Source: a virus | Taxonomy: Duplodnaviria > Heunggongvirae > Uroviricota > Caudoviricetes | Direction: 5' to 3' (one strand) | Virus record (IMG/VR): IMGVR_UViG_2703718833_000007 | Coordinates: 1-64,000 of that record | DNA length: 64,000 bases | Part shown: positions 1 through 64,000 of the stretch, piece after piece | Layout of the letters: the number at the start of each line of letters is the position of its first letter | Numbering within the stretch: the first letter of the stretch is position 1 | Made by a program: the position numbers and the translations under genes | The notes under the pieces: model-generated | Seen by the model: only the letters and a program-made list of their open reading frames with translations | Told to the model about the DNA's origin: nothing | Database searches by the model: none

Positions 1-231
1 TTACGTCTTATCTCTGGCTGGCGTTAATCCGATCTTATCAAAGAACCGCATCACCTCCTGATAGCGATACATGACGCCACGCCCGGTCCCCAACACATCA
101 ACCGGGTCCGGGAATGGAGTCCCGTTCTCCTCCCACTTTTTACGCCATGAATAAAACGTTCCCCTGCTAATGCCGCCCAGCATCCGGCAGATGGCAGGGC
201 GACTAAGAAGAATTGTTGCCGTTTTATCCAT
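1..231 (-). CDS. AlpA/Xis-type small DNA-binding protein (putative excisionase or regulator)
   Basis: 76 aa; HTH-like segment followed by FPDP...GRG...Y motif pattern typical of AlpA-family proteins; position at distal end of leftward arm. Confidence 0.4.
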   Translation of the reverse strand: MDKTATILLSRPAICRMLGGISRGTFYSWRKKWEENGTPFPDPVDVLGTGRGVMYRYQEVMRFFDKIGLTPARDKT

Positions 232-890
232 TATCTTTTCCCCGTGTATTCAACGTGTCCGATACATCCATCAATAATAGCTTGCGCCATATTGCGATAA
301 TCGCACGAAAAATCATTGTCATGGTTAAAGTTAATCTCTTTTGCCGCGTCTTCACCCATAACATTGACAGCAAGTGCAAACGCGATTTCAGCAAGTGCCT
401 TTTCTTTCTGGTTAATGTGAATGCGATAAGAGTATTGTTTCCATGTAATTACCGTTTCCACATCTGATATTAATTTACTGTGAGCGATAGCCCAATTATC
501 ACCGAGATATAAAAACTTGACGACATCAAGAACCGTTCCGCTGGTCATACCTACACAATCAAGCCACACATTAACAGGAGGTTTATCACCTACGGCCCAT
601 TCCTTTTTTTCTGGTTGTGTTTCGCAACCATGCCGCTCATCTTCGATTAATTCATCAATGATCTCACTTTCTTTATTCATGCCGTCACCATCCTTATTAG
701 ATAAATTAGCGTATTTATCAAATTTCCAGCTTGCAGCCATAACCGAATAAGTGCCGCCATCCGCGCGAACACCCAATAAATAGTATGATCCAAAATTATA
801 TTCTGTGCGGCATGTTGTTACCTCAAACGATGGGTAACACTCAGGGTTAGTGCGATGGCTAATCACGCCAATTGCTTTAAGTTTATTCAT
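231..890 (-). CDS. hypothetical protein (219 aa)
   Basis: Long ORF in operon orientation; no recognisable motifs. Confidence 0.4.
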   Translation of the reverse strand: MNKLKAIGVISHRTNPECYPSFEVTTCRTEYNFGSYYLLGVRADGGTYSVMAASWKFDKYANLSNKDGDGMNKESEIIDELIEDERHGCETQPEKKEWAVGDKPPVNVWLDCVGMTSGTVLDVVKFLYLGDNWAIAHSKLISDVETVITWKQYSYRIHINQKEKALAEIAFALAVNVMGEDAAKEINFNHDNDFSCDYRNMAQAIIDGCIGHVEYTGKR

Positions 891-904
891 TTGCTTATCC
901 TCAA

Positions 905-1081
905 TTACGCCACAGTTACATTGTCAACTTTGATAAAATATTCAGGGTGATTTTCTATTTCGTGCTTAAAGTGCGCGTGACACAATCGCCAATCACGCGC
1001 CTGGTTGTGAAAGTAATAAACGTATTCGCCATCAATCTTATACAAAATGCCTGTAGGTTTAGCCATGTAATAACTAACCAT
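905..1081 (-). CDS. small hypothetical protein (58 aa)
   Basis: ORF below track cutoff; start overlaps NinB stop (TAATG). Confidence 0.25.
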   Translation of the reverse strand: MVSYYMAKPTGILYKIDGEYVYYFHNQARDWRLCHAHFKHEIENHPEYFIKVDNVTVA

Positions 1082-1512
1082 TATTGCCCCCAGCGTTTTA
1101 TAAATTCCTCGTTCAACTTAGTGTCACCAGACCATTGAACATTATGTTCAGCGCCGAACGAGTAGATCAGCTCAATTAATTCGCTAAATTCTGCTTTACT
1201 CATCCTGCTTGTAGATGTTCCCAATACAACGAATCCTGATTTATCCAGATTAGGGACAACGCCATATTTCTTAAGCCCGGCAGTAAATACCGCCTTCCAG
1301 TCTTCAGGTGACAGCTTCCTGCCGTACCAGTTAACTTGATCGCTAACGTCTGTCAGCAGCGCCCAAAGCAACGCGTTTTGACTCAGTGAGCGGGTTTTCT
1401 CCTGGATGGTGATTATCAGCGGGCTTTTGCTATCAGGCTGTATTTCCCTTATCTGCCTGATAGCATTTTCTTTCACGGCGTCGTTGACTATCTCAAATCT
1501 AATTTGCCTCAT
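1081..1512 (-). CDS. ninB: NinB-like recombination protein
   Basis: 143 aa; recalled similarity to lambda NinB (Orf-family) and position in nin-like region. Confidence 0.65.
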   Translation of the reverse strand: MRQIRFEIVNDAVKENAIRQIREIQPDSKSPLIITIQEKTRSLSQNALLWALLTDVSDQVNWYGRKLSPEDWKAVFTAGLKKYGVVPNLDKSGFVVLGTSTSRMSKAEFSELIELIYSFGAEHNVQWSGDTKLNEEFIKRWGQ

Positions 1513-1706
1513 AATACACCGTTGCTATTTTTCCATTGCGCCCGCGCATACATGATCGCCCATAAAGAAATGAGCCTTGAACTAGCCATATGGTCGTTTT
1601 TTAGTTTTTTCATATCAACGACGACAGGACGATCAGGATCATCGCCGCGCATGTATTCCGCAATCGTGCTCAGGTCTTCAACTGTTAAATCTAATTCCTT
1701 ATCCAT
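1509..1706 (-). CDS. hypothetical protein (65 aa)
   Basis: ORF with start/stop overlap to neighbours. Confidence 0.35.
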   Translation of the reverse strand: MDKELDLTVEDLSTIAEYMRGDDPDRPVVVDMKKLKNDHMASSRLISLWAIMYARAQWKNSNGVL

Positions 1707-1917
1707 AACGCCACCTCACACAATACGCATTGTGTTTCGTAATTCACCGCGCAGCGCCTGCAAAGCGTAACGAATCGGCACAAAAGCACGGTTAAATTTT
1801 ACGTGCCTGTACTTGCGCATTAGTGGAGGCGTATAACCATCGCGCCGCAAGAATTGCATGGAAATTTAAAGTGAGATTCGTCAATGAATGTTTCAACTGA
1901 ATAAAAAATTACACGTC

Positions 1918-2550
1918 TCATAATTCCAACCCCGTTTCACCGTTAAGTTTTTCGATCTCAAATACTGGTTTATCAGGTAGCAGGCCGTTATTTTTACGGT
2001 ATTCGTTCAGGCGACTATCAAAGTAAAACGCAAGATCATTAGCGTGACCGAATCGCCCAGGTTTAAACAGTGAGTAAAAGTTAACCCCGTGCCTATTTGG
2101 ATCAACGCAAAGCGTTTCATCAATCACCATTAAACGCAGAGTACGAGAGAGATAATTCCACGGGATTCCAGTCTCAGCGCTAATGTCGCGCATACGTTTT
2201 TTAACGCTGTAGTCACTAAATAACGACGCGACACGCTCACGACGTTCAGCATATAACTGTTTAATACGATAACCCAGCAGACGGCGGCGGCGTCCAAAAC
2301 ATGTATATACGCGCTCGACGATACCGTTTTTTATTAAGTGTTTAATTGCCTCAGGAAGTAACCCGTTTTTGTCATATCCAGCCAATAACCCCGTTTTATT
2401 GCGCAACTGGTGCATTGTTGCGATGCCATCAAGTTCAAGGATATTGATAACTTTTGTTTCAAGTTCAGCGCTCATTGTTTTTAGCCTCGTTTTTAAACGC
2501 GATAACAGCCACCAGAAAGCGGTAAACTTTCCGGTAAGCCGTTTGCTCAT
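1918..2550 (-). CDS. hypothetical protein downstream of helicase
   Basis: 210-aa ORF; start uncertain (internal Met possible). Confidence 0.4.
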   Translation of the reverse strand: MSKRLTGKFTAFWWLLSRLKTRLKTMSAELETKVINILELDGIATMHQLRNKTGLLAGYDKNGLLPEAIKHLIKNGIVERVYTCFGRRRRLLGYRIKQLYAERRERVASLFSDYSVKKRMRDISAETGIPWNYLSRTLRLMVIDETLCVDPNRHGVNFYSLFKPGRFGHANDLAFYFDSRLNEYRKNNGLLPDKPVFEIEKLNGETGLEL

Positions 2551-2555
2551 ATTGA

Positions 2556-3971
2556 TTAAAAAGATGCGTTATTCTGATTGTTTCGTTGGTTAAAACGGCT
2601 TGTGCGATGATTCATTGACTGAATACACGCTGCGGCTGCGCGCGCCTGGTCGCATGGCAAGATATTACCGTTGTCATCAAACCGCTGGTAAACAGTTCCA
2701 GACTTACCATGACGGTTTTTTGACACAATGATTTCCATGTATTCGCGGGCAACAGACTGCTCGTCGTAATACCCATCGCGGTAAACCATGATTATTCTGT
2801 CGGCATCTTGCTCAAGGTTGCCGGAATCACGAAGATCAGAATTATTAGGGCGCTTGTTTGGTCGTTCCTCAACTCGTCGTGATAATTGCGCCAGCGCTAA
2901 CACTGGAACGCGCAATTCTTTCGCCATCATCTTCAACGACCATGACAATTGCCCAACAGCGAGATCATGACGTTCTGCCTTAGCCAGCTTCATCAACCCT
3001 ATGTAGTCAATCATTACCATACCCAGGTTGGGATGTTCCTGTTTCATCCGTTCCGTGGTGGCGCGTATTTCCTCAACCGTTAACTGCGACGCGTCAACGA
3101 TCCACACATCAAGATTAGCAAGTGCGCTCATACCCTGGCCGACATGCGCCCAACCCTCATCATCAAGTTTTACAGGATTGCGCAGGCAGTCAGTTGATAA
3201 ATTACCAGCGCCAGCGATAGCGCGTTCAGTCATCTGATCGAGTGACATTTCAAGCGTGAATAACAAAACGCCAACCCGCTGATCCTTGCTGCCAGGGTAA
3301 GGGCGTTCAGCAGCAGCGCGGGCAATTGCCAGCGCCAACGCAGATTTACCAGACCCAGGGCGTCCGGCGAGAAGCACCAGATCAGTAGCGTTAATGCCGC
3401 CTAACATTTCGTCGAGTGGTTCTATCCCTGTTTTGATGTTGTCAGAATTGACACCGCATTCCATGCGCTTACTTAAAACTTCCGTGTATTCCTGGACAGC
3501 ATCGCGCAACAGAACAGGGATAATCTTGTCTTTCGTTACCTTTAATTTTGAATACCGGGAATCAAAATCTTTCATCGTCTCTTTGACGACCTCAAGCGTC
3601 CCCGTCTCCAGTTTGTAGCGCATATCGTCGATGAGTTCCAACATCTGCCGCCGCTGGTGCTCTTCACGTAGTAGCTGTGCGTATCCCTTCAGGTTGGCAG
3701 CAGACGGGCACGATCTCGCTGTTTGCATTAGCGGTACGAAATTTTCATTACCAATCTCATCACCGACCAGCAATGCATCGATGAGATTCCTGTTTCTGGC
3801 TTGTGCCCGGATAATTTCAAAAGCCCGCTTATACAGCGGAATAGTGAACACTTCAGGATCAAGCGTAGCGAGAACATCTTGCGCGTTAGGGGTTAGGCCA
3901 CCTAACAGCAGCCCGCCGATAACTGACGCCTCACGTTCCTGCCGTAGTGAGTTTATTTGCTCAGTTACCAT
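2556..3971 (-). CDS. DnaB-family replicative DNA helicase
   Basis: 471 aa; Walker A GRPGSGKSALAL and DnaB C-terminal RecA-like domain motifs. Confidence 0.85.
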   Translation of the reverse strand: MVTEQINSLRQEREASVIGGLLLGGLTPNAQDVLATLDPEVFTIPLYKRAFEIIRAQARNRNLIDALLVGDEIGNENFVPLMQTARSCPSAANLKGYAQLLREEHQRRQMLELIDDMRYKLETGTLEVVKETMKDFDSRYSKLKVTKDKIIPVLLRDAVQEYTEVLSKRMECGVNSDNIKTGIEPLDEMLGGINATDLVLLAGRPGSGKSALALAIARAAAERPYPGSKDQRVGVLLFTLEMSLDQMTERAIAGAGNLSTDCLRNPVKLDDEGWAHVGQGMSALANLDVWIVDASQLTVEEIRATTERMKQEHPNLGMVMIDYIGLMKLAKAERHDLAVGQLSWSLKMMAKELRVPVLALAQLSRRVEERPNKRPNNSDLRDSGNLEQDADRIIMVYRDGYYDEQSVAREYMEIIVSKNRHGKSGTVYQRFDDNGNILPCDQARAAAACIQSMNHRTSRFNQRNNQNNASF

Positions 3972-4510
3972 TATGTTATTGCCTCCGGTTTACAAAATGT
4001 ATTTTCATCTGGTGAAGAAATACCGTGGTTATGGTGATAGCCATATTTTATTTCAGCTTCACGCCGCGCCCTTACAGCATCATCATATGATTTCCCCCAG
4101 TACACGCTTATAGTTTTTCTTTTGCCATTTTTACTCCATACTACTATTCTTGATCTCCATACTTTTTTTATTTTATCCCAATAAACGCCAACGCAACCGC
4201 TAGTGTTATCTATTGGCTTCTTTGCGTTTCTTGCATTTTCCCACGCATAAACAAGTCTTAAATTTTCAATTCTATCGTCACCTGGCATGTGATTTATATG
4301 ATCAATCATCATTCCATCAGGGATAGGGCCATTAAACATTTCCCAAACAATTCTATGTCTAAGAAAATATTTTTTATTAATAACTATTTGCCAATAACCT
4401 ATGCTCCCCCTACATCCTGCCACATCACCGGGTTTTATTCTTGTTTTGTATCTGTGTTCTTTCCAGTACAAAACACCATTGCTATAAATAAATAATTTAC
4501 TCCATTCCAT
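3971..4510 (-). CDS. HNH endonuclease with AP2 domain (homing-endonuclease-like), copy 1
   Basis: HNH_3-like DHINH...N motif, AP2-like segment, C-terminal KYGYHHNHG; start taken at internal ATG 4510 to avoid 160-nt overlap. Confidence 0.75.
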   Translation of the reverse strand: MEWSKLFIYSNGVLYWKEHRYKTRIKPGDVAGCRGSIGYWQIVINKKYFLRHRIVWEMFNGPIPDGMMIDHINHMPGDDRIENLRLVYAWENARNAKKPIDNTSGCVGVYWDKIKKVWRSRIVVWSKNGKRKTISVYWGKSYDDAVRARREAEIKYGYHHNHGISSPDENTFCKPEAIT

Positions 4511-5624
4511 AATTAGACATCCCAGGTCTATACACAAAGCGCCCAATCTCGCCATATTCAGGACTGTAAATGATAACAGCAGCGCAACGTTGCGAACGCC
4601 ACCCACCACGGGCCGAATAAGCATCTTTAGCAGCCAATGTTCCGTGATGTTCGACAACGCCTAACGATGTTTCAATAACAGATTGATGGTGTAAATGGCC
4701 TACATGCGCGTAAACATATTTAGATTTACCGAAATCATCCCGCCAGTCAGAAACACAGGCAGCAAGTAAATTTTCTGGCTTTTTGATAGTGTGCCCGTGG
4801 TGGTAAGCAAGGAATGTTTTGCCGTACTGTGTGTGGTGGACGATGGCAGGGGACACGTCAACCTTTACGCGCGGTTCATCTTCGTAAAAAGCCGACAGCG
4901 CAGCACGTAGCCAGATCATTCCTGACTGGTCGTGATTGCCTTCAAGTACCTGTATTTCTACCTCCTTGTGATTCAGCAACATTTTCCCAACAGCACGCCT
5001 TACAGATCTGATAACCACATAAACAAGTTTTGCGTAGCGTGAATCGCAATCCAGGACGTGATTGCTTGATGGCGTAACTGGCAACAGCCCGTCAGAATGC
5101 GCCACATCACCGCCTAACAACAATACAGCTTTTTCAGACATCGGCGCAGCGCCTACCGCGTAGTCAAAGAAGTCATTTAACACGCGCTCAGCGATCCCAG
5201 TGTCGTAGCTCTCGCCGCATTCAGCTTTATGGGCAAGTGCCCCGATATGCAAATCAAATACCGGATAAAGGGCAAGACTTTTTTGAAAATCAATTTCAGG
5301 CACTGGCACGGCCTCCGCGCGTGGTATTTCCTCCGTGAATGCGTCGCGGGCAGCTTCCATTAGCCTTTCCATTTCATCACGGTCACGGGCAGTTTTAATC
5401 CAGCGCATGACCGTATTCCCAGCCTTATCGACAAGAACAGATTCACCAGTAACGCCAAAACCCGGCGCGCGGCGTGTTGATAACAAACCGCGTTTCGCCA
5501 GCTTTGCGCCCAGACGCTCGACGTTGCGTTTTGACATGCCGTATTTTTCAGCGATCTGCTTGTACGTTAAACCGTTGTTATATTCAGCGATCAATTGTTC
5601 ATCGCTGATTTTTCTTTGCGACAT
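4497..5624 (-). CDS. HTH domain fused to calcineurin-like metallophosphoesterase
   Basis: N-terminal HTH (LTYKQIAEKYGMSKRNVERL); phosphoesterase motifs DLHIG, GGDVAHSD, GNHD, GHLHH. Confidence 0.55.
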   Translation of the reverse strand: MSQRKISDEQLIAEYNNGLTYKQIAEKYGMSKRNVERLGAKLAKRGLLSTRRAPGFGVTGESVLVDKAGNTVMRWIKTARDRDEMERLMEAARDAFTEEIPRAEAVPVPEIDFQKSLALYPVFDLHIGALAHKAECGESYDTGIAERVLNDFFDYAVGAAPMSEKAVLLLGGDVAHSDGLLPVTPSSNHVLDCDSRYAKLVYVVIRSVRRAVGKMLLNHKEVEIQVLEGNHDQSGMIWLRAALSAFYEDEPRVKVDVSPAIVHHTQYGKTFLAYHHGHTIKKPENLLAACVSDWRDDFGKSKYVYAHVGHLHHQSVIETSLGVVEHHGTLAAKDAYSARGGWRSQRCAAVIIYSPEYGEIGRFVYRPGMSNYGME

Positions 5625-5655
5625 AATGTTACTTCCTCCGGTTTACTATATGTAT

Positions 5656-6426
5656 TTATTCAGAAAAAATAATATTTATCAGTTCATTAAATCTTGATTC
5701 GTAGAAATGAGGTTGAGTCTCTCGCGGATTAGTTGGATTGGTTACGTTTTTCGCGTACAAACGACCGTAAGCTGTGACGTTCCAAAATCTCTTTTCGCCG
5801 CAACGTGCTTTACGATACTTGCGTTCCACAATACCTTTGCGCTCAAGTATTGGATAAACTTCACGCGCATTCATGCCAACGTTATTTTCATCTAGCAATG
5901 CTGTAAGAGATTTTGTCACGCGGCTTGATCCATCCACCGCATCAGCAGGCGCATCAATAGCATAATGCGGAAGGATAGGAGGAATATTATATTCCTTTTC
6001 AATCTTCTGAAGCATTCCTAATTTTCCTGAATTACTCATATTCAGCATTCTACTCGCTGTTTCAGCGAAGGCTAGAACATTGCCGATCTGCGCGTTACCG
6101 TAATTTGGAACAGCATTTTGCCGTACTGCATTTTCAAGTTCCTGCCAGCGGTCAACGAGCCGCGCCGTAAATTCAGGGCAGTTTTGAGCCACGACAATGA
6201 TGCTATCTCGTTTGCCCTGTTCGCCTTCAAAAATATAGACATTAACAAACCTGTTAGGACTAAGTGATTGTTTATTCTCAACTTTCCCCATTGGGGGTAG
6301 TTGAATTATCCCCCTCTGTGCCATGCGTTCTATAGACTGTTTTACTTTATCGTGACGATTGCCTAGTAGTTCCGCAATTTCAAAACTATTCATCTTAACA
6401 GCATCAAAAACCATTAAGTCACTCAT
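5656..6426 (-). CDS. Rha-family phage regulatory protein / antirepressor-like
   Basis: N-terminal region resembles phage regulatory protein Rha; start set at ATG 6426 with GGAG RBS. Confidence 0.55.
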   Translation of the reverse strand: MSDLMVFDAVKMNSFEIAELLGNRHDKVKQSIERMAQRGIIQLPPMGKVENKQSLSPNRFVNVYIFEGEQGKRDSIIVVAQNCPEFTARLVDRWQELENAVRQNAVPNYGNAQIGNVLAFAETASRMLNMSNSGKLGMLQKIEKEYNIPPILPHYAIDAPADAVDGSSRVTKSLTALLDENNVGMNAREVYPILERKGIVERKYRKARCGEKRFWNVTAYGRLYAKNVTNPTNPRETQPHFYESRFNELINIIFSE

Positions 6427-6557
6427 TGTAATTTCTCCGTAAAACGCTCTACAACGCAAAATCCCACCGCGTAACCCATTTGCACAGGTTGCAGTGTCTT
6501 ATTGCGTCAGAGGCGCTTTCAGGTGGCTAATTTTTGATTTACAGACTGGTAGGTAGG

Positions 6558-6659
6558 TTATGGATTGACTAGAAGGAACAAACCGCCGAACAAAGCGACG
6601 TTAACAGCGATTGCCGCAGCGATGGCAAAAGCCAGGGCGAAAACGTGTTTACCGTCCAT
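6558..6659 (-). CDS. small hydrophobic peptide (33 aa)
   Basis: MDGKHVFALAFAIAAAIAVNVALFGGLFLLVNP; GAGAGG RBS 8 nt upstream; below track cutoff. Confidence 0.3.
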   Translation of the reverse strand: MDGKHVFALAFAIAAAIAVNVALFGGLFLLVNP

Positions 6660-6792
6660 TTTAAAATCCTCTCTAAAACGCTCTCTAACGAGCTAAACCG
6701 CTAAAGGTATGCAAGTGTAGCACCCAATGCTTTTTAGCTCGCTGGTGGGCTTGTTTTGTTGGTGATTTTTGATTTTTGCGTATTGTGGTTGG

Positions 6793-7845
6793 TCAAATAG
6801 CGCCTGCGCGTGTATCGCGTAGCGTTTTTGGTTTAAGCAGGAAATCAAGTGTCGCAGTGAAGCCATCGCCGAAGTAAAAGTCCGAAGCCTTGATCTTGAA
6901 CGCTTCAAAGTAGGCGATAAAGCCGTTAATGCTTTTGTCTTTCAGGTAGTCAGTGAACGCATAGATCTTACGTTCCAAATCCCGATCCAGTTCAGCAGGT
7001 GGCAACAGGCCATCAAACGTGATGTTAAACTCATTAACCACATCGGCAGCGTTTACAGTAGATGACAGCTTGCGCCATTGTTCAGCGTCAGCCAGATACC
7101 CATCGAATTTAGTTACCCGGCAAATGTTGATAGGCTTAGGTGTTCCGCCACGGCTACGCCATTGCGTTAAAGCCCACTCAATCACTAATGTGATCTCATC
7201 CTCCGTATACGCTTTGCGTGTTTTTGTTTCTGTCAGTAGTTCGATGAATGGCTTAGCATCACGACATTTGCATCCTGCCTTGTCGTTGTAGAATGCCAGG
7301 CAACGCAATGCAGCATCGCTTATCTGATAGTCACTATCCTGATTGACTTCTTTTCTTTTTATATTTTTCTTTTCTTCTTCTGTTTCTTTTTCTTCTTCTA
7401 ATTCTATTTCTAATTCATGACCCTTTCCTGACCCGGTCATGACCATATCATGACCTTTTGTTGTTGGATTGATTAACTTCTCTAATTTTAATTGCTCCTT
7501 AGCTGTGTTTATGGCTGCCCTGTATGCGCTTTTAGAAGTCATTGATTGGTCCAGCCTTTTCAATAACTTTAAACAAGTTATGTGGCCTTGAGAGCATTCG
7601 AATAAACCAATTTCGATAAAGTATTTCATCATTTCTTCTATGCGTTTTTCAGTCGATCCGACGTTTCGCGCGATGATTCTGGCGTCATGTCGTAGGTCAA
7701 ATGTAAGGTTGTGCTGATCTACGTCATAAGTTATCAGTTCTAGGCAATACCAATAAAGCCCGTAGCCTTCCAGGCCATAATCTAATAAAACGTTTTGAAG
7801 TTTTTCATCGCGGTTCGCATCGCTATCATGCTTAAACCACTTCAT
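6793..7845 (-). CDS. phage replication initiation / replisome organizer protein
   Basis: 350 aa; N-terminal replisome-organizer-like domain, acidic linker, conserved phage C-terminal domain; first large gene of rightward-type operon. Confidence 0.6.
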   Translation of the reverse strand: MKWFKHDSDANRDEKLQNVLLDYGLEGYGLYWYCLELITYDVDQHNLTFDLRHDARIIARNVGSTEKRIEEMMKYFIEIGLFECSQGHITCLKLLKRLDQSMTSKSAYRAAINTAKEQLKLEKLINPTTKGHDMVMTGSGKGHELEIELEEEKETEEEKKNIKRKEVNQDSDYQISDAALRCLAFYNDKAGCKCRDAKPFIELLTETKTRKAYTEDEITLVIEWALTQWRSRGGTPKPINICRVTKFDGYLADAEQWRKLSSTVNAADVVNEFNITFDGLLPPAELDRDLERKIYAFTDYLKDKSINGFIAYFEAFKIKASDFYFGDGFTATLDFLLKPKTLRDTRAGAI

Positions 7846-7848
7846 AGA

Positions 7849-8106
7849 TCATTCCTCCGGCAACATCACTACATAGACATCACTGAATGCATCAAGACGA
7901 CAAACAAATCCTTTATCCATTAATGCGGCGAATGCATCATGTACCGTATGAACAGGAAGTTCACACATTGCGGCTACTTCTTTGCGTGATGCATCATGTA
8001 CCCGTCCTTTGTTATCTGCCTTTTCAGCCAGAGCCATTAAGACAAGTTTTTGAATCGGGCTGTTAAGTTTTACGTTCCATGCTTTGCTAATAATGTTCAT
8101 GCTCAT
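7849..8106 (-). CDS. small DNA-binding protein in Cro/CII position
   Basis: 85 aa; divergent from repressor gene across a 306-bp regulatory region. Confidence 0.4.
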   Translation of the reverse strand: MSMNIISKAWNVKLNSPIQKLVLMALAEKADNKGRVHDASRKEVAAMCELPVHTVHDAFAALMDKGFVCRLDAFSDVYVVMLPEE

Positions 8107-8412
8107 TGTATTTTCTCCTATGGTTAAAATGAACGCGCTGGCGGGTATCCCATTAGCATTAGATAGCAGTGACTGACCGCTGAACAGATCCCGCCGTTGC
8201 GTGATATTTGTTTTTCGCTTCGCAGCGACACCGGATTTTTAAAGAGCTTTTAAGGTATGTGCCTTTTGTGCTTTCCATTATCTTTTTTCTTGCATCCTTG
8301 CAAGTATGGCCTTACCTTGTCTGCAAGTTTACAGAATGGCGTTAACAGGTCAAGGATTGAAAATTACATTTTGTGACTTGCATCAAATTTTTTTAGGTTA
8401 TAGGGTAGCGAC
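8107..8412. promoter_or_regulatory. divergent immunity-region promoter/operator region
   Basis: Intergenic between divergent repressor and cro-like genes; CTTGCA/TGCAAG repeats at 8289-8304, 8316-8327, 8377-8382. Confidence 0.5.
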
Positions 8413-9060
8413 ATGAAAACAAAATGGTATGACTTAGCGAAACAACTCATGCGGGCGCAGGGTATGAGTCAGGATTCATTGGCAGATCTCATGGGGATCA
8501 CAAAAGGCGGCTTGTCACACTGGCTTAACGGTCGCCGCGAGCCGAATCTTGAAGACATTGCGCGGATCATGCGGGCGCTTGGGCGTCGGCAATTCACTGT
8601 TACACATGATGGAATGGTCATTGATGATTCTGTTTCTAACACGTTGCCGGGAGCGCCACCGCGTGATTTAGGCAGTTACCCGGTTGTTGACTGGAAGGAT
8701 GTAGTAAACAATATGGAAGATGCAAGGCGATCAACATTACCACACGTTACGACTAGCGTTATTTGTTCAGATGATAGTTACTGGCTGGTAGCTAAAGGCG
8801 AATCAATGAACGCGCCGCAAGGATTGAGTATACCAGCGGGGACGATGATACTTGTCGATCCGCACGCGCCAGCTATTGATGGCAAACTGGTTATAGCCCA
8901 ATTGGAGGAGGGGCAGATACCGACGTTTAAACAGTTGATTATTGATGGAGGCAGAAAACTTTTGCGTTCACTGAATCCGTTGTATCCGCCAATCCCTATG
9001 AATCCAGAATCTAAAATCATAGGCGTGGTAGTGGATGCGAAGATCGTAAACCTGCCATAA
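8413..9060 (+). CDS. cI-like repressor (HTH-XRE plus S24 LexA-type peptidase domain)
   Basis: 215 aa; N-terminal HTH, C-terminal S24 peptidase with GESM serine motif and downstream lysine. Confidence 0.85.
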   Translation: MKTKWYDLAKQLMRAQGMSQDSLADLMGITKGGLSHWLNGRREPNLEDIARIMRALGRRQFTVTHDGMVIDDSVSNTLPGAPPRDLGSYPVVDWKDVVNNMEDARRSTLPHVTTSVICSDDSYWLVAKGESMNAPQGLSIPAGTMILVDPHAPAIDGKLVIAQLEEGQIPTFKQLIIDGGRKLLRSLNPLYPPIPMNPESKIIGVVVDAKIVNLP

Positions 9061-9066
9061 ACATTA

Positions 9067-9090
9067 GCCGCCTGGTGGCGGCTTTTCTTT
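9067..9090 (+). terminator. rho-independent terminator after repressor gene
   Basis: GCCGCC-TGGT-GGCGGC hairpin followed by TTTTCTTT. Confidence 0.5.
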
Positions 9091-9183
9091 GCCATAAAAA
9101 CACCAAAACGTAAACAGAAAACGTTATTTATTGTTTAAATATCAATGACATATAAAATATTTTAAAAAAGTATACAAAATGGA

Positions 9184-9212
9184 TTGACTCGGTGTTTTAC
9201 GTGGCGTATATT
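9184..9212 (+). promoter_or_regulatory. PL-like sigma70 promoter
   Basis: TTGACT, 17-bp spacer, TATATT. Confidence 0.5.
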
Positions 9213-9253
9213 GCGAGTCAAAGGAGGAAGCAAGGCAGGGAAAGAAGGTTACT

Positions 9254-9291
9254 TGCTCTTTAACAATCTGGTCAGCCGCTGGAAGTGCGGC
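9254..9291 (+). promoter_or_regulatory. nut-like site (boxA plus boxB hairpin)
   Basis: TGCTCTTTAACAA matches the boxA consensus; 8 nt downstream a GCCGC-TGGAAGT-GCGGC hairpin. Confidence 0.45.
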
Positions 9292-9346
9292 AATTAACGA
9301 AGATGATTTTTATTAAGTATCATCAAGGATATAAGGAGATCAGATC

Positions 9347-9637
9347 ATGACCGTTACAATCATGTATGGCAAATGTGATAGCAAAATAAACGCCAGGGAA
9401 CGCAGAAGAATAAAAAGAGAAAACGAAAGAAAATCATCACCTGCAATTAATAAAACAGACAATGTGGATAAAGCTATTCGCTTTGCAAACGAGGAAAGAT
9501 GCAAACCAAATAGCATTAAAGAACGTCGCAAAGGAGCAGTAAAATGGTATACGGAAAATGAAAGCGGCAACTACTACCACGCAACGCAACCACGCCAGTT
9601 AGGGGAAAAACCCCTTGATAAAGTCCGTTACCATTAA
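9347..9637 (+). CDS. N-like transcription antiterminator (arginine-rich motif protein)
   Basis: 96 aa, basic; N-proximal NARERRRIKRENERK resembles lambdoid N arginine-rich motif; first gene after promoter and nut-like site; AAGGAG RBS. Confidence 0.5.
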   Translation: MTVTIMYGKCDSKINARERRRIKRENERKSSPAINKTDNVDKAIRFANEERCKPNSIKERRKGAVKWYTENESGNYYHATQPRQLGEKPLDKVRYH

Positions 9638-9786
9638 TACAAAATGTAAATAATCGGAGGTGACATTATGGTTATTCAGGCGCTCCAATTCAAACTGGCG
9701 GTAGCGGAAATGCTTCATGATGCCGAAATGTGGAGCGCCGCGAATAAAGCCTTGTATGTAGTGTTAACAGCGAAGGAGATCAAAGA

Positions 9787-10440
9787 GTGAAAACAGAGTT
9801 ACACAAAAAACTGTGGACGATTCAGCAAACGCTGAACGCGCCTAAAAATCAGCGTAATAATTTCGGCGGGTATAATTACAGATCAGCGGAGGATATTTTA
9901 GAAGCGGTTAAACCACTGCTTCAAAATATCACGCTGACTGTTAGTGATGAAATTGTCCTGATCGGCAATCGCTATTACGTGAAAGCAACGGCGACGCTAA
10001 GCGACGGTGAAGATGAAATAGCGGTAACGGCTTACGCCAGGGAGGAAGAAAGCAAGAAGGGAATGGACGCAAGCCAGCTAACAGGAGCAACATCAAGTTA
10101 CGCGCGGAAATATGCTTTGAACGGATTGTTCTGCATTGACGACGCCCGCGATCCTGATACTGACGCATACGCGAAGCAGACAGGCCAGCAGCCACGCCAG
10201 CAGAAAAATACGCCAAAACAGCAACCTAATCAGAAACCACAGCAGCAGAAAGCGCCGCCAAATCCTGATGAGGTGTTAGCACGTTTTTGTGATGCGGCAG
10301 CGAAAGCGCAGGACGAAAAAACACTAAGGGAAATATTCGGTAAATGTTGGAAGCTGTTACCTGAAAATTCAGAGCAACGGCAGAAAGCGCAAGATTGTTA
10401 CCAGATCCGTAAGGATGAACTGAATGGAACAATTAACTAA
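9787..10440 (+). CDS. Erf-family single-strand annealing protein
   Basis: 217 aa; Erf-like N-terminal domain, Q/P-rich C-terminus; GTG start with AAGGAG RBS. Confidence 0.7.
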   Translation: MKTELHKKLWTIQQTLNAPKNQRNNFGGYNYRSAEDILEAVKPLLQNITLTVSDEIVLIGNRYYVKATATLSDGEDEIAVTAYAREEESKKGMDASQLTGATSSYARKYALNGLFCIDDARDPDTDAYAKQTGQQPRQQKNTPKQQPNQKPQQQKAPPNPDEVLARFCDAAAKAQDEKTLREIFGKCWKLLPENSEQRQKAQDCYQIRKDELNGTIN

Positions 10441-11020
10441 AAAATGCACAAAATGCGGCAGAATCCTGCCGCTTAACTCTTTCCTGAAGCACAAATCATG
10501 CAAATACGGCGTAGCTGGTACATGTAAGGATTGCGCAAAGGTATACAGGGAAGCCAATAAAGACAAAATAGCCGAGCAAAATAGAAGATGGAGGGAAAAA
10601 CACAAGGAAGAAATTCGAGAAAAGGATAGAAAATACTACGAAGAACACAAAGAAGAATGTAATAAGCGAGCGAAAGAGTATCGTAAAAATAACAAAGAAA
10701 AAATATTGGAAAAGAAAAATAATTGGGTAAGAAGAAACGAGGAAAGGTTAAAGGAGTATAGGAGACAATACCACGAAGATTATAAAGAAAGAAATAAGGC
10801 GGAACTAAAGGCAAGAACAAAACTAAGCAACGCCATTAGAGATGGTAAAGTATTAAGGCCAAATAAATGTGATAGGTGCGGGAAAAAGTGCACTCCTGAT
10901 GGGCATCATTGGAATTATGCATATCCGCTAAATGTTGTTTGGTTATGCCGTTCTTGTCATAAGATAGTGCATTTTAAGTTTGGGTGTATACACGAAAACA
11001 TTAACGGGGAGATCGGTTAA
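10424..11020 (+). CDS. zinc-ribbon / Lys-Glu-rich / HNH-like nuclease-motif protein
   Basis: N-terminal CxxC...CxxC, highly charged KE-rich middle, C-terminal CxxC...HH...CxxCH HNH-like motif; A-rich composition. Confidence 0.45.
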   Translation: MEQLTKKCTKCGRILPLNSFLKHKSCKYGVAGTCKDCAKVYREANKDKIAEQNRRWREKHKEEIREKDRKYYEEHKEECNKRAKEYRKNNKEKILEKKNNWVRRNEERLKEYRRQYHEDYKERNKAELKARTKLSNAIRDGKVLRPNKCDRCGKKCTPDGHHWNYAYPLNVVWLCRSCHKIVHFKFGCIHENINGEIG

Positions 11021-11424
11021 TGAGCTTAAATTTAATCACACTTGGCGGTAATATTGGGAATGATATGAAAGTTCGCTACACGCAAAACGGGAAGGCGATT
11101 GGTAGTTTTTCGTTAGCTGTAACGAATGGATACGGTGATAATAAACGGACAATGTGGATCACTTGTCTGGTATTTGGCGAGCGTGCGGAAAAATTAGCGC
11201 CACATATCCGCAAGGGCGGGAAAATAGTGGTAAGCGGTCGCCTGGACGTTCGGCAATATGACTGGAACGACGGCACGAAGGGGACTGCGGTAGAAGTGGC
11301 GGTTAATGAGTTCGAATTTTGCAGCAGAAACGATCAGCAACCACAGCAACAGCAGCAACAGCAGAATAATGGCGGTGGATATGAAGAGCCGCCAATGGAT
11401 TTTGATGATTCAATTCCTTTTTAA
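11020..11424 (+). CDS. ssb: single-stranded DNA-binding protein
   Basis: 134 aa; OB-fold SSB pattern, Q-rich linker, acidic C-terminal tail ending DDSIPF. Confidence 0.85.
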   Translation: MSLNLITLGGNIGNDMKVRYTQNGKAIGSFSLAVTNGYGDNKRTMWITCLVFGERAEKLAPHIRKGGKIVVSGRLDVRQYDWNDGTKGTAVEVAVNEFEFCSRNDQQPQQQQQQQNNGGGYEEPPMDFDDSIPF

Positions 11425-11439
11425 ATCAATAGGTTAGCG

Positions 11440-11718
11440 ATGGTCGATTATTTAAAACCGCCACCGCCACCGCGAACAAAAGAGCAAGTATTAAAAGAAG
11501 CCCGTGATCAAATCGATCATGGGCTTTTTTTATGTGGCACGGCAGCGGAACGGATGGCAAAAAGATTCAGTGACCTGTACGCAAAACAAATATGGTTCGA
11601 CAACTGGCAGGCAAGTTTTTATCCACTGCAAAGAAAACCGGATATGCACTGGCCTGAATATGTCGATCCGCGTATGCGCAAATATCGCGGGCGTATGGGC
11701 CAGGTCATTAACGATTAA
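11440..11718 (+). CDS. hypothetical protein (92 aa)
   Basis: Operon-context ORF. Confidence 0.4.
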   Translation: MVDYLKPPPPPRTKEQVLKEARDQIDHGLFLCGTAAERMAKRFSDLYAKQIWFDNWQASFYPLQRKPDMHWPEYVDPRMRKYRGRMGQVIND

Positions 11719-11957
11719 TGAGGTATCAAATCATGATCGAAGAAAAAGAAGTTGATAAGGAAATGCCTGACACAGCAGATGACTACGTTACTTTTGATGG
11801 CGGCCTGTATGAGTTCGATACGTCGGCTGGGTGGACGGATAAGTGGCCTCTTCCTACTCGCCAGGAATTAATGGCGCGCAAATCATTCGGCGAAGATGCG
11901 GAACGCCTTGCCAATAACAAATGGCTTGATAAGTTCATTGCGGAGGGTGGCAAATGA
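11718..11957 (+). CDS. hypothetical protein (79 aa)
   Basis: ATGA start/stop coupling. Confidence 0.4.
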   Translation: MRYQIMIEEKEVDKEMPDTADDYVTFDGGLYEFDTSAGWTDKWPLPTRQELMARKSFGEDAERLANNKWLDKFIAEGGK

Positions 11958-12067
11958 ACCTTGCAAAAATTGCCGCATTGCTTGCGGCTTTGTCTATCGC
12001 TGTGCTGTATCTCAGTGTATCGCTTTATATCACGGTAGCGATCATTAAACTCATTACTAACATGTGA
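11954..12067 (+). CDS. small membrane peptide (37 aa)
   Basis: Single hydrophobic helix; GGAGGG RBS; overlaps upstream stop. Confidence 0.35.
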   Translation: MNLAKIAALLAALSIAVLYLSVSLYITVAIIKLITNM

Positions 12068-12075
12068 GGTTAATC

Positions 12076-12195
12076 ATGAAAGTCGGTAAGGATATTGTAA
12101 CGGTCGCGTTTTGCATTATTTGCTTCCTGTTTGTGGTTGTGTTTTGTGGCGGATTTGCTGCGTTGGTTAGCCTTATTTTTAGGGGGTTGCTGTAA
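12076..12195 (+). CDS. small membrane peptide (39 aa)
   Basis: Hydrophobic helix; GAGGT RBS; stop overlaps next start. Confidence 0.35.
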   Translation: MKVGKDIVTVAFCIICFLFVVVFCGGFAALVSLIFRGLL

Positions 12196-12467
12196 TGAAA
12201 ACATGGGATGCAAAGGCTGGCGATCTTGTTGTATTGCCTGAATATCGTGATGACCCTGGCATGGTTGTGCTGAATAAGACGTATAACGATTTTGAGCGCC
12301 CACTATTGGTTAAATATCTGGACGGAGAAATCATAGAACCGCGCTACTTTGATGAGATTGAACTAAAGGCACGCAATGTCCGCGTTAAGCCGTTCCGGGC
12401 TTATGTTGAAGACCACTGGCGTAAATTGTTCGCCGGACTGAATGGGATGTACGGCGTATGGCTATAA
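12195..12467 (+). CDS. hypothetical protein (90 aa)
   Basis: Operon-context ORF. Confidence 0.4.
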   Translation: MKTWDAKAGDLVVLPEYRDDPGMVVLNKTYNDFERPLLVKYLDGEIIEPRYFDEIELKARNVRVKPFRAYVEDHWRKLFAGLNGMYGVWL

Positions 12468-12658
12468 AATTAGTGAAAGTTAAACACCTGAAAGGCGGTG
12501 AGACGATCCGCGCGTGGTATGGATACGAATTTACTGTATCTGCATTTTATTTCGGTCCTGGTGGTCAGGTGACACTATTTGACGAAGATTTATGCGAGGT
12601 TGGGCAATGGCATCTTGAACAATATGTTGAGGTGTTAAATGAAAATCAAGTTTTATAA
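12458..12658 (+). CDS. hypothetical protein (66 aa)
   Basis: Operon-context ORF. Confidence 0.35.
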   Translation: MAIKLVKVKHLKGGETIRAWYGYEFTVSAFYFGPGGQVTLFDEDLCEVGQWHLEQYVEVLNENQVL

Positions 12659-12971
12659 AAGTTATGATTCAGCTACTAACAAGCTATCACTATTTATTGA
12701 GTTCGAACGCCGGATCGTGGTTGTTCCTTATTCTCGGCGCTTTAATGATGCAGCAGGGCGGCGACAGTTCGCGTTAGATATGTTGTTACGCGGTTGCGGC
12801 CTTATGCGCCCGCTATCTGATTTAAAACGGATGATGCCTGGATCGTTCGGTCAGATTGATGAAATAGAAATAAGTCAGGAAGAACTAAAACGGGCGCGTG
12901 ATTTATTCCTTTCAAGCGAAGGAAACCAGTTTAATCCAGAAACTGAAATGAAATGGCATCACCCACTATAA
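12639..12971 (+). CDS. hypothetical protein (110 aa)
   Basis: Operon-context ORF. Confidence 0.4.
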   Translation: MKIKFYKSYDSATNKLSLFIEFERRIVVVPYSRRFNDAAGRRQFALDMLLRGCGLMRPLSDLKRMMPGSFGQIDEIEISQEELKRARDLFLSSEGNQFNPETEMKWHHPL

Positions 12972-12984
12972 AAGGATAAATATC

Positions 12985-13605
12985 ATGAACGACATCAAAA
13001 CAGCTTATTCACTCGGCAGCGAAGGCATGTTAATCACTCGCTACACTGAAGACGCAAGTTTTCATGAAGTAGAAATTAAAGATTATCACGAAGTATTGAA
13101 AGATATGGAAGCTGGCAAGTATGACGCTGATTTGAATCTGGCGTTACAGATTGTTGATATTGTGATGGATGCAAACATCCGCGATTATGTGTCTTTAAGT
13201 GCGGAAGAAAAAACATCGGTAGCTCGCTATGTCTTCTGTCTTGCTTTCGTAAAACGCATGGAAGAGGAATATGGGCGCGTACCAGTGCCGGAAGAGATTG
13301 ACCCGCTTGCGTTCGGAAGCGCTGTTATCTTCCCGCTTGATGAAAACCGTATGGGAAGCATTGCGCTGTATTCTATGCGTGGCATGATGAAAAAACTCTT
13401 TGAAGTTAAGGTGATGCAGAAATGTATTGATGAAGGCCACAAAGAGGAAGAAATAAAATTTTTCATGCCATTGTTTTACGGTGAAATGGTCGGAAATGAT
13501 ATGCGTGCAAATGATCTAGGTGTACAGGCGGCTATTGCGGTGCTTAATGATGCACGGAAAAATTCACAGCCAATGCCGGAACCGGAAAAACGTGTACTGC
13601 ATTAA
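12985..13605 (+). CDS. hypothetical protein (206 aa)
   Basis: Operon-context ORF. Confidence 0.45.
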   Translation: MNDIKTAYSLGSEGMLITRYTEDASFHEVEIKDYHEVLKDMEAGKYDADLNLALQIVDIVMDANIRDYVSLSAEEKTSVARYVFCLAFVKRMEEEYGRVPVPEEIDPLAFGSAVIFPLDENRMGSIALYSMRGMMKKLFEVKVMQKCIDEGHKEEEIKFFMPLFYGEMVGNDMRANDLGVQAAIAVLNDARKNSQPMPEPEKRVLH

Positions 13606-13703
13606 CAGCGTGATTGCGATCACATGAACATACATTTTGTGTTGTGATTGCATATCCGTTTTGTAAACTTAAATTAAAGGTTTACATCGCGGAGGAAAGT
13701 AAG

Positions 13704-13922
13704 ATGGAACGTGAATACATGCTTTATTGCGTTGAGGGTGGCGTAGGTAGCGATGCCTACGTCGCCGGGAAAAGCTATCCAGCAGATGAAGTGCTTTCTA
13801 ATATGCACTTCCGTGAAAATGAAAACCAGGTGTCTGTGTGGAAGCGATGCGTTGATGGTATTGAAGTCGTTAGCCTTGAAAGATATTTGGGTAAATTCGA
13901 CTACGGATTAATTGAGGCTTAA
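13704..13922 (+). CDS. hypothetical protein (72 aa)
   Basis: Start at ATG 13704 with GGAGGAAAG RBS. Confidence 0.4.
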   Translation: MEREYMLYCVEGGVGSDAYVAGKSYPADEVLSNMHFRENENQVSVWKRCVDGIEVVSLERYLGKFDYGLIEA

Positions 13923-14020
13923 CTATGGACGAATCATTGCTATTCATGTGCATTTGCTGGGGTTTTATTGCCTTATGCCTGTTTATCAGGTGGTTTATTG
14001 AATACCACATGAGGTGATAT

Positions 14021-14215
14021 ATGGAACAGAAAACTGATTATAGAATACCTGACAACCTGAAATTGGTTGGTATTGGTTTTGGTTGTCGTTTTGTATCTGA
14101 CGTAAACGGGGCTATTTATTTAGTGCGCATCATTGATGGCGTTCAGCATATAAGAAGGCTAGGACTTTATATCAAAGCATTCAGGAGAGGTTATTTGAAA
14201 ACTCATGAAATTTAA
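14021..14215 (+). CDS. hypothetical protein (64 aa)
   Basis: Operon-context ORF. Confidence 0.35.
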   Translation: MEQKTDYRIPDNLKLVGIGFGCRFVSDVNGAIYLVRIIDGVQHIRRLGLYIKAFRRGYLKTHEI

Positions 14216-14408
14216 ACAGTATAAAGAATGGAAGATTCCAGAAGAAGCAACAAAGGCAGCGCCAGGAAGTTTTTCTGGCGTTTACTTTTATATGGGTGGT
14301 AAATGGTATTTCGGCAGCAGGCCGGATCACTATTATCAAGAAGTATGCAAATCTCACACCTGGGATATTAATGAACGCGTGCAAGGTGGTGTAATAGACG
14401 AGGTTTAA
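14205..14408 (+). CDS. hypothetical protein (67 aa)
   Basis: Operon-context ORF. Confidence 0.35.
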   Translation: MKFKQYKEWKIPEEATKAAPGSFSGVYFYMGGKWYFGSRPDHYYQEVCKSHTWDINERVQGGVIDEV

Positions 14409-14409
14409 A

Positions 14410-14646
14410 ATGGTTAGGGCTTTTTTAAAGTGGTTAGGTGAGTGGCTTTTGGCTACGCTTTTCGTTTTTTTGACGTTCATTGCAGTAATGATCATCTTTC
14501 TTCTTTCCATGATGTTCCTTACATGGTCAGTACCAGAGTTTATGGATATTGGTAAGGTTCTTGATTTCGCTCGTGCTTTGTTGCTTTGTAGTGCATTTAT
14601 TGGTTTTTGCAGGACTGTTTCGCCTGATTGGGATGATGAATGGTGA
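14410..14646 (+). CDS. small membrane protein (78 aa, two predicted TM helices)
   Basis: Two hydrophobic segments. Confidence 0.4.
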   Translation: MVRAFLKWLGEWLLATLFVFLTFIAVMIIFLLSMMFLTWSVPEFMDIGKVLDFARALLLCSAFIGFCRTVSPDWDDEW

Positions 14647-14650
14647 TCCT

Positions 14651-14884
14651 ATGGCCTTGTTCAATATGTCAGAGCCGCAATTTAACGCCGTAAAGACTGC
14701 CGCCCGCGCAGCGCTTTCGGCCTGCAAAGCGGAAGTAGAGAAAAACGGCTACAGCGATAAAGCTACGCGGCTGATATTAGAAAAGCATTATCGCAAGGTC
14801 GCCCCACTAATCAGCATTGAGCGCTTTGTGTGGTTGGTGGGGTATTTAAACAACCGTTGGGGAACGGAACAGGATTATTTCTAA
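14651..14884 (+). CDS. hypothetical protein (77 aa)
   Basis: Start at ATG 14651 with GGTGA RBS. Confidence 0.4.
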   Translation: MALFNMSEPQFNAVKTAARAALSACKAEVEKNGYSDKATRLILEKHYRKVAPLISIERFVWLVGYLNNRWGTEQDYF

Positions 14885-14893
14885 GGGGGCGTA

Positions 14894-15433
14894 ATGAAAA
14901 ATGATTTTGGAGGCAGCCACACTCCTAAGGAAATTAAAGATCTATGGCAGACGCCTAAACCAGTTTTCAGAGGAATGGATCGGGAATTTGAATTCGTCGC
15001 GGATGTGGCGGCAAACAAGGCAAACGCGCTAGTTCCGCGATATATAACCGAAGAAATGGACACGTTGCATTATCCGTGGGGAGCGGTGGCAATGCCTGGC
15101 GAGTATGTCTGGCTTAATCCGCCATATTCTAAACCGGGGCCATTCGTTGAGAAGGCGGCATTAGAACATCAACGAAATCACATTGGCTGTGTAATGCTGT
15201 TGCCCGCTGACATTTCTGTTAGCTGGTTCATGAACGGCGTGGAGACGGCAAACGAATGCCGATTAATCACGCGCGGGCGTCTGGCGTTTATCAATGCTGA
15301 GACAGGGAAACCAGCAAGCGGAAACAACAAAGGCAGCTTGTTTTTGATCTGGCATCCACGGTGCAGACATGAATGTATTTTTACGCAGATAACACGTAAA
15401 GAGCTATATGCAAGAGGTGCAGATAATGACTAG
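14894..15433 (+). CDS. phage DNA N6-adenine methyltransferase (Dam-like)
   Basis: 179 aa; WLNPPYS matches the (D/N)PPY catalytic motif of N6-adenine methyltransferases; AAGGGGG RBS. Confidence 0.7.
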   Translation: MKNDFGGSHTPKEIKDLWQTPKPVFRGMDREFEFVADVAANKANALVPRYITEEMDTLHYPWGAVAMPGEYVWLNPPYSKPGPFVEKAALEHQRNHIGCVMLLPADISVSWFMNGVETANECRLITRGRLAFINAETGKPASGNNKGSLFLIWHPRCRHECIFTQITRKELYARGADND

Positions 15434-15854
15434 TGCGGCAGATTTACTACGAATCGCAGCGGAAACAATAGAGCAAAGGGGTAAACAAAACGGATACGAC
15501 AGAAAAGAGGAAAAATCAGCGCCAAAAATAGCCACTATTTACAACGCTAAGAAGGGTACAAATTTAACCCCGCTTGATGTATGGGATCTGTTGATTTGTC
15601 TCAAGGAGGCGCGTTTAGAGGCCATTTTGGTAAATGGTTCTGACCCTACTGATACTTTGGTTGACTTGATTAGCTACAGCGCACTAAAAGCTGAGCAGAT
15701 ATTAAGCGATCATGAGGAAGAGCAAAAGAAAAAACAGTTCACTGCTCTTAATCCTCAATGTGGTTGTATTTCAACTCGGCTTGATTTGAGTTTTGACAGA
15801 TCTGAAGCTATTCGCGATAAGAGGTATGACCCAAATGAAAAAGGTGGCAATTGA
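15426..15854 (+). CDS. hypothetical protein (142 aa)
   Basis: Start at ATG 15426 with AAGAGGTG RBS. Confidence 0.4.
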   Translation: MTSAADLLRIAAETIEQRGKQNGYDRKEEKSAPKIATIYNAKKGTNLTPLDVWDLLICLKEARLEAILVNGSDPTDTLVDLISYSALKAEQILSDHEEEQKKKQFTALNPQCGCISTRLDLSFDRSEAIRDKRYDPNEKGGN

Positions 15855-16338
15855 CAGGTTATTAGCCTGCGTTTATGTCGCCGTTTTCGTGATCATCAAC
15901 CTTATTGTTAACCATTGCGGCCCGTGGGTAATTCCGATCACCACGGTAGCCGCTGTGTGTGTCAATATGATGATCCGTGACTTCTTGCTGTATGACGGCG
16001 GCTTGAAATGGTCTGCTACAACATGCGCCGCCGCTGGCGCAATCACGGTAATGATAAATTACGATGCTGGAATGGTAGCGATCGCGTCATTCGTTGCGGT
16101 TGTTTCCGGTGCGCTTATATCTGGAGGTGTTTACCGGGTTTTGCCTGGTGATTTCGATTCTAAGCGCTGGCCTGCAAACATAGCTTCAGCCATCGGGGAT
16201 GCGTTAATTTTCCCGACGCTATCGTTTATGGCGTTTATGCCGGAAATATCAGCGATGCAGTTTATCTCAAAAATGGCAGCGGTAACGGTGATCACTATCA
16301 TCATGCGCCGCTATTTCACGTTTGAGGGTAGAAAATGA
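15835..16338 (+). CDS. integral membrane protein, possible YhhQ-like queuosine-precursor transporter family
   Basis: 167 aa, multiple TM helices; segment VYRVLPG..SKRWPANIASAIGDALIF resembles a conserved region of YhhQ-family transporters as recalled; tentative. Confidence 0.3.
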   Translation: MKKVAIDRLLACVYVAVFVIINLIVNHCGPWVIPITTVAAVCVNMMIRDFLLYDGGLKWSATTCAAAGAITVMINYDAGMVAIASFVAVVSGALISGGVYRVLPGDFDSKRWPANIASAIGDALIFPTLSFMAFMPEISAMQFISKMAAVTVITIIMRRYFTFEGRK

Positions 16339-16862
16339 ATTGGGATGATTATTTTATATACAATCCGGACACAGGTAAGTTGTACTGGAAATATAGAAAT
16401 GACATAGAAGAATCAAGGCGTAAACAATGGAATGCGTGTAATGCTGGTCATGAGGTTGGACATATTGGCGGAAGCGGTGGGTGTCTTAATACAGCGCTTA
16501 CCGTTGGCGGAAAGCGTTATAATTTAAAAGTACATAGAATATGTTACGAGATGTACTATGGGCCAATACCTGAAGGTAAGGAGGTTGATCATATAAATCA
16601 CGTTAAAACAGATAATCGAGCCGTCAATCTTGGATTAAAAGACCATAAAGATAATATGCGCAACATGTCTTTAATGGTAAACAATACCAGTGGGTGCGCT
16701 GGTATCCATAAAAATAAACATGGTAAATGGGTTGTTAGAATCGGTGGAGGCAAAAGAGGTAATAGAATTTATATAGGGTGTTTTTCTGATATCAATGACG
16801 CAATAAAAGCTAGGCGCGACGCTGAAAGAAAGTATGGCTATCATGAAAATCACGGCAAATAG
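16335..16862 (+). CDS. HNH endonuclease with AP2 domain, copy 2
   Basis: VDHINH...N HNH_3 motif, AP2-like segment, C-terminal KYGYHENHGK. Confidence 0.8.
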   Translation: MNWDDYFIYNPDTGKLYWKYRNDIEESRRKQWNACNAGHEVGHIGGSGGCLNTALTVGGKRYNLKVHRICYEMYYGPIPEGKEVDHINHVKTDNRAVNLGLKDHKDNMRNMSLMVNNTSGCAGIHKNKHGKWVVRIGGGKRGNRIYIGCFSDINDAIKARRDAERKYGYHENHGK

Positions 16863-17121
16863 AACAACCACGCCACCGCCGCGCGGCTTTGCCCGTGCTG
16901 TATTCCTGGCTAACGACCGGGCCATCAATCGTGCTACGCTCAACCGCGTTTTACCGGACTGAAATTTACAAAATGGCGTCATTGCGTGATGTGGATCACA
17001 TAATGGCGCTTTTCACCTTGTTCTGACGTATCCGTTTTGTATACTTCAAACAAGCAAAATGCTCTTTAAAAATCCGGCAGCGCTGAAATGCGTAGAAATC
17101 ACCTGAAAAGGAGAGAGCATT

Positions 17122-17298
17122 ATGCCTTTTGATAATTACCAATGGCATGACGACTATGAACGAGAAAGCGTCATGCGTGCAATGTGCAATGTATGCAGCA
17201 CGAAGAAAGGAGACTGCAACGAGTGCAACGAATGTTTAGATCATTGGCTAAGGGCCGGACACGCCGAAAGGCGGAGCGAAACAGAAAATCAAAAATAA
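17122..17298 (+). CDS. small Cys-rich protein (58 aa)
   Basis: CNVC...CNEC pattern; AAAAGGAGAG RBS; below track cutoff. Confidence 0.3.
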   Translation: MPFDNYQWHDDYERESVMRAMCNVCSTKKGDCNECNECLDHWLRAGHAERRSETENQK

Positions 17299-17312
17299 TC
17301 GGGGTGATTTTT

Positions 17313-17918
17313 ATGCAGAACCCTAAAAAACCCATAAGACGCCGTTGCAAATGCTGCGGCGTTTTTTTTGAACCTAAATATCACAATCAAACGTGGTGCA
17401 GCGATGAATGTCTGGAAGAACTGAAGTTTGATCAGCTATGCCGCGATCGTGAAAAGGCTATGAAGGCTATGGAGCGGAAGAAACGCCGCGATAGCCAGCG
17501 TGAGGAACGCAACCGGAAGCGGAAGCAGTTAAATCCGCGTAGTTATTGGTTAAAGCAGGCGCAAAACGTGTTTAACGCATATATTCGCGAACGTGACGCA
17601 GGACAGCCGTGTATATCTTGCGGGACTTATTATTATGAGCAATGCGGAGCAGATGCGGGGCATTACAGGACGGTAGCAGCAGCTGGACACCTTCGATTTA
17701 ACGAGGATAACGTAAACCTACAATGTCGACATTGCAATCAGGTATTAGACGGAAACATAGAGGCATATCGTCCGGCACTGATTCGAAAAATTGGCCTTGC
17801 CAGGGTGGAGGCGTTGGAGAACAACAACGAAACCCATAAATGGACGATCGAAGAATGCAAGGAGATCATTAAAGTTTACCAGGCGAAATTGGACGCCCTA
17901 AGGAGAAAGGCGGCATGA
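17313..17918 (+). CDS. ninG: NinG/Rap-family recombination-associated protein
   Basis: 201 aa; multiple Cys/His clusters; recalled similarity to lambda NinG; GGGGTGA RBS. Confidence 0.65.
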   Translation: MQNPKKPIRRRCKCCGVFFEPKYHNQTWCSDECLEELKFDQLCRDREKAMKAMERKKRRDSQREERNRKRKQLNPRSYWLKQAQNVFNAYIRERDAGQPCISCGTYYYEQCGADAGHYRTVAAAGHLRFNEDNVNLQCRHCNQVLDGNIEAYRPALIRKIGLARVEALENNNETHKWTIEECKEIIKVYQAKLDALRRKAA

Positions 17919-18322
17919 ATGAATATACATTTAGCCTACCTTACCCGCCATCGAATAATAGGTATTACCGGCATTCACGAGGTTTTCATTATATCAGTAA
18001 AGTGGGGAAAGAATACCGGGAACAGGTAAGAGACATCATCGAGCTATTAAATTTAAACATCAACCTATCTTGCCGACTGGCAATTACCATTCATGCCGCG
18101 CCGCCGGATAACCGGATAAGAGATCTGGATAATATCACCAAATGCCTTTTTGATAGCCTTACTTACGCCGGATTCTGGACCGACGACGGGCAGATCGATT
18201 CTATAAAAATTGTTCGCTGCCGGAAGGTAAAAGGCGGGCGCTTGTTTATTAAGATCCGCGAACGCGGCGACCTACTACCGGATATTGACGAATACGAGAC
18301 TAATATGTGGGGTGAGCAATGA
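17915..18322 (+). CDS. rusA: RusA-family Holliday junction resolvase
   Basis: 135 aa; RusA-like pattern; AAGGAG RBS. Confidence 0.7.
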   Translation: MNEYTFSLPYPPSNNRYYRHSRGFHYISKVGKEYREQVRDIIELLNLNINLSCRLAITIHAAPPDNRIRDLDNITKCLFDSLTYAGFWTDDGQIDSIKIVRCRKVKGGRLFIKIRERGDLLPDIDEYETNMWGEQ

Positions 18323-18501
18323 AAAACGAAGTTAAAGATCTGCAAATAGATATTCAGTGCGATGAGCATGATTTAGCTACAGTCAGAAAAATCCAGGCTT
18401 TTCATATGCGAGAATTGCTTGCATTGAAAGAGCTTGAGAGGAAGTTAGTCCAGTCTATTTCTGATCGTAAACGCCTTATTGCTCGTTACGGGGGCAAATA
18501 A
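18319..18501 (+). CDS. hypothetical protein (60 aa)
   Basis: Coupled ORF. Confidence 0.35.
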   Translation: MKNEVKDLQIDIQCDEHDLATVRKIQAFHMRELLALKELERKLVQSISDRKRLIARYGGK

Positions 18502-19223
18502 TGAATCTGGAGTCAATTCTTAAATTCCACTTCCCAAAATCACCGCATTTGTCAGATGAAAGTCGTGGCACGTCACCGGACGCGCTTAATACTACGGATG
18601 CGCTAACTGCCGCTGGTATGGCGCAATCGCGCGTAGAGCTTGGTTATAGCGCTTTTTTAGGGAAGATGGAACTATCACAAGCCGAAAAGCACAGGGCCGT
18701 AGTTTTGCTTACAGAGCGTTTAAGAGCTATGGCAAAAGATTATAAATACGTTATGGAACTGGACGAGGTGCGACGAAATGATCTCATTATTCTTGTTGCC
18801 GTTTTCGCATTTCGGGATTATTGCCAGAGTGCCGCGACGGAAAAAACTTGTATGGAGTGCGGCGGATATAAATTTACGTTTGACGAGTATGGGGAAAAAC
18901 ACCTTTGCAAAAAATGCAAGGGGCATGGGAAAGTTCTTAATCATTGCAAACAATGCAAGGGCCGTGGAGAAGTGCCTGATAAAGCAGCCAGCGAAGCGGC
19001 GGAAATGCCCGTGTTCAAAACGTGCCAGCATTGCGGCGGGCGCGGGTACTCGCGTTTCCCTGTAGATCTTGTCCGGCAGGCGGTTAATCAGCTTGTCTTT
19101 CCTGTAAGCCGATCAACATGGTGGAAGAAATACCGTGCTTTCTATGAAGACGCCATTGCTGAATTGTTCAAAGAAGAGGCGCGGGCTGATAACGAAATTA
19201 AACGAGTGACGCGGGGTGAATGA
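18501..19223 (+). CDS. DnaJ-type zinc-finger protein in late-antiterminator (Q) position
   Basis: 240 aa; four CxxCxGxG repeats; located after nin-like genes where lambdoid Q lies. Confidence 0.4.
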   Translation: MNLESILKFHFPKSPHLSDESRGTSPDALNTTDALTAAGMAQSRVELGYSAFLGKMELSQAEKHRAVVLLTERLRAMAKDYKYVMELDEVRRNDLIILVAVFAFRDYCQSAATEKTCMECGGYKFTFDEYGEKHLCKKCKGHGKVLNHCKQCKGRGEVPDKAASEAAEMPVFKTCQHCGGRGYSRFPVDLVRQAVNQLVFPVSRSTWWKKYRAFYEDAIAELFKEEARADNEIKRVTRGE

Positions 19224-19423
19224 TGGATAAGCTGGAAATAAACGATAAGTTTGCCGTTATCTTGTTCGAAGATAAAACGGGCGGTGCTTGGTGTAAGAAA
19301 GTTACTGGTGCTGAAGCGCGTTTAATATTGGGCATGGCAAGCGCATTAAACGAAGGTGAATTGCCAGCCGTGCCAGTTAAGCCAGTACATATTTACGGAC
19401 GGAGCAAAGACAATGAAGCCTAA
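19220..19423 (+). CDS. hypothetical protein (67 aa)
   Basis: ATGA overlap with upstream gene. Confidence 0.35.
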   Translation: MMDKLEINDKFAVILFEDKTGGAWCKKVTGAEARLILGMASALNEGELPAVPVKPVHIYGRSKDNEA

Positions 19424-19682
19424 ATTAAAAGAACATCTATTTGCAAAGCTGGTTAATGACCTGACGTTATCAGCGCGGTTGTGCGGTGATACGCAACAAT
19501 TGAGGGCATGGATAGCAAGGGATTTAAAAAAATATATTGAGCCTGGCGGGCCTGGTGACGAAATGACTATGGACAAGGCCATCAATCGCCGTTCGGCTGA
19601 ATGGTCAGTGAGTAACACCGGATTAACCGGATACATTGAAGGCTATAACGACTGTTTACAGGATCATAGCGATGGCAAATAA
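19413..19682 (+). CDS. hypothetical protein (89 aa)
   Basis: Start at ATG 19413 with GGAG RBS. Confidence 0.35.
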   Translation: MKPKLKEHLFAKLVNDLTLSARLCGDTQQLRAWIARDLKKYIEPGGPGDEMTMDKAINRRSAEWSVSNTGLTGYIEGYNDCLQDHSDGK

Positions 19683-19971
19683 ACACTTACATTTGAATTT
19701 AAAAGGAGAATACTTCCACGCTATCAGGGCGGGGAAGAAGGTCGAGGAATACCGGCTTTATAATGACTATTGGCGCAAACGCCTTGAGGGGCGCGACTAT
19801 ACAAGATTGATTCTTAAATGGGGATACCCTGCAAACGACGATAAGGAAAGAATCCTTGTTCTCCCTTACATGGGGTACAAGATAAAGACTATTCAGCATC
19901 CTTTGTTCGGTGATGAACCTGTTAAGGTTTTTGCTATCCACTGCGATATTTATTGGCAATATAGGTTTTAG
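19672..19971 (+). CDS. ASCH-domain-like protein
   Basis: IRAGKKVEEYR matches ASCH GxKxxExR-type motif; start ATG overlaps upstream stop. Confidence 0.45.
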   Translation: MANKHLHLNLKGEYFHAIRAGKKVEEYRLYNDYWRKRLEGRDYTRLILKWGYPANDDKERILVLPYMGYKIKTIQHPLFGDEPVKVFAIHCDIYWQYRF

Positions 19972-19974
19972 AAT

Positions 19975-20187
19975 ATGAAAAGTAACCGCAAGCGCCTTGT
20001 AAGGGCATACGACAAAGCATTAAAGGCTTTTGATGATCTGCGACGCAATAAGCGCCAGCGCCGTAAAGTTGCGCGCATGTTTGTAAGGTGGTTGCATAAT
20101 GAGGATTATTTCCTTAATGCTAGGCACATGACGCAGGATGTAGCAGACGCATTGGCTGACGAGAACGTTTATTATATGATGTGGTGA
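19975..20187 (+). CDS. hypothetical basic protein (70 aa)
   Basis: Operon-context ORF. Confidence 0.35.
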   Translation: MKSNRKRLVRAYDKALKAFDDLRRNKRQRRKVARMFVRWLHNEDYFLNARHMTQDVADALADENVYYMMW

Positions 20188-20191
20188 TAAT

Positions 20192-20557
20192 ATGCAAATA
20201 ATCATTGATTATCTTTGCCATGCTGCAAATACAATTTTTGGCATGTATCAACAACCATTCCTTCAGGAATGGGATGATATGCTAAACGACATCCTCGACA
20301 AAGGATTAATAATGGATGTTGACGAGCTTACAATCAGATTTAATTATGAGGGTGAAGAATATCTAATTTGGGTTGGTAATAGATGGTATTCATACGGTCA
20401 TATTTATTCAATTGGTGGTAAGTTCATTAAAAGAAACCAGGAATTTAGACCGCGCTTCCGCACAATGCGCCGCCTGCATGATCTGCATATGAAATTATTC
20501 GAAGATCAGGAAGCACGGGAATTATTCAAAATTTACGGGGATAAATCATGGAGCTAA
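20192..20557 (+). CDS. hypothetical protein (121 aa)
   Basis: Operon-context ORF. Confidence 0.4.
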   Translation: MQIIIDYLCHAANTIFGMYQQPFLQEWDDMLNDILDKGLIMDVDELTIRFNYEGEEYLIWVGNRWYSYGHIYSIGGKFIKRNQEFRPRFRTMRRLHDLHMKLFEDQEARELFKIYGDKSWS

Positions 20558-20778
20558 AAATCTGGCAGGCTATCGACGTGGTTGATAACGAATTATCTAT
20601 GTTTGCCACTGACGGGAAACGCGTGGTGATCGCTACATGGACACGCAACCACGATGATATTGCTTTTCGTCGCAAGGCGGCGGAATGGCTTTTCTCTGAT
20701 GGCGGCTACACGATGAACATCGCACAGCTTGCCAGAATGAAAGATGAAAAGCTGGTGGACAGCTACACAACTGCGTAA
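20548..20778 (+). CDS. hypothetical protein (76 aa)
   Basis: Operon-context ORF. Confidence 0.35.
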   Translation: MELKIWQAIDVVDNELSMFATDGKRVVIATWTRNHDDIAFRRKAAEWLFSDGGYTMNIAQLARMKDEKLVDSYTTA

Positions 20779-20788
20779 TGGGGTAAAT

Positions 20789-21019
20789 ATGCGTATCTAT
20801 GAGCACAAGCGGGATAAAACCCGCTTTTTTGTTCGTGCTGGCGTGGCGTACCAGTATCACGAATGCGGTTACATTGAGGCGCTTGCTTACGATCTGGACT
20901 TCGAGCAAGAAAAGGCATGGTTCGATTTTAAAATTTACCGTAAGCGCAAACCTACGCGCGACGAGCGCCACGCTATCCGGGACTTTTTAATCAGCATTGA
21001 GCGTTGGGAGTCAGATTAA
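20789..21019 (+). CDS. hypothetical protein (76 aa)
   Basis: Start at ATG 20789. Confidence 0.35.
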   Translation: MRIYEHKRDKTRFFVRAGVAYQYHECGYIEALAYDLDFEQEKAWFDFKIYRKRKPTRDERHAIRDFLISIERWESD

Positions 21020-21246
21020 TGAAAGTCAAATTCTTGCACGATCACGGTTATCCATCACTGAAACAGGTTGTTGGTAAGGTTGTTGATGTAGTTCATAGCG
21101 ATAATGTCACTTGCATGATTAACGGTGCTGACCTAATTGCCGCTGGCGCTGATGACCATTACATAAATCCGGCATGGTCGTATACGTTCAGCCTGGGCGA
21201 CTTCGTTGGCGACAAGGGGCGCGGGCTGGAAGTAGTCGAGGGTTAA
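21019..21246 (+). CDS. hypothetical protein (75 aa)
   Basis: TAATG overlap; GGGAG RBS. Confidence 0.35.
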   Translation: MKVKFLHDHGYPSLKQVVGKVVDVVHSDNVTCMINGADLIAAGADDHYINPAWSYTFSLGDFVGDKGRGLEVVEG

Positions 21247-21250
21247 CATC

Positions 21251-21499
21251 ATGGACGTTTACGAAGATCTATACCTCCAGACAGACACCAACACTTTTTA
21301 TTTTCTTAAAAACGGCGTCGTGTATCGCAGTGACGACGGGGTGATAATGAAAGAGTGGTTATTTAAGCGTGAAGACCTACTCGACGATCTGGTTTTTGCC
21401 GGGGTATTTCGTAAACGTCCGGCTAACATGAAAGAAGAGATGTTGATTGAGGTTATTAAAAATGAAAATCAGGGTAAGTTATTTCCGGGCGAAAGATAA
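21251..21499 (+). CDS. hypothetical protein (82 aa)
   Basis: Operon-context ORF. Confidence 0.35.
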   Translation: MDVYEDLYLQTDTNTFYFLKNGVVYRSDDGVIMKEWLFKREDLLDDLVFAGVFRKRPANMKEEMLIEVIKNENQGKLFPGER

Positions 21500-21713
21500 G
21501 GCAACAGGAAAGCAGGTGGCGATCCTGGTTAACGAGGCGCAGTACATGTTTGTCCTTCAACCGTGGTGTATAGCTGACTATAACGATGATTATCGCCGTC
21601 ACGCTGCGCGGAGTGCTGTAGGAATGAAAGGATGGCAGCCGCGCGACATGGAAAACTATTGTGATTGGAAATTGGTGGCAAAATACACGGTAGACTATAA
21701 AGGGGTTTTCTGA
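21462..21713 (+). CDS. hypothetical protein (83 aa)
   Basis: Start at ATG 21462 with GAGGT RBS; overlaps upstream ORF by 38 nt. Confidence 0.3.
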   Translation: MKIRVSYFRAKDKATGKQVAILVNEAQYMFVLQPWCIADYNDDYRRHAARSAVGMKGWQPRDMENYCDWKLVAKYTVDYKGVF

Positions 21714-21715
21714 TT

Positions 21716-21931
21716 ATGTTTGCAAGATGCGTTTACTCTGACACTGCGTGCTTTACTGTTGGTGAATTATATAGCGTTGATCTTCTTAACGGGTGCAAGC
21801 GCGGCGCTGGCGGCATTCATTATGTAAAGGATAATGATGGCGATGCGTGGCAAATTTACGGCGATCATGCAAAGTGGGCTGTTAAGGGAAGTTTTGACAA
21901 TCGCGTGATGGCGCGTTTTGTTAAGTGGTAA
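21716..21931 (+). CDS. hypothetical protein (71 aa)
   Basis: Operon-context ORF. Confidence 0.35.
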   Translation: MFARCVYSDTACFTVGELYSVDLLNGCKRGAGGIHYVKDNDGDAWQIYGDHAKWAVKGSFDNRVMARFVKW

Positions 21932-21977
21932 TGTCGTTTACATCAATAAATGTGATCTACCACGCAAAGTTTACGAA

Positions 21978-22343
21978 ATGGCATTGTTTCGGCAGTGCCA
22001 TTTTGTTATATATAAGCCACTGAAAGACGGATGGTGCAAAATCATGAAAAGCGACAAATTCATTGCGTGCTGTTTTGTTGAAGTGCCTAAAGGTGATTTT
22101 TTCTTCAATTATGAATTTAAAGATAGTTTAGGAAGATCTCATGTTGTCGCTGGTAAGCGTGGAGACTGGTTGTATATCACTGATGGGGACAGGATCTTCA
22201 CTAAAAACCAGTTATTCAGAATAAAGGCAGAAAATAATGAAATACCAGTAGGCAATATGGGGATTATGAATTATCACGCTGGTTTATCGTTAAAGCACGA
22301 TGCGGTAAATAAAGCGCGTAGCTTACCTGGTGCGGAGTTTTAA
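21978..22343 (+). CDS. hypothetical protein (start ambiguous: 21978 or 22044)
   Basis: Track ORF begins with non-ATG codon; first ATGs at 21978 and 22044. Confidence 0.3.
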   Translation: MALFRQCHFVIYKPLKDGWCKIMKSDKFIACCFVEVPKGDFFFNYEFKDSLGRSHVVAGKRGDWLYITDGDRIFTKNQLFRIKAENNEIPVGNMGIMNYHAGLSLKHDAVNKARSLPGAEF

Positions 22344-22345
22344 TT

Positions 22346-22600
22346 ATGGTTGTGATCAGACTATGGCGCGGCAATAGCCGATTTGATGGTGAGTACGTCC
22401 GCGTGATTGAAGATGTTAATCGTGGTCGGTTTTATGAATTGGTATACAGCGAAAAAAGGGAGAAAGAATATCTGAACGAATCGACCCCTATGTGGCGTAA
22501 AGTGGCTGGCCTTGCCTTAATTCTGCGCCGCGGGTTTTATACAGATCACAACACACTAACAGATGCGGAACTAGTGACAATTCTTTACAAAGGAGAATAA
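22346..22600 (+). CDS. hypothetical protein (84 aa)
   Basis: Operon-context ORF. Confidence 0.35.
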   Translation: MVVIRLWRGNSRFDGEYVRVIEDVNRGRFYELVYSEKREKEYLNESTPMWRKVAGLALILRRGFYTDHNTLTDAELVTILYKGE

Positions 22601-22603
22601 CAA

Positions 22604-22927
22604 ATGTCTAAATTTATCAGCGTTAATGTTTTCCGTGGCAATTTTCCAGAAGATAAAGAAATTGGACAATTCGCAGGTGAACGTGGCGTATGTTTCCGTG
22701 TAGCTACTGAAGACGATGCGCACGTTAAATGCTTTCACGTATCTGAACCGCCTTTTAATGCAGACCATCTTGAAGACCTGAATAGAATTAAAAGCCTTAT
22801 TTTTGCTTATCTGGCGTTCCCTGGTATTGGTGATACTGATGTCGAATTACTTGGCGCTGAACTGTTTGCGGAATACAAAATGACTGAAGGGGTAGAAGGG
22901 GGAATTGAAATTGAGCGCATCAAATAA
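22604..22927 (+). CDS. hypothetical protein (107 aa)
   Basis: Operon-context ORF. Confidence 0.4.
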   Translation: MSKFISVNVFRGNFPEDKEIGQFAGERGVCFRVATEDDAHVKCFHVSEPPFNADHLEDLNRIKSLIFAYLAFPGIGDTDVELLGAELFAEYKMTEGVEGGIEIERIK

Positions 22928-23162
22928 GCTGTATAAAGTCATGTGTAAAGGTGAATATCATGGCTTTACGGTTGGTTGCGAATACCTGGGCCACATTGGG
23001 TACGGCCCTTTCGGTGAACTGGGAATGAATACGATGGACGACGATGGAGACAGCAGGACGCTTGATCTTGATTCTGATGATTTCGAATACATCCCGCCGG
23101 TAACTTACCGCGACGTTGATGATTTCCTGGCTGAACATGAAGACGAGGACGATGATGATTGA
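22905..23162 (+). CDS. hypothetical protein with acidic C-terminal tail
   Basis: C-terminus EHEDEDDDD; start uncertain. Confidence 0.35.
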   Translation: MKLSASNKLYKVMCKGEYHGFTVGCEYLGHIGYGPFGELGMNTMDDDGDSRTLDLDSDDFEYIPPVTYRDVDDFLAEHEDEDDDD

Positions 23163-23352
23163 ATGCCTTATTGCTGTGATTGTTTTGCTTTATATCGCTG
23201 GCGCGATCCTGATGTCATGTTTTATTAAGGTTAGCGGCGCTGAACATGGTGGCCTTGAGATTCCCTTCTGGCCTGTATTGGTTTTTCTCGCTTTCTTTGA
23301 TGCTACGGTAGTGCAGATCAAGCGAGCCATTAAGGAGCGCAAGAATGATTGA
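23152..23352 (+). CDS. small membrane protein (two TM helices)
   Basis: Hydrophobic segments; start overlaps upstream stop. Confidence 0.35.
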   Translation: MMIECLIAVIVLLYIAGAILMSCFIKVSGAEHGGLEIPFWPVLVFLAFFDATVVQIKRAIKERKND

Positions 23353-23527
23353 AGATGGCATCTATGGTGTAAACCTTATTGAAAACGTATTTTACATGGT
23401 TGATGGCGATACCGTGACAATCAGCGTAAACGGTGGTGAATATGTAGAGCCATTCTTCAAAACAACAAAGGAAGACATTAAGCGAAGCGTTGATAAAGGC
23501 GTACTATTTAAGGTTGGCGAACTATGA
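23345..23527 (+). CDS. hypothetical protein (60 aa)
   Basis: Operon-context ORF. Confidence 0.35.
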   Translation: MIEDGIYGVNLIENVFYMVDGDTVTISVNGGEYVEPFFKTTKEDIKRSVDKGVLFKVGEL

Positions 23528-23700
23528 GCGAGATAGAAGACGGTATCTATTTTCACAAGGTATTTAACATCGTCTATTTACTTAGAGGTGAATCGGTGAT
23601 GATAAAACCTGATGATGATCCGCATTGGGAATCAAGCGACATGGATCGGTGGCATATGCAAACATTGCTAGATAATGGCCTGATATACAGAAAGCAGTAA
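23524..23700 (+). CDS. hypothetical protein (58 aa)
   Basis: ATGA overlap; below track cutoff. Confidence 0.3.
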   Translation: MSEIEDGIYFHKVFNIVYLLRGESVMIKPDDDPHWESSDMDRWHMQTLLDNGLIYRKQ

Positions 23701-23765
23701 AGCCGTATTTGTGGAGCGAAAACAAACAGATTAAAATATTCTCTAACAATGCGAAACTGTAACTA

Positions 23766-23787
23766 CCCGGCCCCGCGCCGGGTTTTT
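23766..23787 (+). terminator. rho-independent terminator immediately upstream of lysis cassette (tR-prime-like)
   Basis: CCCGGC-CCCGC-GCCGGG hairpin followed by TTTTT, about 20 nt before holin RBS. Confidence 0.5.
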
Positions 23788-23807
23788 GCTTTGTTGGAGG
23801 TAAATCT

Positions 23808-24008
23808 ATGTTCGAAAGAATACGGGAGGCGTGTGCGTATGTGGCTGGTGCAGTAACCGCTTTTTTCGGCGCGATAACCATCAATGACGTTGCCGTCTTT
23901 GTGGGTATCTTATCAACCATTGGCACATTTGCCGTTAACTATTACTTCAAATCACAGGAGAACAAGAGGGCGCAAGAGGAACACGACGCACGAATGGGGA
24001 ATAAGTAA
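23808..24008 (+). CDS. pinholin (phage 21 S-like class II holin)
   Basis: 66 aa, two TM helices, charged C-terminus; precedes SAR endolysin; GGAGG RBS. Confidence 0.65.
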   Translation: MFERIREACAYVAGAVTAFFGAITINDVAVFVGILSTIGTFAVNYYFKSQENKRAQEEHDARMGNK

Positions 24009-24009
24009 C

Positions 24010-24501
24010 ATGATTAGCCAATCGCTGAAAAACCGACTAACTAAGGCGGCGGCTGGTGGAACGTTAGCCATTGCATCTGTTTTGCTTGTATGGGTTGAGG
24101 GTACGGCTTACGAGCCTTATTACGATACCGGAGGCGTGCTAACTGTATGCAATGGCATAACCGGCCATGATGTTGTCCCTGGTAAGAGATATACACCGGA
24201 TGAATGCGAGAGACTTTTGCAAAAGCATTTAACCGTTCACAAAAAGGCGGTTGATCGTTATGTAAAAGTTGACATGAATGATTATCAACGCGCAGCGCTA
24301 ATTAGCTTTTCATACAATATCGGGGTTGACGCTTTCAAAAAATCAACCTTGTTAAAAAAAATAAACAAAGGCGACTTTAAGGGAGCGTGTAAGGAGATGG
24401 ATCGCTGGGTGTATGACAATGGGAGATATATACAAGGCTTAAAGAATCGTCGCGATATTGAACGTGCTATATGTGAATGGGGCGTAACCAATGGAAAGTG
24501 A
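24010..24501 (+). CDS. SAR endolysin (GH24 phage lysozyme with N-terminal signal-anchor-release helix)
   Basis: 163 aa from ATG 24010; weakly hydrophobic Gly/Ala-rich N-terminal helix; lysozyme motifs recalled as similar to phage 21 R. Confidence 0.8.
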   Translation: MISQSLKNRLTKAAAGGTLAIASVLLVWVEGTAYEPYYDTGGVLTVCNGITGHDVVPGKRYTPDECERLLQKHLTVHKKAVDRYVKVDMNDYQRAALISFSYNIGVDAFKKSTLLKKINKGDFKGACKEMDRWVYDNGRYIQGLKNRRDIERAICEWGVTNGK

Positions 24502-25012
24502 TGATGAACTAAAACGAAAGCTACACTACGATCCAGCGACAGGTATTTTCACCTATAAGATTAGTCCTCACGGGAGAATCAAGGCCGGAAGCGTAGCCGG
24601 GTGTAAGCATAAAAGCGGATACATACACATAGGAAGATATAAAGCGCATCGCCTTGCGTGGTTTTTCCATTATGGAGTGTGGCCCGAAAAGGACATTGAC
24701 CATATTAATGGAATAAAAACCGACAACAGGATAGTAAACCTGCGAGAAACAGATGATGCGCATAACTGCAGAAACAAGAAACATATTGCCACTCACACAT
24801 TGTCTGCATTCAGGGGTGTTAGCTACCACAAAACAGAGAGAAGCAAGCCTAAATGGCGAGTAAGAATTACCGACAATGAAGGTAAGCGTATATCTATTGG
24901 TTTATTTGACTCACTAGACGAAGCGATCGCCGCTCGCATTTTGGCGGAAAACTTTTTCTATGGTGAATATGCACCTTCGATGGGTTGCGAGGGTGAAACA
25001 TGGACAAGGTGA
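24491..25012 (+). CDS. HNH endonuclease with AP2 domain, copy 3 (divergent), inserted between endolysin and Rz
   Basis: IDHINGIKTDNRIVNL HNH_3 motif and AP2-like RGV...W segment. Confidence 0.7.
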   Translation: MESDDELKRKLHYDPATGIFTYKISPHGRIKAGSVAGCKHKSGYIHIGRYKAHRLAWFFHYGVWPEKDIDHINGIKTDNRIVNLRETDDAHNCRNKKHIATHTLSAFRGVSYHKTERSKPKWRVRITDNEGKRISIGLFDSLDEAIAARILAENFFYGEYAPSMGCEGETWTR

Positions 25013-25470
25013 AGACGTTAATCATCGCCGCTGTTGTTTGCATCATTGCCGGGCTTGCTGCCGTAACGTGCTATTACCAGGGTGAAACGGCAAGGTTGCA
25101 GGAAGAAGTCACGGTGACGAAAGGCGCGCTAAAAACAGCAAGTAACACTATTCAGCAGATGAAGGAGCGAAACGCAGAACTGTCAAAACTTGATAAGAGG
25201 TATCACGATGAGATTAAAGCTATCAGATCTGACATTGCCGATCTGCGCACTGGCATTGATAACGGCACTATCAGGCTGCGCGTCAACGCAATACCAGTGC
25301 GAGTGTCCGACTCCACCGGAACCGCCAGCCGCATTGATGGAGCCTCCTGTAGACTCACTCCCGACGCTGAATCGGCTTATCTATCCCTCAGAGAACAACT
25401 AAAAGAGAAAGATGCGAAGATAACCGCGCTTCAGGGCTACATCAAAACGCAGTGCTTACGCAAAGAATAA
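25000..25470 (+). CDS. Rz-like i-spanin
   Basis: 156 aa; N-terminal TM helix, coiled-coil periplasmic domain; contains embedded Rz1 frame. Confidence 0.7.
   Translation: MDKVKTLIIAAVVCIIAGLAAVTCYYQGETARLQEEVTVTKGALKTASNTIQQMKERNAELSKLDKRYHDEIKAIRSDIADLRTGIDNGTIRLRVNAIPVRVSDSTGTASRIDGASCRLTPDAESAYLSLREQLKEKDAKITALQGYIKTQCLRKE
25208..25402 (+). CDS. Rz1-like o-spanin (lipoprotein embedded in Rz, alternate frame)
   Basis: 64 aa; signal peptide with LSGC lipobox, proline-rich mature region. Confidence 0.7.
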   Translation: MRLKLSDLTLPICALALITALSGCASTQYQCECPTPPEPPAALMEPPVDSLPTLNRLIYPSENN

Positions 25471-25750
25471 CAGCGCGTGGACGTGTCGCCGTTTCTGCCA
25501 GCCAGCCATAACCGGGCCAATCCTTCCCGCGAGCGACGGCGGAAAAGTCAAAAACACGTAATACCGGATGCACGTCATCCCATTAACAGGTCAGGCGCTA
25601 CCTGGGTAGAAGAAAGCGCCACCCACCAGTTTATAAAATTCTGCAAACGTTACTCACACAGCGCCGTTTTCAGTGTTTTATAGCTGTTTTCACTCCCTGC
25701 TGTGTCCAGTTTTGCGGGGGTTATATTTTTCAGGATAGAGGAATATTCTG

Positions 25751-26335
25751 ATGGCTAAGGCTAAAGGCATTAAGTTGCCTCAATTCAAAGTCCCGCTCTT
25801 TGAGCATACAACAGTTTTCTTTTGCCCGACCCGCGACATGTTCTATGAATTTTGCGAAAAGGCAGGGATCCCAATCGAACCTGATTTCGAACTGGCAGGA
25901 GGATTAACACTTACTTGCACTGGCGAGAAAGGCGGTAACTTCTACGTGATCGCAGTATTCGACAATGAGTTAGGAACTCTGGTGCATGAAGCGGCCCACA
26001 CTACGTTTCACGTATTAAGTGATGTAGGCGTAGTGGCGACCACTGATCCCAGCCATCCGGCAAACGAGACTTATGCTTACATGGTAGGCCGCATCTTTGA
26101 TGCTTTCTTCCCCATCCTGGCGGAATCAAATGAAGCACAGGTGGCAGCAATGCAGGCAGCTGAAGTCGTAGAGAAGGCATTAGAACAGGCAGAAAAGGCG
26201 ACTGATGCAGCAGAGCAGGCAGTAGAGCAGGCAGAGGAGCCGAAAGAAGAGAAAAAACCAGCTAAGAAAGGCAAACGTAAGCCTAAAGCAAAAGAGGCGC
26301 TTGTACCGCGTATTATGAGCTTTAAACGAGGCTGA
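25751..26335 (+). CDS. hypothetical protein with HExxH motif and Lys/Ala/Glu-rich C-terminal tail
   Basis: 194 aa; LVHEAAHTTFH contains HEAAH; basic low-complexity tail. Confidence 0.4.
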   Translation: MAKAKGIKLPQFKVPLFEHTTVFFCPTRDMFYEFCEKAGIPIEPDFELAGGLTLTCTGEKGGNFYVIAVFDNELGTLVHEAAHTTFHVLSDVGVVATTDPSHPANETYAYMVGRIFDAFFPILAESNEAQVAAMQAAEVVEKALEQAEKATDAAEQAVEQAEEPKEEKKPAKKGKRKPKAKEALVPRIMSFKRG

Positions 26336-26337
26336 TT

Positions 26338-26412
26338 ATGATTGACCCGCTCATTATCCTTTCTTCCTGCGTCGCTGTATGGCTGGCGATCATGATATTC
26401 ATTGAAAGCTGA
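26338..26412 (+). CDS. micro-ORF 1 of tandem array: 24-aa single-TM peptide
   Basis: MIDPLIILSSCVAVWLAIMIFIES; GAGG RBS; starts 3 nt after upstream stop. Confidence 0.35.
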   Translation: MIDPLIILSSCVAVWLAIMIFIES

Positions 26413-26422
26413 AGGTGTTCAC

Positions 26423-26497
26423 ATGAATATTTACGATCTCATCTGGTGGTCGTTGGTCGCCGTCATTATCTATTTATGGTGGAAGAATGTTGTATAG
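26423..26497 (+). CDS. micro-ORF 2: 24-aa single-TM peptide
   Basis: MNIYDLIWWSLVAVIIYLWWKNVV; AAGGTG RBS. Confidence 0.35.
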   Translation: MNIYDLIWWSLVAVIIYLWWKNVV

Positions 26498-26505
26498 GTG
26501 ACGGC

Positions 26506-26604
26506 ATGGATATATTCGAATTACTGGCGATTATGTGCGGAATGATGTTAGGCACTGTCGCCATAATCATCATCATCGGCCTTGTTATGGGTAGCATCAA
26601 ATGA
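26506..26604 (+). CDS. micro-ORF 3: 32-aa single-TM peptide
   Basis: MDIFELLAIMCGMMLGTVAIIIIIGLVMGSIK; AGGTGA RBS. Confidence 0.35.
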   Translation: MDIFELLAIMCGMMLGTVAIIIIIGLVMGSIK

Positions 26605-26681
26605 ACGCATACGAAATGCTATTGCTGGTGGCTGTTATTACAGTTATCGCCGTTGATTTTTATCGAGGGTTGAAAAGATGA
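26601..26681 (+). CDS. micro-ORF 4: 26-aa single-TM peptide
   Basis: MNAYEMLLLVAVITVIAVDFYRGLKR; ATGA overlap with ORF 3. Confidence 0.35.
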   Translation: MNAYEMLLLVAVITVIAVDFYRGLKR

Positions 26682-26749
26682 GAGAAGCAGACTTCTTTTG
26701 CATGATTATGGTGATCGTCATCGTTGCCGTGCTTTTAAGCGTTAACTGA
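26678..26749 (+). CDS. micro-ORF 5: 23-aa single-TM peptide
   Basis: MREADFFCMIMVIVIVAVLLSVN; ATGA overlap with ORF 4. Confidence 0.35.
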   Translation: MREADFFCMIMVIVIVAVLLSVN

Positions 26750-26767
26750 ATCGCAGGGGGGTTAAAA

Positions 26768-26836
26768 ATGAAATGGCTTGATTTCTTTTTCCTGATCGTT
26801 GCGATTGTTCTTACCATGACCGCGCTGACTCAATAG
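26768..26836 (+). CDS. micro-ORF 6: 22-aa single-TM peptide
   Basis: MKWLDFFFLIVAIVLTMTALTQ; GGGGGG RBS. Confidence 0.35.
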   Translation: MKWLDFFFLIVAIVLTMTALTQ

Positions 26837-26905
26837 GTTATGGCTTGGACGCGCATTTTATGCGCTTCCTAAACTTAGTAAGCCAAAGAAAGAGAATGGC
26901 AAGCA

Positions 26906-26989
26906 ATGAAATATCTATCAAGTTGGTTGGGTGTATCAATATACTTCGCAACATTAATCGAGTGTTTATATATAGTGAATAAATTTTAA
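26906..26989 (+). CDS. micro-ORF 7: 27-aa hydrophobic peptide (weaker RBS)
   Basis: MKYLSSWLGVSIYFATLIECLYIVNKF; ends 10 nt before terminase small subunit start. Confidence 0.25.
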   Translation: MKYLSSWLGVSIYFATLIECLYIVNKF

Positions 26990-26999
26990 GAGGTGAATT

Positions 27000-27485
27000 A
27001 TGGCCCGCACTAAAAAGGCAAAGGCTGACGATAAAAAGCCAGCAGCTAAAAAGGTGGGCCGTCCGCATGGTTATACCGAAGAAAAGGCATTAGAGATCTG
27101 TGAGCTGGTGGCGGACGGTCAGAGCGTTAACAAAATTTCAAAAATGCCAGGTATGCCAACACGTTCGACAATCCTTAAGTGGTTCCGTGATGTGCCTGAA
27201 TTTTCGGACATGTACGTGAGAGCGAAGGAGATCGGTTTTGAGGTATTAGCTGATGAGATCATCGATATAGCTGACGCAGCTGAGAATATTGATAAGGATG
27301 AATTGCGCCGCCATCAATTAATGATTGAAACCCGTAAATGGCTATTGGCAAAACTGCAACCGCGTAAATATGGTGAACGCGTCACGCAGGAAATCGTTGG
27401 TAACAGGGAGGAATCACCCGTCCAGGTTGAAGTCACGAAAGAAGAGATCGCCCGCATCGTCCAGGAAGTAGAAGACGAGGTGTGA
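27000..27485 (+). CDS. terminase small subunit
   Basis: 161 aa; basic N-terminus, HTH-like segment, directly upstream of large terminase; GAGGTGA RBS. Confidence 0.65.
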   Translation: MARTKKAKADDKKPAAKKVGRPHGYTEEKALEICELVADGQSVNKISKMPGMPTRSTILKWFRDVPEFSDMYVRAKEIGFEVLADEIIDIADAAENIDKDELRRHQLMIETRKWLLAKLQPRKYGERVTQEIVGNREESPVQVEVTKEEIARIVQEVEDEV

Positions 27486-28966
27486 TTATGTTGACAATCA
27501 AAGAACGAGTTATTCAGTCCAAATGTGAAAACGATGGCCTGTTTTTCAATCGCTATTTCTATAAACAAGCGAACGGAACGAAGATGTTAATCTCAGGCCA
27601 TCATTTAGCTATCCGTGATGCACTGCAACGCGTTATTAATGGTGAGATCACCCGCCTCATCATTAACATCCCCCCAGGGTACGGCAAAACCATGATCGCA
27701 ACTATCAACATGATGGCGCGGTCACTCGCAATAAATCCCCGCACAAGATTCCTTCACGTTTCCTATTCCAACAACCTGGCATTACTCAATTCCTCGACTG
27801 TAAGAAACATGATCTGTACGCCTGAATATCAGGCAATGTGGCCCATGAAGATCCGCAACGATGCCAACAGTAAATCGATGTGGTGGACTGAATACGGTGG
27901 CGGCGTGTATGCAACGTCATCGCTTGGCCAGGTAACTGGGTTCCGTGCAGGGTATATGGAACCGGGATTTAACGGCGCGTTAATCATCGACGACCCATTA
28001 AAACCGGCTGACGCTTACTCTGACGTGGTGAGAAAGCAGGTAAACACCAACTATAACGACACACTTGCTTCACGTCTGGCAGTGCAAACAACGCCTGTCA
28101 TCGTCATCATGCAGCGCATCCACTACGATGATTTGTCCGGCTACTTGCTACGCGGTGGGAGCGGTGAAAAGTGGTATCACCTTAACCTGCCAGTGAAGAT
28201 CGACAATAGCGTTGACTATCGGGATTTGTACCCTGAAAACGAGTTCGCAATCCCTATCGCTCACAACCTGCCTGATGGCTGGCTGTGGCCTAAAAAGCAC
28301 AATGACGCCCATGAAGCTGGACTGAAAGCACACAGGCGGTCATTTGAAGCCCAGTACATGCAGCGCCCGCGTAAATTCGACGAAGAGGGTGCATTGTGGA
28401 CTGAAGCCATGATAACCGCAGCGCACCGGATGCAGATAACGCAGGATAAGGTTCGCACGGTGATAGCCATAGACCCGGCGACAACGTCATCTGACGAATC
28501 GGACGAAACGGGGATCGTGGCATGTTCCGCCTATGGTGGCGGCAAGAATGCTCAGTATTCTGTTGATGGCGACTACTCAGGCCGCATGTCTCCTAACGAC
28601 TGGGCGCAAGCCTCAATGAACGCCTACAACATCCATGAAGCTGACGCGATAGTTATCGAAACCAACCAGGGCGGCGAAATGGCAGAGGCCACGTTGCGTA
28701 ATGCCGGATTCAAGGGCCGCATTGTTAAGGTGCACGCAAGCAAAGGTAAGTTCGCCCGTGCTGAACCAATATCCGCACTATATGCGCAGGGAAGGGTAGC
28801 CCACACTGGCAGCCTGTACACGCTGGAGAATCAAATGATGGAATACGTGCCAGCCACCGCAAAAAAATCCCCTGACCGTATGGACGCTATGGTATGGGGA
28901 ATCACTGAATTAAGCCAACCGCAGGCAATGGGCCTCATGTTACCGAAGCGCCTGCGCGGATTTTAA
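27482..28966 (+). CDS. terminase large subunit (likely ATG start at 27488)
   Basis: 494 aa; P-loop-like PPGYGKT, ATPase plus nuclease arrangement. Confidence 0.8.
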   Translation: MIMLTIKERVIQSKCENDGLFFNRYFYKQANGTKMLISGHHLAIRDALQRVINGEITRLIINIPPGYGKTMIATINMMARSLAINPRTRFLHVSYSNNLALLNSSTVRNMICTPEYQAMWPMKIRNDANSKSMWWTEYGGGVYATSSLGQVTGFRAGYMEPGFNGALIIDDPLKPADAYSDVVRKQVNTNYNDTLASRLAVQTTPVIVIMQRIHYDDLSGYLLRGGSGEKWYHLNLPVKIDNSVDYRDLYPENEFAIPIAHNLPDGWLWPKKHNDAHEAGLKAHRRSFEAQYMQRPRKFDEEGALWTEAMITAAHRMQITQDKVRTVIAIDPATTSSDESDETGIVACSAYGGGKNAQYSVDGDYSGRMSPNDWAQASMNAYNIHEADAIVIETNQGGEMAEATLRNAGFKGRIVKVHASKGKFARAEPISALYAQGRVAHTGSLYTLENQMMEYVPATAKKSPDRMDAMVWGITELSQPQAMGLMLPKRLRGF

Positions 28967-29044
28967 AATCTGACTCACAATCCCCCACAAGTTTTTCTAT
29001 TTTTCGCGTAGCAACGCGTAAACATGTATTCAGGAGTAAACATT

Positions 29045-30415
29045 ATGCCATCAAATTTAGATTTGGCGGTTAATGCTGCCTTGTCACAACGCCAGGCGGC
29101 CTATGCCCGCTATACCGCAGCACACCCATTCACGATGGGGATAGATGCCAAACGCGATGCTGCGTGGAGTGAATACGGATTCAAAGAAGAGATCACGTAT
29201 GAAGACCTGTACAAACTGTACAGACGCGGTGGTATCGCTCACGGTGCTGTAGAGAAGATTGTTACTACGTGCTGGCGCACCATGCCGATGCTGATAGAAG
29301 GCACGGAAGACGAGAAAGCAGAAAAGGAAACACCGTGGGAAAGGGAAATCAAAAAGCAATTCGATAACAGATTTTGGCGTGTTATTGCCGAATGTGATCG
29401 CCGCCGCCTCATTGGTCGTTACGCTGGCCTGTTGATTCATGCCAGAGATAACCAGCCGTGGGAAAAGCCAGTCACAAAAGGCGTAGGTATTGCCAAATTT
29501 ACCCCGGTATGGGCTGGTGCTCTTACGCCGAAGGAGTTCGAAGAAGACCCGAACAGTGAAAATTATGGCCTGCCTACATGGTGGGAATACAAAGAACGCA
29601 TTAACAGTAAGACCATTGCCAGAAGAATCCACCCTGATCGCATATTCATCTTTGGCGACTATTCCGATGATGCCATCGCTTTCCTTGAACCTTCCTATAA
29701 CGCCTTTGTGTCACTGGAGAAGGTGGAAGGTGGTAGCGGTGAATCATTCCTGAAAAACGCCGCCCGTCAGCTTGCTATCTCATTCGATAAGGAAATTGAT
29801 TTCCGTTCCCTGGCCGCTACATACGATTGCGACGTTACAGAGTTACGCGAAAGATTCAATGAGGCTGCGGCTGAAATGAATAAGGGTAACGATGTGATGA
29901 TGGCATTACAAGGGGCGACAGTAAGCCCGCTGGTGACTGCCGTATCTGATCCGTCAGCAACCTATGACGTCAACCTGCAAACCGCCGCCGCTGGCATTGA
30001 TATTCCAACCCGCATCCTGGTTGGGAACCAGCAGGGCGAACGCGCATCAACCGAAGATCTGCGTTACTTCAACAGCCGCTGTATGACCCGCAGGGAAGAG
30101 ATTGGCGGTGAGCTTGAGGATTTATTCAGCAAGATGGCAGATCTGCGCCTTATCAGTATGCCAGTAGATATATCAGTGATATGGGACGACCTGAACGCCA
30201 TGACCAAAGCCGAACTACTGGAAGCTGCACACAAGATGGCGCAAATCAATCAGGCTTGCCTTGCTACTGGTGAAGAAATATTTAGCGGTGATGAGATCCG
30301 CGAGGCTGCCGGATACGATGGCCCTGCCAGTGTAGTAGAAATGGAAGAGGAAAACGATGATGAAGGTGAAGAAGATAATCAGGCGAATACCTCCAGCCGC
30401 GATAATGCCATCTAA
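29045..30415 (+). CDS. portal protein
   Basis: About 456 aa, follows terminase, acidic C-terminus. Confidence 0.65.
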   Translation: MPSNLDLAVNAALSQRQAAYARYTAAHPFTMGIDAKRDAAWSEYGFKEEITYEDLYKLYRRGGIAHGAVEKIVTTCWRTMPMLIEGTEDEKAEKETPWEREIKKQFDNRFWRVIAECDRRRLIGRYAGLLIHARDNQPWEKPVTKGVGIAKFTPVWAGALTPKEFEEDPNSENYGLPTWWEYKERINSKTIARRIHPDRIFIFGDYSDDAIAFLEPSYNAFVSLEKVEGGSGESFLKNAARQLAISFDKEIDFRSLAATYDCDVTELRERFNEAAAEMNKGNDVMMALQGATVSPLVTAVSDPSATYDVNLQTAAAGIDIPTRILVGNQQGERASTEDLRYFNSRCMTRREEIGGELEDLFSKMADLRLISMPVDISVIWDDLNAMTKAELLEAAHKMAQINQACLATGEEIFSGDEIREAAGYDGPASVVEMEEENDDEGEEDNQANTSSRDNAI

Positions 30416-31301
30416 CACCGAAGACCCGACCATGACAGGGAAGTTAAGGTCTGGTGCTATCAAGCGTTTTAAATCCTGCCTGAAGAAAGTTGCGGATCCG
30501 TATATTGCCATACTGGACAGGATGCAATATAGCCTTGCTGTTAATAAAAAATACACCTTTCAGATCTACATTGACGAATTACATGACTTGCTGGAAGACG
30601 CCAGCGACATGATTGATGAGATATTCGAGTTAACAGACCCGGAAAACTTCTGGTTCTGGCAGGAATACGTGAAAGTGGCATATCAGCGCGGCACTTCCCA
30701 GGAATACGCTAACCTCGCTAACCAGTCAGTCACATATTCCAGGGCTTACCCTGAAGTGTCGGCGGTATTAACCAGTCAGACCTATCGAACGCGCCTTGCT
30801 CTGGTGCGTACCCGCGTATTTGAAGAGATGCGCGGGCTGACAGCACAGATCAAGAAGGATATGGCACGCCGATTAACTGAAGGCATGGCCCGTGGTTTAA
30901 ATCCACTTGAAATAGCGCGCACATTGCAGCAGGAAACGCAATTACCGCTATACCGGTGCAAACGTATTGCCCGCACTGAAATATGCACAGCGTTGCGCAC
31001 AGCGCGTATGGATGAGGCTGAAGCGGCGACGGAAGAGCTTAATCTGCGCACTATGCAGATGCACATTTCGGCATTGTCGCCGACTACCAGGTTGTCACAC
31101 GCACAGCGGCACGGGAAAACTTACACCATAGAAGAGCAGCGCGAATGGTGGAGCAGATCCCCAAATTCAATTAACTGCAAATGTAGCACTATTACCGTGA
31201 TGGTCGATGAATCTGGTAACATATTAAACAAACGAATATTAGAGCGGGCGCAAGAAAATTATAAGGTTGCGCACGCTAAATATGGCGAAGATTGGGAGTG
31301 A
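30405..31301 (+). CDS. head morphogenesis protein (Mu gpF / SPP1 gp7-like)
   Basis: About 298 aa following portal; start ATG 30405 overlaps portal stop. Confidence 0.55.
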   Translation: MPSNTEDPTMTGKLRSGAIKRFKSCLKKVADPYIAILDRMQYSLAVNKKYTFQIYIDELHDLLEDASDMIDEIFELTDPENFWFWQEYVKVAYQRGTSQEYANLANQSVTYSRAYPEVSAVLTSQTYRTRLALVRTRVFEEMRGLTAQIKKDMARRLTEGMARGLNPLEIARTLQQETQLPLYRCKRIARTEICTALRTARMDEAEAATEELNLRTMQMHISALSPTTRLSHAQRHGKTYTIEEQREWWSRSPNSINCKCSTITVMVDESGNILNKRILERAQENYKVAHAKYGEDWE

Positions 31302-31305
31302 TATC

Positions 31306-31797
31306 GTGAATGAAGTGATTAATTGGCATGATTATTTCACGTATAAATCAGGCCATATTTACTGGAAAATATCACCAACTAACGGCGTTCATATTGGCGA
31401 CCATGCGGGGAATGACAGCGGGTTGGGCTACTTGCGTGTTCGTGTCAATTATAGGTTATATCTTGTTAGTAGAATCATATGGGAAATGCACAACGGCCCG
31501 ATCCCGGAAGGGTACGAGATAGACCACATTGACCATAACACACTAAATAACGATATAACGAACCTAAGGATGGTAAGTCATTACGAAAATACACTAAATG
31601 CGCCAATGAGAAAGGATAATAAAAGCGGTTATGTCGGTGTTATTTGGCATAAGGCGTCCCGTAAATGGATGGCGTATGTACAAGTGAATAAGAAGCGCAA
31701 ACATTTAGGTTTATTTGACAGCATAGATAAGGCCGTAGCTGCCCGCCGACAGGCTGAAAAAGAGAACAATTATCACCCAAATCACGGGAGTGTTTAA
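31306..31797 (+). CDS. HNH endonuclease with AP2 domain, copy 4
   Basis: GTG start 31306 with GGAG RBS; IDHIDHN HNH_3 motif; AP2-like segment; C-terminal NYHPNHG. Confidence 0.75.
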   Translation: MNEVINWHDYFTYKSGHIYWKISPTNGVHIGDHAGNDSGLGYLRVRVNYRLYLVSRIIWEMHNGPIPEGYEIDHIDHNTLNNDITNLRMVSHYENTLNAPMRKDNKSGYVGVIWHKASRKWMAYVQVNKKRKHLGLFDSIDKAVAARRQAEKENNYHPNHGSV

Positions 31798-31798
31798 G

Positions 31799-33064
31799 AT
31801 GTCAGATTTAATTCAAGTAAACACAAAAATTTCATGTAATAAAATCCGCAGGGAGACGTACAACGGGAGGGAGCATCTCGTAGTTCCTTCGTATACACTC
31901 CCATTTGGTATCGTTATGAATCGGGAATATTACCCAGAAGCTGAAATCATTGCTAATTATCAATCTCTGGAAGGAACACTCGCACCGTTGGGCCATCCTA
32001 CGGTTGACGGTGAATTTGTTTCCGCATTTAGCCCGGAAGGTCTGAATATTGGCTTTTGTGGAGCGTGGAACAGGAATGTTGAATTGCGCGGGAACCGTGT
32101 TTATGTGGAGAAATGGGTGGATGTTGAAACTGCCAGTCATTCAGAACAAGGACGCGAATTATTAAGCCGACTGGAAGCACTGGAAAAAGGCGAAAGCAAA
32201 GATCCGATCTGGTCATCTGTTGCCGTATATCGTCAGCGTATGCCAGCTACTGAAGAGATGAAAGCCCAGGGTGCTGATAGCGTTGTCAAAATCATGTCAA
32301 TTGACCATGACGCCATCTTACTGCATGAACCGCCAGCCGCATCGCCTGAACAGGGCGTTGGCCTGATGGTTAACACTGACCAGGCGAAGCCGTTAATGGC
32401 TGTGGCAATGAAAGAAAACAGCTATCGCACGCTTGAAAGACAATTGGAAGAAGCTGCGCGTGAACTGTTCCACGATGCAGATTATGTATATGTTGTGGAC
32501 TTCACTGATAAAGAAGTGACGATTGCCACTAATACCGAAAGTGCTCAAGTTTGCACATATGAAAAACAGGCTGATAAAATTATTCTCAATAATGGCGAGC
32601 TTGCAACCAATGAGGAAAGTAAATCCTGGTTCGCTCAGTTCGCTGAACACTTATCTAATCTTTTCTCCCTGAATGAAAAAATTAAGGCCAATAAATCGGA
32701 GGGTGAACCCATGCCTTTGACCAAAGAAGAACGCGCCGAACTGGTGAAAGAAATTAACGAAAGCATCACCGCTAATATGGCTAATGCAATCGCTGAAGCA
32801 CTTAAACCAGTACAGGCAAGCGTTGAAGAATTACAGACCAATCAAAAAGCGATTAAAGAAGAGATCGCAGCAAACGCAGATAAAGAAGTAGCAGAAAAAC
32901 GCGCCGCAGTAGCAAAAGTACACGGCGAAATTGTTGCTAACGCATTAAATGGTGAAGCGTTAGAAGCAATGTTTAAATCCCTGGGCAAAGCCGCGCCGAT
33001 GGCAACCAACGCAGCAAGCGAAGGTAAAAAAGGCGAAGTCCCGGACTTTAACACTTATTTCTAA
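31799..33064 (+). CDS. putative capsid scaffolding / prohead-protease-like protein
   Basis: About 420 aa with coiled-coil C-terminal half, between morphogenesis protein and capsid gene. Confidence 0.45.
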   Translation: MSDLIQVNTKISCNKIRRETYNGREHLVVPSYTLPFGIVMNREYYPEAEIIANYQSLEGTLAPLGHPTVDGEFVSAFSPEGLNIGFCGAWNRNVELRGNRVYVEKWVDVETASHSEQGRELLSRLEALEKGESKDPIWSSVAVYRQRMPATEEMKAQGADSVVKIMSIDHDAILLHEPPAASPEQGVGLMVNTDQAKPLMAVAMKENSYRTLERQLEEAARELFHDADYVYVVDFTDKEVTIATNTESAQVCTYEKQADKIILNNGELATNEESKSWFAQFAEHLSNLFSLNEKIKANKSEGEPMPLTKEERAELVKEINESITANMANAIAEALKPVQASVEELQTNQKAIKEEIAANADKEVAEKRAAVAKVHGEIVANALNGEALEAMFKSLGKAAPMATNAASEGKKGEVPDFNTYF

Positions 33065-33080
33065 TTAAAAGGGGATCACA

Positions 33081-33509
33081 ATGTTTCGTTTTCGTCGTGT
33101 AAATATTGATGGTAAATCCATCACCGAAACCCGCCTCGCTGGTGCTGAATTAAAACCGGGTGAACTGGTTAAACTGGCTGAAGGTAAATTCGCTAAAGCA
33201 GCCCTTGCAGATGTTGGCAAGGCCCAACTTTTCATCGTTAACCCGGCATTCCATGAAGGCAAAACCATTGCTGATGCAATCGCTGCAAATGAAACCGTTG
33301 TAGCCGATTATGTGGAACAGGGGCGTGAATTTGCTCTTCGTGTTCCTGCTGCAACCTACACCAAAGGCGCAGCTATTGCTCTCTCTGCCACTGGCATCAA
33401 GCTGTTTACCGCGCCTAGTGGTGATGATGCTGCGGACCCAATCATCGCATACTGCCAGGAAGACGTAAAACTGGAAGCGGAAGACTTCGTCCGCGTTCGC
33501 GTCGCTTAA
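33081..33509 (+). CDS. putative head structural / decoration protein
   Basis: 142 aa, immediately upstream of major capsid gene. Confidence 0.4.
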   Translation: MFRFRRVNIDGKSITETRLAGAELKPGELVKLAEGKFAKAALADVGKAQLFIVNPAFHEGKTIADAIAANETVVADYVEQGREFALRVPAATYTKGAAIALSATGIKLFTAPSGDDAADPIIAYCQEDVKLEAEDFVRVRVA

Positions 33510-33526
33510 TTTAAAAGGGGAAAAAC

Positions 33527-34579
33527 ATGTACTTTACTAAAGAAAACCTTGCTACCAACGCCCGTATGCAGGGTCATTGGAGCGAACTGTGGGCGCAGCG
33601 CAATATCTTCAACGCTCAACATGACGCCATGATTGCAGCAAACAAGGCGAACATGACTTCCGAAATGTTGGCCTGCAACGCTGTTGGTGGCTTCGCAAAA
33701 GAGTTCTGGAAAGAAATTGATAACCAGATCATCGAACTGAACACCGAGGAAATCGGTATTGAAATCGTCAACGACCTGATGGGTGTGCAAACCGTACTGC
33801 CTATCGGTAAAACGCTGAAAATGTACAGCGTATCCGGCGACATCAACGATGAAGTCGTAATGTCTATGGATGGTCAGGCGCCACACGGCTTTGATCACAC
33901 CGAATACGGCAGCGATGGCGACCCGATCCCGATGTTCGCAGCGGGTTACGGTGTTAACTGGCGTTTAGCTCAGGGCTTAAATACTGTAGGCATTGACCTT
34001 GCCCTGGACAGCCAGCGCCTGAAACTGAAAAAATTCAACAAAGCCCGCGTTAAATTCTACCTTGATGGTAACGAAAACATGGTTGTTGATGGTCATAAAG
34101 CTATGGGTATTAAAAACCACAAAAACACCCAACAACTGACCCTAACCACTAACCTGACCACTGCAAAATTTGACGCACTGATCGACTTCTTCACCATTGG
34201 TGAATTTGGTGTTCTGGCCCGCAATAACTTCGTTGCTAAATATGATGTTATGTGGGTATCACCTGAAATCATGGCTAACCTGGCCCGCCCGCACATCGTT
34301 AACGGTGCTGTAGTTGGCAGCGTGCTCAATACGGTTATGCCGTTCGCACCGGTTGGTGAAATCCGCCAGACCTTTGCACTGAAAGGCAACGAAATCATTG
34401 CTTATCAGCGCCGTCGTGACGTTATCACCCCGCTGATCGGTATGACTACTGGCGTAGTACCTGTGCCGCGCACCATGCCTACCGATAACTACAATTTCAA
34501 AATCATGTCTGCCGAAGGTTTACAAATCACCTGCGACATGCTGGGCCGTTCCGGAGTCGTTTACGGCAAAAATTCCTAA
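33527..34579 (+). CDS. major capsid protein
   Basis: 350 aa, position in head module, followed by strong terminator. Confidence 0.65.
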   Translation: MYFTKENLATNARMQGHWSELWAQRNIFNAQHDAMIAANKANMTSEMLACNAVGGFAKEFWKEIDNQIIELNTEEIGIEIVNDLMGVQTVLPIGKTLKMYSVSGDINDEVVMSMDGQAPHGFDHTEYGSDGDPIPMFAAGYGVNWRLAQGLNTVGIDLALDSQRLKLKKFNKARVKFYLDGNENMVVDGHKAMGIKNHKNTQQLTLTTNLTTAKFDALIDFFTIGEFGVLARNNFVAKYDVMWVSPEIMANLARPHIVNGAVVGSVLNTVMPFAPVGEIRQTFALKGNEIIAYQRRRDVITPLIGMTTGVVPVPRTMPTDNYNFKIMSAEGLQITCDMLGRSGVVYGKNS

Positions 34580-34598
34580 TATAACGTTTCCTGTAACT

Positions 34599-34627
34599 CC
34601 CCGGCGCAATGCCGGGGATTTTTTTTG
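34599..34627 (+). terminator. rho-independent terminator after capsid gene
   Basis: CCCCGGC-GCAAT-GCCGGGG hairpin plus T8. Confidence 0.6.
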
Positions 34628-34644
34628 TATGTGGAGCAAACAAA

Positions 34645-35031
34645 ATGGTAACTACAGAACAGGCGCGGGAATATCTTGAAAGCCAGGGTATTGACCTGCC
34701 AGACGTTATCTTATCTTTGCTGGTGGAGCAGGCAAATAGCGTTAATGAATGCCTTGATGCTAACTATCAGGCCTCCACTGCAACATTAATTCAGCTTTAT
34801 CTGATTGGCCTGTTGGGACTCACCCAGGCTAACAAATACGTTTCCTCGCATACTGGTACGAACGGCGCGAGCCAGTCATATCGCTATGTCGATTTTAATA
34901 AAAAATGGAAGGCGGCCTATTCGTTGCTTTACTCACTGGACAAACACCATTGCACAGCAGAACTGATTCCACCGGCTCCAGAAAACACCGCGCACGCCGG
35001 GCTGTGGATAGGTAAAAGCGGGAGGATGTAA
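34645..35031 (+). CDS. putative head-tail connector / head completion protein
   Basis: Start ATG 34645 with GGAG RBS; position. Confidence 0.4.
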   Translation: MVTTEQAREYLESQGIDLPDVILSLLVEQANSVNECLDANYQASTATLIQLYLIGLLGLTQANKYVSSHTGTNGASQSYRYVDFNKKWKAAYSLLYSLDKHHCTAELIPPAPENTAHAGLWIGKSGRM

Positions 35032-35033
35032 CA

Positions 35034-35219
35034 ATGTGGAATGACCTGACATTACCGGATCCGCTATTACCGAAACCGTTTACCCGCGTATGGGTGCAGA
35101 CTGATACCGGGCGGCAGGTGGCGGCATATCTCAATGACGCTGGCGAATGGGTGATTCTATGCCCGCGCGTGGCGGAAACCTATCCGAAAATCATCAAATG
35201 GAGTTGCGGATATGAGTAA
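35034..35219 (+). CDS. hypothetical protein (61 aa)
   Basis: Operon-context ORF. Confidence 0.35.
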   Translation: MWNDLTLPDPLLPKPFTRVWVQTDTGRQVAAYLNDAGEWVILCPRVAETYPKIIKWSCGYE

Positions 35220-35580
35220 GATCGCGAGATTCAGCTATAAGGCATTAGCCACCATTTACCCCGTGACGCGTGACGACTGGACAAACTCCGACGTATACGG
35301 AACGCCATATCTGATTGATTGTTCATGGGAACGCACTGACGGAACCGCAACAGACGCAAACGGGAATGAGGTTAGCAACACGATAACCGTATATACCGAA
35401 CTGCTTCACAAGATGCAGCCAGTGCAGCGCCCTGAAAAAGGGTGGATGCTTGCCACTGGTGACACTACTGCTATTTCTGACCCGCTGGCGGCTGGGGCCA
35501 ACTTTATAACCGGGATCGTTGAATGGGACATGAGCATGTTTAACGACACGCCGGACTATAAGATCGTGACAGGAGGTTAA
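35212..35580 (+). CDS. putative head-tail joining protein
   Basis: 122 aa; position. Confidence 0.35.
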   Translation: MSKIARFSYKALATIYPVTRDDWTNSDVYGTPYLIDCSWERTDGTATDANGNEVSNTITVYTELLHKMQPVQRPEKGWMLATGDTTAISDPLAAGANFITGIVEWDMSMFNDTPDYKIVTGG

Positions 35581-35582
35581 TC

Positions 35583-36056
35583 ATGCCACTGAAAGGCGTC
35601 AGGCGTGTCCGTATGAAAATGACGGAAGAAATCAGGAATATAGCAGACAAAAAGACTTATGAAGTGCTATGGATTGTTGGCAATGTCGCGTCCGGCCTTG
35701 CATCTGGAATGACGCCAGTTGATACGGGTTTTTTAATTAACAGCATGTATCAGACAGTTGAGAAAAACGGTAACGGACTTTGCCTCAGGGTTGGATATAC
35801 CGCCCGCTATGCTGAATGGGTGCATGACATGCCAGGTACATTAATGGGACAGCCTCGCGAGCATTTCGGGAAAACCAATAACCTTTCGGATTTCGGCCCG
35901 AAACAGGTAATTGAGTTCGGCGGCGGTACTGGCAAGGGTGATTACTGGGATCCAAACGCAGAACCTGAATTTTTGCGCAAGGCGTTCGAGGAACCAGATA
36001 ACTTCAATGAAATCTGGAACACGATCAAACTTGGATACTGGACGAAACAATCATGA
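35583..36056 (+). CDS. putative tail completion / adaptor protein
   Basis: 157 aa; position. Confidence 0.35.
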   Translation: MPLKGVRRVRMKMTEEIRNIADKKTYEVLWIVGNVASGLASGMTPVDTGFLINSMYQTVEKNGNGLCLRVGYTARYAEWVHDMPGTLMGQPREHFGKTNNLSDFGPKQVIEFGGGTGKGDYWDPNAEPEFLRKAFEEPDNFNEIWNTIKLGYWTKQS

Positions 36057-36439
36057 AACGCAGCGAAGTATACGATGAAATAAGGGATTGGATTAAATCC
36101 CACGGGTACGACGAAGGTTATATTTTGCAGGCCCGTTTCTGGAATGAGCGATCCAATTCTAATAAAGACAGATACATTGTCATACAGCAAAACGGCGGCG
36201 CGGCTGGAGAAGAAGCAATAACCCGTGACTATTTCCGCATCCTGGTTATTTCAGCGCGCAATGACGCAAATATCAGCGAAGTGGAAGACCTCGCCGATGC
36301 AATACGGCAAAGTATGATAACCGAATATAAAACTGATAAAATTACACACATGAAGCCAGTTGGCGCTATTCCTGCAATGCAGACAAGAGAAGGGCGCTTT
36401 ATTTTTACCGTAGCTTTTCAAACCATCATATCAAGATAA
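36053..36439 (+). CDS. putative tail terminator protein
   Basis: 128 aa; position before tail tube gene. Confidence 0.35.
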   Translation: MKRSEVYDEIRDWIKSHGYDEGYILQARFWNERSNSNKDRYIVIQQNGGAAGEEAITRDYFRILVISARNDANISEVEDLADAIRQSMITEYKTDKITHMKPVGAIPAMQTREGRFIFTVAFQTIISR

Positions 36440-36452
36440 GAGGTAACTAAAC

Positions 36453-36929
36453 ATGTCTCAGACTTGTGATAAAGGTTCGTTCTTAGGCCGCGACGTTGCC
36501 GTATTTTACGCTATCGCTTGCCCTAATGCGAAACCTAATGACGAAGCATATAAAGCGTTAGGCATGATGCGTGGTAAATCGCTTTCCGTAGAATGGGAAA
36601 CCGCAGACGCCACCGCTGATAAATCAGCAGACTACACGAAAGAATCATTGGTAACTTACAAATCTGTTGCCTTCTCAGGTGACGGCGTATCACGCACCGA
36701 AGAAATCCACAACCAGAAGGCACTTAAACGCCACGTTATTAACCCTGGCGAAACAACAGGTGCGCAGCCTTACGTCTGGTTGAAACTCGTTTCCCCGCTC
36801 GATGTAACCGAAGGTCCGTTTCTTTGCACCTCATTCAAAGAGGAGGATCCGCACGATGATGTGTCCACCTGGTCCATTGAATGCGAAAGCGCTGGCAAAG
36901 TCACGGTAGGTGACGTTCCGTCAGTGTAA
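36453..36929 (+). CDS. putative major tail (tube) protein
   Basis: 158 aa; position upstream of chaperone and tape measure. Confidence 0.45.
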   Translation: MSQTCDKGSFLGRDVAVFYAIACPNAKPNDEAYKALGMMRGKSLSVEWETADATADKSADYTKESLVTYKSVAFSGDGVSRTEEIHNQKALKRHVINPGETTGAQPYVWLKLVSPLDVTEGPFLCTSFKEEDPHDDVSTWSIECESAGKVTVGDVPSV

Positions 36930-36954
36930 CAGCAAATATTAACATCGGGGCCAT

Positions 36955-37665
36955 TTGGCCCCTTTATTTTTTATGGTGACAGTTATGATCCATGTTCGAA
37001 CAGGACAATTTGCGGTTGTTGTTGATGGCAGGCGTTACGAGTTTAACCCCTGCTTTGCTGCAATGGCTAAAATAGGCAGTGACAGAGAACTGGTCGAATA
37101 CTTCGCAACGGTGCACGGTGGCAAATATCCATCACGATTGCCAACGGATACAGACCTACGCAATCGCATTCTGGCGCGTTGTTATGGTGAACTGGTGCAA
37201 ACGTCCATCCACATACTTAAATGTTGCTCAGAATGCGAAATAGGCCCGTTATTGGGCGAATGTAGCTTTACTCCTTCTGGTAAGTTGAGACTTAAACCTG
37301 GATTGATGCCCACCAGCGACGTTATCACGCTTGCGCAGCACTGCATGTTCCACGGTTTAATTGGTGACGGACCGGAGGAAGACGTTGGCGATGAGCAGGA
37401 AGGCGACTATAAACAGACTTTTGACATCCTTGAATACGTTTACTCTGCCGTTGCTCACCTGGGATTGTCTGAATCTGAAGCATGGGGCATGACAATGACC
37501 GGATACAGGGCCGCTGTACGCGCTAAAACGCCACCAGACGAAAGAAACGAGAAACGTAAGCCAAACGTTCATATAAATAAACGTGATTATGATGAGCAAA
37601 TGGAGGCCGCTAAAAGGGTGCTGGAATTGATGAAAAAACGCGAGCAAGAAAAAGCCCGGAATTAA
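36955..37665 (+). CDS. putative tail assembly chaperone
   Basis: Position between tail tube and tape measure; basic C-terminus; start uncertain. Confidence 0.4.
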   Translation: MAPLFFMVTVMIHVRTGQFAVVVDGRRYEFNPCFAAMAKIGSDRELVEYFATVHGGKYPSRLPTDTDLRNRILARCYGELVQTSIHILKCCSECEIGPLLGECSFTPSGKLRLKPGLMPTSDVITLAQHCMFHGLIGDGPEEDVGDEQEGDYKQTFDILEYVYSAVAHLGLSESEAWGMTMTGYRAAVRAKTPPDERNEKRKPNVHINKRDYDEQMEAAKRVLELMKKREQEKARN

Positions 37666-37679
37666 CCGGGCCTTTATCT

Positions 37680-37982
37680 TTATTTGTATGCTGCAAATCT
37701 GCATCTTGCCTCATCCAGATCGTGAATATCGTACACGTTATCGTAAATGTAAGTTGCAACCTGTGCTTTCTGTACGTCAGTTGCGTTAGGGAACTCCATG
37801 CTTACAAAAGTCACTGCATCAACGTAGTTCTTAAACATTTTTTTGTTAACGCACAGTGCGTAAATCAATACACCAGGCCAGAAAATCAGCGCGCCAATGA
37901 ATGCCATGAGCATATTCAGATGTTTTTTCTGCGCTACAGCCATAGTTACTACGAAGCCGATGAGTGCAATTACCAGTTCCAT
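37680..37982 (-). CDS. reverse-oriented membrane protein (100 aa, two TM helices)
   Basis: Two hydrophobic helices then soluble C-terminal domain; opposite strand inside tail module. Confidence 0.45.
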   Translation of the reverse strand: MELVIALIGFVVTMAVAQKKHLNMLMAFIGALIFWPGVLIYALCVNKKMFKNYVDAVTFVSMEFPNATDVQKAQVATYIYDNVYDIHDLDEARCRFAAYK

Positions 37983-37992
37983 GATACACCTC

Positions 37993-38100
37993 TCATTTAC
38001 GTTTATCTTCGGTTGTCATTGCCAGCACTAGCACAGCCATCACATTAAATGCTAACCATTCTGTAATATATACATCTATAACCGTTTTGATTGCGTCCAT
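37993..38100 (-). CDS. reverse-oriented small TM peptide (35 aa)
   Basis: MDAIKTVIDVYITEWLAFNVMAVLVLAMTTEDKRK; below track cutoff. Confidence 0.3.
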   Translation of the reverse strand: MDAIKTVIDVYITEWLAFNVMAVLVLAMTTEDKRK

Positions 38101-38113
38101 TTACCCGCCCCGC

Positions 38114-38200
38114 TTATTTCTTGTTTTTAAGTGCTTTCAGCATTTCTTCGATAAAGTCGGCATAGTGCTCATGCTCGTTGGGTCGGTAGTAGTTTTTCAT
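38114..38200 (-). CDS. reverse-oriented small peptide (28 aa)
   Basis: MKNYYRPNEHEHYADFIEEMLKALKNKK; AAGAGGA RBS 7 nt upstream. Confidence 0.25.
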   Translation of the reverse strand: MKNYYRPNEHEHYADFIEEMLKALKNKK

Positions 38201-38276
38201 TTTCTTATCCTCTTTTGCTTCCTCCGGTTAATCCGGCCTTCTAAATCCCTTTACTCTATCCCTTTCCTTTAGCCTC

Positions 38277-38320
38277 TTTATACAAAATGTATTCGTTGAA
38301 GTGAAGCCATTTTGTATAAA
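38277..38320. promoter_or_regulatory. 13-bp perfect inverted repeat (operator-like) between reverse mini-operon and tape measure gene
   Basis: TTTATACAAAATG at 38277-38289 and CATTTTGTATAAA at 38308-38320, 18-bp spacer. Confidence 0.45.
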
Positions 38321-38357
38321 ATAGAGATCAGGATCACACTTTTTACGAGGTTAAATC

Positions 38358-40703
38358 ATGGCTACCAGTTTAGGTACAATTTATTACGAAGTTGATGCAA
38401 AAACTGGTCAACTTCTAGTCGCTCAGAGACAGGCTGATCAGGCTTTTGACAGTATAGAGCGCGGCGCAAAACGTGCCGACCGCCAGGTGAACACGCTTAA
38501 GACTTCAATCAAAGCACTATCCAGGGTCATCCATCTGTTACTTGCTGCGGAGGCTGTGCGCCAGTTTATTGACATGGCGGAGCAAGCAAAAATGCTTCGT
38601 GTCAAAATTAAAATGCTCACAGGTGACGCAGAGGCTGCAGGACGTGTTTTTGACGGCCTGAAAAAAATATCAAAGGAAACCGGGCAAAGCCTTAAAGACA
38701 CTGGCGAATTGTGGCAGGGCCTGGCTATTTCACTAAAGAACACTTCCGCTACGGAAGGCCAATTGCTCAACCTGGTTGGCACTATTCAGAAGATGGGTGC
38801 GTTAGGAGGCGCGTCAGCGGAACAGATGTCTAATTCTATGCGCCAGTTCCGCCAGTCTATAGACGGCGGCGTGCTGCGTGCTGAAGAGTTTAACAGCCTG
38901 TTAGAGAACACGCCGACCATCGTACAGACAATGGCCCGCCATATGGGGTTGTCAATGGGCCAGTTCCGCGCCGAAATGCTGGACGGCAAGATCACGGCTG
39001 AAAGGATGGTTAACGCGATTCAGGCAGCTACACAGGAAACAAACGAGAAGTTTGCACAGTTGCCGCGCACGTCCGGCAAGGCTATCAATGAGCTTAAAGT
39101 TGAGGTGATGGGACTTGTCGAACAGTTAGACGATCTTTTCGGCATATCAGATGGCGTTGTGTCGGCAATAGACTTAATCACTGGTGGCGTTGAGGGATTA
39201 GGTAAAGGCGCAAAATTCGCCGCAACATGTTTCAATACACTAAAAACGGCTGGCAGTGAGTTCATAGACATGTTTGACGACGTGGCTGTTAAGGCTGGCG
39301 AGGTGGCGGAAGAAATCATTAGAATGGTAACGCCAATCAAGGCGCTAATGGATGGCTACAAATGGATGAAGGAGATTGTAGGAAAGCAAACAGAAGAATA
39401 TAACACCAATTATGAGAAGAAATACGGTAAAAGACTTGGTAAGGGAATGCAATTTTGGGATGATTGGCAGGCCGTACTTAACCAAACAAAAGAAAACAAA
39501 GGAACCGACACCGCTAACGACGGCAAGATCACCGGATTCGAGCCGCCAGTAGATAAGCCAGGAAAACCGAAAAAAGGCAAAAAAGACAAGAAATCTGAAG
39601 CTGATCGGCTTGGTGATGAAGGTGTAAGTGTCTCCGACCAGTACAACAAAGACGCCGCCGCTATGCGTAAAGCACTGGAGAACGGCAAGGCCATTGACGC
39701 TGCGTTTGCTCAGGGCAAAATAACCCTCCTTGAGTACAAGGCAGCGCAAAAGGGGATAGGCAAGGAACTGAAGGACGAATTGGCACAAATCCCGGTAGAA
39801 GAATTGCAGGACAAATGGGCGCACATAGTAAGCCCGATGGATCAGCTTAAGGGCGAAATTGACCCAATCAAACAGGCGCAGAATGAATGGGCAGTAAGAA
39901 AGCAAATGTTATTAGACCTGGGCGCTACAGAGGCGCAACAGAGACAGGCGCAGTTAGAATATGAACAACAGATCCGCGATCTGAAGTGGGAGCAGTGGCA
40001 GGCGCAAAGCGACACAAACAGCCTGATCGGTGCTTGTGTTAGCGGCCTCAAAGGTGGCATGGGTAATGCTCTTACCGGCCTGCTAAACGGCACTCAATCA
40101 TTAAGCGAGGTTTTCGCCAACCTGGGAAGCAGCATACTTAACACCGTTGGCAACAAACTCTCAGAAATAGCCGCTAACTGGATAGCAGATCAGTTAATGA
40201 TGGAAACGCAAAGCAAGGCTACCCAGGCAAGCACTGCGGCTGGCGCTGTGGCTGCCCAGGGTGAGATCGCGGCAGCGGCGGCCCCGGCAGCGGCGGCTAC
40301 GGCTGCATCAACTGGCGGTAGTTGGGCTATGGCTGGTGCTGCGGCGCTTTCTGCGATCATGTCGCTGGCAACGTCAATTTTTGGCGGCGGGCGTTATAAT
40401 GGTGGTTCTGTGAATGGTGGTAGTCTGTATCGCGTAGGGGAACACGGAATACCTGAGCTATTCCAGACGAGCAACGGGCGTCAGTATATGATCCCTGGGG
40501 AAAATGGCAGGGTTATTCCTGGCCGCGATCTTTTCAGTGGTGGCGGCATTAATATGCCTGTTAACATCACTGTTCAGACCACAAACGGGTTTAGCGACGA
40601 GGACAGTCGCAGACTTGAGCAGACAATGGAACGTGTAGCGATGAAAATGATGGCAAGGGAATCGCAACGACCGGGCGGAATGTTGCAACCTCGCCGCAAA
40701 TAA
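38358..40703 (+). CDS. tail tape measure protein
   Basis: 781 aa; coiled-coil-rich with Gly-rich C-terminal region; position. Confidence 0.85.
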   Translation: MATSLGTIYYEVDAKTGQLLVAQRQADQAFDSIERGAKRADRQVNTLKTSIKALSRVIHLLLAAEAVRQFIDMAEQAKMLRVKIKMLTGDAEAAGRVFDGLKKISKETGQSLKDTGELWQGLAISLKNTSATEGQLLNLVGTIQKMGALGGASAEQMSNSMRQFRQSIDGGVLRAEEFNSLLENTPTIVQTMARHMGLSMGQFRAEMLDGKITAERMVNAIQAATQETNEKFAQLPRTSGKAINELKVEVMGLVEQLDDLFGISDGVVSAIDLITGGVEGLGKGAKFAATCFNTLKTAGSEFIDMFDDVAVKAGEVAEEIIRMVTPIKALMDGYKWMKEIVGKQTEEYNTNYEKKYGKRLGKGMQFWDDWQAVLNQTKENKGTDTANDGKITGFEPPVDKPGKPKKGKKDKKSEADRLGDEGVSVSDQYNKDAAAMRKALENGKAIDAAFAQGKITLLEYKAAQKGIGKELKDELAQIPVEELQDKWAHIVSPMDQLKGEIDPIKQAQNEWAVRKQMLLDLGATEAQQRQAQLEYEQQIRDLKWEQWQAQSDTNSLIGACVSGLKGGMGNALTGLLNGTQSLSEVFANLGSSILNTVGNKLSEIAANWIADQLMMETQSKATQASTAAGAVAAQGEIAAAAAPAAAATAASTGGSWAMAGAAALSAIMSLATSIFGGGRYNGGSVNGGSLYRVGEHGIPELFQTSNGRQYMIPGENGRVIPGRDLFSGGGINMPVNITVQTTNGFSDEDSRRLEQTMERVAMKMMARESQRPGGMLQPRRK

Positions 40704-40709
40704 ACAAAA

Positions 40710-40736
40710 CCCCGGTACAATGCCGGGGCTATTTTT
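40710..40736. terminator. bidirectional rho-independent terminator
   Basis: CCCCGG-TACAATG-CCGGGG hairpin flanked by A-run and T-run. Confidence 0.55.
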
Positions 40737-40929
40737 AGTTGTTCTCAAAACTTGTATATCCTCTTTCAATTTTTCCACCGTGTACGCTTCTGGCAAATAC
40801 CGCGTCAGTATACCTGAAAAATGGGCATGTATATGTATCCCCTTTACTATCCATATATTTTAGCACCCATGCTATGCGTTTTACGTTGCTTTTATTTGCC
40901 GGATTTTTCATTTTATTTTTCCTCCGCAA
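40735..40929 (-). CDS. hypothetical protein, last gene of reverse cassette
   Basis: 64-aa track ORF; two further micro-ORFs possible between it and HNH gene, including 41013-41162. Confidence 0.3.
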   Translation of the reverse strand: MRRKNKMKNPANKSNVKRIAWVLKYMDSKGDTYTCPFFRYTDAVFARSVHGGKIERGYTSFENN

Positions 40930-41174
40930 ATCACAATCTTCCGTTTCTTGCTATATAGCTGCGAGCAAACATCACCTGCCAGATGTTCCAAATCTCACGC
41001 CACGTAAATTCATCATCTTCCATATCTCACACCATCGCGCTTGTATGGTTCGCCATCAGCAAACGGGATTAACTCATCGTTTGCCACCATTCGATTAAAC
41101 CAGTCTTTCAGAACAACCAGGGAGAACCGGATCCCGTAACTGTGCAATTCGCGCCACCTCATTTATGTGCCACC

Positions 41175-41681
41175 CTATTTACCGTGATTTGGATGAAAAC
41201 CGTATTTAATTTCGGATTCTTGCCTTGCCTTGATTGCATCATCTTTGCTTTTGAATACCCCTAAATGTTTTAATTTTCCGTTGATTCTGATAACTGCGCA
41301 CCATTTACGCAATCTTTCAAGCCAATAAACACCAGCACAGCCGGATTTATTATTATGGTTGCGACTTCTGTTGTGGTTATTGTCTTGGCAGGTAACTAGC
41401 CGCAAATTTTCTATATGGTTGTTTACCTTATTGTGATCGATATGATCTATTTCCATTCCTTCCGGGATTGGTCCGTTGTGCATTTCCCATATAATTCTAT
41501 GCTCTTGGTATATCCTCCTGTTAAACCCTACATGTATATACCCACTTCGTTTATGAAGGCACCCGGCTCGCTTTCCCGCATATCTTGAATTCCAGGTTTT
41601 GGAAACGCCATTTCTTGGCTTCCATAATATAGCGCCGTCACTGTATATAAAATAATCATTCCAGTTAATTACTTGTGACAT
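41175..41681 (-). CDS. HNH endonuclease with AP2 domain, copy 5
   Basis: IDHIDHN HNH_3 motif, AP2-like segment, C-terminal KYGFHPNHGK. Confidence 0.8.
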   Translation of the reverse strand: MSQVINWNDYFIYSDGAILWKPRNGVSKTWNSRYAGKRAGCLHKRSGYIHVGFNRRIYQEHRIIWEMHNGPIPEGMEIDHIDHNKVNNHIENLRLVTCQDNNHNRSRNHNNKSGCAGVYWLERLRKWCAVIRINGKLKHLGVFKSKDDAIKARQESEIKYGFHPNHGK

Positions 41682-41923
41682 CCGCGCACCCCTGACAATT
41701 CATTAAATTTGTGATGCTCGACGATTACCCATGCTTTCAAGTCCTGGCTATAAACACGCCAATCTAAATTGGCGCGGAAGGCGTAGCCGTAGCCGTCCTT
41801 TAATTTTTTGGGTGCAACATCCTTGTTTAAAAACGCGTTCAGAAGTGCTTTTGCTTTTTTGATTACGTGTCCAGGTGCGTTTTTCTGTGCTTTAAGATTT
41901 TTGTCAATCATTACCAATTTCAT
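41669..41923 (-). CDS. RelE/ParE-superfamily-like small protein (putative toxin)
   Basis: 84 aa; pattern LKDGYGYAFRANLDWRVYSQ...WVIVEHHK resembles RelE/YoeB-type fold; tentative. Confidence 0.35.
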   Translation of the reverse strand: MKLVMIDKNLKAQKNAPGHVIKKAKALLNAFLNKDVAPKKLKDGYGYAFRANLDWRVYSQDLKAWVIVEHHKFNELSGVRGCHK

Positions 41924-41943
41924 AACTCACCCCACGCAATCCA

Positions 41944-42150
41944 TTAGTTGACCACTTTCAGGAAGAAATCACGGTATTCATCTTCTTTTGCGTTCATCAT
42001 GAATTGACCGTATTTGAATGCGTCATCAAAGCCTTTTACAATCGCCACTTCCACCTGTTCGAATGCTTTGTTTAGCATTACCACTACATAGCGTTTCATG
42101 ATGCCCCCCCTTTGTTGGTACTTCTTTCTCTTCTTGCTTTCTATATACAT
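41944..42150 (-). CDS. small hypothetical protein upstream of RelE-like gene
   Basis: 68-aa track ORF; internal Met gives 51 aa; first gene of reverse cassette. Confidence 0.35.
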   Translation of the reverse strand: MYIESKKRKKYQQRGGIMKRYVVVMLNKAFEQVEVAIVKGFDDAFKYGQFMMNAKEDEYRDFFLKVVN

Positions 42151-42269
42151 CTTGTTATGTCCTGTGTGAAGCCATTTTGTAAACTGGGTATAATTCTTGT
42201 GACGAAGTTCTCATTTTTCGCGTAGAAGCGCGTAAAGATGTATGCAATATGTAACTTATAGGGGGAATC

Positions 42270-42623
42270 ATGCCGGAAGTTTTCAGATGGACGCCACAAA
42301 GAAGCTACAGCGTGACCAGGGAACCAAATGTGTCGGTCGTTAAACTTGGTGATGGTTATGAACAGCGCCAGGCGAAAGGGATTAACACGTTGCTTGATAG
42401 CTACACCCTGGTTTTTAAAGGCAGTAGCGCAGGATGCGGTGATGGTGGGAACGTGGCGATCCAGGCAGAAGCATTCTTGAGGGCGCGCGGCGCTGTCGAG
42501 GCTTTTTACTGGTCGCCGTCTATGGATGGCGTGCAAAGGCTTTTTGTTTGCCGTAGCTGGAGTATGACAAAAGACGGGCCTGTATACACGCTAAACGCAA
42601 CATTTGAGCAAGTTGTCAGCTAG
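42270..42623 (+). CDS. minor tail protein M (lambda gpM-like)
   Basis: 117 aa; recalled similarity and position before L/K/I/J. Confidence 0.75.
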   Translation: MPEVFRWTPQRSYSVTREPNVSVVKLGDGYEQRQAKGINTLLDSYTLVFKGSSAGCGDGGNVAIQAEAFLRARGAVEAFYWSPSMDGVQRLFVCRSWSMTKDGPVYTLNATFEQVVS

Positions 42624-42820
42624 TGGGGGTTAATATGTACGGGACTTGTGTAGTTGACAAAACTGACGCATTTACATTATTTGACGACTATGAGATCAAC
42701 GACCTTACTGTAAAGGCTGACAATGGCGATACATGGTATCTTCATGATGTTGGTGACGGGTATGTGGGGTGCAGATCCAGAGAAGGCAAGGAGGTTTTAT
42801 TTTTGGTTGATGGCGTATAA
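42623..42820 (+). CDS. hypothetical protein (65 aa)
   Basis: Coupled to M (ATGA-type overlap). Confidence 0.4.
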   Translation: MGVNMYGTCVVDKTDAFTLFDDYEINDLTVKADNGDTWYLHDVGDGYVGCRSREGKEVLFLVDGV

Positions 42821-42826
42821 TAACAA

Positions 42827-42850
42827 CCCCGCTTCGCGCGGGGTTTTCTT
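42827..42850. terminator. rho-independent terminator
   Basis: CCCCGC-TTCGC-GCGGGG hairpin plus TTTT. Confidence 0.5.
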
Positions 42851-42851
42851 G

Positions 42852-42989
42852 TCAGTAGTGAATGTACATCAAACTCATTGGGTGAGCGTGCGCCATATTA
42901 TTGGCTATCGCCGCCCAGTCCCAATCGGCAGCATGAACGCCAAATACTATCAGTCCCATTATTATTAGCGCCAAAACTTCTATTTTCAT
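42852..42989 (-). CDS. reverse-oriented small membrane peptide (45 aa)
   Basis: MKIEVLALIIMGLIVFGVHAADWDWAAIANNMAHAHPMSLMYIHY; AGGTGA RBS 6 nt upstream. Confidence 0.3.
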   Translation of the reverse strand: MKIEVLALIIMGLIVFGVHAADWDWAAIANNMAHAHPMSLMYIHY

Positions 42990-42999
42990 AATCTGTCAC

Positions 43000-43248
43000 C
43001 TATAAGTTATCACGCAGGTAATTAACGCCCTTATCAGTGACGAATGAATGGTTGACCTGGTTTTCATCCGTCATAATGATGAATAACTTTTCTTGTAGGT
43101 ACTTAGCTTTCGGGTACAGCGTTAAACAGACCTGGTACAGTATCCCGCGCTCAATCAGCAAATCAATAAATTCGTGCTCATGATAACCGATGATGCGAGC
43201 GGCCTGTTTCAACGTGTACACATAATCGCCGTGATTGCGCCGCGCCAT
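43000..43248 (-). CDS. hypothetical protein (82 aa), reverse cassette
   Basis: Operon-context ORF on opposite strand within tail module. Confidence 0.4.
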   Translation of the reverse strand: MARRNHGDYVYTLKQAARIIGYHEHEFIDLLIERGILYQVCLTLYPKAKYLQEKLFIIMTDENQVNHSFVTDKGVNYLRDNL

Positions 43249-43257
43249 ATTGCCGCC

Positions 43258-43608
43258 TTATTTATCGAACGCAGACAAATTATCGATACAGAAATCTTTT
43301 GCCGCTTTTTCGTATTCGCGTTTTGCTTCTGGAACGTCAACCGGAAAACCTTTTGCGTGTATTTCACCAGGGCAAGACTGATCCATAGAATCCGCAAAAT
43401 TAACATTGAAGCTAACATCAATATCTTTAGGGTTCATCTCTTCCACCATATCAGGTACTTGGACCGGAGTAATATCAAAATCACGAGCGTTAGACCAACA
43501 GCGAAGTAATTCGCGACCTTCATCACGCGCCGCAGCATATGTGTCAAATAGGCCCATGCGTTCCCATTCACATTTATCAGTCCAAATTTCTAAACTATAT
43601 TTTTGCAT
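43258..43608 (-). CDS. hypothetical protein (116 aa), reverse cassette
   Basis: Operon-context ORF. Confidence 0.4.
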   Translation of the reverse strand: MQKYSLEIWTDKCEWERMGLFDTYAAARDEGRELLRCWSNARDFDITPVQVPDMVEEMNPKDIDVSFNVNFADSMDQSCPGEIHAKGFPVDVPEAKREYEKAAKDFCIDNLSAFDK

Positions 43609-43621
43609 TTTTGTTAACCTC

Positions 43622-43795
43622 TCATTTGACAGGTTCTATCCTGTACCCCAAAACGCGGTCATCCTCAGCAAGTAAAAGCGCGTCAGTAAGTGCCTCGCCT
43701 TCATCCTTATACAGAGCTACAGTCATTTCCCTGCCATCCGCTAGGAATACCTTCAATCTCCACACCTTATCAACCATCTCACACCTCCGCGCCAT
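43622..43795 (-). CDS. hypothetical protein (57 aa), first gene of reverse cassette
   Basis: Start at ATG 43795 with AGGG RBS; track gives longer 43852 start that would include the palindrome. Confidence 0.35.
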   Translation of the reverse strand: MARRCEMVDKVWRLKVFLADGREMTVALYKDEGEALTDALLLAEDDRVLGYRIEPVK

Positions 43796-43820
43796 TTTGT
43801 TAACCCTGCTTTCTTTTGAG

Positions 43821-43838
43821 TACAATATACATATTGTA
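43821..43838. promoter_or_regulatory. operator-like palindrome upstream of reverse cassette
   Basis: TACAATAT-AC-ATATTGTA, 8-bp inverted arms. Confidence 0.4.
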
Positions 43839-43905
43839 AAAAGCGCTATCAACCGTTTTGGTATGATTTAGCGTGACGGCGATCACAAAATGACAAGGTG
43901 ATAAA

Positions 43906-44610
43906 ATGCGCAGCATACCTACAGAAATGATTATTGATTCCGTGGATTCCGGAGTCGGCGCGGTAATTGACTTGTTTGAATTGGACCTCACGCCCCTGGG
44001 TGGCGAGGTTATCCGCTTCCATTCCGGCGCGAATGGCTATTACGGCCCGGTTATCTGGAAGGGAGTGGCTTACAACAGCTACCCAATCGAGGTAACTGGC
44101 TTCGAAATGAAAAACGAAGGCGTTTACTCACGCCCACAAATGGTAGTAGCTAACATTGGCGGGCTAATCACTGGGATGAATAACGATTTTAACGACCTTC
44201 GAGGAATGAAGGTTACGCGCCGCCAGGTGGAAGTAAAATACCTTGACGCTATCAACTTCCCCAACGGCAACCCAGATGCAGATCCATCTATTGAGGCTGT
44301 ATCTTTTTACGTCGTTGAGGCGATGAGCGAAGAAACAGCCGACCAGGTGCAATATGAACTATCAACGCCAATTGATGCTGATAAAGCTGTTATCCCTGGG
44401 CGCACAATTCTCGCTGACGTTTGCCAATGGCAGTATCGCGGAGACGGTTGCGGATATAGTGGCGGCCCTGTAGCTACTGATAAAGACGAATCGACCAGCG
44501 ATCCAAAGATGGACAAATGCAGCCACCGCCTAAGCGGTTGCCGTTTGCGTTTCCCGCGCCCGAATCCGTTACCAATTTCATGTTTCCCTGGATCGAGCAA
44601 GGTGGGTTGA
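43906..44610 (+). CDS. minor tail protein L (lambda gpL-like)
   Basis: 234 aa; recalled lambda L similarity including C-terminal Cys cluster. Confidence 0.8.
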   Translation: MRSIPTEMIIDSVDSGVGAVIDLFELDLTPLGGEVIRFHSGANGYYGPVIWKGVAYNSYPIEVTGFEMKNEGVYSRPQMVVANIGGLITGMNNDFNDLRGMKVTRRQVEVKYLDAINFPNGNPDADPSIEAVSFYVVEAMSEETADQVQYELSTPIDADKAVIPGRTILADVCQWQYRGDGCGYSGGPVATDKDESTSDPKMDKCSHRLSGCRLRFPRPNPLPISCFPGSSKVG

Positions 44611-44612
44611 TT

Positions 44613-45344
44613 ATGACGCTTGAAGATAAAATGATTCGCTATGCAGCAGCCCACCCAGAAGAGGAGGTGTGCGGGCTGGTGATAGATAACGATTATTTTT
44701 ACCCATGCTTAAACGTATCTGAAGCGCCGCACAACAGCTTTAAAATCTCGCCTGACGATTATATCAAAGCTGACGAATTAGGCGTTATAACAGCCGTTTT
44801 CCACTCACATACTAATGATTCATTGGTATTGTCAGCACGGGATCGACAACAGCAGGTTATTTCCGGCCTGCCGTGGTTTTTGTGTTCCGGTGGCAGGGTG
44901 AGAAAATTCCGCCCGGTGGCGCACCTGTTAGGCCGTAAATTTGAGCACGGGAAAACGGATTGTTACTCGCTTTTCCGTGACGCCTATCACCTTTGCGGCG
45001 TGGATCTGCCGGACTTTGAGCGCCACGATGGGTGGTGGCTGCGTGGGGAAAACCTGTACATAAAAAACCTGCCATTGAACGGTTTTTACATGGTTGACGC
45101 GCAAAGCATTCAGCCCGGTGACGTGATTATCCGCCAGCCGTTTAAAGGCGCTGACCCATGTCACGCGATGATTTACCTGGGCGACAACACTGTTTTGCAT
45201 CATGACAATGCCGGACTGTTAAGCCGCCGCGAGCAAATGCGGCCAGCTTATGTTAGGCAGACTAATTCAATATGGAGATCTGACAAATGCTCAAATTTAG
45301 ATTTACGGGCAATCTTCGAAGATATTACGGCAAGGTGTGTTTAA
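44613..45344 (+). CDS. tail assembly protein K (MPN/JAB plus NlpC/P60-like)
   Basis: Start ATG 44613; JAMM-like HSHT motif; lambda gpK-like. Confidence 0.75.
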   Translation: MTLEDKMIRYAAAHPEEEVCGLVIDNDYFYPCLNVSEAPHNSFKISPDDYIKADELGVITAVFHSHTNDSLVLSARDRQQQVISGLPWFLCSGGRVRKFRPVAHLLGRKFEHGKTDCYSLFRDAYHLCGVDLPDFERHDGWWLRGENLYIKNLPLNGFYMVDAQSIQPGDVIIRQPFKGADPCHAMIYLGDNTVLHHDNAGLLSRREQMRPAYVRQTNSIWRSDKCSNLDLRAIFEDITARCV

Positions 45345-45817
45345 ACGTTGACACGCCAGCGCAGGGACTTGGCTTGCTGGTTGCGCAGAATCATGAGTTC
45401 AAAAAGGCGTTTTTAAGTACCCCATTGCGCTTGCGGATTGCCGGAAAAGATTATGACGAAAAGACCGCGCCAGCAGCGGTTAATAGTAAATACCCTGACG
45501 GGACTACCGTCATTGTTGCGCCAGTGGTGGAAGGCGGTATTGCAGGAATTGGCGTTGTAGGCTGGATTTTGATCGGTGTTTCGGTTGTTAGCGTTGCGTT
45601 CTCGATCTTTATGTCTCGCAACATGAAGATAAAAACATCAGCAGAAAGTGCACAAGATAACACCATATCTAACAACACATACACCAGCGTTGAAAACAAA
45701 GTGGGCCAGGGTAGACCAGTGCCGATCCTGTTGGGTGAAATGAAAATAGGTTCAAACGTCGGATCGTTAGGCATAGACACAAGTAACAACAAAGACGCCC
45801 TAGACGTTGTAAGTTAA
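45287..45817 (+). CDS. tail assembly protein I (lambda gpI-like)
   Basis: 176 aa with hydrophobic stretch; position before J. Confidence 0.7.
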   Translation: MLKFRFTGNLRRYYGKVCLNVDTPAQGLGLLVAQNHEFKKAFLSTPLRLRIAGKDYDEKTAPAAVNSKYPDGTTVIVAPVVEGGIAGIGVVGWILIGVSVVSVAFSIFMSRNMKIKTSAESAQDNTISNNTYTSVENKVGQGRPVPILLGEMKIGSNVGSLGIDTSNNKDALDVVS

Positions 45818-45830
45818 CAGGAGAAAAGCC

Positions 45831-48800
45831 ATGAGTAGCGGCGGCGGCAAAGCCAAAACACCAACATTATTAAACGATAACCTGTATCATAAACAGTTTT
45901 ATCGTGTTTTAGACATTCTCAGCGAGGGGCCGATATACGGTCCGGTAAACCAGAATGCGCCATTAAACAACGTAATGCTTAATGACACGCCTATCACTGA
46001 CGCAAACGGAAACACATCAATCCCGGGGATTAGTATAGCCTGGCGCAACGGCACGGCTGACCAGTCGCCGATTAATGGTTTTAATGCTATCGAATCAACC
46101 GTTATTGTTAACGCAAAGGTAACTCACGATACACCAATAATCAGGACTGTTTCAGATCCAAACGTTAACCGCGTAAGGCTGAATCTTGGCGTTGATTCTC
46201 TGGTTCAGTCAGATGATAAGGGCAATCAATATAATACATCCGTTATGTTGATGGTTGATGTTAAACCGTCATCATCTTCTACGTGGTCGCAAATTAAAAT
46301 CATTACCATCGGACCAGGTAAACAGAGTGGTGAGTATCTTGAAGCTCATATCATAGATGCACCCAATGAAAAACCGTTTGATATTCGCGTGCGCCGCATA
46401 ACAGCAGATAGCAACAGCGATCTATTGCAGAATGATACGCGATGGAGTAGCTACAGCGAAATCATAGACGATAATCTGTCTTACCCTCACACCGCTGTAG
46501 CTGGCGCCGTAATTGACCATGATCAGTATACTGATACGCCTACCCGTAACTATCACCTTCGCGGGCTGATTGTTGATGTGCCGGACAACTATAACCCTGA
46601 AACGCGCACGTATTCCGGTTTATGGCTTGGTGGATTTAAAAAAGCGTACACCAATAACCCTGCGTGGCTTTTCCGGTATCTGGTTAAAAATGAACGTTTC
46701 GGGCTTGCCCGTCACGCTGGTTACATTGACGTTGATGACGGCGCATTGTATACGCTTTCTCAATACTGTGACCAGTTGGTTAGCGACGGTTACGGCGGCT
46801 TTGAACCTCGCATGACGCTTAATGCTTACATCACGGAGCAAATGAGCGCACGCGACTTGCTGGATAATATTGCTGGCATGTTCCGTGGTATCGCGTTATG
46901 GGATGGGCAACGCCTTACCGTGATGATTGATGCGCCACAGGATCCAATTGCCACCATCACAAACGCAAACGTCGTTGATGGTGTGTTTACTCGCTCAAGT
47001 CTTCCGCTTGCAGAGTGTTACAACGCCGTGATCGTATCATGGACTGACCCGGAAAACGGCTGGGAGCAATCAAAAGAATACGTGGCAGATGATGAATTGA
47101 TCGCCCGCGATGGTTATAACGAAACCACGTTGGAGGCGTTCGGTTGCACGTCACGCGGTCAGGCGTACCGCGCTGGCAAATGGCTGATAGAAACAGCAAA
47201 ACGCGAACCGTCAAAATTCACGTTTAAAATGGCCCGTGACGCAATTCACTTCACCCCCGGGGATATTATCGAGATACTCGACAATAACCGCGCTGGCGCA
47301 CGTTTAGGCGGTCGTATCGTGTCAAACACTGGCAGGGTTATCACTGTCGATAAGGTTGATTCTGAATACATCGCCCCAGGTGACACCATTAGCCTGCTTG
47401 ATAGTGATGGCAAGTTTAAAAAACACCAGATCACTGGGGTTAACGGAAACAAAATCACCCTTGCATCCGCCCCGTCATGGATTCGCAACGGGACTGTTTT
47501 CGCTGTATCAACCAACGCGGCAAAACCCGTATTGTGTCGAATCATCAGCGTAGCAGAAACAGAAAATAACAGCGTGTACACCATCGAGGCTGCGCAGCAT
47601 GATCCGCACAAACAGGCCGTAGTTGATGAAGGCGCGATCTTCGAGGTAAACAACGACACCCTTAATCACTTCCGCGTGCCTAACATTGAAAACCTGAAGG
47701 TGTTAAATGTTGGTTCTGAGACAGTTCAATGCCGCGCGACATGGGAAACACAGACGACAACGCATCGCCTGACCTTTGAGATCCGCGTATATAACGCCGA
47801 AGGCCGCGTGGTGGAAACTTATGAAACCACGAATTACCGCTATGAATTTTATGGCCTCGACGCTGGCAGTTACACGCTTGGTATTCGCGGGCGTAATGAC
47901 ACTGGCATGAAGGGTGCGGAAAGTATTGTGGACCTGGTTATTGGTGTACCATTGGCCCCTGTCGGCGTTAATTGGGTTCCTGGTGTTTTCCAGGCAACAG
48001 TATACCCGATCAGCAAAACAACCATGACCACTGATACAGCATATGAGTTCTATTTCTCAGGTGAAAATCAGATCACAGACCCATCAAAAGTAACCACATT
48101 AGCGCAGTTCACCGGGCGTGGCTACCAATGGACTTTTGGCGGCATGAACACGGGCCATACCTATTACGTTTATGTCCGCACACGTAACGCTTTTGGTGTG
48201 TCAGATTTCGTTGAGGCATCAGGAAAACCAACTGAAAACTTCGATGAAATCAGCGACTACGTGACGAAGGATGTTATGGGGTCAGAACAGTTTAAGGACA
48301 TGATTGGCGACATTAAAGATCTTGGCGACCGCACAGATGTTATTGAAAATGCTACAAATGAACTAAAAACAGCGACCGGCAACCTCAAAACTGCAACTGA
48401 TAATCTGACAAACATAACTGACGATTTAAGAACTGAAACCGACAACCTGACCAACATAACCGAAGATTTAAGAACTGACACTGACAACCTGATCACAGAA
48501 ACAGGATCAATAAAAGCTGATACCGATACGCTAAAAAAAGAAACAGAAGATCTTTATAAAAAAGTTAAGGAAAACGCCGATGATATTGGTCAGCATGAGT
48601 CAAGAATTGACTCATTAGAAGTGTCCAGCGAAAAAGTTGGCAGCGAACTGGCGCAAGCAAAAGCAAGCCTGCAAAACGCGTCACTTGCTCTTATTAATAA
48701 CTCACTTGCACAGACAAACACGCGCGTAACTCTTACCGCTCAGTACAATAAAGGCAGGGCAGAGACCAAAGCGCAAATTGACCGCATTGACAACGTTATC

Positions 48801-51170
48801 GCTGAAGAGAAAAAAGCGACAGCGGAATCACTGGAAACCATCACGGCAGAAATGAACACGATGGATTCTAACCTTAAAGGTCAGATTTCTAACGTGCAGC
48901 GCGCAGTAGCTGACGAGGCCAGCGCCCGCGCTGAAGCTATTAACGGTGTAAATGCCTCAATAAGCAATCTTGATAAGAAAACTGACTCCAGCGTTAACCG
49001 CATTGATCAAGCGATCGCTGACGAGACGAGCGCACGGACTCAAGCCATCAGCGACGTAAATGCAAGTATCTCAACGCTAGACAAGAAAACTGACGCCAGC
49101 GTTAAACGCTTGGATCAGGCAATTGCAGATGAAACCAGTGCAAGAACTGAAGCCATCAGCGGCGTGAATGCCTCAATTTCCACGCTTGATGGCAAAGTTA
49201 CAAGCAATATTAACCGCATTGATAAAGCGATTGCAGACGAAACGAAAGCACGCACCGACGCGATCAGTAGCGTGAATGCAAGTATTAGCACACTTGAAAA
49301 CAATACAGAATCAGAAGTAAGCAGACTGGATCAAGCGGTTGCAGATGAAACCAGTGCCCGCACCCAGGCCATTAGCGACGTTAACGCCTCAATAAGCAAT
49401 CTTGAAAGCAAAACTGACGCGAGCGTTTCCCGTCTTGATAAAGCAATATCAGATGAAACGCAGGCAAGAAGCGACGCAGTAACAGAGGTTAAAGCTAATT
49501 TAACGACGCTTGAAAATAGCACAAACTCCAGTGTTAAGCGCCTTGATCAAGCCATCGCCGACGAATCAAGCGCCAGGGCGCAGGCAATATCAGGCATCAG
49601 CGCTGAACTTGGTATAGTTGAAAAAGATGTTGACAAAAACAGCGACGAAATAAATCAGACTAAAGCAAGTCTGCAAAACGCCTCAATCGCACTTATCAAC
49701 AACTCTATCGCTCAGACCAACACGCGGGTTACTCTTACTGCCCAATATAAGAAAGGTCGCAGAGAAACCAACGCGCAAATTGACCGTATTGACAATGTTG
49801 TAGCAGAGGAGAAAAAAGCCACTGCAGAAGCCATTAGCTCTGTAAACGCATCGATAACCGAACTTGATAAGAAGACAGAAGCAAGCGTTAGCCGCCTTGA
49901 TAGAGCGATTGCAGACGAAACGAGCGCCCGCAGCGAGGCCATCAGCGGTGTGAATGCCTCAATTTCCACGCTTGATGGCAAGGTGACAAGCAACGTAACC
50001 AGGATGGATAAGGCGATTGCAGACGAAACGAAGGCCCGTACTGACGCAATAAGTAGTCTTAACTCATCGCTTACCAGTACGATTAATTCTAAGGTATCAG
50101 AGGCGTCAACGGCACTTTCTACGCATGAAGCATCAAGCGCAGAAAAATTTAGCCAGATCTCTGCGTCTTTCGAATCTGTAAACTCAAGTATTACAGAATG
50201 GTCGCAGGCAATGGCAACGGCTGACGAGGCATTATCAAGCAAAATTGATCAGTTGACAGTAACAGTTAACGGGAACAAAACGGCGATAGAGACGACATCG
50301 AAAGCGTTAACCGACTTCAAAGGTAATGTTGATGCGTCGTACTCTATCAAGCTGGCGACCGACAACAACGGAATGAAATACGCAACAGGTATGTCGCTTG
50401 GCCTCACTGGTGACGGCACTAACTTTCAGTCGCAGTGTATTTTCCTTGTTGACCGTTTCGTGTTAATGACCGCAGCAAACGGCACATATACAACGCCTTT
50501 CTATGTCACCAATGGCGCAATGTATGTAAGAGAAGCGTTTATTAAGGACGGCACTATCAACTCCGCCAAAATAGCTGATCTAATACAGTCAGTTAATTAC
50601 AGCTGGGAAAACGGTACAGGATGGGCGATAAATAAAGACGGTAACGCAGTATTTAACCAGGTAACAGTAAGGGGTACGGTATACGCCACAAACGGTAAAT
50701 TTACTGGTGAGATTCAGGCCACAAGCGGGACGTTTAAAGGGACTGTACAGGCTAACAAATTTGTCGGTGATATTGTGGCTATTCACACTTTCCCTGATTC
50801 CAGCACTGTCTATAACTCAAGCCAGCGTGTAGCGCGTTTCTGTTATCGCTATGTGGACTCAACATCCGAAGAGACTTATAAAAACGTTATGTTCCAGGCA
50901 AGGTTATCAGGGGCTACCAACACATCACAGATCAATGCCTGGATAGCTGGTTCTCAGGTATTGGTTGGTAAGAAATACGGTAACGAAAACTCAAACGGCA
51001 TGTTCTGTTTCGGTATGGATGGTGTAACAAATCAGATTGTCGATGTTGTTATCGAGATCTACACTCCGTGGTCAACAGGTAACAACACTGGGATTACGTT
51101 AAGTTGTCCGACCATGTTTATAGGTCGCAGTAACGGCACATGGTCGAAATGGGAAGAATCACACGACTAA
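45831..51170 (+). CDS. host specificity protein J (central tail fiber), expanded to 1779 aa
   Basis: N-terminal 800 aa collinear with recalled lambda J (e.g. YHLRGLIVDVPDNYNPETRTYSG); large internal coiled-coil repeat insertion; distinct C-terminal domain. Confidence 0.9.
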   Translation: MSSGGGKAKTPTLLNDNLYHKQFYRVLDILSEGPIYGPVNQNAPLNNVMLNDTPITDANGNTSIPGISIAWRNGTADQSPINGFNAIESTVIVNAKVTHDTPIIRTVSDPNVNRVRLNLGVDSLVQSDDKGNQYNTSVMLMVDVKPSSSSTWSQIKIITIGPGKQSGEYLEAHIIDAPNEKPFDIRVRRITADSNSDLLQNDTRWSSYSEIIDDNLSYPHTAVAGAVIDHDQYTDTPTRNYHLRGLIVDVPDNYNPETRTYSGLWLGGFKKAYTNNPAWLFRYLVKNERFGLARHAGYIDVDDGALYTLSQYCDQLVSDGYGGFEPRMTLNAYITEQMSARDLLDNIAGMFRGIALWDGQRLTVMIDAPQDPIATITNANVVDGVFTRSSLPLAECYNAVIVSWTDPENGWEQSKEYVADDELIARDGYNETTLEAFGCTSRGQAYRAGKWLIETAKREPSKFTFKMARDAIHFTPGDIIEILDNNRAGARLGGRIVSNTGRVITVDKVDSEYIAPGDTISLLDSDGKFKKHQITGVNGNKITLASAPSWIRNGTVFAVSTNAAKPVLCRIISVAETENNSVYTIEAAQHDPHKQAVVDEGAIFEVNNDTLNHFRVPNIENLKVLNVGSETVQCRATWETQTTTHRLTFEIRVYNAEGRVVETYETTNYRYEFYGLDAGSYTLGIRGRNDTGMKGAESIVDLVIGVPLAPVGVNWVPGVFQATVYPISKTTMTTDTAYEFYFSGENQITDPSKVTTLAQFTGRGYQWTFGGMNTGHTYYVYVRTRNAFGVSDFVEASGKPTENFDEISDYVTKDVMGSEQFKDMIGDIKDLGDRTDVIENATNELKTATGNLKTATDNLTNITDDLRTETDNLTNITEDLRTDTDNLITETGSIKADTDTLKKETEDLYKKVKENADDIGQHESRIDSLEVSSEKVGSELAQAKASLQNASLALINNSLAQTNTRVTLTAQYNKGRAETKAQIDRIDNVIAEEKKATAESLETITAEMNTMDSNLKGQISNVQRAVADEASARAEAINGVNASISNLDKKTDSSVNRIDQAIADETSARTQAISDVNASISTLDKKTDASVKRLDQAIADETSARTEAISGVNASISTLDGKVTSNINRIDKAIADETKARTDAISSVNASISTLENNTESEVSRLDQAVADETSARTQAISDVNASISNLESKTDASVSRLDKAISDETQARSDAVTEVKANLTTLENSTNSSVKRLDQAIADESSARAQAISGISAELGIVEKDVDKNSDEINQTKASLQNASIALINNSIAQTNTRVTLTAQYKKGRRETNAQIDRIDNVVAEEKKATAEAISSVNASITELDKKTEASVSRLDRAIADETSARSEAISGVNASISTLDGKVTSNVTRMDKAIADETKARTDAISSLNSSLTSTINSKVSEASTALSTHEASSAEKFSQISASFESVNSSITEWSQAMATADEALSSKIDQLTVTVNGNKTAIETTSKALTDFKGNVDASYSIKLATDNNGMKYATGMSLGLTGDGTNFQSQCIFLVDRFVLMTAANGTYTTPFYVTNGAMYVREAFIKDGTINSAKIADLIQSVNYSWENGTGWAINKDGNAVFNQVTVRGTVYATNGKFTGEIQATSGTFKGTVQANKFVGDIVAIHTFPDSSTVYNSSQRVARFCYRYVDSTSEETYKNVMFQARLSGATNTSQINAWIAGSQVLVGKKYGNENSNGMFCFGMDGVTNQIVDVVIEIYTPWSTGNNTGITLSCPTMFIGRSNGTWSKWEESHD
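48350..50160 (+). repeat. in-frame tandem repeat region within J (short heptad-like repeats, then ~9 copies of a 36-aa / 108-bp unit, with an internal diverged duplication)
   Basis: Repeating units VNASIS.LD.KT..SV.R.D.AIADETSAR..AIS; block starting QAKASLQNASLALINNSLAQTNTRVTLTAQY recurs at about 49.65 kb. Confidence 0.7.
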
Positions 51171-51278
51171 TACTAACCCCGCTACGGCGGGGTTTATACA
51201 TATAGTAAACACATATTCGTCTGCGTAATGATAAGGCGTTAAAATAGTATGGTTAATTAACATAATGGAGTCATTGCG

Positions 51279-53216
51279 ATGATTTACACAACTGGAACAA
51301 TTGCCATCAATGGCAACACCGTTACAGGTACGGGAACAGATTTTTCCGCGCCGCTTTCTCTCATCCGTGTAGGTTGCACGCTCATTGCCATCGGCAATCC
51401 GGTGCAGATCTTTACCATTACGGAAATCAAAAACGGTACTGAACTGTCAGTTACGCCAGCGGCTAACCCTGCAATCCCTGCGGGAACAAAATTTAGTATT
51501 CTGCTTTCTGATTCGATCTCAGTTGATGGGCTTGCCCAGGACGTAGCTGAAACGTTGCGCTACTATCAGAGTAAAGAAACAGAAGTAGCGGAAGCGCTTG
51601 AATGGAGTCAGAACCATATAGCAGACAAGATCGGGCTTGGTGCAGATCACCGCGACTGGCCTGATTGCAACGATCCTACTGGTTATATAGGTTTTTGCCG
51701 TGCTGTAGAAGCTGAATCACGTAACTTTCCGTCAATCGCATCTGGCGAAATTTACTTGGTTGGTTGGCTTGCGCGTGGTGACAATGCCGTTATTAACGGC
51801 TGTTTCGTTGGTACAATTAGCCTTTCACTGTACACATACAGATATAACCCAACAGATGGTACGAAAGTATGGACACGACACGCAAGAAAAGATGAGGTAA
51901 GCAGATTGGCCCAGGGTTCTGACGAATCAGCTTTATGGGCCGCAGGAGGGAAGCAAAAATTTGTTCTGTTGGATGGAGGTGATGGGAATACTCTATCTTG
52001 GGGTGTTTGGGATGATGCTGTTAGTCAATGGAGTCCATTAGCAATAGCTCAGGGCGGTACTGGTGCGCTTGATGCTTTAACTGCTAGGAACAATCTAGGG
52101 GTGGGTGTAGGTGACAGTCCTCAATTCAGGGATGTGAATCTATCACGCTCAACAGATGAATCATCTGGCTTGGTATCTGGTGGTATACAAAGTTCCATAC
52201 TTCTGGGATCTGATGGTACTAAGCGTGCAGAAGGTTTATTTTATGTAGAACACCAACAAGATAAACCAACACAAGTAACGCTTTCTGTAAATGGAGCTAA
52301 CGAAGGTTATAAATATTTATGCTTTAATACAATGGGGCAGATTTTAGTAGATACAGCCATTTTCAGATCAAACGGCACTAATCCACTTATTATTAAAAGC
52401 AACACACCAACAATCTTATTCGTTGAAGAGGATCGCCCAAACGGATCACCTTATTACAGCTTAAATTTTGATGATGGTAACTGGCGCATTCAGAAAAGTG
52501 GCAATGGGTATAATGGTGAATATGTAATAAACTACGACTATCAAAAAAATGAAATAGAGGTTCCAAAACTCAAAGCATCAAGAATGAGTATTCTTGGGAC
52601 AGGCAGTAGTTTAGAAATAAATAGCGCTGGAACAGCAGATGAAACGACGTCTATTCAATCATGGGGTAATAGATCTGATCGCTTGTCTGTTTTTGAGGTA
52701 AGTTTAGATACAGGCTATTTATTTTACGCGCAGAAAAATGCTGATAAAAGCATGGTTTTATCAGTCAACGGGAAGATAGAATGCGTGTCATTATCCCAAT
52801 CATCTGACAGGGATCTGAAGGATAACATCAAGATTATCAGTGACGCCACTGAAGCCATCCGTAAAATGAACGGGTACACCTACACGCTTAAAGAAAACGG
52901 CCTGCCTTACGCTGGCGTTATCGCTCAGGAGGTCATGGAGGCAATACCGGAAGCAATAGGGTCGTTCACAAAGTACGGTGAAGAACTGGCAGGCCCGACA
53001 CAAAGCGGTCATGAACTGCGAGAAGAAACCCGTTTCCTTAGCGTTGACTACGCAGCAGTCACTGGTTTACTTGTCCAGGTGGCACGCGAAACAGATAACC
53101 GCGTCACCGAACTTGAAGAGGAAAACGCCAGCCTGCGAGATAACATTGCCGCAATGGATGAGCGTATCGCAAAACTTGAAGCGCTTGTCAGCAAGTTGAC
53201 TGGAAGCGAAAAATAA
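51279..53216 (+). CDS. tail fiber protein with C-terminal intramolecular chaperone (S74-type) domain
   Basis: 645 aa; C-terminal segment DLKDNIKII...GYTYTLKENG...AGVIAQEV typical of self-cleaving chaperone domain; AT-rich middle segment. Confidence 0.7.
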   Translation: MIYTTGTIAINGNTVTGTGTDFSAPLSLIRVGCTLIAIGNPVQIFTITEIKNGTELSVTPAANPAIPAGTKFSILLSDSISVDGLAQDVAETLRYYQSKETEVAEALEWSQNHIADKIGLGADHRDWPDCNDPTGYIGFCRAVEAESRNFPSIASGEIYLVGWLARGDNAVINGCFVGTISLSLYTYRYNPTDGTKVWTRHARKDEVSRLAQGSDESALWAAGGKQKFVLLDGGDGNTLSWGVWDDAVSQWSPLAIAQGGTGALDALTARNNLGVGVGDSPQFRDVNLSRSTDESSGLVSGGIQSSILLGSDGTKRAEGLFYVEHQQDKPTQVTLSVNGANEGYKYLCFNTMGQILVDTAIFRSNGTNPLIIKSNTPTILFVEEDRPNGSPYYSLNFDDGNWRIQKSGNGYNGEYVINYDYQKNEIEVPKLKASRMSILGTGSSLEINSAGTADETTSIQSWGNRSDRLSVFEVSLDTGYLFYAQKNADKSMVLSVNGKIECVSLSQSSDRDLKDNIKIISDATEAIRKMNGYTYTLKENGLPYAGVIAQEVMEAIPEAIGSFTKYGEELAGPTQSGHELREETRFLSVDYAAVTGLLVQVARETDNRVTELEEENASLRDNIAAMDERIAKLEALVSKLTGSEK

Positions 53217-53245
53217 GAGGTGATGTGCGAAGAACATCGCCGCGC

Positions 53246-53275
53246 GAAACGAGGCTCACGCCTCGTTTCTTTTTG
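53246..53275 (+). terminator. rho-independent terminator at end of prophage late operon
   Basis: 10-bp perfect stem GAAACGAGGC/GCCTCGTTTC, loop TCAC, then TTTTTG. Confidence 0.65.
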
Positions 53276-53649
53276 TGTACCAAATAGTGACCAAATTTTA
53301 AAAAACAAAACTAAATCATACATAACACACTGTTTTTAAAGAGATAATATTTAACATTAACCATTCCAGACAGGACTGGTGAGTAAGTCCAGGGTATTGA
53401 AGTTGTGCGTAATCATTGAGATCCCGTTATTTTTATCAATTTTTGTTGCTATCCGATCGCAAAAAAGCCACGTCATATGATCAGATAATTCTGATAATGA
53501 TAGACGCTATTTAACACTTCACACGGTTTGTATACGGATAAGCATTTTGCTTTTTGTATTCAATTTAGACAGAATTTTATTAATCATTTCAGGGTAATGG
53601 GGTGATGAGATGTTGCGTAACAGGGCCAGAAGGCTAGACTACAAAATAA

Positions 53650-54654
<1,005 letters not shown>

Positions 54655-54700
54655 CAAAAGCAATTTTTCCGGCTGTCTGTATACAAAAACGCCGCAAAGT

Positions 54701-54714
54701 TTGAGCGAAGTCAA
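54701..54714 (+). promoter_or_regulatory. FNR-box upstream of fnrS
   Basis: TTGAGCGAAGTCAA matches TTGAT-N4-ATCAA consensus, centred about 42 bp upstream of predicted sRNA 5-prime end. Confidence 0.5.
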
Positions 54715-54749
54715 TAAACTCTCTACCCATTCAGGGCAATATCTCTCTT

Positions 54750-54871
54750 GCAGGTGAATGCAACGTCAAGCGATGGGCGTTGCGCTCCATATTGTCTTAC
54801 TTCCTTTTTTGAATTACTGCATAGCACAATTGATTCGTACGACGCCGACTTTGATGAGTCGGCTTTTTTTT
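54750..54871 (+). ncRNA. fnrS: FnrS small regulatory RNA
   Basis: Between zntB and dbpA; begins GCAGGTGAATGCAACGTC and ends with GCCGACT...AGTCGGC hairpin plus T8; matches recalled FnrS locus. Confidence 0.6.
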
Positions 54872-54928
54872 GCCTGTTATTTATCAGCGTCTACCCTTTA
54901 AGAGTCCACCCAATGACCAGAGGGAAAT

Positions 54929-55102
54929 ATGACGACACTTATTTATTTGCAAATTCCTGTCCCTGAACCGATTCCTGGCGATCCTGTTCCAGTGCCCGAT
55001 CCGATCCCTCGCCCGCAACCCATGCCTGACCCACCACCCGATGAAGAACCGATTAAATTGTCGCATCGTGAGCGTAGATCTGCGAGGATACGCGCCTGCT
55101 AA
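54929..55102 (+). CDS. small proline-rich ORF (57 aa)
   Basis: AGAGGG RBS; MTTLIYLQIPVPEPIPGDPVPVPDPIPRPQPMPDPPPDEEPIKLSHRERRSARIRAC; coding status unverified. Confidence 0.3.
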   Translation: MTTLIYLQIPVPEPIPGDPVPVPDPIPRPQPMPDPPPDEEPIKLSHRERRSARIRAC

Positions 55103-55131
55103 CTTTGCGTCGATGACCACGAGAATAGATT

Positions 55132-56505
55132 GTGACCGCTTTTTCTACCCTGAATGTTTTGCCTCCCGCCCAACTCACGAACCTTAATGAGTTGGGTTAT
55201 TTAACCATGACGCCGGTGCAGGCCGCCGCGCTTCCGGCGATCCTTGCCGGAAAAGATGTTCGCGTGCAGGCGAAAACCGGCAGCGGCAAAACGGCGGCTT
55301 TTGGCCTCGGCTTGTTACAGCAAATTGATGCGTCGCTATTTCAAACCCAGGCTTTAGTGCTGTGTCCTACGCGTGAACTGGCGGATCAGGTGGCAGGTGA
55401 ATTGCGTCGGCTGGCGCGTTTTCTGCCAAATACCAAAATTTTGACGTTGTGCGGTGGTCAACCGTTCGGTATGCAGCGTGATTCGTTGCAACATGCGCCG
55501 CATATTATCGTGGCAACGCCGGGGCGTTTGCTGGATCACCTGCAAAAAGGCACGGTATCACTGGATGCGTTGAATACGCTGGTGATGGATGAGGCCGACC
55601 GCATGCTGGATATGGGATTTAGCGATGCCATTGATGATGTCATCCGTTTTGCGCCTGCATCTCGACAGACGCTTCTGTTTTCGGCAACCTGGCCGGAAGC
55701 CATCGCTGCAATCAGCGGACGAGTGCAACGCGATCCTTTGGCGATTGAAATTGACTCAACAGATGCTTTGCCACCCATTGAACAACAATTTTATGAGACA
55801 TCCAGCAAAGGCAAAATTCCTCTGTTGCAACGGTTATTAAGCTTGCATCAGCCATCCTCTTGCGTGGTGTTTTGCAATACCAAAAAAGATTGCCAGGCTG
55901 TCTGCGACGCGCTGAATGAAGTAGGGCAAAGTGCATTGTCATTACACGGCGATTTGGAGCAACGCGATCGCGATCAGACCCTGGTACGTTTTGCTAACGG
56001 TAGCGCCCGTGTACTGGTCGCGACTGATGTTGCTGCGCGTGGTCTGGATATTAAATCGCTTGAGCTGGTGGTGAACTTTGAGCTGGCGTGGGACCCTGAA
56101 GTTCATGTACATCGCATCGGTCGTACAGCTCGTGCAGGAAATAGCGGTCTGGCGATCAGTTTCTGTGCTCCGGAAGAAGCACAGCGGGCCAATATCATTT
56201 CTGACATGTTGCAGATAAAACTTAACTGGCAAACGCCGCCAGCTAATAGTTCCATTGCGACGCTGGAAGCAGAAATGGCAACGTTGTGTATCGATGGCGG
56301 GAAAAAAGCCAAAATGCGCCCGGGTGATGTATTAGGTGCACTGACAGGAGATATCGGGCTTGATGGCGCAGATATTGGCAAAATCGCCGTGCATCCGGCG
56401 CATGTCTATGTCGCGGTCCGTCAGGCTGTTGCTCATAAAGCATGGAAACAGTTACAGGGCGGGAAGATTAAAGGAAAAACGTGCCGGGTGCGGTTATTAA
56501 AATAA
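55132..56505 (+). CDS. dbpA: ATP-dependent RNA helicase DbpA
   Basis: 457 aa; DEAD-box motifs (GSGKT, DEAD, SAT, HRIGRTAR) and C-terminal RNA-binding domain; GTG start. Confidence 0.9.
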   Translation: MTAFSTLNVLPPAQLTNLNELGYLTMTPVQAAALPAILAGKDVRVQAKTGSGKTAAFGLGLLQQIDASLFQTQALVLCPTRELADQVAGELRRLARFLPNTKILTLCGGQPFGMQRDSLQHAPHIIVATPGRLLDHLQKGTVSLDALNTLVMDEADRMLDMGFSDAIDDVIRFAPASRQTLLFSATWPEAIAAISGRVQRDPLAIEIDSTDALPPIEQQFYETSSKGKIPLLQRLLSLHQPSSCVVFCNTKKDCQAVCDALNEVGQSALSLHGDLEQRDRDQTLVRFANGSARVLVATDVAARGLDIKSLELVVNFELAWDPEVHVHRIGRTARAGNSGLAISFCAPEEAQRANIISDMLQIKLNWQTPPANSSIATLEAEMATLCIDGGKKAKMRPGDVLGALTGDIGLDGADIGKIAVHPAHVYVAVRQAVAHKAWKQLQGGKIKGKTCRVRLLK

Positions 56506-56633
56506 TGAAATGTTGAATTGCCGGGTGCAAGAGTAAACATCTTATTCGGGATTGCCGGATGCGACGCTGGCCGCGTCTTATCCGGCCTCCATAAGAGTAG
56601 CCCGATACGCTTGCGCATCGGGCGCTATCCTGG

Positions 56634-57569
56634 TTATTTCACTTCAACCACATTCAGCCGTAACTCATCCAACTGATTTTCATCTTCTTCTGGCTGCCAG
56701 CACGCCGGTTGTAGTGGGATCTCTTCGCGATCAAACGCCAGATCACCCCCGTTAACCACTTCAGAACCGTGGGTGATGCCTTTGAAATCGAACAGGTTGG
56801 TATCGCACAGATGCGACGGCACCACATTCTGCATCGCGCTGAACATCGTCTCGATACGCCCTGGATAACGTTTATCCCAGTCACGCAACATGTCAGCAAT
56901 CACCTGACGTTGCAGGTTAGGCTGTGAACCGCACAGGTTGCACGGAATAATCGGGAACGCTTTTGCATCGGCAAATCGCTGAATATCTTTCTCGCGGCAG
57001 TAGGCCAGCGGACGAATAACGATATGTTTGCCATCATCGCTCATCAGTTTCGGAGGCATACCTTTCATCTTACCGCCGTAGAACATATTTAAGAACAACG
57101 TTTGCAGGATATCGTCACGATGGTGACCCAACGCGATCTTCGTCGCCCCCAGTTCCGTTGCGGTACGATAAAGGATACCGCGACGAAGGCGAGAACACAG
57201 TGAGCAAGTGGTTTTGCCCTCTGGAATCTTCTCTTTCACGATACCGTAAGTATTCTCTTCAACAATCTTGTACTCAACGCCCAGCTTTTCAAGATACTCG
57301 GGCAGAACGTGTTCCGGGAAGCCCGGTTGCTTTTGATCGAGGTTAACAGCCACCAGCGAAAAATTGATTGGCGCGCTTTGCTGCAAATTGCGCAGAATCT
57401 CCAGCATGGTATAGCTGTCTTTACCCCCGGAGAGGCAAACCATGATGCGATCGCCTTCTTCAATCATATTGAAGTCAGCAATGGCTTCGCCCACGTTACG
57501 ACGCAGACGTTTTTGTAATTTGTTCAGATTGTATTGTTCTTTCTTTGTAATTTGTTGATTTTCTTGCAT
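56634..57569 (-). CDS. ttcA: tRNA 2-thiocytidine biosynthesis protein TtcA
   Basis: 311 aa; PP-loop SGGKDS motif and Cys clusters. Confidence 0.9.
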
Positions 57570-57620
57570 TATTTCAGTTCTCTGGTACTAAATGGGGCAA
57601 ATTGGGGGCAAACTTTGCAA

Positions 57621-58856
57621 CTACGATAACCGCGCATTCAACATGGCTATCTGTTCGTCGTTCATGTCATCAATCCACATACCGTAAATTTCATACACCA
57701 TCTGCGCAGTTTCATGCCCCATTTGGCTGGCTATAAATGCCGGGTTCGCTCCTGCCGTCAACAGCCAGCAGGCAAAAGTATGCCGCGTATGGTACGGATT
57801 ACGGCGGCGAATACCAGCACGTTTTACTGCTGCATTCCACCTTGCCCCCAAACTGCTTACCGAGTAATAAGGTTTTTGTTTTCCGTTACACACCCTGGGC
57901 ATGAAAACAAAATGCAGTTTTTGCTTTTCGGTTCTGCCGTACTCCCGATGATAAAAGGTGATTTCGCTTTTGCGATGATGCCCGGTCAGTTTGTATTGCT
58001 CCTTCAGTGCTTCAAGAGCAGGCTGCAGTAGTGTTACTGTTCGGATCCCGGCATTTGTTTTTGGGGGACCGAACATATCAAGTATCGTCAGGTTTCTTCT
58101 GACATTCACTATTCCCTTTTCGAGATCCACATCCTCCCACGCCAGAGCTGCCAGTTCCCCGTGACGAAGTCCTGAGTAAACGGCAAATTTCCACAAGTTC
58201 TGGCTCTGTCCTTTTTCACTTTCCATTAATGCATTGAATTCTGTTTTAGATAACGGATCAGGCTTTATTCTGTTTCGCTGTAATTTTTTTACTCCTTCAA
58301 ATGGTTTGGTTGATATAAATCCCGACTGATACGCAAAACGCAACAGCGAACAGAGCAGGGCGATATAGTTATCAACTGTGCGCACGGTTCTTCCTTTTTT
58401 GTTGGATCTTGGATTATCCAGGTAAAGCGTTTCTCCATGCAGCAGTTCATTCCGGTAGTTTAAGATATCGCTATAACGAATATGTGATATCGGGGTACTT
58501 TCACAAATTATTATTCTGAGTGTTTTTAATTGTGATTTTGTTTTCTTCATTGTGTATGTTGTTAACTCTGTCTCTTTAATTTTTGTCCAGATATCACAAA
58601 GCTCTCCGAACGTTTTTATGACTCTCGTTGTCACCATTTTTGCCCCAGTGCTGGACTGGGGAAAACGTCTTAAATACTCAAATTCACCGGAGTTTATTTC
58701 ATGAACTATCAGCGCTCTTAAATTTCCGGCCTTTTTAATATTACTGTTTGTAATCTCCCAGCCTTTTAATGTTTCCCGACATCGTTTTCCTCGAAACATG
58801 AACCAGATGCGAATGTATCTACCTCTAATCTCGACACCTGTTGGTAATTTAGACAT
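57621..58856 (-). CDS. intR: Rac prophage tyrosine integrase
   Basis: 411 aa; tyrosine recombinase C-terminal motifs (R...HxxR...Y). Confidence 0.9.
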   Translation of the reverse strand: MSKLPTGVEIRGRYIRIWFMFRGKRCRETLKGWEITNSNIKKAGNLRALIVHEINSGEFEYLRRFPQSSTGAKMVTTRVIKTFGELCDIWTKIKETELTTYTMKKTKSQLKTLRIIICESTPISHIRYSDILNYRNELLHGETLYLDNPRSNKKGRTVRTVDNYIALLCSLLRFAYQSGFISTKPFEGVKKLQRNRIKPDPLSKTEFNALMESEKGQSQNLWKFAVYSGLRHGELAALAWEDVDLEKGIVNVRRNLTILDMFGPPKTNAGIRTVTLLQPALEALKEQYKLTGHHRKSEITFYHREYGRTEKQKLHFVFMPRVCNGKQKPYYSVSSLGARWNAAVKRAGIRRRNPYHTRHTFACWLLTAGANPAFIASQMGHETAQMVYEIYGMWIDDMNDEQIAMLNARLS

Positions 58857-58857
58857 A

Positions 58858-59073
58858 TCATGAGTCTTTGATAAACTGATTTATCTTTGGATAGTTGTAC
58901 CAGATAATCCCTCGTTTGCTGTCTGGCTTACCTAAAGGAGATACTCGTTTGAAGTGGAAGCCCTCCACCCAACAGTTCTGGCGGTATGCTTCAATTTGTC
59001 TGGCCCCCAGACCAGTGCGAAGCATCAGGCCGTATTCAACCATCCACTCTTCATTAAAGATTACTTGTGCCAT
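58858..59073 (-). CDS. xisR: Rac excisionase
   Basis: 71 aa from internal Met [10 protein letters not shown]; directly upstream of intR. Confidence 0.75.
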
Positions 59074-59151
59074 CGCATCACCTCTGGCAGGCGCCAATGT
59101 TAGACTGAAATTGACGCCCGATGTTGATTATTAATAATAAGCTATGAAGTT

Positions 59152-59361
59152 TTAATTTGAATACAATGCAATTCTCGAGGACTGAAGTTTCTCGCAATTA
59201 AAATTTATCAGTTTTACTTTCTGCTCTCTGGAAACGCCTGCTTCTTTTTTACCTGAGAGCATTTTTTCGCATTCTGATTTCGTTAGTTTAGATTTTGAAT
59301 ATCTTGTCCAGTTAGTAGGAGTGCCACCTTCCTTTTCAATAGTGGCGGTAATTTTATACAT
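59152..59361 (-). CDS. rcbA: Rac small protein RcbA-like
   Basis: Track ORF 93 aa; likely 69 aa from MYKITATIEK; assignment from recalled Rac gene order. Confidence 0.5.
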   Translation of the reverse strand: MYKITATIEKEGGTPTNWTRYSKSKLTKSECEKMLSGKKEAGVSREQKVKLINFNCEKLQSSRIALYSN

Positions 59362-59548
59362 GAACACCTCCATTATTATTTCCAGTGGTTCGTTTATTCC
59401 ATCTTTCGAGTGCTTCTTTTTCACCTCCACCATAACCGGTTCGGGATTCGCATCCGTTACACTTCGCTCGGTAATATCCTGAAATGGCTTTCACCGTTAC
59501 TGATGGACAACCACAAAATGGACATGGTTTAACATTGTCATATCTCAT
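59354..59548 (-). CDS. ralR: RalR / Lar (restriction alleviation protein; type I toxin)
   Basis: 64 aa from MRYDNVKPCPFCGC; CxxC...CxxC zinc-ribbon. Confidence 0.7.
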   Translation of the reverse strand: MRYDNVKPCPFCGCPSVTVKAISGYYRAKCNGCESRTGYGGGEKEALERWNKRTTGNNNGGVHV

Positions 59549-59604
59549 AATTTTTCTCATAAAAAATATTTCAAGTTGGCGGTGCATTACACCGCCAGGC
59601 TGAA

Positions 59605-60414
59605 TTATTCCTCTGAATTATCGATTACACTGTATTCCCCGGTTAATACAGAGGAATCTGCAGGATCGATTGTCAGTGGTTCCTTTTCATCCATTGATAC
59701 TGCACGCTGGATCTCAATTGATACGGGCAGATATTTGAACAGGCGACGAATAGCCGTTTTCTTTGCCATTTCTTCCCAGTGAGTTACCCACGGCCCGTTA
59801 TTACCAGCTTTACTCAGGCTGCGCACCAGCTCAATCTGTTTGCGCGTCATAACTTCAAACTGAGTACCTCCGTCTTTCAGTCTTGCGACAGCATAGACGT
59901 GGGTAACCGGGGCATCTTCGTTTTCTCCCGGGCGGTGTATTAACTTTTCATCAAGGCCAAATTCGAAGCTAAACTCGTCACCTTCACGGACAACACGGGC
60001 TGACAGGCTGGCGATTTGACCAGAACGGCGAGCCAGATCAATCATGCCGCGATAGCCAATGATTAGCTGAACGTTCTTTTTACCGCTCTTTTCGTTTTTA
60101 TTACCAAAAGGCAGTAAATATGCATGACCGAGGGCGCTACCTGGCTCAAGTCCGAGCTGTGAACACTGTACGATCGCACTGACAAAACTCATAGTGTCAC
60201 AGTTTCCTAACGCCGGAACTTTACGAATTTCTGTGGTGGCGATACGGATCATACGTTCAGCCGTCATATGGCGTGGAAGAGCTGCTGCCAGTTGCTCTTT
60301 CATTGATGGCTGGTTAATAAAACTAATCACGTCGCTATTTTTAACTGCTGCTGGTGCACGGTTTCCCTGAGTTTTTTGCAGATCGGTTTTTGCGATTGGT
60401 GGTTGCTTAGTCAT
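59605..60414 (-). CDS. recT: RecT single-strand annealing protein
   Basis: 269 aa from MTKQPPIAK; start overlaps recE stop. Confidence 0.9.
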
Positions 60415-63007
60415 TTGCATATTCCTTAGCCCAGCGGGGCAGTGATAATGTCTTAATAGCTGGCCATTCATCGGTATTCAGGCAGTCAGACAGGGTTCGC
60501 AGATTGCGGTGATATTCCTGTTGACCTGCCAGTTTTGCTTCTTCGCCCATCATGAAAATTTCAACCGGATAACGTCCGCATTCAATAGTTGTGCTGGCAA
60601 CCAGAAAAACGAAAGTTGGCTGCACTCCAAACTGTGCTTCATAACCGTCACTGTAGAATGCATCCTGAACGTGATAGCGGTAGTCGTAATAAGCGGTTTT
60701 GAATCGTTGAATATCCGCCGTAGTTTTCACGTCCATGATCCAGTGAAATTCAGGGATAATTTTGTCCGGACGGCACCGACACAAAATTCCTGTTTCAGGA
60801 TCTTCCCAGTAAATTGATGATTCAGCGTGTCCGGCGCTTTCAACAAGCCATTGCCCCAGCGGCAAAGCCATAACGCTTTGATACATGAGTTCAATTTTCC
60901 GGCCTTCTTCCGCAGTGATAACCGTTTTTCCTGTGCTTGCGCATTCCATCAGAAACGCTTTCTCTTCTTCTTTTCCGGCGTTTGTACGGCGGTTAAATTC
61001 AGGTGCTACGATAAAGCGGTTACTGAATTCCTCCGGTTCAAGTACCCGGCAGTGGAAAGCGGTTCCTAAATCGAGCGTTTTTGTCTTTGTGGTGTCCACG
61101 GGGGCATTTTTACGCCACAAATATAGTGCCGGAGTATCAGCAATGTCATCGAGCTGAGACTTACTGACACCGGGACCCGCGTGGTAATTCTCATTCGAAA
61201 TTCCGTAATAAATACCTGGCTCTATGTCTTCTACGATTACGGGATCTGCGACTTCGCCAGTTTCATCACTGCAATCGCGATGCGGATCGCTGCCAGCATT
61301 CTCATTGTGCGGATGTTCAGCGCCTTCCATTTCCTCCGGATCATTTTCCTTAGCTTCAACCTGACTCTCTTCATCGAATGTTTCCTGGTATGTTGCGTCG
61401 CCCATCACCGCACCACAGTCAGGGCAGTTATCCCCGCCAGTCTGGCCGCAGGCATTGCAGGCTATTTCCGGTTCCTGTTGCACTACTGGCTCAGGTTGAT
61501 TCATATCCGGGCTGGTTTTTTCCGTTTCTGGCTGGTTCTGGTACACACAATCGCGAGTCTGGATCCCCTTTACCCATTTCGGATCGTTCGGGTCGCTAAT
61601 TCCGTCAACAAATTCACCACGTGATGCAGCAAGCAATTTATCGGCATCGACAGGATTTTTTGATGGAATGTTTTTCCGGGCTTCATGGAGTTCTGCCCGC
61701 AGTTCCTGATATTTCGCATCAACAGAATTTACCTGTGACTGAGCATCCAGCGGCTGCGTGTCCTGATGATGTTCAGTTGCGTCCGGTTCCATTGTTTCAG
61801 CCTCTCCCTGTTCAACTGCCGTTGTTCCAGATGGTTGCGGTTTTTCTTCATCATCCTGTTTTCCTTCTTCTGTTACTCGCTGCGGCATCGGGGCAGAGGA
61901 GCGACCGCAGGCAATATCCACGATTTCCGGATCAGGGTTGGCATGATCGGTTTCAGTCAGTACTTTGTTCAGATATTCAGTGACGTGCGCGGGGATGACC
62001 TCGATCCCAATTGGTGCTTCTTTTACGGACGCAACCACGATGGCGCGGGAATAATCCAGCCCGCCAGGCATGGTGATGAATTTGTCGCGGAAAACAGAAA
62101 AGGGCGGTTTATTTTCAGCGATAATTTCCTCAATGCGTTTAGCGTGTGCCGGATGAAGGTTATAGATGTCCAGATCCATTGAACGGGCCAGTACGCCAGT
62201 GGCTACGTCGCGCGCCAGTGACGTCAGATCGTGTACGAAACCTTCGCCGCGATCGGTGAGGTTTCCGCCGCCAGCATTAGCACCGGAAGCCGTGCGAGTG
62301 ATGTGTGAAACACGATTACCCTTCATCCACTCTTTTGTCAGCAGTCCTCGATCGGTGTAGTCAGCGTTCAGGTATGCTTCGAAAAAAGCAGTTATCAGTC
62401 CCAGGTTTGAATTACCAGGATTAGGGAAAACTTTGTCAGTGTCACGAACCAGTTTGTGGAGTTCGCGAATTTCCAGCGGGTCGAGCAGGCTGGTTTTGTG
62501 GGAAACAGCCAGGGCAGTAACAGCCGGTAGTTCTTCAGCCCGAGCAATGTGTAATGCCTGGAGTCCGTCGCGTGAAACGTGCGTTACCGGTTTTTCGCTG
62601 CCGTGTTGAGCAAGCCAACGAATGGGCAGTTCCTGGCCAGAAATTGGGAGTAGCATATTCTCCTCAATCTCAGTCATGTCTTCGCCGTTGACGTTGGTAT
62701 TGCCTTGATAGTGAGCGTTGTCTGGTGCTGCTCCCGGTTTTAGTTCCCATGTCATGGAGTCTTTGCTGAGTTGATAGCGTTCACTCCAGGTAAAATCGAT
62801 CTCACCTTCAGCGGGCAGGTCATTAACGACAGGAAAATTCGTGGCAACAGCTTTAAAATAGCTGCTCAGTTTTTTACCTGACTTAACGATCAGGTAGTCC
62901 AGAGTGGCACAGGTCGATTCAAAATCGTTGCTTGCCCACAGGACGACGTCAGGTTCACCGGATGATTTTTTCGCTTTCCGTAACAGGAAGAGTGGTTTTG
63001 TGCTCAT
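60407..63007 (-). CDS. recE: RecE exonuclease VIII
   Basis: 866 aa; followed by recT. Confidence 0.9.
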
Positions 63008-63108
63008 TGTTTTTTAACCTCAACTCAGATTAAAATTCGTTTTGTTCAGTGAATGATCTTGCCGGATACACACTGTTCATAGCCTGCGCCATACGCAGGC
63101 TATTTCTT

Positions 63109-63384
63109 TCAGATTTCACCTTTTAATTTCATTGCAATTAGAGTTGCCAGAAATTCGGCTTTTTTTTCTGCGGGCAGATTCTTTCCGATATGCACCAGGC
63201 ACATTTTTTTGACACCTTCATCAAGTGTTTTTACGTTGCCTGATGGACCATCGATATCAACCACAGTGAATGGGGTTTCTTTATTTTCTGTTTTAATTAC
63301 GTAGCCAATGCGCTTTCCTTCCAGATTCACCTCGTGAACAATGTCATCGGTAGTTACAACAGTGGCTTCATAATTGGTAATCAT
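63109..63384 (-). CDS. racC: RacC
   Basis: 91 aa from MITNYEATVV. Confidence 0.7.
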   Translation of the reverse strand: MITNYEATVVTTDDIVHEVNLEGKRIGYVIKTENKETPFTVVDIDGPSGNVKTLDEGVKKMCLVHIGKNLPAEKKAEFLATLIAMKLKGEI

Positions 63385-63458
63385 GTTTTTCTCCTTAATT
63401 AAGGTTGAGCGAATACCTGCCATTTCTGGCATAAATTCAGTTTCGAATAGTCAATTAA

Positions 63459-63629
63459 TTAAAGTTCATGTGCCATCTGGTCTTTTTCGGCACAAGCTTC
63501 ACTGCAATATTTTCTCGGTTCGTCTTTTGATAAAATCCCGTGCATGAAGTGAAGCATTCTTTCAATAGCTTTGCTTTCTTCAACGTCTTTTTTGCAAAGG
63601 TGGTAAGCACATTTTATTTTCTTAGTCAT
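63459..63629 (-). CDS. ydaE: YdaE-like small Cys-rich protein (56 aa)
   Basis: [56 protein letters not shown]; below track cutoff. Confidence 0.55.
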   Translation of the reverse strand: MTKKIKCAYHLCKKDVEESKAIERMLHFMHGILSKDEPRKYCSEACAEKDQMAHEL

Positions 63630-63850
63630 CACCATGACTCCGCCTTTACAGGTAAACCATCACGACCGAGGAAGACTTTAATCATGCGGTCAGTAATGCA
63701 TGTTTTTGTGGTCAGGTTACGAATATATAGTTTTCGCTTTTTAATATTGTTTGCCGAGGCAATATATGTCCGGCCTTCATGAAGAACATAATCGCCAGGA
63801 GTCACACACTGACGTGGTATTTCATCAGTTCCGAAGTGATGTGCAATCAT
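63629..63850 (-). CDS. kilR: KilR (Rac killing protein, cell-division inhibitor)
   Basis: 73 aa from [10 protein letters not shown]. Confidence 0.7.
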
Positions 63851-64000
63851 AATTATCTCCATTTTTACAAATGAACTTTGTTGATGCGGTGCCTGGTGCC
63901 TCCAGGTGACTGCAACCAGTTAACAATTACAGTCGGCTTTCCCACCCAAACCAATAAGGACTAACATGACTTTTAACTGTGCCACGTGCGCTTAGCCGCA

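Follow-up and report, generated by a model that had tools for sequence, protein, structure and literature searches.

Phages of the mEpimmI group, with mEp021 as the type phage, were termed non-lambdoid by the authors who described them, and one gene layout was reported in all 48 genomes of that study (PMC11893012). Integration of mEp021 takes place at ydaM, the immunity of its repressor, Rep021, was tested experimentally, and the sites nutL, nutR1 and nutR2 were published for the group (PMC11893012). According to the same paper, antitermination by mEp021 Gp17 was demonstrated experimentally in a study of 2023 (PMC11893012). Table 1 of the study contains 38 prophages, among them prophage G180 on contig LONT01000016.1, with an integrase of type Ib (Negrete-Mendez et al. 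2025, PMC11893012).

The stretch of DNA analysed here (64,000 nucleotides, the window) contained most of one 54.7-kb prophage from E. coli G180; positions 1-10890 were identical to LONT01000016.1, a 258-kb contig of a draft assembly, which had been recovered by an exact match of a 219-aa protein. All genes at 1-8106 were located on the minus strand, a chain of plus-strand genes extended from 8413 to about 40 kb, and the sign of the GC skew switched at about 8 kb. The minus arm encoded a winged-helix (wHTH) protein, an O-like initiator, Rha/BRO-like and metallophosphoesterase-like proteins, an HNH protein, DnaB, NinB and a small HTH protein, and the plus arm a CI-like repressor, N-like Gp17, Erf, SSB, Abc2, Dam, NinF/NinG/RusA, Q, lysis and morphogenesis proteins. 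The ORF map and profile matches showed the earlier note to be right about the two opposed arms and about nearly every gene assignment. The gene order, termed a mosaic there, is not peculiar to one phage but the usual layout of the published mEpimmI group. We hold with high confidence that the window covers most of a single temperate siphophage of this group, in which control parts of the lambda/P22 type are combined with an early cassette (recombination genes, N and repressor on one side, replication genes and ninB on the other) that is inverted as a whole against the block of ninF/G, Q, lysis and morphogenesis genes. The features are collected in the table.

Features of the G180 prophage in window coordinates (negative positions lie left of the window on LONT01000016.1)
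Feature	Position	Strand	Basis or remark
attL core TCCAGACAG	-1339..-1331		9 bp
Tyrosine integrase	-1153..61	+	404 aa; Arm-DNA-bind_3 and Phage_integrase
76-aa HTH protein, Xis/AlpA position	1..231	-	last gene of leftward operon
NinB/Orf recombination mediator	1081..1512	-	E=1e-46
210-aa protein	1918..2550	-	weak PHROG matches, MarR-type and Ren-like families
DnaB-type replicative helicase	2556..3971	-	DnaB_C, E=2e-75
HNH_3/AP2 homing-endonuclease-like	3971..4657	-	profile matches
375-aa protein	4497..5624	-	N-terminal HTH and metallophosphoesterase/SbcD-like part
Rha/BRO/Ant-like regulator	5656..6459	-	PHROG anti-repressor/regulator families; Phage_pRha borderline
O-like replication initiator	6793..7845	-	DUF4373/Lin1244_N N-terminal domain; P22 gp18-like C-terminus
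Candidate ori in initiator gene	7345..7458	.	iterons and T-rich tract
85-aa winged-helix protein, Cro position	7849..8106	-	like N-terminal ~70 aa of O-type initiators
nutL	8215..8247	-	boxA GCTCTTTAAAAA; boxB hairpin UCGCU-GCGA-AGCGA
Perfect 16-bp palindrome CTTGCATCCTTGCAAG	8289..8304	.	candidate operator
Candidate leftward early promoter	8326..8353	-	TTGACC-16-TAAACT
CI-type repressor	8413..9060	+	HTH_3 and Peptidase_S24
Intrinsic terminator t1, after repressor gene	9066..9083	+	kept in four genomes
Putative rightward early promoter	9184..9212	+	TTGACT-17-TATATT
nutR1	9255..9291	+	boxA GCTCTTTAACAA; boxB hairpin GCCGC-UGGAAGU-GCGGC
N-like antiterminator, Gp17 orthologue	9347..9637	+	PHROG 271
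Erf single-strand annealing protein	9787..10440	+	above Pfam cut-off
SSB	11020..11424	+	above Pfam cut-off
Abc2-like anti-RecBCD protein	11440..11718	+	profile match
Dam N6-adenine methyltransferase	14894..15433	+	above Pfam cut-off
nutR2	17061..17093	+	boxA GCTCTTTAAAAA; short hairpin
NinF	17122..17298	+	collinearity with mEp021_34
NinG	ORF 17184..17918	+	above Pfam cut-off
RusA	17915..18322	+	above Pfam cut-off
Q-type late antiterminator	18501..19223	+	above Pfam cut-off
Strong intrinsic terminator	23765..23783	+	just upstream of holin gene; mEp021 t5 position
Lysis cassette	23808..25470	+	holin, endolysin, HNH insertion, spanin
Holin	23808..24008	+
Endolysin	within ORF 23884..24501	+
HNH endonuclease in lysis cassette	24491..25012	+
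Rz-type spanin	25000..25470	+
TerS (Sf6-type) and TerL	27000..28966	+	morphogenesis genes begin here
attR core TCCAGACAG	53365..53373		9 bp

An integrase gene and attL had been predicted just left of the window, and both were found there. Only the 3' end of the integrase gene (1..61) lay within the window; leftward on the contig, int was followed by dgcM, smrA, abgR, abgAB and abgT. The prophage was inserted at the 5' end of dgcM/ydaM, and when the flanks were joined at the att core, an intact DgcM N-terminus (MITHNFNTLDLLTSPVWIVSPFEE...) was regained. A second prophage (Rac) was seen in the window about 4 kb past attR. The integrase gene was found on the plus strand, with an overlap of 61 nt with the leftward operon's terminal gene. 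The proposal that the replication arm runs toward int was correct as to the proximity of int, but the replication operon converges on int instead of including it, and this arm can feed at most the small HTH gene at the Xis position. An effect of the layout on how excision and replication are coupled, as put forward in the earlier note, would be conjectural.

For the product of that HTH gene, Pfam HTH_23 scored 29.8 bits (cut-off 24.6), Xis_Gifsy_1 and HTH_17 matched weakly, and no AlpA or Xis profile reached its threshold in the profile search. Its previous designation as AlpA-like was based on position and a general HTH; an excisionase role may be suggested. The phosphoesterase call was strengthened by a match of the 375-aa protein to PHROG 704 ('DNA repair exonuclease', E=9e-142) and by the metallophosphoesterase motifs DLH, GGDVAH, GNHD and GHLHH read directly in it. 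The Rha-like protein scored 29.8 bits against a Phage_pRha cut-off of 29.9. As called on the source contig, this gene (256 aa, 5656-6426) and the HNH gene (179 aa, 3971-4510) are shorter. Four iterons of 8 bp, TCATGACC/TCCTGACC, with 11-bp spacing (7415-7455) lay within the initiator gene and adjoined a T-rich tract of ~65 bp (7345-7412), and the iterons of mEp515 were found at matching positions in its initiator gene; this segment is probably the ori.

The string GCTCTTTAA occurred exactly three times in 64 kb, each time followed by a short hairpin, and the three sites coincided with the published nutL, nutR1 and nutR2 positions. The stability of the three putative boxB hairpins was no greater than that of shuffled sequence. 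nutR2 was located 7.8 kb downstream of nutR1, just upstream of ninF. The N-like protein carried arginines at positions 17, 19, 20, 21 and 24. The putative promoter at 9184-9212 was the top promoter match in 20 kb, and both of its hexamers were identical across four aligned genomes. Half-sites containing TTGCA and related to the 16-bp palindrome, at 8317-8328 and 8376-8388, are further candidate operators; no counterpart of the palindrome was found at the 9184 promoter. In the alignment, a PRM-like -35 hexamer was not kept in mEp021. A promoter-like site was also observed at 23649-23676, before the terminator preceding the holin gene.

From the positions of these signals, the following transcription scheme was proposed. 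The promoter at 9184-9212, placed downstream of the repressor gene and t1 like lambda PL, would drive gp17, erf, ssb, abc2 and a stretch of some 5 kb with accessory genes. Transcription would be carried on into ninF-ninG-rusA-Q by Gp17, first at nutR1 and a second time at nutR2, and Q would then let it pass the terminator before the holin gene and reach the genes for lysis and structure. The promoter at about 8326-8353, with nutL within a 210-nt leader, would serve the leftward operon in the order wHTH, initiator, Rha-like, phosphoesterase-like, DnaB, NinB and the small HTH gene. Since the candidate ori lies inside the initiator gene, the leftward transcript would cross it. Because int is convergent and overlaps the last leftward gene, int would need a separate promoter close to attL, and leftward read-through past that gene may result in antisense transcription of int.

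The closest relative examined was mEp021 (MH706966.1), an isolated phage with a genome of 54,655 bp, 79% of which was aligned at 90.2% identity, collinear and on a single strand. Protein identities were 98.6% for the repressor, 97.9% for Gp17, 97% for Int and 98.7% for DnaB. The two agreed in gene order and orientation from end to end, integrase type, dgcM/ydaM site and three nut sites, and differed in alleles and indels only. The initiator N-domain was of the DUF4373 type with GGTCATGA iterons in G180 and of the wHTH type with ~20-bp iterons in mEp021, and the Cro-position alleles were 34% identical. G180 carried an HNH gene where mEp021 has the cytosine methyltransferase gp33, an additional endonuclease between erf and ssb, another endolysin and an HNH insertion, and lacked ~215 bp upstream of nutR1. 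Among 5426 complete E. coli genomes, the immunity junction was detected in 35, once per genome, and the left arm in 38.

The earlier note had allowed that the minus-strand genes belong to another element. Such an element could be a satellite or remnant prophage at 1-8106 abutting a phage that begins at the repressor. The divergent arms and the skew change would agree with this, as would the nearby Rac prophage in a region that collects prophages. However, both arms were collinear with mEp021, five more mEp phages and MagusPhagus, and one att pair encloses the entire 54.7 kb with both arms; in profile searches of the plus-arm genes neither an initiator nor a helicase was found, and the minus-arm nutL boxA equals that of nutR1 and nutR2, served by the plus-arm Gp17. 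A separate origin of the minus arm was considered very improbable. The same low probability was assigned to the reading that the layout is confined to this genome, with a lambdoid early region turned over in one recent event or misassembled. The contig does come from a draft assembly, and the 33-57% protein identity of the modules to P22 makes a lambdoid ancestry of the parts plausible, whereas the order and orientation were shared by six independently sequenced mEp phages and MagusPhagus, and the layout was present in 33-38 complete E. coli chromosomes and in all genomes of the published study (PMC11893012). Since these genomes have diverged to 84-93% nucleotide identity, the layout is old and group-wide.

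A further alternative leaves the architecture as described and makes the 85-aa gene a functional Cro that binds the operators of the repressor, so that the switch would be fully lambda-like. The gene is small, stands first after the leftward early promoter and encodes a DNA-binding winged helix, and sequence divergence alone is compatible with a kept DNA specificity. Against this, the protein matched phrog_4617, the N-terminal domain of O-type initiators (E=6e-23), and not the Cro/CI HTH families. The protein was only 34-35% identical to those of mEp013 and mEp021, despite repressor identities of 100% and 98.6%, respectively, and nucleotide homology to mEp021 ended at 8112, the ribosome-binding site of the gene. 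The gene type followed the initiator N-domain and iteron type, independently of the repressor, in two classes: G180, mEp515 and MagusPhagus in one, and mEp021, mEp554, mEp010, mEp013 and mEp044 in the other. The gene is not Cro/CI-like in sequence, and a true Cro function was judged rather unlikely, though far less so than the two preceding alternatives.

With the preferred reading, a single mEpimmI-group phage, the prophage was compared with P22 (NC_002371.2). The identities were 41% for c2, 52% for erf, 57% for the gene 12 DnaB-type helicase, 33% for the C-terminal domain of gene 18, 54% for ninB, 50% for ninG, 34% for gene 23 (Q) and 36% for Rz. In both, divergent early operons flank a CI-type repressor gene, antitermination is of the N/nut and Q kinds, and the (in G180 probable) ori lies within the initiator gene. 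In P22, 18-12-ninB lie on the ninG-23-lysis strand and c2-24-erf-xis-int opposite; in G180, the homologues of 18, 12 and ninB are opposite the late genes, whose strand is shared by those of c2 and erf. The genes for NinG, Q and the spanin are on the late-gene strand in both phages. Judged by gene order and orientation, the erf-c2|18-12-ninB block is inverted against ninG-23(Q)-lysis relative to P22. A single inversion in a lambdoid ancestor would not explain everything, because int, too, has an orientation opposite to that in lambda and P22, and still has the Xis-position gene as its neighbour. Moreover, int is the last gene of the neighbouring operon in P22 but convergent with the operon in G180, P22 has two nut sites rather than three, no homologues of a Cro/CI-type cro or of c1/c3 were found in G180, and, unlike in P22, ~4.5 kb of small ORFs separate Q from the holin gene.

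The contrast with lambda (NC_001416.1) drawn in the earlier note was also confirmed, as lambda O/P, like P22 18/12, are recorded on the strand of nin, Q and lysis. Homologues were 31% (cI), 54% (NinB), 52% (NinG), 34% (Q) and 31% (Rz) identical. The regulatory logic is shared, as are the iterons and AT-rich tract inside the initiator gene. Lambda differs in the way its early cassette is oriented with respect to Q and the late genes, in having Exo/Bet/Gam instead of Erf/SSB/Abc2 and P instead of a DnaB-type helicase, while the TerS of the G180 prophage is, unlike that of lambda, of the headful (Sf6-like) type.

The sequence was extended leftwards by 9.8 kb using contig LONT01000016.1 (GCA_001575935.1), which was identical to positions 1-10890 of the window and was, by exact-sequence look-up, the sole contig with the exact 219-aa protein encoded at the left end; positions to the left of the window carry negative numbers. 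When the ends of mEp021 (MH706966.1), the type phage of the mEpimmI group, were mapped on the extended sequence, the prophage ends were placed at about -1339 and 53370. The 9-bp att core was found at both ends and lay within dgcM codons ~15-18, and joining the outer flanks (attB) gave an intact DgcM N-terminus, MITHNFNTLDLLTSPVWIVSPFEE... A search for exact repeats of at least 12 nt between the left flank and the right part of the window returned chance 13-mers only, the real att core being 9 bp long. The genes dgcM/ydaM, smrA, abgR, abgA, abgB, abgT, ogt and fnr were located left of the integrase gene, therefore the host was identified as E. coli. It was concluded that the element is one single 54.7-kb prophage, hereafter the G180 prophage after its host strain. 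The integrase and att site that the earlier note had expected on the left were thus present, and the minus-strand genes were not part of a separate element. Among 5426 complete E. coli genomes the left arm was present in 38 and the immunity junction in 35, always as a single chromosomal copy. A second prophage, the left end of a Rac-like element, began ~4 kb right of attR, where zntB, dbpA and ttcA were followed by a 411-aa tyrosine integrase, RecT and an 866-aa exodeoxyribonuclease VIII (RecE).

All ORFs of size at 1-8106 were on the minus strand, a near-unbroken chain of plus-strand ORFs extended from 8413, and the GC skew changed from negative to positive at ~8 kb. Together with the profile searches, these data confirmed the two-arm layout described in the earlier note, in which a replication arm faces a strand carrying the repressor, recombination and late genes. 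The gene calls made there on both arms were also supported by the profile searches, save for the Cro and AlpA labels. Most left-arm proteins were without a name in NCBIfam, and PDB sequence searches with the 375-aa and 85-aa proteins gave no meaningful match; a match to YopM was discarded as a repeat artefact. The features are collected in the table.

Features of the G180 prophage and its right flank
Feature	Position	Strand	Basis or remark
att core TCCAGACAG	-1339..-1331; 53365..53373		9 bp
Tyrosine integrase, 404 aa	-1153..61	+	Arm-DNA-bind_3 + Phage_integrase
76-aa HTH protein (Xis position)	1-231	-	profile search
219-aa protein	231-890		
NinB	1081-1512	-	profile search
DnaB-type helicase	2556-3971	-	profile search
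HNH endonuclease	3971-4657	-	profile search; HNH_3/AP2, homing-endonuclease-like
375-aa protein		-	PHROG 704 'DNA repair exonuclease' E=9e-142; metallophosphoesterase motifs DLH, GGDVAH, GNHD, GHLHH
Rha/BRO/Ant-like protein		-	Pfam Phage_pRha 29.8 bits vs cut-off 29.9
Initiator		-	Lin1244_N/DUF4373 N-domain + PHROG matches to O-like initiators
Iterons	7415-7455		four of 8 bp, 11-bp phasing
85-aa winged-helix protein (Cro position)	7849-8106	-	profile search
boxA of nutL	8239-8247	-	GCTCTTTAA
Candidate leftward promoter	8353-8326		
CI-type repressor	8413-9060	+	HTH_3 + Peptidase_S24
Terminator after repressor gene	9066-9083		
Candidate early rightward promoter	9184-9212		TTGACT-17-TATATT
boxA of nutR1	9255-9263	+	GCTCTTTAA
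N-like protein (Gp17)		+	PHROG 271
Erf, SSB, Dam, NinG, RusA, Q		+	all over Pfam cut-offs
Abc2		+	profile search
Endonuclease	10424-11020	+	phrog_2340
Endonuclease	16335-16862	+	HNH_3/AP2, homing-endonuclease-like
boxA of nutR2	17061-17069	+	GCTCTTTAA
Likely late promoter	23649-23676		
Strong terminator	23765-23783		25 nt before holin gene
Endonuclease	24491-25012	+	HNH_3/AP2, homing-endonuclease-like
Holin, Rz-type spanin, TerS, TerL, endolysin		+	
Left end of Rac-like prophage	57621-63007	-	

Of the four endonuclease genes, three were indels relative to mEp021: one replaced the cytosine methyltransferase gp33, one separated the endolysin gene from the spanin gene, and one separated erf from ssb. 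The ~4.5 kb from the Q gene to the terminator and holin gene (19220-23700) was occupied by approximately 20 plus-strand ORFs, all small and of unknown function. The GC skew turned negative again at 40000-44000, within the tail-gene region; at that position mEp021 carries minus-strand accessory gene clusters, including a putative antirepressor.

The replication arm had been proposed to run towards an integrase, and the integrase gene was indeed located just left of the window. However, it was convergent with the 76-aa HTH gene, overlapping the 3' end of the latter by 61 nt, and hence int is not part of the replication operon. As to the AlpA-like designation of the 76-aa protein, HTH_23 scored above its cut-off and the gene was situated beside int, as a small excisionase or AlpA-type gene would be, but there was no Phage_AlpA match, HTH_17 gave E=0.057 and Xis_Gifsy_1 reached 17.3 bits where its cut-off is 60, so that the name rests on position. 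Repeated CCGTTCA(A/G) motifs, which may be arm-type integrase binding sites, were observed at -1330..-1165, from attL to the int start codon.

The layout had been called a mosaic; it was found to be common to a whole published group and not private to this prophage. The "Nus-dependent non-lambdoid" mEpimmI phages were described in 2025 from 48 genomes with a conserved architecture, and Table 1 of that paper lists "G180, Bos taurus, mastitis, France, NZ_LONT01000016.1", the window's own contig, which Table 2 places in integrase group Ib (PMC11893012). The mEp021 annotation has the same map: int on the plus strand, then HTH, NinB, helicase, HNH, replication protein and HTH on the minus strand, followed on the plus strand by repressor, gp17, Erf, SSB, anti-RecBCD, Dam, NinF, NinG, resolvase, Q, holin and structural genes. 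The first 25 kb aligned with six mEp phages, in one collinear place each (89-90.5% identity). Members of the group had been retrieved at a coverage of at least 60% and an identity of at least 70% to mEp021 (PMC11893012), and both thresholds were exceeded by the G180 prophage, since the whole-genome alignment with mEp021 covered 79% at a mean identity of 90.2%, collinearly and in one orientation. Protein identities to mEp021 were 98.6% for Rep, 97.9% for Gp17, 97% for Int, 98.7% for DnaB and 94% for Q.

The group is characterized by a Rep021-type CI-like repressor (Cro/CI HTH and S24 domains, ~96% conserved within the group), whose immunity was demonstrated by experiment, and by conserved arginines at positions 17, 19, 20 and 24 of the N-like antiterminator Gp17 (PMC11893012). 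The repressor of the window was 96-100% identical to those of seven group phages and contained the same two domains, as expected for shared immunity, and its Gp17 read ...N15 A R17 E R19 R20 R21 I K R24... A tyrosine integrase beside att and insertion in ydaM (dgcM), abgT or mppA, depending on the integrase type, are also characteristic (PMC11893012), and here the integrase gene was adjacent to att with insertion in dgcM. The mEp isolates depend on host Nus factors, are excluded by Rep021 and do not recombine with lambda; Rep021 is without an Ala-Gly cleavage site, and mEpimmI lysogens are not UV-inducible (PMC11893012). The repressor of the G180 prophage was 98.6% identical to this Rep021, in which that site is absent.

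The gene in the Cro position could not be upheld as Cro. The protein was not Cro/CI-like, and profile searches matched it best to O-type initiators, over their N-terminal ~70-90 residues (phrog_4617, E=6e-23); outside the mEp group, tblastn matches of 38-41% fell mostly at the start of O/replication-protein genes, in phages of the Stx and Salmonella kinds and in others. The 210-nt leftward leader contained no credible small Cro-like ORF. The protein was only 34-35% identical to its counterparts in mEp013 and mEp021, when the repressors were 100% and 98.6% identical, respectively. Nucleotide homology with mEp021 stopped at 8112, the ribosome-binding site of the Cro-position gene: segment 7314-8112, comprising this gene, the initiator N-domain and the iterons, had none, whereas the adjacent immunity region was 94% identical.

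The same winged-helix class was shared with mEp515 (67%; DUF4373 initiator 86%, same iteron positions) and MagusPhagus (64%; initiator 89%). In mEp021 the initiator N-domain was of the winged-helix type and the iterons were different, ~20 bp long; mEp021, mEp554 and mEp010 had a common winged-helix class (34-35% identity to the G180 protein) and matched the initiator only in its C-terminal half. The mEp021 class also occurred in mEp013 and mEp044, the comparison of these two covering the winged-helix gene. As the allele followed the initiator and iteron type across phages with near-identical repressors, the gene appears to travel with replication specificity and not with immunity. Two replication-specificity (ori/initiator) classes, each with its own iterons, were accordingly seen at the level of sequence inside one immunity group. 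A possible reading, which we regard as somewhat doubtful, is that the Cro-position gene is a free-standing O-type winged-helix domain of the ori/initiator module rather than Cro, and that nutR2, the third nut site, is an adaptation letting the N operon, ~9 kb long because the cassette is inverted, reach Q. If the gene is not Cro, a repressor-based switch would work without a Cro/CI-type partner. Neither point is discussed in the accessible portion of PMC11893012.

Exactly three copies of boxA were present in the 64 kb, when ~0.6 was expected by chance, and each was followed after 8-9 nt by a 4-5-bp hairpin. Their positions were those of the published Gp17 system of the group, with nutL and nutR1 upstream of the repressor gene and of gp17, respectively, and nutR2 in the interval before ninF (PMC11893012). 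No site in the first 20 kb fitted sigma-70 better than the promoter candidate at 9184, both hexamers of which were identical in four genomes. A 2023 Arch Virol abstract is said to place nutR2 more than 7.9 kb downstream of nutR1, which would fit the 7.8 kb found here. The candidate leftward promoter was followed by the 210-nt leader with nutL. No operator was assigned: the palindrome CTTGCANNNNTGCAAG had one perfect copy, was no commoner than in shuffled sequence at up to 3 mismatches and was absent near the 9184 promoter, and TTGACTCG...CGAGTCAA, an inverted repeat flanking the same promoter, was dropped, being weaker in mEp021. The G180 prophage was without ~215 bp between the early rightward promoter and nutR1 (window 9225-9266 vs L001:12000-12250), which occur in mEp021, WCHEC025970 and MagusPhagus and include the small ORF mEp021_16; two boxA-like elements appear to have been fused by the deletion into a hybrid boxA, GCTCTTTAACAA. 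The strong terminator in front of the holin gene, ~90 nt downstream of a promoter-like site, matched mEp021 terminator t5, one of those demonstrated experimentally (PMC11893012). In contrast to lambda and P22, a long distance separated this likely late promoter from the Q gene.

We propose that transcription of the N operon would pass nutR1 and nutR2 to reach Q, which would open the late operon. Leftward transcription would pass through the putative ori and supply the replication proteins, end in the Xis-position gene and then continue across int in antisense orientation. All of this is inference as far as promoters, ori, excisionase role and the antisense effect on int are concerned.

The module-order observation was real, and its interpretation in the earlier note was partly supported. 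The group is already published together with its genome map, its repressor and its nut and att sites, this prophage being in the data set, and hence the layout adds no new biology; the small points that may go beyond PMC11893012 are that the Cro-position gene co-varies with ori type and not with immunity, and that one immunity group has two initiator/iteron classes. As a natural contrast to lambda and P22 the layout is nevertheless useful. Lambda-type parts (CI repressor, N/nut, Q, ori inside the initiator gene) can work with the early cassette facing the other way; it is then the N operon that leads to Q, in place of the cro/replication operon, and the excision-side gene stands at the end of the replication operon.

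The contrast with lambda drawn in the earlier note was borne out by synteny with lambda and P22. By tblastn against P22, the O-like C-terminus resembled gene 18 (33%), DnaB gene 12 (57%) and NinB ninB (54%), which lie on the late-gene strand in P22 but on the opposite strand in the G180 prophage. Conversely, Rep resembled c2 (41%) and Erf erf (52%), which oppose the late genes in P22 and are co-directional with them here. NinG, Q (23) and the spanin (Rz) were co-directional with the late genes in both, and lambda has the P22 strand pattern for cI, NinB, NinG, Q and Rz. Therefore, the block of recombination, N and repressor with replication and ninB is inverted relative to ninF/G, Q, lysis and morphogenesis, with one notional breakpoint in the nin region, separating ninB from ninF, and the other beside the Xis-position gene. 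A single inversion of a lambda-like ancestor was rejected as the full account, as it explains neither the flipped orientation of int nor the Xis-position gene, which has kept its place beside int. In a Vibrio phage whose DUF4373 initiator is related, the order is canonical (leftward SSAP/SSB; rightward Rha, initiator, loader and RusA), hence the inverted order belongs to the phage group and not to the module.

Measured against the lambdoid definition, the prophage had both N-type (PHROG 271) and Q-type antiterminators (Pfam Antiterm E=8e-29; 34% identity to lambda Q), but its order was not int-xis-recombination-N-cI followed by cro-replication-nin-Q-lysis-morphogenesis, and its Cro-position protein was not a Cro/CI-type product co-varying with cI. 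The iterons and the ~65-bp T-rich tract that they abut, both inside the initiator gene, resemble the lambda ori inside O, and the lambda arrangement PRM-cI-terminator-PL-nutL-N is the same in the G180 prophage, but pointing towards the late genes.

Follow-up and report, generated by a model that had tools for sequence, protein, structure and literature searches.

The window, i.e. the whole 64,000-nucleotide stretch of viral DNA that was analyzed, contains five HNH_3-type endonuclease genes (HNH1 to HNH5; their sites are denoted S1 to S5), several tracts associated with them, and a further inserted gene of another family:

3971..4510, minus strand: HNH1, endonuclease gene with HNH_3 and AP2 domains (Pfam E = 1.3 × 10−17 and 2.3 × 10−6)
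4511..4600, minus strand: linked diverged block, last ~80 nt of a metallophosphoesterase-like gene (fixed carrier/non-carrier differences)
10424..11020, plus strand: sixth inserted nuclease-like gene, at the erf-ssb junction (PHROG 2340 'endonuclease', E = 1 × 10−33)
16335..16862, plus strand: HNH2, HNH_3 endonuclease gene (Pfam E = 3.2 × 10−16)
16879..16959, plus strand: remnant, last 27 codons of a displaced dcm-like gene (tblastn with the Dcm-like protein of relative L002)
24075..24490, plus strand: diverged 3' two-thirds of the lysozyme gene, HNH3-linked allele (blastn, protein comparison)
24491..25012, plus strand: HNH3, endonuclease gene with HNH_3 and AP2 domains, at the lysozyme-Rz junction (Pfam E = 5.3 × 10−14 and 8.7 × 10−5; junction alignment)
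31306..31797, plus strand: HNH4, endonuclease gene with HNH_3 and AP2 domains, at the junction of the Mu-F-like head gene and the scaffold-like gene (Pfam HNH_3 E = 2.5 × 10−20; junction alignment)
31799..31842, plus strand: recoded first ~45 nt of the scaffold gene (16 fixed differences)
41031..41174, minus strand: sequence downstream of HNH5, same insertion (alignment to relatives)
41175..41681, minus strand: HNH5, HNH_3 endonuclease gene with an AP2-fold C-terminal domain (Pfam HNH_3 E = 4.2 × 10−20; AlphaFold model)
41682..41874, minus strand: linked diverged allele, 3' ~190 nt of a ParE-like gene (46 fixed differences)

All five HNH_3 open reading frames are present at the coordinates of a preliminary description of this DNA, which did not give the strands. 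The five proteins score above the gathering score of Pfam HNH_3 (PF13392; 52–72 bits vs. 24.8, E = 5 × 10−14 to 2.5 × 10−20) and match PHROG 99 over their full length. The AP2-like domain that had been proposed is borne out by several lines of evidence: Pfam AP2 (PF00847) matches in three of the five proteins, which are sub-threshold (20.8–28.3 bits vs. 33.3, the gathering score being reached by none of the five copies), a PDB match of the five-protein profile to the WRI1 AP2 domain (E = 6 × 10−5), and the AlphaFold model of HNH5 (pLDDT 90.7; top PDB matches, I-HmuI 1u3e and AP2 domains), which ends in a domain of three strands plus a helix that can be superposed on AP2 domains of known structure. 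The other four proteins are 38–47% identical to HNH1 in pairwise comparison. In the alignment of the five proteins, D70, H71, N83, N92 and N95 (HNH1 numbering) are invariant, and the equivalents of I-HmuI D74/H75/N87/N96 (D-H...N...N) are retained in every copy; in a 77-sequence alignment, the first three of these do not vary and at least 90% of the sequences retain the fourth, so that a search for lost catalytic residues, which might have refuted the initial proposal, left it standing. The assertion that four copies share terminal motifs is approximate: W.DYF.Y is strict in HNH2, HNH4 and HNH5 (W.KLF.Y in HNH1) and KYG(Y/F)HxNHG is strict in HNH1, HNH2 and HNH5 (NNYHPNHG in HNH4), whereas HNH3 has neither motif, its catalytic motif reading DHING. 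No further HNH_3 copies were detected in the window by relaxed tblastn. The GC content of the five genes is 35.6–43.7%, vs. 45.5% for the prophage, and dN/dS values of 0.05–0.29 point to purifying selection. Judging from these comparisons, all five products are intact nucleases of the I-HmuI-like HNH_3 type, in which the catalytic residues are conserved and the C-terminal domain has the AP2 fold.

The window prophage is collinear with phage mEp515 and with the UMNK88 prophage, which is listed in the paper describing the mEpimmI group (Negrete-Mendez et al. 2025, PMC11893012). Nucleotide identity to eight relatives is 82–90% (mEp515, 89.3%; UMNK88, 86.0%), and the prophage adjoins zntB, where the ydaM-integrating members of the group insert. 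The host element is thus a prophage of E. coli and belongs to the mEpimmI group, which is prevalent in the gut; it had been called lambdoid, but the group is classed as non-lambdoid by its describers (PMC11893012). Among 5426 complete E. coli genomes, none matched positions 1–50000 at >90% identity.

Comparison with nine related prophages and phages revealed the exact empty allele for all five sites in collinear relatives, and the prediction that empty sites should exist was not refuted. The number of HNH_3 genes per relative ranges from 0 to 5: none in WCHEC025970, LP-26-E1-261, UMNK88 and FAH, two each in N921 and STEC308, three plus a weak fourth in mEp515 (which is devoid of HNH2 and HNH3), and five in E21845/O/A. 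The window prophage, said to carry a high load, is accordingly at the top of the observed range, a position shared with E21845/O/A. At least 11 insertion sites are used by HNH_3 genes in the group. The junctions were resolved to the nucleotide at S1, S3 and S4, and to a short interval at S2 and S5. All five sites lie between genes of one and the same module (replication, nin, lysis, head or tail), rather than at module boundaries as originally stated; the Pfam-identified neighbours are DnaB, NinG, phage lysozyme, Rz, a Mu-F-like head protein and a ParE-like protein. Lineages are specific to sites: same-site orthologs, which are found also in metagenomic contigs and, for S3, in a Salmonella prophage, are 60–99% identical at the amino acid level (the lowest value being that between HNH1 and its mEp515 counterpart), compared to at most 54% for any copy elsewhere. 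This comparison supports the free-standing, homing-endonuclease-type distribution that had been suspected.

The same data bear on the origin of the five copies, which had been described as diverged paralogs. They do belong to one family, and duplication or transposition within this genome would be in keeping with the common domain architecture and terminal motifs as well as with short DNA stretches (57–88 bp at 71–78% identity) that link some pairs. However, the copies are only about 35–51% identical at the amino acid level, with DNA similarity confined to the catalytic core, whereas each has a much closer same-site ortholog (81–99%) in another phage; the observed ranking of identities is the opposite of that expected for a clade of the five window copies excluding the same-site orthologs. 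True in-genome paralogy is therefore extremely improbable.

HNH1 interrupts the 18-bp spacer that separates the metallophosphoesterase-like gene (4497–5624) from dnaB (2556–3971) and, in the direction of transcription, lies upstream of dnaB, not after the helicase gene as first described. The TAA stop of HNH1 overlaps the dnaB ATG, and its 16-amino-acid C-terminal extension is a read-through of the ancestral spacer; in carriers, the metallophosphoesterase-like gene has lost its ancestral stop and extends into the insert by 9 codons. Seven relatives (L001–L006 and L157) have an empty site here. Orthologs of HNH1 (GC content, 35.6%) at this site are 98%, 84% and 60% identical, the second being frameshifted, as expected late in an invasion-decay cycle. 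Fixed differences between carriers and non-carriers cluster at 4513–4591, with none on the dnaB side; the block at 4511..4600, common to all HNH1-carrying genomes, is a candidate target or co-conversion tract.

HNH2, the ATGA start of which overlaps the upstream membrane-protein gene (15793–16338), stands where relatives have a dcm-like methyltransferase gene of 765–789 bp. The downstream remnant matches residues 234–260 of the L002 Dcm-like protein at 92.6% identity. Site 2 has the appearance of a replaced gene, not of a clean insertion. Same-site orthologs are 93.6% (STEC306-308) and 81.8% (E21845/O/A and RM9245) identical at the nucleotide level. At site 3, the last codons of HNH3 (...CEGETWTR*) are, according to the junction alignment, a remnant of the recipient lysozyme C-terminus that preserves the overlapping Rz start at 25000. 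Orthologs between lysozyme and Rz are 86–88% identical at the amino acid level in three contigs (L008–L010) and 61% in the Salmonella homolog (L011); the 5426 complete E. coli genomes contain no DNA homolog of HNH3. The adjacent tract at 24075..24490 yields no blastn alignment to any of eight relatives; the window lysozyme shares 93% and 96% identity with its counterparts in the HNH3-carrying contigs L008 and L009, whereas the lysozymes of HNH3-free relatives are different throughout.

HNH4 directly follows the Mu-F-like head gene (30357–31301) and starts with a GTG at 31306, which, together with its ribosome-binding site (RBS), constitutes the start signals of the scaffold gene in empty-site relatives; in carriers, the scaffold gene has a new RBS and ATG from the cassette (MSDLIQVNTKISCNK vs. 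MSKELIQVNTKLTANT). The 16 fixed differences that separate four carriers from six non-carriers fall at 31800–31842, with none on the Mu-F side, making 31799..31842 the narrowest candidate target or immunity tract. Same-site orthologs are found in L015 from IMG/VR (95% amino acid identity), mEp515 (77%) and E21845/O/A (97.6% nucleotide identity).

HNH5 overlaps the stop of the ParE-like gene (41669–41923) by 13 nt at its start and is the last HNH_3 gene in a minus-strand accessory operon converging on the tape-measure gene. Its product is 98.8% identical to mEp515_91, at the same site, and the sequence at 41031..41174, between HNH5 and a small conserved minus-strand ORF, is 97–100% identical to mEp515. 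All 46 fixed differences between three carriers and six non-carriers are located at 41684–41874 and none beyond, within an allele common to the genomes in which site 5 is occupied.

Similarity of the HNH genes to their same-site counterparts was compared with the genomic background for HNH2, HNH4 and HNH5 (close orthologs of HNH1 and HNH3 are found only on short or draft contigs). Two of these bear the marks of recent lateral transfer: HNH4 compared to E21845/O/A (97.6% vs. a median of 83.4% and a 95th percentile of 90.6% for the genome pair) and the HNH5 tract compared to mEp515 (99.6–99.8% vs. 91.4% and 95.9%) are each the top-ranked 500-bp window of the respective whole alignment. HNH2 was not more similar between carriers than its flanks (5% upper tail), which, like the appearance of its site, counts against homing for this gene. 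The notion of recombination hot spots holds locally, for linked tracts of ~45–430 bp, but not for larger mosaic breakpoints, of which no excess was seen at the five sites (identity steps in the top 10% for 4 of 32 site-relative pairs vs. 3.2 expected).

An additional observation, missed in the preliminary description, is the gene at 10424–11020 (GC content, 37%), which encodes zinc-ribbon / CxxC...H motifs of a family other than that of the five HNH_3 genes, with weak PHROG matches to Endo VII and HNH and no Pfam match. The 606-bp segment at 10395–11000 is missing from L001–L006 and mEp515.

Could the five genes be passengers (morons) of ordinary modular or illegitimate recombination, their spread not driven by their own nuclease? 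The cassette replacement of the dcm-like gene at S2, the 430-nt foreign lysozyme segment brought in at S3, and the swapping of other accessory genes in the same regions, e.g. the antirepressor cassette at 5680–6394, are compatible with this scenario. We nevertheless regard it as quite unlikely, given that a single protein family is found at 11 or more sites, with lineages keeping to their sites across diverged phages and even across genera, that catalytic residues are strictly retained, that the insertions are nucleotide-precise with one-sided linked tracts, and that no other windows are as similar between diverged genomes as the HNH segments.

Thus, the five genes are probably free-standing I-HmuI-like HNH(N)-AP2 homing-endonuclease genes, acquired independently by this mEpimmI-group prophage. 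Every cassette goes together with either a short diverged stretch in a neighbouring gene or the loss of that gene, and the linked blocks of fixed differences at S1, S4 and S5 are one-sided only. We infer that the enzymes cleave, where each target lies, and that gene conversion is unidirectional. In a cell containing two related phage genomes, the endonuclease would nick or cut the gene-free allele near the insertion point, in the neighbouring gene, the N-terminal beta-hairpin region and the C-terminal AP2 domain presumably positioning the His-Me finger nuclease on the DNA. Recombinational repair off the carrier genome would then copy the endonuclease gene along with a short stretch of the neighbour, which is sequence-diverged and therefore presumably uncleavable. 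No own promoters are evident in the HNH cassettes; these appear to be spliced into existing operons, so that both neighbours would keep their translation signals, and the start/stop overlaps imply that expression is coupled.

It is unlikely, although less so than passive carriage, that the HNH-AP2 proteins are retained for phage benefit rather than as purely selfish homing elements, conceivable roles being marker exclusion against co-infecting related phages, anti-defence, DNA processing, or AP2-based regulation of the downstream essential gene. The intactness of all five ORFs and the low dN/dS fit a useful function, as does the tight translational coupling to essential neighbours (starts or stops overlap dnaB, Rz and the scaffold gene); moreover, marker exclusion by expressed HNH endonucleases has been reported for Skunavirus (PMC12724721), and domestication, according to Barth et al. 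(PMC10448857), is not excludable from sequence alone. Yet, all five genes are dispensable, as indicated by the four related prophages without any of them and by plaque-forming mEp515, which lacks HNH2 and HNH3, and none of the five adjoins terminase, unlike HK97 gp74. The patchy, site-specific distribution and the signs of recent transfer are as predicted for selfish spread. A benefit to the phage would, in any case, overlap with homing rather than replace it.

Homing thus remains our preferred interpretation, and the overall pattern agrees with published free-standing HNH systems (PMC2248197, PMC12724721, PMC10448857, PMC2790892); the five genes are a clear but ordinary example of a well-known type of mobile gene, and of modest interest. 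Within the mEpimmI group, mEp515_11, _72 and _91 are already annotated in GenBank as homing or HNH endonucleases, and the main text of PMC11893012 makes no mention of HNH or homing; compared to mEp515, the window prophage has another HNH1 allele and also carries HNH2 and HNH3. Xanthomonas oryzae phages Xp10, OP1 and Xop411 (Lee et al. 2007, PMC2248197) encode the same HNH(N) core without Cys dyads and a C-terminal AP2 domain, in multiple copies (6–8) per ~45-kb siphovirus genome, with positions that vary among close relatives and with degenerate copies; Xp10 57R is a direct match of HNH3 (47% identity over 81% of the query). However, these phages are lytic, whereas the E. coli group is temperate, and their authors found no conserved flanks and proposed sequence-independent insertion (PMC2248197), whereas here each lineage is tied to one site and a linked diverged flank.

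I-HmuI of Bacillus phage SPO1 (PDB 1u3e), the structural archetype of HNH_3 nicking homing endonucleases, aligns in the N-terminal beta-hairpin DNA-binding region and the His-Me finger (profile E = 7 × 10−8; top Foldseek match), but is intron-encoded and ends in a helix-turn-helix, whereas the window proteins are free-standing with an AP2-fold end, and overall identity is about 20%. The I-HmuI-like HNH endonucleases of lactococcal Skunavirus (Yu et al. 2025, PMC12724721), interpreted as agents of homing and marker exclusion, show the same variable presence, location-tracking phylogeny and adjacent core-gene polymorphism; those phages are lytic, infect another host and have been subject to some functional tests, and AP2 does not occur in that paper. 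Finally, the T4 free-standing endonuclease genes SegF, SegG and MobE (PMC2790892; Belle et al. 2002, as cited in PMC12724721) likewise lie between two conserved genes and have their target in a neighbouring gene, with co-converted flanks and a carrier allele protected by sequence polymorphism. The Seg proteins are GIY-YIG enzymes and MobE is an HNH protein with a zinc finger rather than AP2, and for T4, homing has been demonstrated experimentally.

Five open reading frames (ORFs), which a preliminary description had singled out as HNH-AP2 homing endonuclease genes, are all present in the window, two of them (HNH1 and HNH5) on the minus strand. Each is co-oriented with its neighbours, which Pfam confirmed, and is tightly packed among them.

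HNH endonuclease genes and their junctions
3971-4510, minus strand: HNH1; start 14 nt inside a metallophosphoesterase-like gene, TAA stop in overlap with the ATG of dnaB downstream
16335-16862, plus strand: HNH2; overlaps the membrane-protein gene upstream by ATGA, ninG about 320 nt downstream
24491-25012, plus strand: HNH3; overlaps lysozyme by 11 nt upstream and Rz by 13 nt downstream
31306-31797, plus strand: HNH4; start 5 nt past the Mu-F-like head gene, end 1 nt before the scaffold ATG
41175-41681, minus strand: HNH5; overlaps a ParE-like gene by 13 nt upstream, small conserved minus-strand ORF downstream

The genes had been placed at module boundaries; they lie instead where two genes meet within a module (replication, nin, lysis, head or tail). 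HNH5 belongs to a minus-strand accessory operon that ends in a bidirectional terminator (40708-40730), the only clear feature in promoter and terminator scans around HNH5 and HNH2; promoter-like sites around these two genes were no more numerous than in shuffled sequence.

All five proteins exceed the gathering score of HNH_3 (PF13392; 52-72 bits vs 24.8) and match PHROG 99 "HNH endonuclease" over their full length (E = 7.5e-49 to 1.2e-61); no further HNH_3 copies or remnants were found in the window. Identity to HNH1 is 38-47%, and identities among the five range from about 35 to 51%. Residues D70, H71, N83, N92 and N95 (HNH1 numbering) are invariant in the five proteins, and D70, H71, N83 and N92 align to the VDH...NLR...N residues of I-HmuI, i.e. 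D74, H75, N87 and N96, which are reportedly catalytic and metal-binding. Missing catalytic residues, which had been named as grounds for abandoning the endonuclease assignment, were thus not observed. In an alignment of 77 homologs, D79, H80 and N92 (HNH5 numbering) are invariant, and the equivalent of I-HmuI N96 (N101) is conserved in at least 90% of the sequences.

A profile of the five proteins matches I-HmuI (1u3e) from the N-terminal region through the nuclease core (E = 7e-8) and the AP2 domain of WRI1 across the C-terminal part (E = 6e-5). Structure was modelled for one copy, HNH5, which has no Pfam AP2 hit; the AlphaFold2 model (pLDDT 90.7) has I-HmuI (1u3e) as its top Foldseek match in the PDB (E = 8e-4, probability 1.0), and HNH5 is predicted to adopt a beta-beta-alpha-metal fold like that of I-HmuI. 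The C-terminal domain of the model consists of strands 118-121, 126-133 and 136-143 and helix 146-160, and after I-HmuI the model matches several AP2 domains (1gcc, rmsd 1.1 Å over 48 columns, TMt 0.65; 7et5, rmsd 1.4 Å), with weak Foldseek E-values (0.1-0.2). The gathering score of Pfam AP2 (PF00847; 33.3) is reached by none of the five proteins (HNH1 28.3, HNH3 23.2 and HNH4 20.8 bits; no hit for HNH2 and HNH5). Given the profile and model matches, the AP2 assignment of the preliminary description is therefore right at the level of the fold, the Pfam signal being below threshold and confined to three of the five proteins, and the N-terminal motif it noted corresponds to the N-terminal beta-hairpin region of I-HmuI. 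The terminal motifs said to be shared by four of the proteins are approximate, each comprising three strict instances and one variant.

Eight related genomes, each compared in full, differ in their content of HNH_3 genes; S1-S5 denote the insertion sites of HNH1-HNH5.

HNH_3 genes in eight related genomes
WCHEC025970, LP-26-E1-261, UMNK88, FAH: none in each
N921: two, at other sites (DUF6378 / next gene; NinG / RusA)
STEC308: two (S2 ortholog; NinG / RusA)
mEp515: three (S1, S4, S5), plus a weak HNH_3-like gene between tail genes I and J
E21845/O/A: five (before erf; S2; NinG / RusA; S4; S5)

The HNH genes are polymorphic for presence and absence in otherwise collinear genomes, and empty alleles (the same site without the gene) are known for all five sites; relatives with the same genes at identical positions and no empty sites, an outcome that would have spoken against mobility, are not what was found. 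The empty and occupied alleles were resolved to the nucleotide at three sites (S1, S3 and S4); at S2 and S5, they were narrowed to a short interval. From the eight relatives and IMG/VR contigs of the same phage group, the latter adding the TerS / TerL and p68 / tail-M sites, it follows that the mEpimmI group, to which the prophage belongs, uses at least 11 sites, with a load of 0 to 5 genes per genome. Five copies, previously considered a high load, indeed stand at the top of this range but are not unique, E21845/O/A also having five. The weak HNH_3-like gene of mEp515 (mEp515_105, 45978-46544 of L156, annotated as hypothetical; Pfam E = 1.6e-9) is 27-35% identical to the window copies and occupies a further insertion site, which is empty in the window.

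At the junctions, the occupied alleles carry more than an added gene. At S1, an 18-bp spacer has about 526 bp in place of about 7 bp of its own; the gene upstream has lost its stop codon and gained 9 codons, HNH1 owes its 16-aa tail to reading through the old spacer, and the linked tract comprises the last ~80 nt of the upstream gene. S2 is a replacement rather than a pure insertion: HNH2 takes the place of a dcm-like methyltransferase gene, of which the last 27 codons remain downstream (16879-16959), and E21845/O/A has a truncated dcm-like gene (47% identical, aa) after its HNH2 ortholog. The exchanged segment at S3 (24075-24984) comprises the diverged 3' two-thirds of lysozyme (a 430-nt tract) and HNH3. 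The HNH3 C-terminus (...CEGETWTR-stop) is a remnant of the recipient lysozyme C-terminus (...CEWGETWTR-stop in relatives), so that the overlapping Rz start is kept intact, and carrier contigs, i.e. those with an occupied S3, share the window lysozyme allele (L008, 93%; L009, 96% aa). At S4, the RBS and GTG with which the scaffold gene begins in empty alleles serve HNH4 instead, and the 3' end of the cassette provides the scaffold gene with a new RBS and ATG and with a recoded stretch for its first 45 nt. In this tract, 16 fixed differences separate four carriers from six non-carriers, with none on the other side, and its empty-allele version, GTGAGTAAAGAATTGATTCAGGTTAATACCAAATTAACCGCTAATACC, is a candidate HNH4 target. 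The S5 insertion lies between the ParE-like stop and the small conserved ORF, and it is linked to a distinct allele of the ParE-like gene, with 46 fixed differences over the final ~190 nt. Judging from these alleles, the linked tracts likely hold the cleavage sites, with immune versions in carriers.

Two further observations concern S1 and S2. Opposite window positions 4572-4600, the empty S1 alleles have a GC-rich, GCC-box-like tract with AGCCGCC/GCCGCC repeats, and all HNH1-carrying genomes have GCGCAACGTTGCGA in its place. Plant AP2 domains bind the GCC-box, and by analogy the tract could be an AP2 recognition element; it concerns one site only, and we do not claim this. The dcm-like cytosine-methyltransferase gene is present in most relatives (genomes L002-L005 by name); in the window, it has been displaced by an endonuclease gene.

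The five lineages are faithful to their sites. Same-site orthologs are 98%, 84% (frameshifted) and 60% identical to HNH1; 93% and 81% to HNH2; 86-88% to HNH3 (86-93% among database representatives), with a 61% Salmonella homolog also between lysozyme and Rz; 98%, 95% and 77% to HNH4; and 99% to HNH5. The top matches of every HNH gene are all at the same site (60-99%), and all other copies are at most 54% identical; this link does not hold for E21845/O/A at S5, where the copy shares just 51% identity with HNH5. Duplication within the genome would make the five copies one another's closest kin; as each finds its best matches at the same site in other phages, this origin was rejected, and the copies were acquired separately. 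DNA common to the five genes is limited to short conserved-core matches. The frameshifted HNH1 ortholog (L013, GCA_902838855.1, 3001-3533) is split into two pieces, each 84% identical (aa), and is a decaying copy.

Similarity was ranked among about 357 windows of 500 bp per genome pair for HNH5, HNH4 and HNH2. No other 500-bp window is as similar between the present prophage and mEp515 as the HNH5 tract (99.6-99.8% vs a median of 91.4%; 506 bp identical), and HNH4 likewise ranks first in the comparison with E21845/O/A (97.6% vs a median of 83.4%); HNH2 showed no excess similarity over the genomic background between carriers (5% tail). GC content is 35.6-43.7% in the HNH genes vs 45.5%, with HNH1, HNH2 and HNH5 among the lowest 4% of windows, and dN/dS values of 0.05-0.29 indicate purifying selection. 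Peptide-pattern scans of IMG/VR for close relatives of HNH1 and HNH3 returned one distant hit and none, respectively, and such relatives were taken from a large protein database; blastn of both genes against 5426 complete E. coli genomes gave only partial hits (18-23%) or none, so these two lineages are rare in finished genomes.

The sites had also been proposed as recombination hot spots, which holds locally only, for the linked tracts. When identity steps between 600-bp flanks were compared with those at all genome-wide positions in the eight relatives, the sites were overall no richer in larger mosaic breakpoints than random positions (median upper-tail fraction 0.72; 4 of 32 pairs at or below 0.10 vs 3.2 expected), and a modest step was seen at S1 only.

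A sixth inserted gene belongs to a different family:
10424-11020, plus strand: 198-aa zinc-ribbon protein with a C-terminal CxxC...H motif, between erf and ssb
This gene (GC 37%) is classified by PHROGs only (PHROG 2340 'endonuclease', E = 1e-33), Pfam and NCBIfam giving nothing useful and no Pfam hit. Of the eight relatives, seven (L001-L006 and mEp515) lack it, and in E21845/O/A it aligns only in part. It probably represents another mobile nuclease gene, from a family other than HNH_3.

The prophage fills most of the window, from 1 to about 53300, its integrase lying beyond the left edge; the window carries cI-like, Q, NinB, NinG and RusA genes.

Further features of the prophage and its flank
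5656-6459, minus strand: antirepressor slot, of which 5680-6394 is a swapped cassette (Rha-like here; BRO, KilAC, Ant, zinc-ribbon or absent in relatives)
29024-30415, plus strand: portal protein (Pfam Phage_portal_3, E = 3e-19)
37680-37982, minus strand: 100-aa membrane protein between the DUF6246 and tape-measure genes
41669-42150, minus strand: ParE-like toxin-domain protein, with a 68-aa upstream ORF
45831-51170, plus strand: J-like tail-tip protein, 1779 aa
51279-53216, plus strand: tail fibre with a C-terminal Peptidase_S74 intramolecular chaperone domain (E = 3e-14), just inside the right end of the prophage, beside zntB
53671-54654: zntB, after the prophage, then dbpA and ttcA
57621-58856: intR, at the integrase end of the Rac prophage (recET region), right of ttcA

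The two minus-strand accessory positions lie within the plus-strand tail module, and relatives hold different cargo there, e.g. a TagO-like gene. The portal orthologs of every relative are named 'anti-CBASS protein Acb1 family protein' by RefSeq, which looks like a misleading automatic name. Imperfect 108-bp (36-aa) and 42-bp tandem repeats in the tail-tip gene (48389-49186) encode a long coiled-coil-like array (…AIADETSARTQAISDVNASISTLDKKTDASV…). Rac (57621-64000; intR, recT/recE region) starts only about 4 kb from the first prophage, with zntB, dbpA and ttcA between them. As ydaM adjoins zntB in E. coli K-12, this layout is consistent with integration in ydaM. Many E. coli genomes match the chromosomal flank at 99.6-99.9% identity; among the 5426 complete genomes, none exceeded about 90% identity over the greater part of prophage positions 1-50000, and collinear relatives at 85-90% identity matched the first half in 38 genomes and the second half in 35. 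Relatives include the UMNK88 prophage and mEp515 (PP180003.1), a cultured phage from human faeces that grows on K-12 and is 89.3% identical to the window over aligned positions. Both are assigned to the "mEpimmI" group (Negrete-Mendez et al. 2025, PMC11893012), a gut-prevalent, K-12-infecting, temperate group that is described as Nus-dependent and classed as non-lambdoid; crosses of its phages with a lambda tester are reported to yield no viable progeny, most members integrate in ydaM, and mEp515 and other mEp phages propagate on K-12 (PMC11893012). The main text of that paper mentions neither HNH nor homing (PMC11893012).

In the mEpimmI group, the HNH genes are accessory, patchy and, for HNH4 and HNH5, recently exchanged, which corrects the annotation-level picture, and they explain patches of high local divergence in otherwise conserved genes (the 3' part of lysozyme, the scaffold start and the 3' part of the ParE-like gene). 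Some of the mEp515 copies already bear the label homing or HNH endonuclease in GenBank; the five genes are a new set in a well-known class, confirming known biology rather than extending it. To our knowledge, defined targets have seldom been assigned to free-standing HNH(N)-AP2 genes, common in phages, nor has homing often been demonstrated for them, and we know of essentially no characterisation of the specificity rules of an AP2-guided nuclease. The prophage gives access to a compact, tractable system: its relatives, among them mEp515 and mEp021, are temperate E. coli K-12 phages available in culture, alleles with and without the genes are both defined, and the candidate S4 target is narrowed to about 45 bp. 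A bolder proposal, which we consider rather unlikely, is that the mEpimmI group, with its 11 or more sites, serves as an arena in which HNH(N)-AP2 nucleases would travel with a pre-immunised, recoded piece of the neighbouring gene and act as weapons (marker exclusion) among prophages that share a cell or superinfect it, measurably shaping the dnaB-proximal, lysis, head and tail alleles in circulation. If so, the target and the immunity of an AP2-guided nuclease could be read directly, as a pair, from the recoded scaffold start (31799-31842, 45 nt).

Among known systems, a packaging role like that of HK97 gp74 was rejected: the HNH gene of that type lies beside terminase/cos and is conserved in all relatives, whereas none of the five genes adjoins TerS/TerL (27000-28966), and several relatives lack each of them. 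The homing-endonuclease reading, drawn from sequence comparison, is well supported: an I-HmuI-type nuclease predicted to be intact, empty alleles that are exact, lineages faithful to their sites, the recent lateral movement of HNH4 and HNH5, linked recoded flanks on one side and the occasional decaying copy together match free-standing homing endonuclease genes, and in these features the set of HNH1-HNH5 resembles those described for Xanthomonas phages, T4, ICP1 and Skunavirus.

What the first reader, a model, noticed from the sequence alone, without database searches (positions are those of the whole stretch)
4497..5624. HTH-metallophosphoesterase fusion inside the replication module
A 375-aa protein between the Rha-like gene and the DnaB helicase combines an N-terminal HTH with a full set of calcineurin-like phosphoesterase motifs (DLHIG, GGD, GNHD, GHLHH). 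It occupies the position where a helicase loader would be expected and shares a near-identical leader sequence with the helicase gene. It could be a DNA-directed nuclease or phosphatase involved in replication or host interference.
Basis: partly seen in the sequence, partly recalled or inferred. Interest (0 to 1): 0.45.

Follow-up and report, generated by a model that had tools for sequence, protein, structure and literature searches.

The report
Phage HTH-metallophosphoesterase of unknown function
The gene is real and encodes a DNA-binding domain fused to an intact metal-dependent phosphodiesterase, most likely a nuclease, but it belongs to a large phage family that databases already list and nobody has characterised, and it is not a helicase loader.

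Summary

The window is an mEp021-type temperate coliphage. The protein matches PHROG 704 ("DNA repair exonuclease") over its full length. Homologues occur in 2045 phage records, and I found no functional study.

In 41 mEp021-like loci the gene always sits directly upstream of phage dnaB. A 68%-identical copy in T1-like phages lies beside the lysis genes, without DnaB. One plaque-forming T1-like phage has lost the catalytic domain. These facts argue against the loader idea.

The shared roughly 35-nt leader is real and conserved across the lineage. An HNH-AP2 homing endonuclease lies between this gene and dnaB.

Best reading: a stand-alone, DNA-tethered Mn-dependent nuclease or phosphodiesterase acting in early phage DNA metabolism. 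It is a new member of a known but uncharacterised family, of modest interest.

The parts
4497..5624 (-). CDS of the 375-aa HTH-metallophosphoesterase (PHROG 704 family)
   Evidence: ORF listing. Full-length PHROG 704 match, E 8.6e-142. 95% aa identity to mEp010_12. dN/dS 0.08-0.12.
5475..5624 (-). N-terminal helix-turn-helix domain (about residues 1-50; helices 8-16, 21-28, 32-44)
   Evidence: Sub-threshold Pfam HTH hits for this sequence. Stronger HTH hits in relatives. AlphaFold2 secondary structure with pLDDT 72-85 over residues 1-40. pI 9.6 for residues 1-100.
5325..5462 (-). Conserved beta-hairpin plus helix (about residues 55-100) linking the HTH to the catalytic domain; G69 and W75 are nearly invariant
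   Evidence: Present in 53-54 of 54 representatives. Low model confidence (pLDDT 50-62).
4515..5291 (-). Calcineurin-like metallophosphoesterase domain (about residues 112-370) with motifs I-V: D124/H126, D173(/H176), N230/H231, H276, H310/H312
5626..5657 (-). Leader copy 1 (AAATACATATAGTAAACCGGAGGAAGTAACAT), immediately upstream of the MPE start codon; contains the Shine-Dalgarno GGAGG and a small TACA-N3-(T/A)GTA palindrome
   Evidence: Conserved in front of the MPE gene in about 40 mEp021-like loci.
3973..4004 (-). Leader copy 2 (AAATACATTTTGTAAACCGGAGGCAATAACAT), immediately upstream of the dnaB start codon; here it lies inside the 3' end of the HNH ORF
   Evidence: In phages without the HNH gene, the MPE stop codon TAA lies inside this copy.
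3971..4510 (-). HNH-AP2 homing endonuclease inserted between the MPE gene and dnaB (mobile insertion, not part of the enzyme)
   Evidence: Pfam HNH_3 E 2.2e-17 and AP2. PHROG 99 E 1.1e-58. Absent from 36 of the 40 other mEp021-like loci, where the MPE-dnaB gap is about 27 nt.
2556..3971 (-). Phage DnaB-type replicative helicase, the conserved downstream partner gene in this phage lineage
   Evidence: Pfam DnaB_C E 1.9e-75 and DnaB N-terminal domain. Follows the MPE gene in all 41 mEp021-like loci.
5656..6459 (-). Rha-like regulator: variable cargo gene in the slot between the O-like initiator and the MPE gene
   Evidence: Pfam Phage_pRha E 9.4e-7, just under the curated cutoff. PHROG 129/4936. 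The slot holds different genes in mEp021, mEp044 and mEp010.

Best explanation
The gene encodes a stand-alone, DNA-tethered binuclear metallophosphoesterase. It belongs to a large phage-specific family (PHROG 704).

Shown:
- The coding gene is intact and under purifying selection.
- The architecture is conserved: a basic tri-helical HTH, a hairpin and helix, then an MPE domain.
- All seven canonical metal and catalytic ligands are conserved.
- The fold is MPE, nearest the nuclease/phosphodiesterase branch.
- In mEp021-type temperate phages the gene is expressed from the early rightward replication operon, directly upstream of phage dnaB, and shares a translation-initiation leader with it.

Inferred:
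- The HTH docks the enzyme on DNA.
- The MPE domain hydrolyses phosphodiester bonds at DNA ends or structured DNA, using Mn2+ or a similar metal, as an exo- or endonuclease in the manner of Mre11/SbcD, PolD DP1 and mycobacteriophage Bxb1 gp47.
- It acts without a Rad50/SbcC partner, supporting early phage DNA metabolism. That would mean processing replication or recombination intermediates together with the phage's Erf, SSB, NinB, NinG and RusA functions.
- It is an accessory factor that improves replication, not a core replisome part and not the helicase loader.
For: - The ORF and motifs are present.
- The catalytic residues are invariant in 20 close and 54 distant relatives.
- dN/dS is 0.08-0.12.
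- The protein matches PHROG 704 'DNA repair exonuclease' over its full length (E 8.6e-142) and a second phage 'exonuclease' family, PHROG 284 (E 1.9e-14).
- The AlphaFold2 model has pLDDT 74.7, with core strands above 90.
- The top Foldseek hits against PDB are Mre11-DNA complexes.
- Motif II reads G-D-x-x-H, as in Mre11 (sequence here; the Mre11 motif is from my own knowledge).
- The N-terminal 100 aa have pI 9.6, and the HTH is present in all 54 representatives.
- The gene lies among DNA-metabolism genes in unrelated phages: dnaB in 41 mEp021-like loci; helicase and primase in Salmonella phage KE08; exonuclease, endonuclease VII and ligase in Era103.
- Among the window ORFs I tested there is no RecE or lambda-Exo type exonuclease to partner Erf.
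Against: - No biochemical or genetic data exist for this family. I found none in the searchable literature.
- Profile comparison with E. coli SbcD finds only the GNHD motif (probability 3%).
- There is no Mre11-type capping domain and no Rad50/SbcC partner.
- Gene neighbours are inconsistent across phage groups: lysis genes in T1-like phages and tail genes in phage skrot.
- The catalytic domain is lost in phiJLA23. A role in replication is therefore at most accessory there.
- Loops carrying family-specific invariant residues (179-193, 332-341) are modelled with low confidence.
Confidence: 0.5

Rival explanations
1. Host-directed nuclease or counter-defence factor. The enzyme attacks host DNA or a host immune signal early in infection and so disables defences or releases nucleotides. 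This would resemble mycobacteriophage A10ZJ24 Gp48.
For: - Gp48, a phage MPE, has phosphodiesterase activity, damages host genomic DNA, is dispensable in one host and essential in another (PMC12287305).
- The family is dispensable in at least one viable T1-like phage.
- It is patchily and horizontally distributed: 68% identity between temperate mEp021-like and virulent T1-like phages whose flanks are unrelated. This is typical of accessory or anti-defence genes.
- In T1-like phages it lies at the end of the early region, next to the lysis genes.
Against: - In mEp021-like temperate phages the gene is a fixed core gene, translationally linked to dnaB in 41 of 41 loci.
- It matches no PADLOC defence-system protein model.
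- It is only remotely related to the Gp48/gp47 family: hhalign probability 35-57%, covering motifs III-V only.
- An HTH is not expected for an enzyme that degrades small signalling molecules.
Confidence: 0.2
2. Nucleic-acid end-healing enzyme. The MPE domain removes 2',3'-cyclic phosphate, 3'-phosphate or other blocking groups from broken DNA or RNA. It would work like the MPE module of bacterial Pnkp, alongside kinase and ligase functions.
For: - In Webervirus phages (L079, L081-L086, L091) and the SP6-like podovirus Era103, the gene is immediately followed by a HAD-type 'polynucleotide kinase' phosphatase (DxDGT motif) and a P-loop kinase.
- In Era103 an ATP-dependent DNA ligase follows as well.
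- MPE modules act as end-healing phosphoesterases in Clostridium thermocellum Pnkp (my own knowledge).
Against: - No kinase, HAD phosphatase or ligase homologue is detectable anywhere in this window (tblastn).
- None is found beside the gene in the other T1-like loci or in the mEp021-like loci.
- Where the cassette exists, the adjacent HAD domain already supplies a 3'-phosphatase.
Confidence: 0.12
3. Helicase loader or replisome adaptor. The protein recruits or loads the phage DnaB, or bridges it to the host polymerase in the way MPE-fold B-subunits bridge eukaryotic and archaeal polymerases. Catalysis would be secondary.
For: - The gene is invariably placed directly upstream of dnaB, with about a 27-nt gap, overlapping signals and a shared leader, in 41 mEp021-like loci.
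Against: - The protein has no Walker A motif and matches no loader family.
- Complete conservation of the catalytic residues argues for an enzyme. Eukaryotic B-subunits have lost these residues (my own knowledge).
- Orthologues of 64-74% identity occur in phages with no DnaB-type helicase nearby.
- The O-like neighbour already shows DnaD-like replisome-organizer and loader similarity.
- There is no OB-fold domain.
Confidence: 0.05
4. Protein Ser/Thr/Tyr phosphatase of the lambda NinI (PPP) type, or a transcription regulator in which the MPE domain is merely a sensor.
For: - Lambda and its relatives carry an MPE-fold phosphatase (NinI) in the nin region.
- An HTH is the hallmark of regulators.
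- NCBI labels one relative 'Rrf2 family transcriptional regulator'.
Against: - The PPP signatures GDxHG, GDxVDRG and GNHE are absent.
- hhalign against NinI gives probability 0.7%.
- Invariance of all catalytic ligands across a huge family argues for catalysis rather than sensing.
Confidence: 0.05

Closest known systems
PHROG 704 ('DNA repair exonuclease'; annotated 'putative phosphoesterase' in T1-like, Webervirus, Dhillonvirus/Kagunavirus/Jerseyvirus-type phages, Era103 gp26, T1 p16, Sodalis phage SO-1 gp58)
   Same: End-to-end HMM match (E 8.6e-142, residues 4-370). The architecture and length are the same. Identity is 64-74% to the T1-like and Salmonella phage proteins and 87-95% to the mEp021 group.
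   Different: Nothing of substance: this is the family the protein belongs to. The family name is a computational label, and I found no experimental work on it. In this lineage the gene is fixed next to dnaB rather than next to the lysis genes.
Mycobacteriophage Bxb1 gp47 / L5 gp54 / A10ZJ24 Gp48 metallophosphoesterases
   Same: These are stand-alone phage MPEs encoded among replication genes. Their nearest solved structures are the same (Mre11, PolD DP1). [quoted passage not shown]
   Different: They are 255 aa with no N-terminal HTH or hairpin. Profile-profile similarity is limited to motifs III-V (probability 35-57%), so the relationship is at superfamily level only. No recombination-directionality role is expected here, because the integrase found in the window is a PHROG 1 family (tyrosine-type) integrase rather than a serine integrase; the cognate integrase of this phage probably lies just outside the window.
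Mre11 / SbcD nucleases
   Different: There is no capping domain and no Rad50/SbcC partner gene. Sequence-profile similarity to E. coli SbcD is confined to GNHD (probability 3%). An HTH takes the place of the Rad50-binding elements.
Archaeal PolD small subunit DP1 and eukaryotic polymerase B-subunits
   Different: There is no OB fold. No phage polymerase turned up among the window ORFs I annotated; this is not an exhaustive search. Unlike the eukaryotic B-subunits, the active site here is intact.
Lambda NinI (PP-lambda) Ser/Thr phosphatase
   Same: It is an MPE-superfamily enzyme carried by a temperate coliphage.

Membership tests
Calcineurin-like metallophosphoesterase superfamily | Five motifs supplying the binuclear metal site: D-x-H, G-D, G-N-H-[DE], H, G-H-x-H | tested here: met
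   D124/H126, D173, N230/H231/D232, H276 and H310/H312 are present. They are invariant or at least 91% conserved in 54 relatives of 29-57% identity.
Calcineurin-like metallophosphoesterase superfamily | Double beta-sandwich MPE fold | tested here: met
Calcineurin-like metallophosphoesterase superfamily | Score above the Pfam PF00149 / PF12850 gathering threshold | tested here: not met
   No Metallophos hit for this sequence at E<=0.01. Only 13 and 10 of 54 relatives hit weakly. The family is too divergent for the Pfam models.
PHROG 704 phage HTH-MPE family | Full-length match to the family HMM | tested here: met
   E 8.6e-142, residues 4-370 against profile positions 2-389 of 390.
PHROG 704 phage HTH-MPE family | Architecture of N-terminal HTH, hairpin/helix and MPE domain in about 370-420 aa | tested here: met
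   All 54 representatives fill the HTH and MPE columns.
Mre11 / SbcD | Detectable sequence-family relationship to SbcD/Mre11 | tested here: not met
   hhalign of the family profile against E. coli SbcD aligns 17 columns around GNHD, probability 3%.
Mre11 / SbcD | C-terminal capping domain following the nuclease domain | tested here: not met
   The protein ends with the last strands of the MPE sandwich at about residue 365.
Mre11 / SbcD | Adjacent Rad50/SbcC ATPase partner gene | tested here: not met
   There is no ORF of 500 aa or more in the early region. The ORFs longer than 600 aa lie at 38-53 kb in the putative structural/tail region (not annotated here) and at 60-63 kb.
Lambda NinI / PPP protein phosphatases | GDxHG, GDxVDRG and GNHE signatures, and family-level similarity | tested here: not met
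Bxb1 gp47 / L5 gp54 phage MPE family | Family-level profile similarity over the whole MPE domain | tested here: not met
   hhalign probability is 57% against the single sequence and 35% against a 20-sequence profile. Only motifs III-V align.
Replicative helicase loaders (DnaC/DnaI AAA+, lambda P, DciA, SPP1 G39P, DnaD-like) | Homology to a loader family, or a Walker A ATPase | tested here: not met
   No such Pfam, PHROG or NCBIfam hit. No Walker A motif. The fold is MPE.
Replicative helicase loaders (DnaC/DnaI AAA+, lambda P, DciA, SPP1 G39P, DnaD-like) | Obligatory co-occurrence with the helicase it loads | tested here: not met
   The gene is linked to dnaB in 41 of 41 mEp021-like loci. No DnaB homologue lies within the fetched flanks (up to +/-7 kb) of the 44 T1-like and Salmonella-phage loci (L003, L006, L041-L067, L069-L076, L078-L086) that carry orthologues of 62-74% identity.
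Replicative helicase loaders (DnaC/DnaI AAA+, lambda P, DciA, SPP1 G39P, DnaD-like) | Physical binding to and loading of DnaB | not testable with these tools
   This needs pull-down or loading assays, or multimer structure prediction. Only single-chain prediction was available.
PolD DP1 / polymerase B-subunits | OB-fold domain preceding the MPE domain, and a cognate polymerase catalytic subunit | tested here: not met
   Only a two-stranded hairpin (58-78) and one helix precede the MPE domain. No polymerase was found among the annotated ORFs of the early region.

The most novel reading that the evidence does not exclude
The HTH-MPE is a catalytically active, B-subunit/DP1-like replisome accessory that is functionally coupled to the phage DnaB. 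It might trim 3' ends or blocked forks at the helicase. Alternatively it is a sequence-directed MPE nuclease whose HTH recognises a specific phage site, possibly the TACA-N3-TGTA palindrome in the leader shared by its own gene and dnaB. Either would be a new way for a polymerase-less phage to modify the host replisome, or a new class of site-directed MPE nuclease.
Probability: 0.1. Interest if true: 0.6.

Novelty: new member of a known kind. Interest (0 to 1): 0.3.

Why it matters
The family is very common. It occurs in 2045 of 50,697 deposited phage genomes and has about 5,355 cluster representatives at 50% identity in metagenomes. It appears in 35 of 5,426 complete E. coli genomes, where RefSeq calls it 'hypothetical protein'. 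Yet it has no known function.

It is present in many therapeutic-candidate phages (T1-like, Webervirus, Jerseyvirus). Knowing whether it is a replication/recombination nuclease, a host-DNA-degrading enzyme or a counter-defence enzyme would improve annotation of thousands of genomes. It might also explain host-range or DNA-damage phenotypes.

The mEp021 group offers a convenient genetic system: a temperate coliphage of E. coli K-12 with the gene fixed next to dnaB. For this particular window, however, the finding is an ordinary member of that family and not a new type of element.

Tried and rejected
- Helicase loader: rejected, for the reasons given in the membership test.
- SbcD/Mre11 membership: rejected. 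There is no capping domain and no SbcC partner, and hhalign gives probability 3%. A nuclease-like mode of action remains the favoured analogy.
- Membership of the Bxb1 gp47 family: tested with a 20-sequence profile. Only motifs III-V align, at 35% probability.
- Defence or anti-defence catalogue: PADLOC gave nothing.
- NCBIfam and direct PDB sequence searches gave only weak HTH hits.
- The idea that the leader travels with the MPE gene: rejected. T1-like, Salmonella, Era103, Rhodobacter and Vibrio phage copies have unrelated upstream sequences.
- The idea that the Pnk/kinase/ligase cassette is general: rejected. It is confined to Webervirus and Era103.
- Literature searches for functional work on the family found only annotation-level mentions (mEp021, T1-like and Drexlerviridae terms, escape mutants, anti-defence).
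- The search for related loci with the diverse alignment A4 failed for lack of a conserved stretch. The afdb50 fold library was unavailable.
- The second structure-prediction job was not used, because no fold-search jobs remained.
Full report
**1. The observation**

The window carries an ATG-initiated ORF of 375 aa at 4497..5624 on the minus strand. It contains FDLHIG (D124, H126), GGDVAHSDG (D173, H176), GNHD (N230, H231, D232), HHGH (H276, H278) and GHLHH (H310, H312). These are the five motifs of the calcineurin-like metallophosphoesterase (MPE) superfamily.

- **Not a chance pattern.** In 20 homologues of 59-88% identity all these residues are invariant. In 54 cluster representatives of 29-57% identity, D124, H126, D173, N230, H231, H276 and H312 remain invariant, and H176, H310 and D232 are 91-98% conserved.
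- **A real gene.** dN/dS against close relatives is 0.08-0.12.
- **The N-terminal HTH.** For this sequence it is seen only as sub-threshold Pfam hits (HTH_23, Rrf2, Sigma70_r4_2; E about 1e-3). Relatives hit HTH models down to E 2.6e-7. AlphaFold2 predicts three helices at 8-16, 21-28 and 32-44. The first 100 residues have pI 9.6.
- **The shared leader.** 31 of 36 nt before the two start codons are identical. The 32-nt pattern occurs only at 5626-5657 and 3973-4004, with none expected by chance.
- **One correction.** The immediate downstream neighbour is an HNH-AP2 homing endonuclease (3971..4510 -; Pfam HNH_3 E 2.2e-17; PHROG 99 E 1.1e-58), not dnaB.

**2. What it is**

The window is a temperate coliphage of the mEp021/mEpimmI group. 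The protein is 95% identical to mEp010_12 and 93% to mEp021_11, both annotated 'hypothetical protein'. The paper describing that phage group does not discuss the gene.

The protein matches PHROG 704 ('DNA repair exonuclease') end to end (E 8.6e-142). Homologues occur in 2045 of 50,697 phage records. These include T1-like Drexlerviridae, Webervirus, Jerseyvirus, phages listed as Kagunavirus, Sodalis SO-1, the podovirus Era103, and Vibrio, Rhodobacter, roseophage, Campylobacter and Flavobacterium phages. A profile search of 1.84 billion cluster representatives finds 5355 members, most 370-420 aa with the same architecture. RefSeq annotates the 35 E. coli prophage copies as 'hypothetical protein'.

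The AlphaFold2 model has pLDDT 74.7 and pTM 0.73, with core strands above 90. It was compared with solved structures in three ways.

- **Foldseek against PDB.** It returns MPE proteins throughout the listed hits, led by M. jannaschii Mre11-DNA complexes (E 5.8e-7).
- **BFVD.** It returns uncharacterised phage relatives. The best named hits are labelled 'DNA polymerase II small subunit' or 'calcineurin-like phosphoesterase'.

At the sequence-profile level the family stands alone.

| Comparison | hhalign probability | Aligned region |
|---|---|---|
| E. coli SbcD | 3% | GNHD only |
| Lambda NinI | 0.7% | - |
| Bxb1 gp47 (single sequence) | 57% | motifs III-V |
| Bxb1 gp47 (20-sequence profile) | 35% | motifs III-V |

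The protein is therefore a distinct, phage-specific MPE family. It has an HTH and a conserved hairpin/helix extension (G69 and W75 nearly invariant). It has no capping domain, no OB fold and no Walker A motif.

**3. Context**

In 41 mEp021-like loci the order is O-like initiator, variable cargo, MPE, dnaB, MarR-like gene, then NinB.

- **Link to dnaB.** MPE and dnaB are always adjacent, usually 27 nt apart.
- **The HNH insertion.** Besides the window, an HNH gene interrupts this junction in only four of those loci. Their allele is only 60% identical to the one here.
- **The cargo slot.** The slot between the initiator and the MPE gene holds a Rha-like gene here, a zinc-ribbon protein in mEp021 and a DNA-binding protein in mEp044.
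- **The leader.** ATACAwwwTGTAAACCGGAGGnAnTAACAwwATG precedes both MPE and dnaB in essentially all these phages. In genomes without the HNH gene, the MPE stop codon lies inside the dnaB copy. Extra copies precede other genes in a few relatives. The leader is absent upstream of the gene in other phage groups. It is therefore a lineage-specific translation-initiation cassette at module boundaries, not part of the MPE gene.

Outside this lineage the neighbours differ.

| Phage group | Neighbours of the MPE gene |
|---|---|
| T1-like phages | After the helicase and methylase genes, just before holin/endolysin |
| Salmonella phage KE08 | Between a helicase and a primase |
| Era103 | After exonuclease and endonuclease VII; before a HAD-type 'Pnk', a P-loop kinase and a DNA ligase |
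| Webervirus | The same HAD-kinase pair follows |
| Jerseyvirus skrot | Inside the tail region |
| RcWata | After the lysis genes |

No DnaB homologue lies within the fetched flanks (up to about 7 kb each side) of the gene in the T1-like loci. The Rogunavirus phiJLA23, a plaque-forming isolate, retains only the first 90 or so codons.

**4. How it most likely works**

- **Shown:** an intact, selected enzyme with a DNA-binding-type domain, expressed in this phage from the early replication operon and translationally linked to dnaB.
- **Inferred:** the HTH tethers the enzyme to DNA, and the binuclear site cleaves phosphodiester bonds at DNA ends or structures. It would act as a partner-independent nuclease that helps early DNA metabolism.

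The phage also encodes Erf, SSB, NinB, NinG and RusA, but no RecE or lambda-Exo type exonuclease among the ORFs I tested.

The closest functional precedents are mycobacteriophage MPEs. Bxb1 gp47 is required for phage DNA replication, has Mre11 and DP1 as nearest structures, and shows limited exonuclease activity (PMC11795197). A10ZJ24 Gp48 is a phosphodiesterase that damages host DNA and counters defence (PMC12287305).

I give about 0.5 to 'DNA-directed nuclease/phosphodiesterase in phage DNA metabolism'. The rivals are:
- host-directed or counter-defence nuclease: 0.2
- end-healing phosphoesterase: 0.12
- loader or adaptor: 0.05
- protein phosphatase or regulator: 0.05

**5. The loader idea**

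- The protein has no similarity to any loader family and no ATPase motif.
- The neighbouring O-like protein already shows DnaD-like organizer and loader similarity.
- The catalytic site is conserved.
- Close orthologues work in phages without a DnaB-type helicase.
- The fixed linkage to dnaB in one lineage is real, but it is equally explained by operon history.

**6. Novelty and verdict**

Interest is modest at 0.3. The family is a reasonable target for experiments because it is so common and has no known function, but nothing about this copy is exceptional. The most novel reading not excluded is an active B-subunit/DP1-like replisome accessory coupled to phage DnaB, or a site-directed MPE nuclease. 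I give that about 0.1.

Noticed in passing
window 3971-4510 (-), 16335-16862 (+), 24491-25012 (+), about 31318-31788 (+): At least four paralogous HNH-AP2 homing-endonuclease ORFs lie in one temperate phage genome. The first three match PHROG 99; the fourth was seen only by tblastn. The copy at the MPE/dnaB junction is only 60% identical to the HNH gene at the same junction in mEp010, mEp021, L009 and L012. It is absent from 36 of the 40 other related loci. Two different HNH alleles have therefore colonised one site.
   Followed up: partly
window 5626-5657 and 3973-4004 (-); L004:3238 (+); L009, L021 and L037 minus strand: The shared leader contains a small palindrome, TACA-N3-TGTA, whose centre flips between TTT and AAA among phages while the arms are kept. 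The leader also precedes other genes in some relatives. It marks the borders of the variable-cargo slot and of the HNH insertion. It could be a mobile translation-initiation cassette, a recombination linker or a protein-binding site. I did not test these options.
   Followed up: partly
window 5656-6790 (-), between the O-like gene and the MPE gene: This is a variable cargo slot. It holds a Rha-like regulator here, a 495-aa zinc-ribbon protein in mEp021, a DNA-binding protein in mEp044 and small ORFs in mEp010. Its length varies by more than 1 kb among 41 loci.
   Followed up: partly
window 7849-8106 (-) and 6793-7845 (-): An 85-aa ORF matches only the N-terminal 90 or so positions of replication-initiator PHROG 4617. 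It is followed directly by a 350-aa Lin1244_N/O-like protein with DnaD-like replisome-organizer similarity. The initiator may be split or made of two parts.
   Followed up: no
window 57621-58856 (-): A PHROG 1 family (tyrosine-type) integrase (E 5.6e-68) lies beyond the roughly 54-kb phage. The window itself starts just inside the phage's excisionase-like gene. The window therefore seems to run into a neighbouring integrative element or host DNA.
   Followed up: no
L093 (Enterobacteria phage phiJLA23) 3001-3333: This viable Rogunavirus keeps only the first 90 or so codons (the HTH part) of the MPE gene. No trace of the catalytic domain is detectable. BFVD also lists short fragments of the family in Jk06 and Salmonella phage 36.
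   Followed up: yes
L087 (Era103) 4498-7700; L091 and L079, L081-L086 (Webervirus), about 7000-9230: A recurrent cassette is present: MPE, then a HAD-type phosphatase annotated 'polynucleotide kinase' (DxDGT motif), then a P-loop kinase annotated 'dNMP kinase'. In Era103 an ATP-dependent DNA ligase follows. This hints at an end-healing and sealing module in some phages.
   Followed up: partly
window 10424-11020 (+): A 198-aa cysteine-rich 'endonuclease' (PHROG 2340, E 1e-33) sits between the Erf and SSB genes. No RecE or lambda-Exo type exonuclease was found among the ORFs I tested.
   Followed up: no
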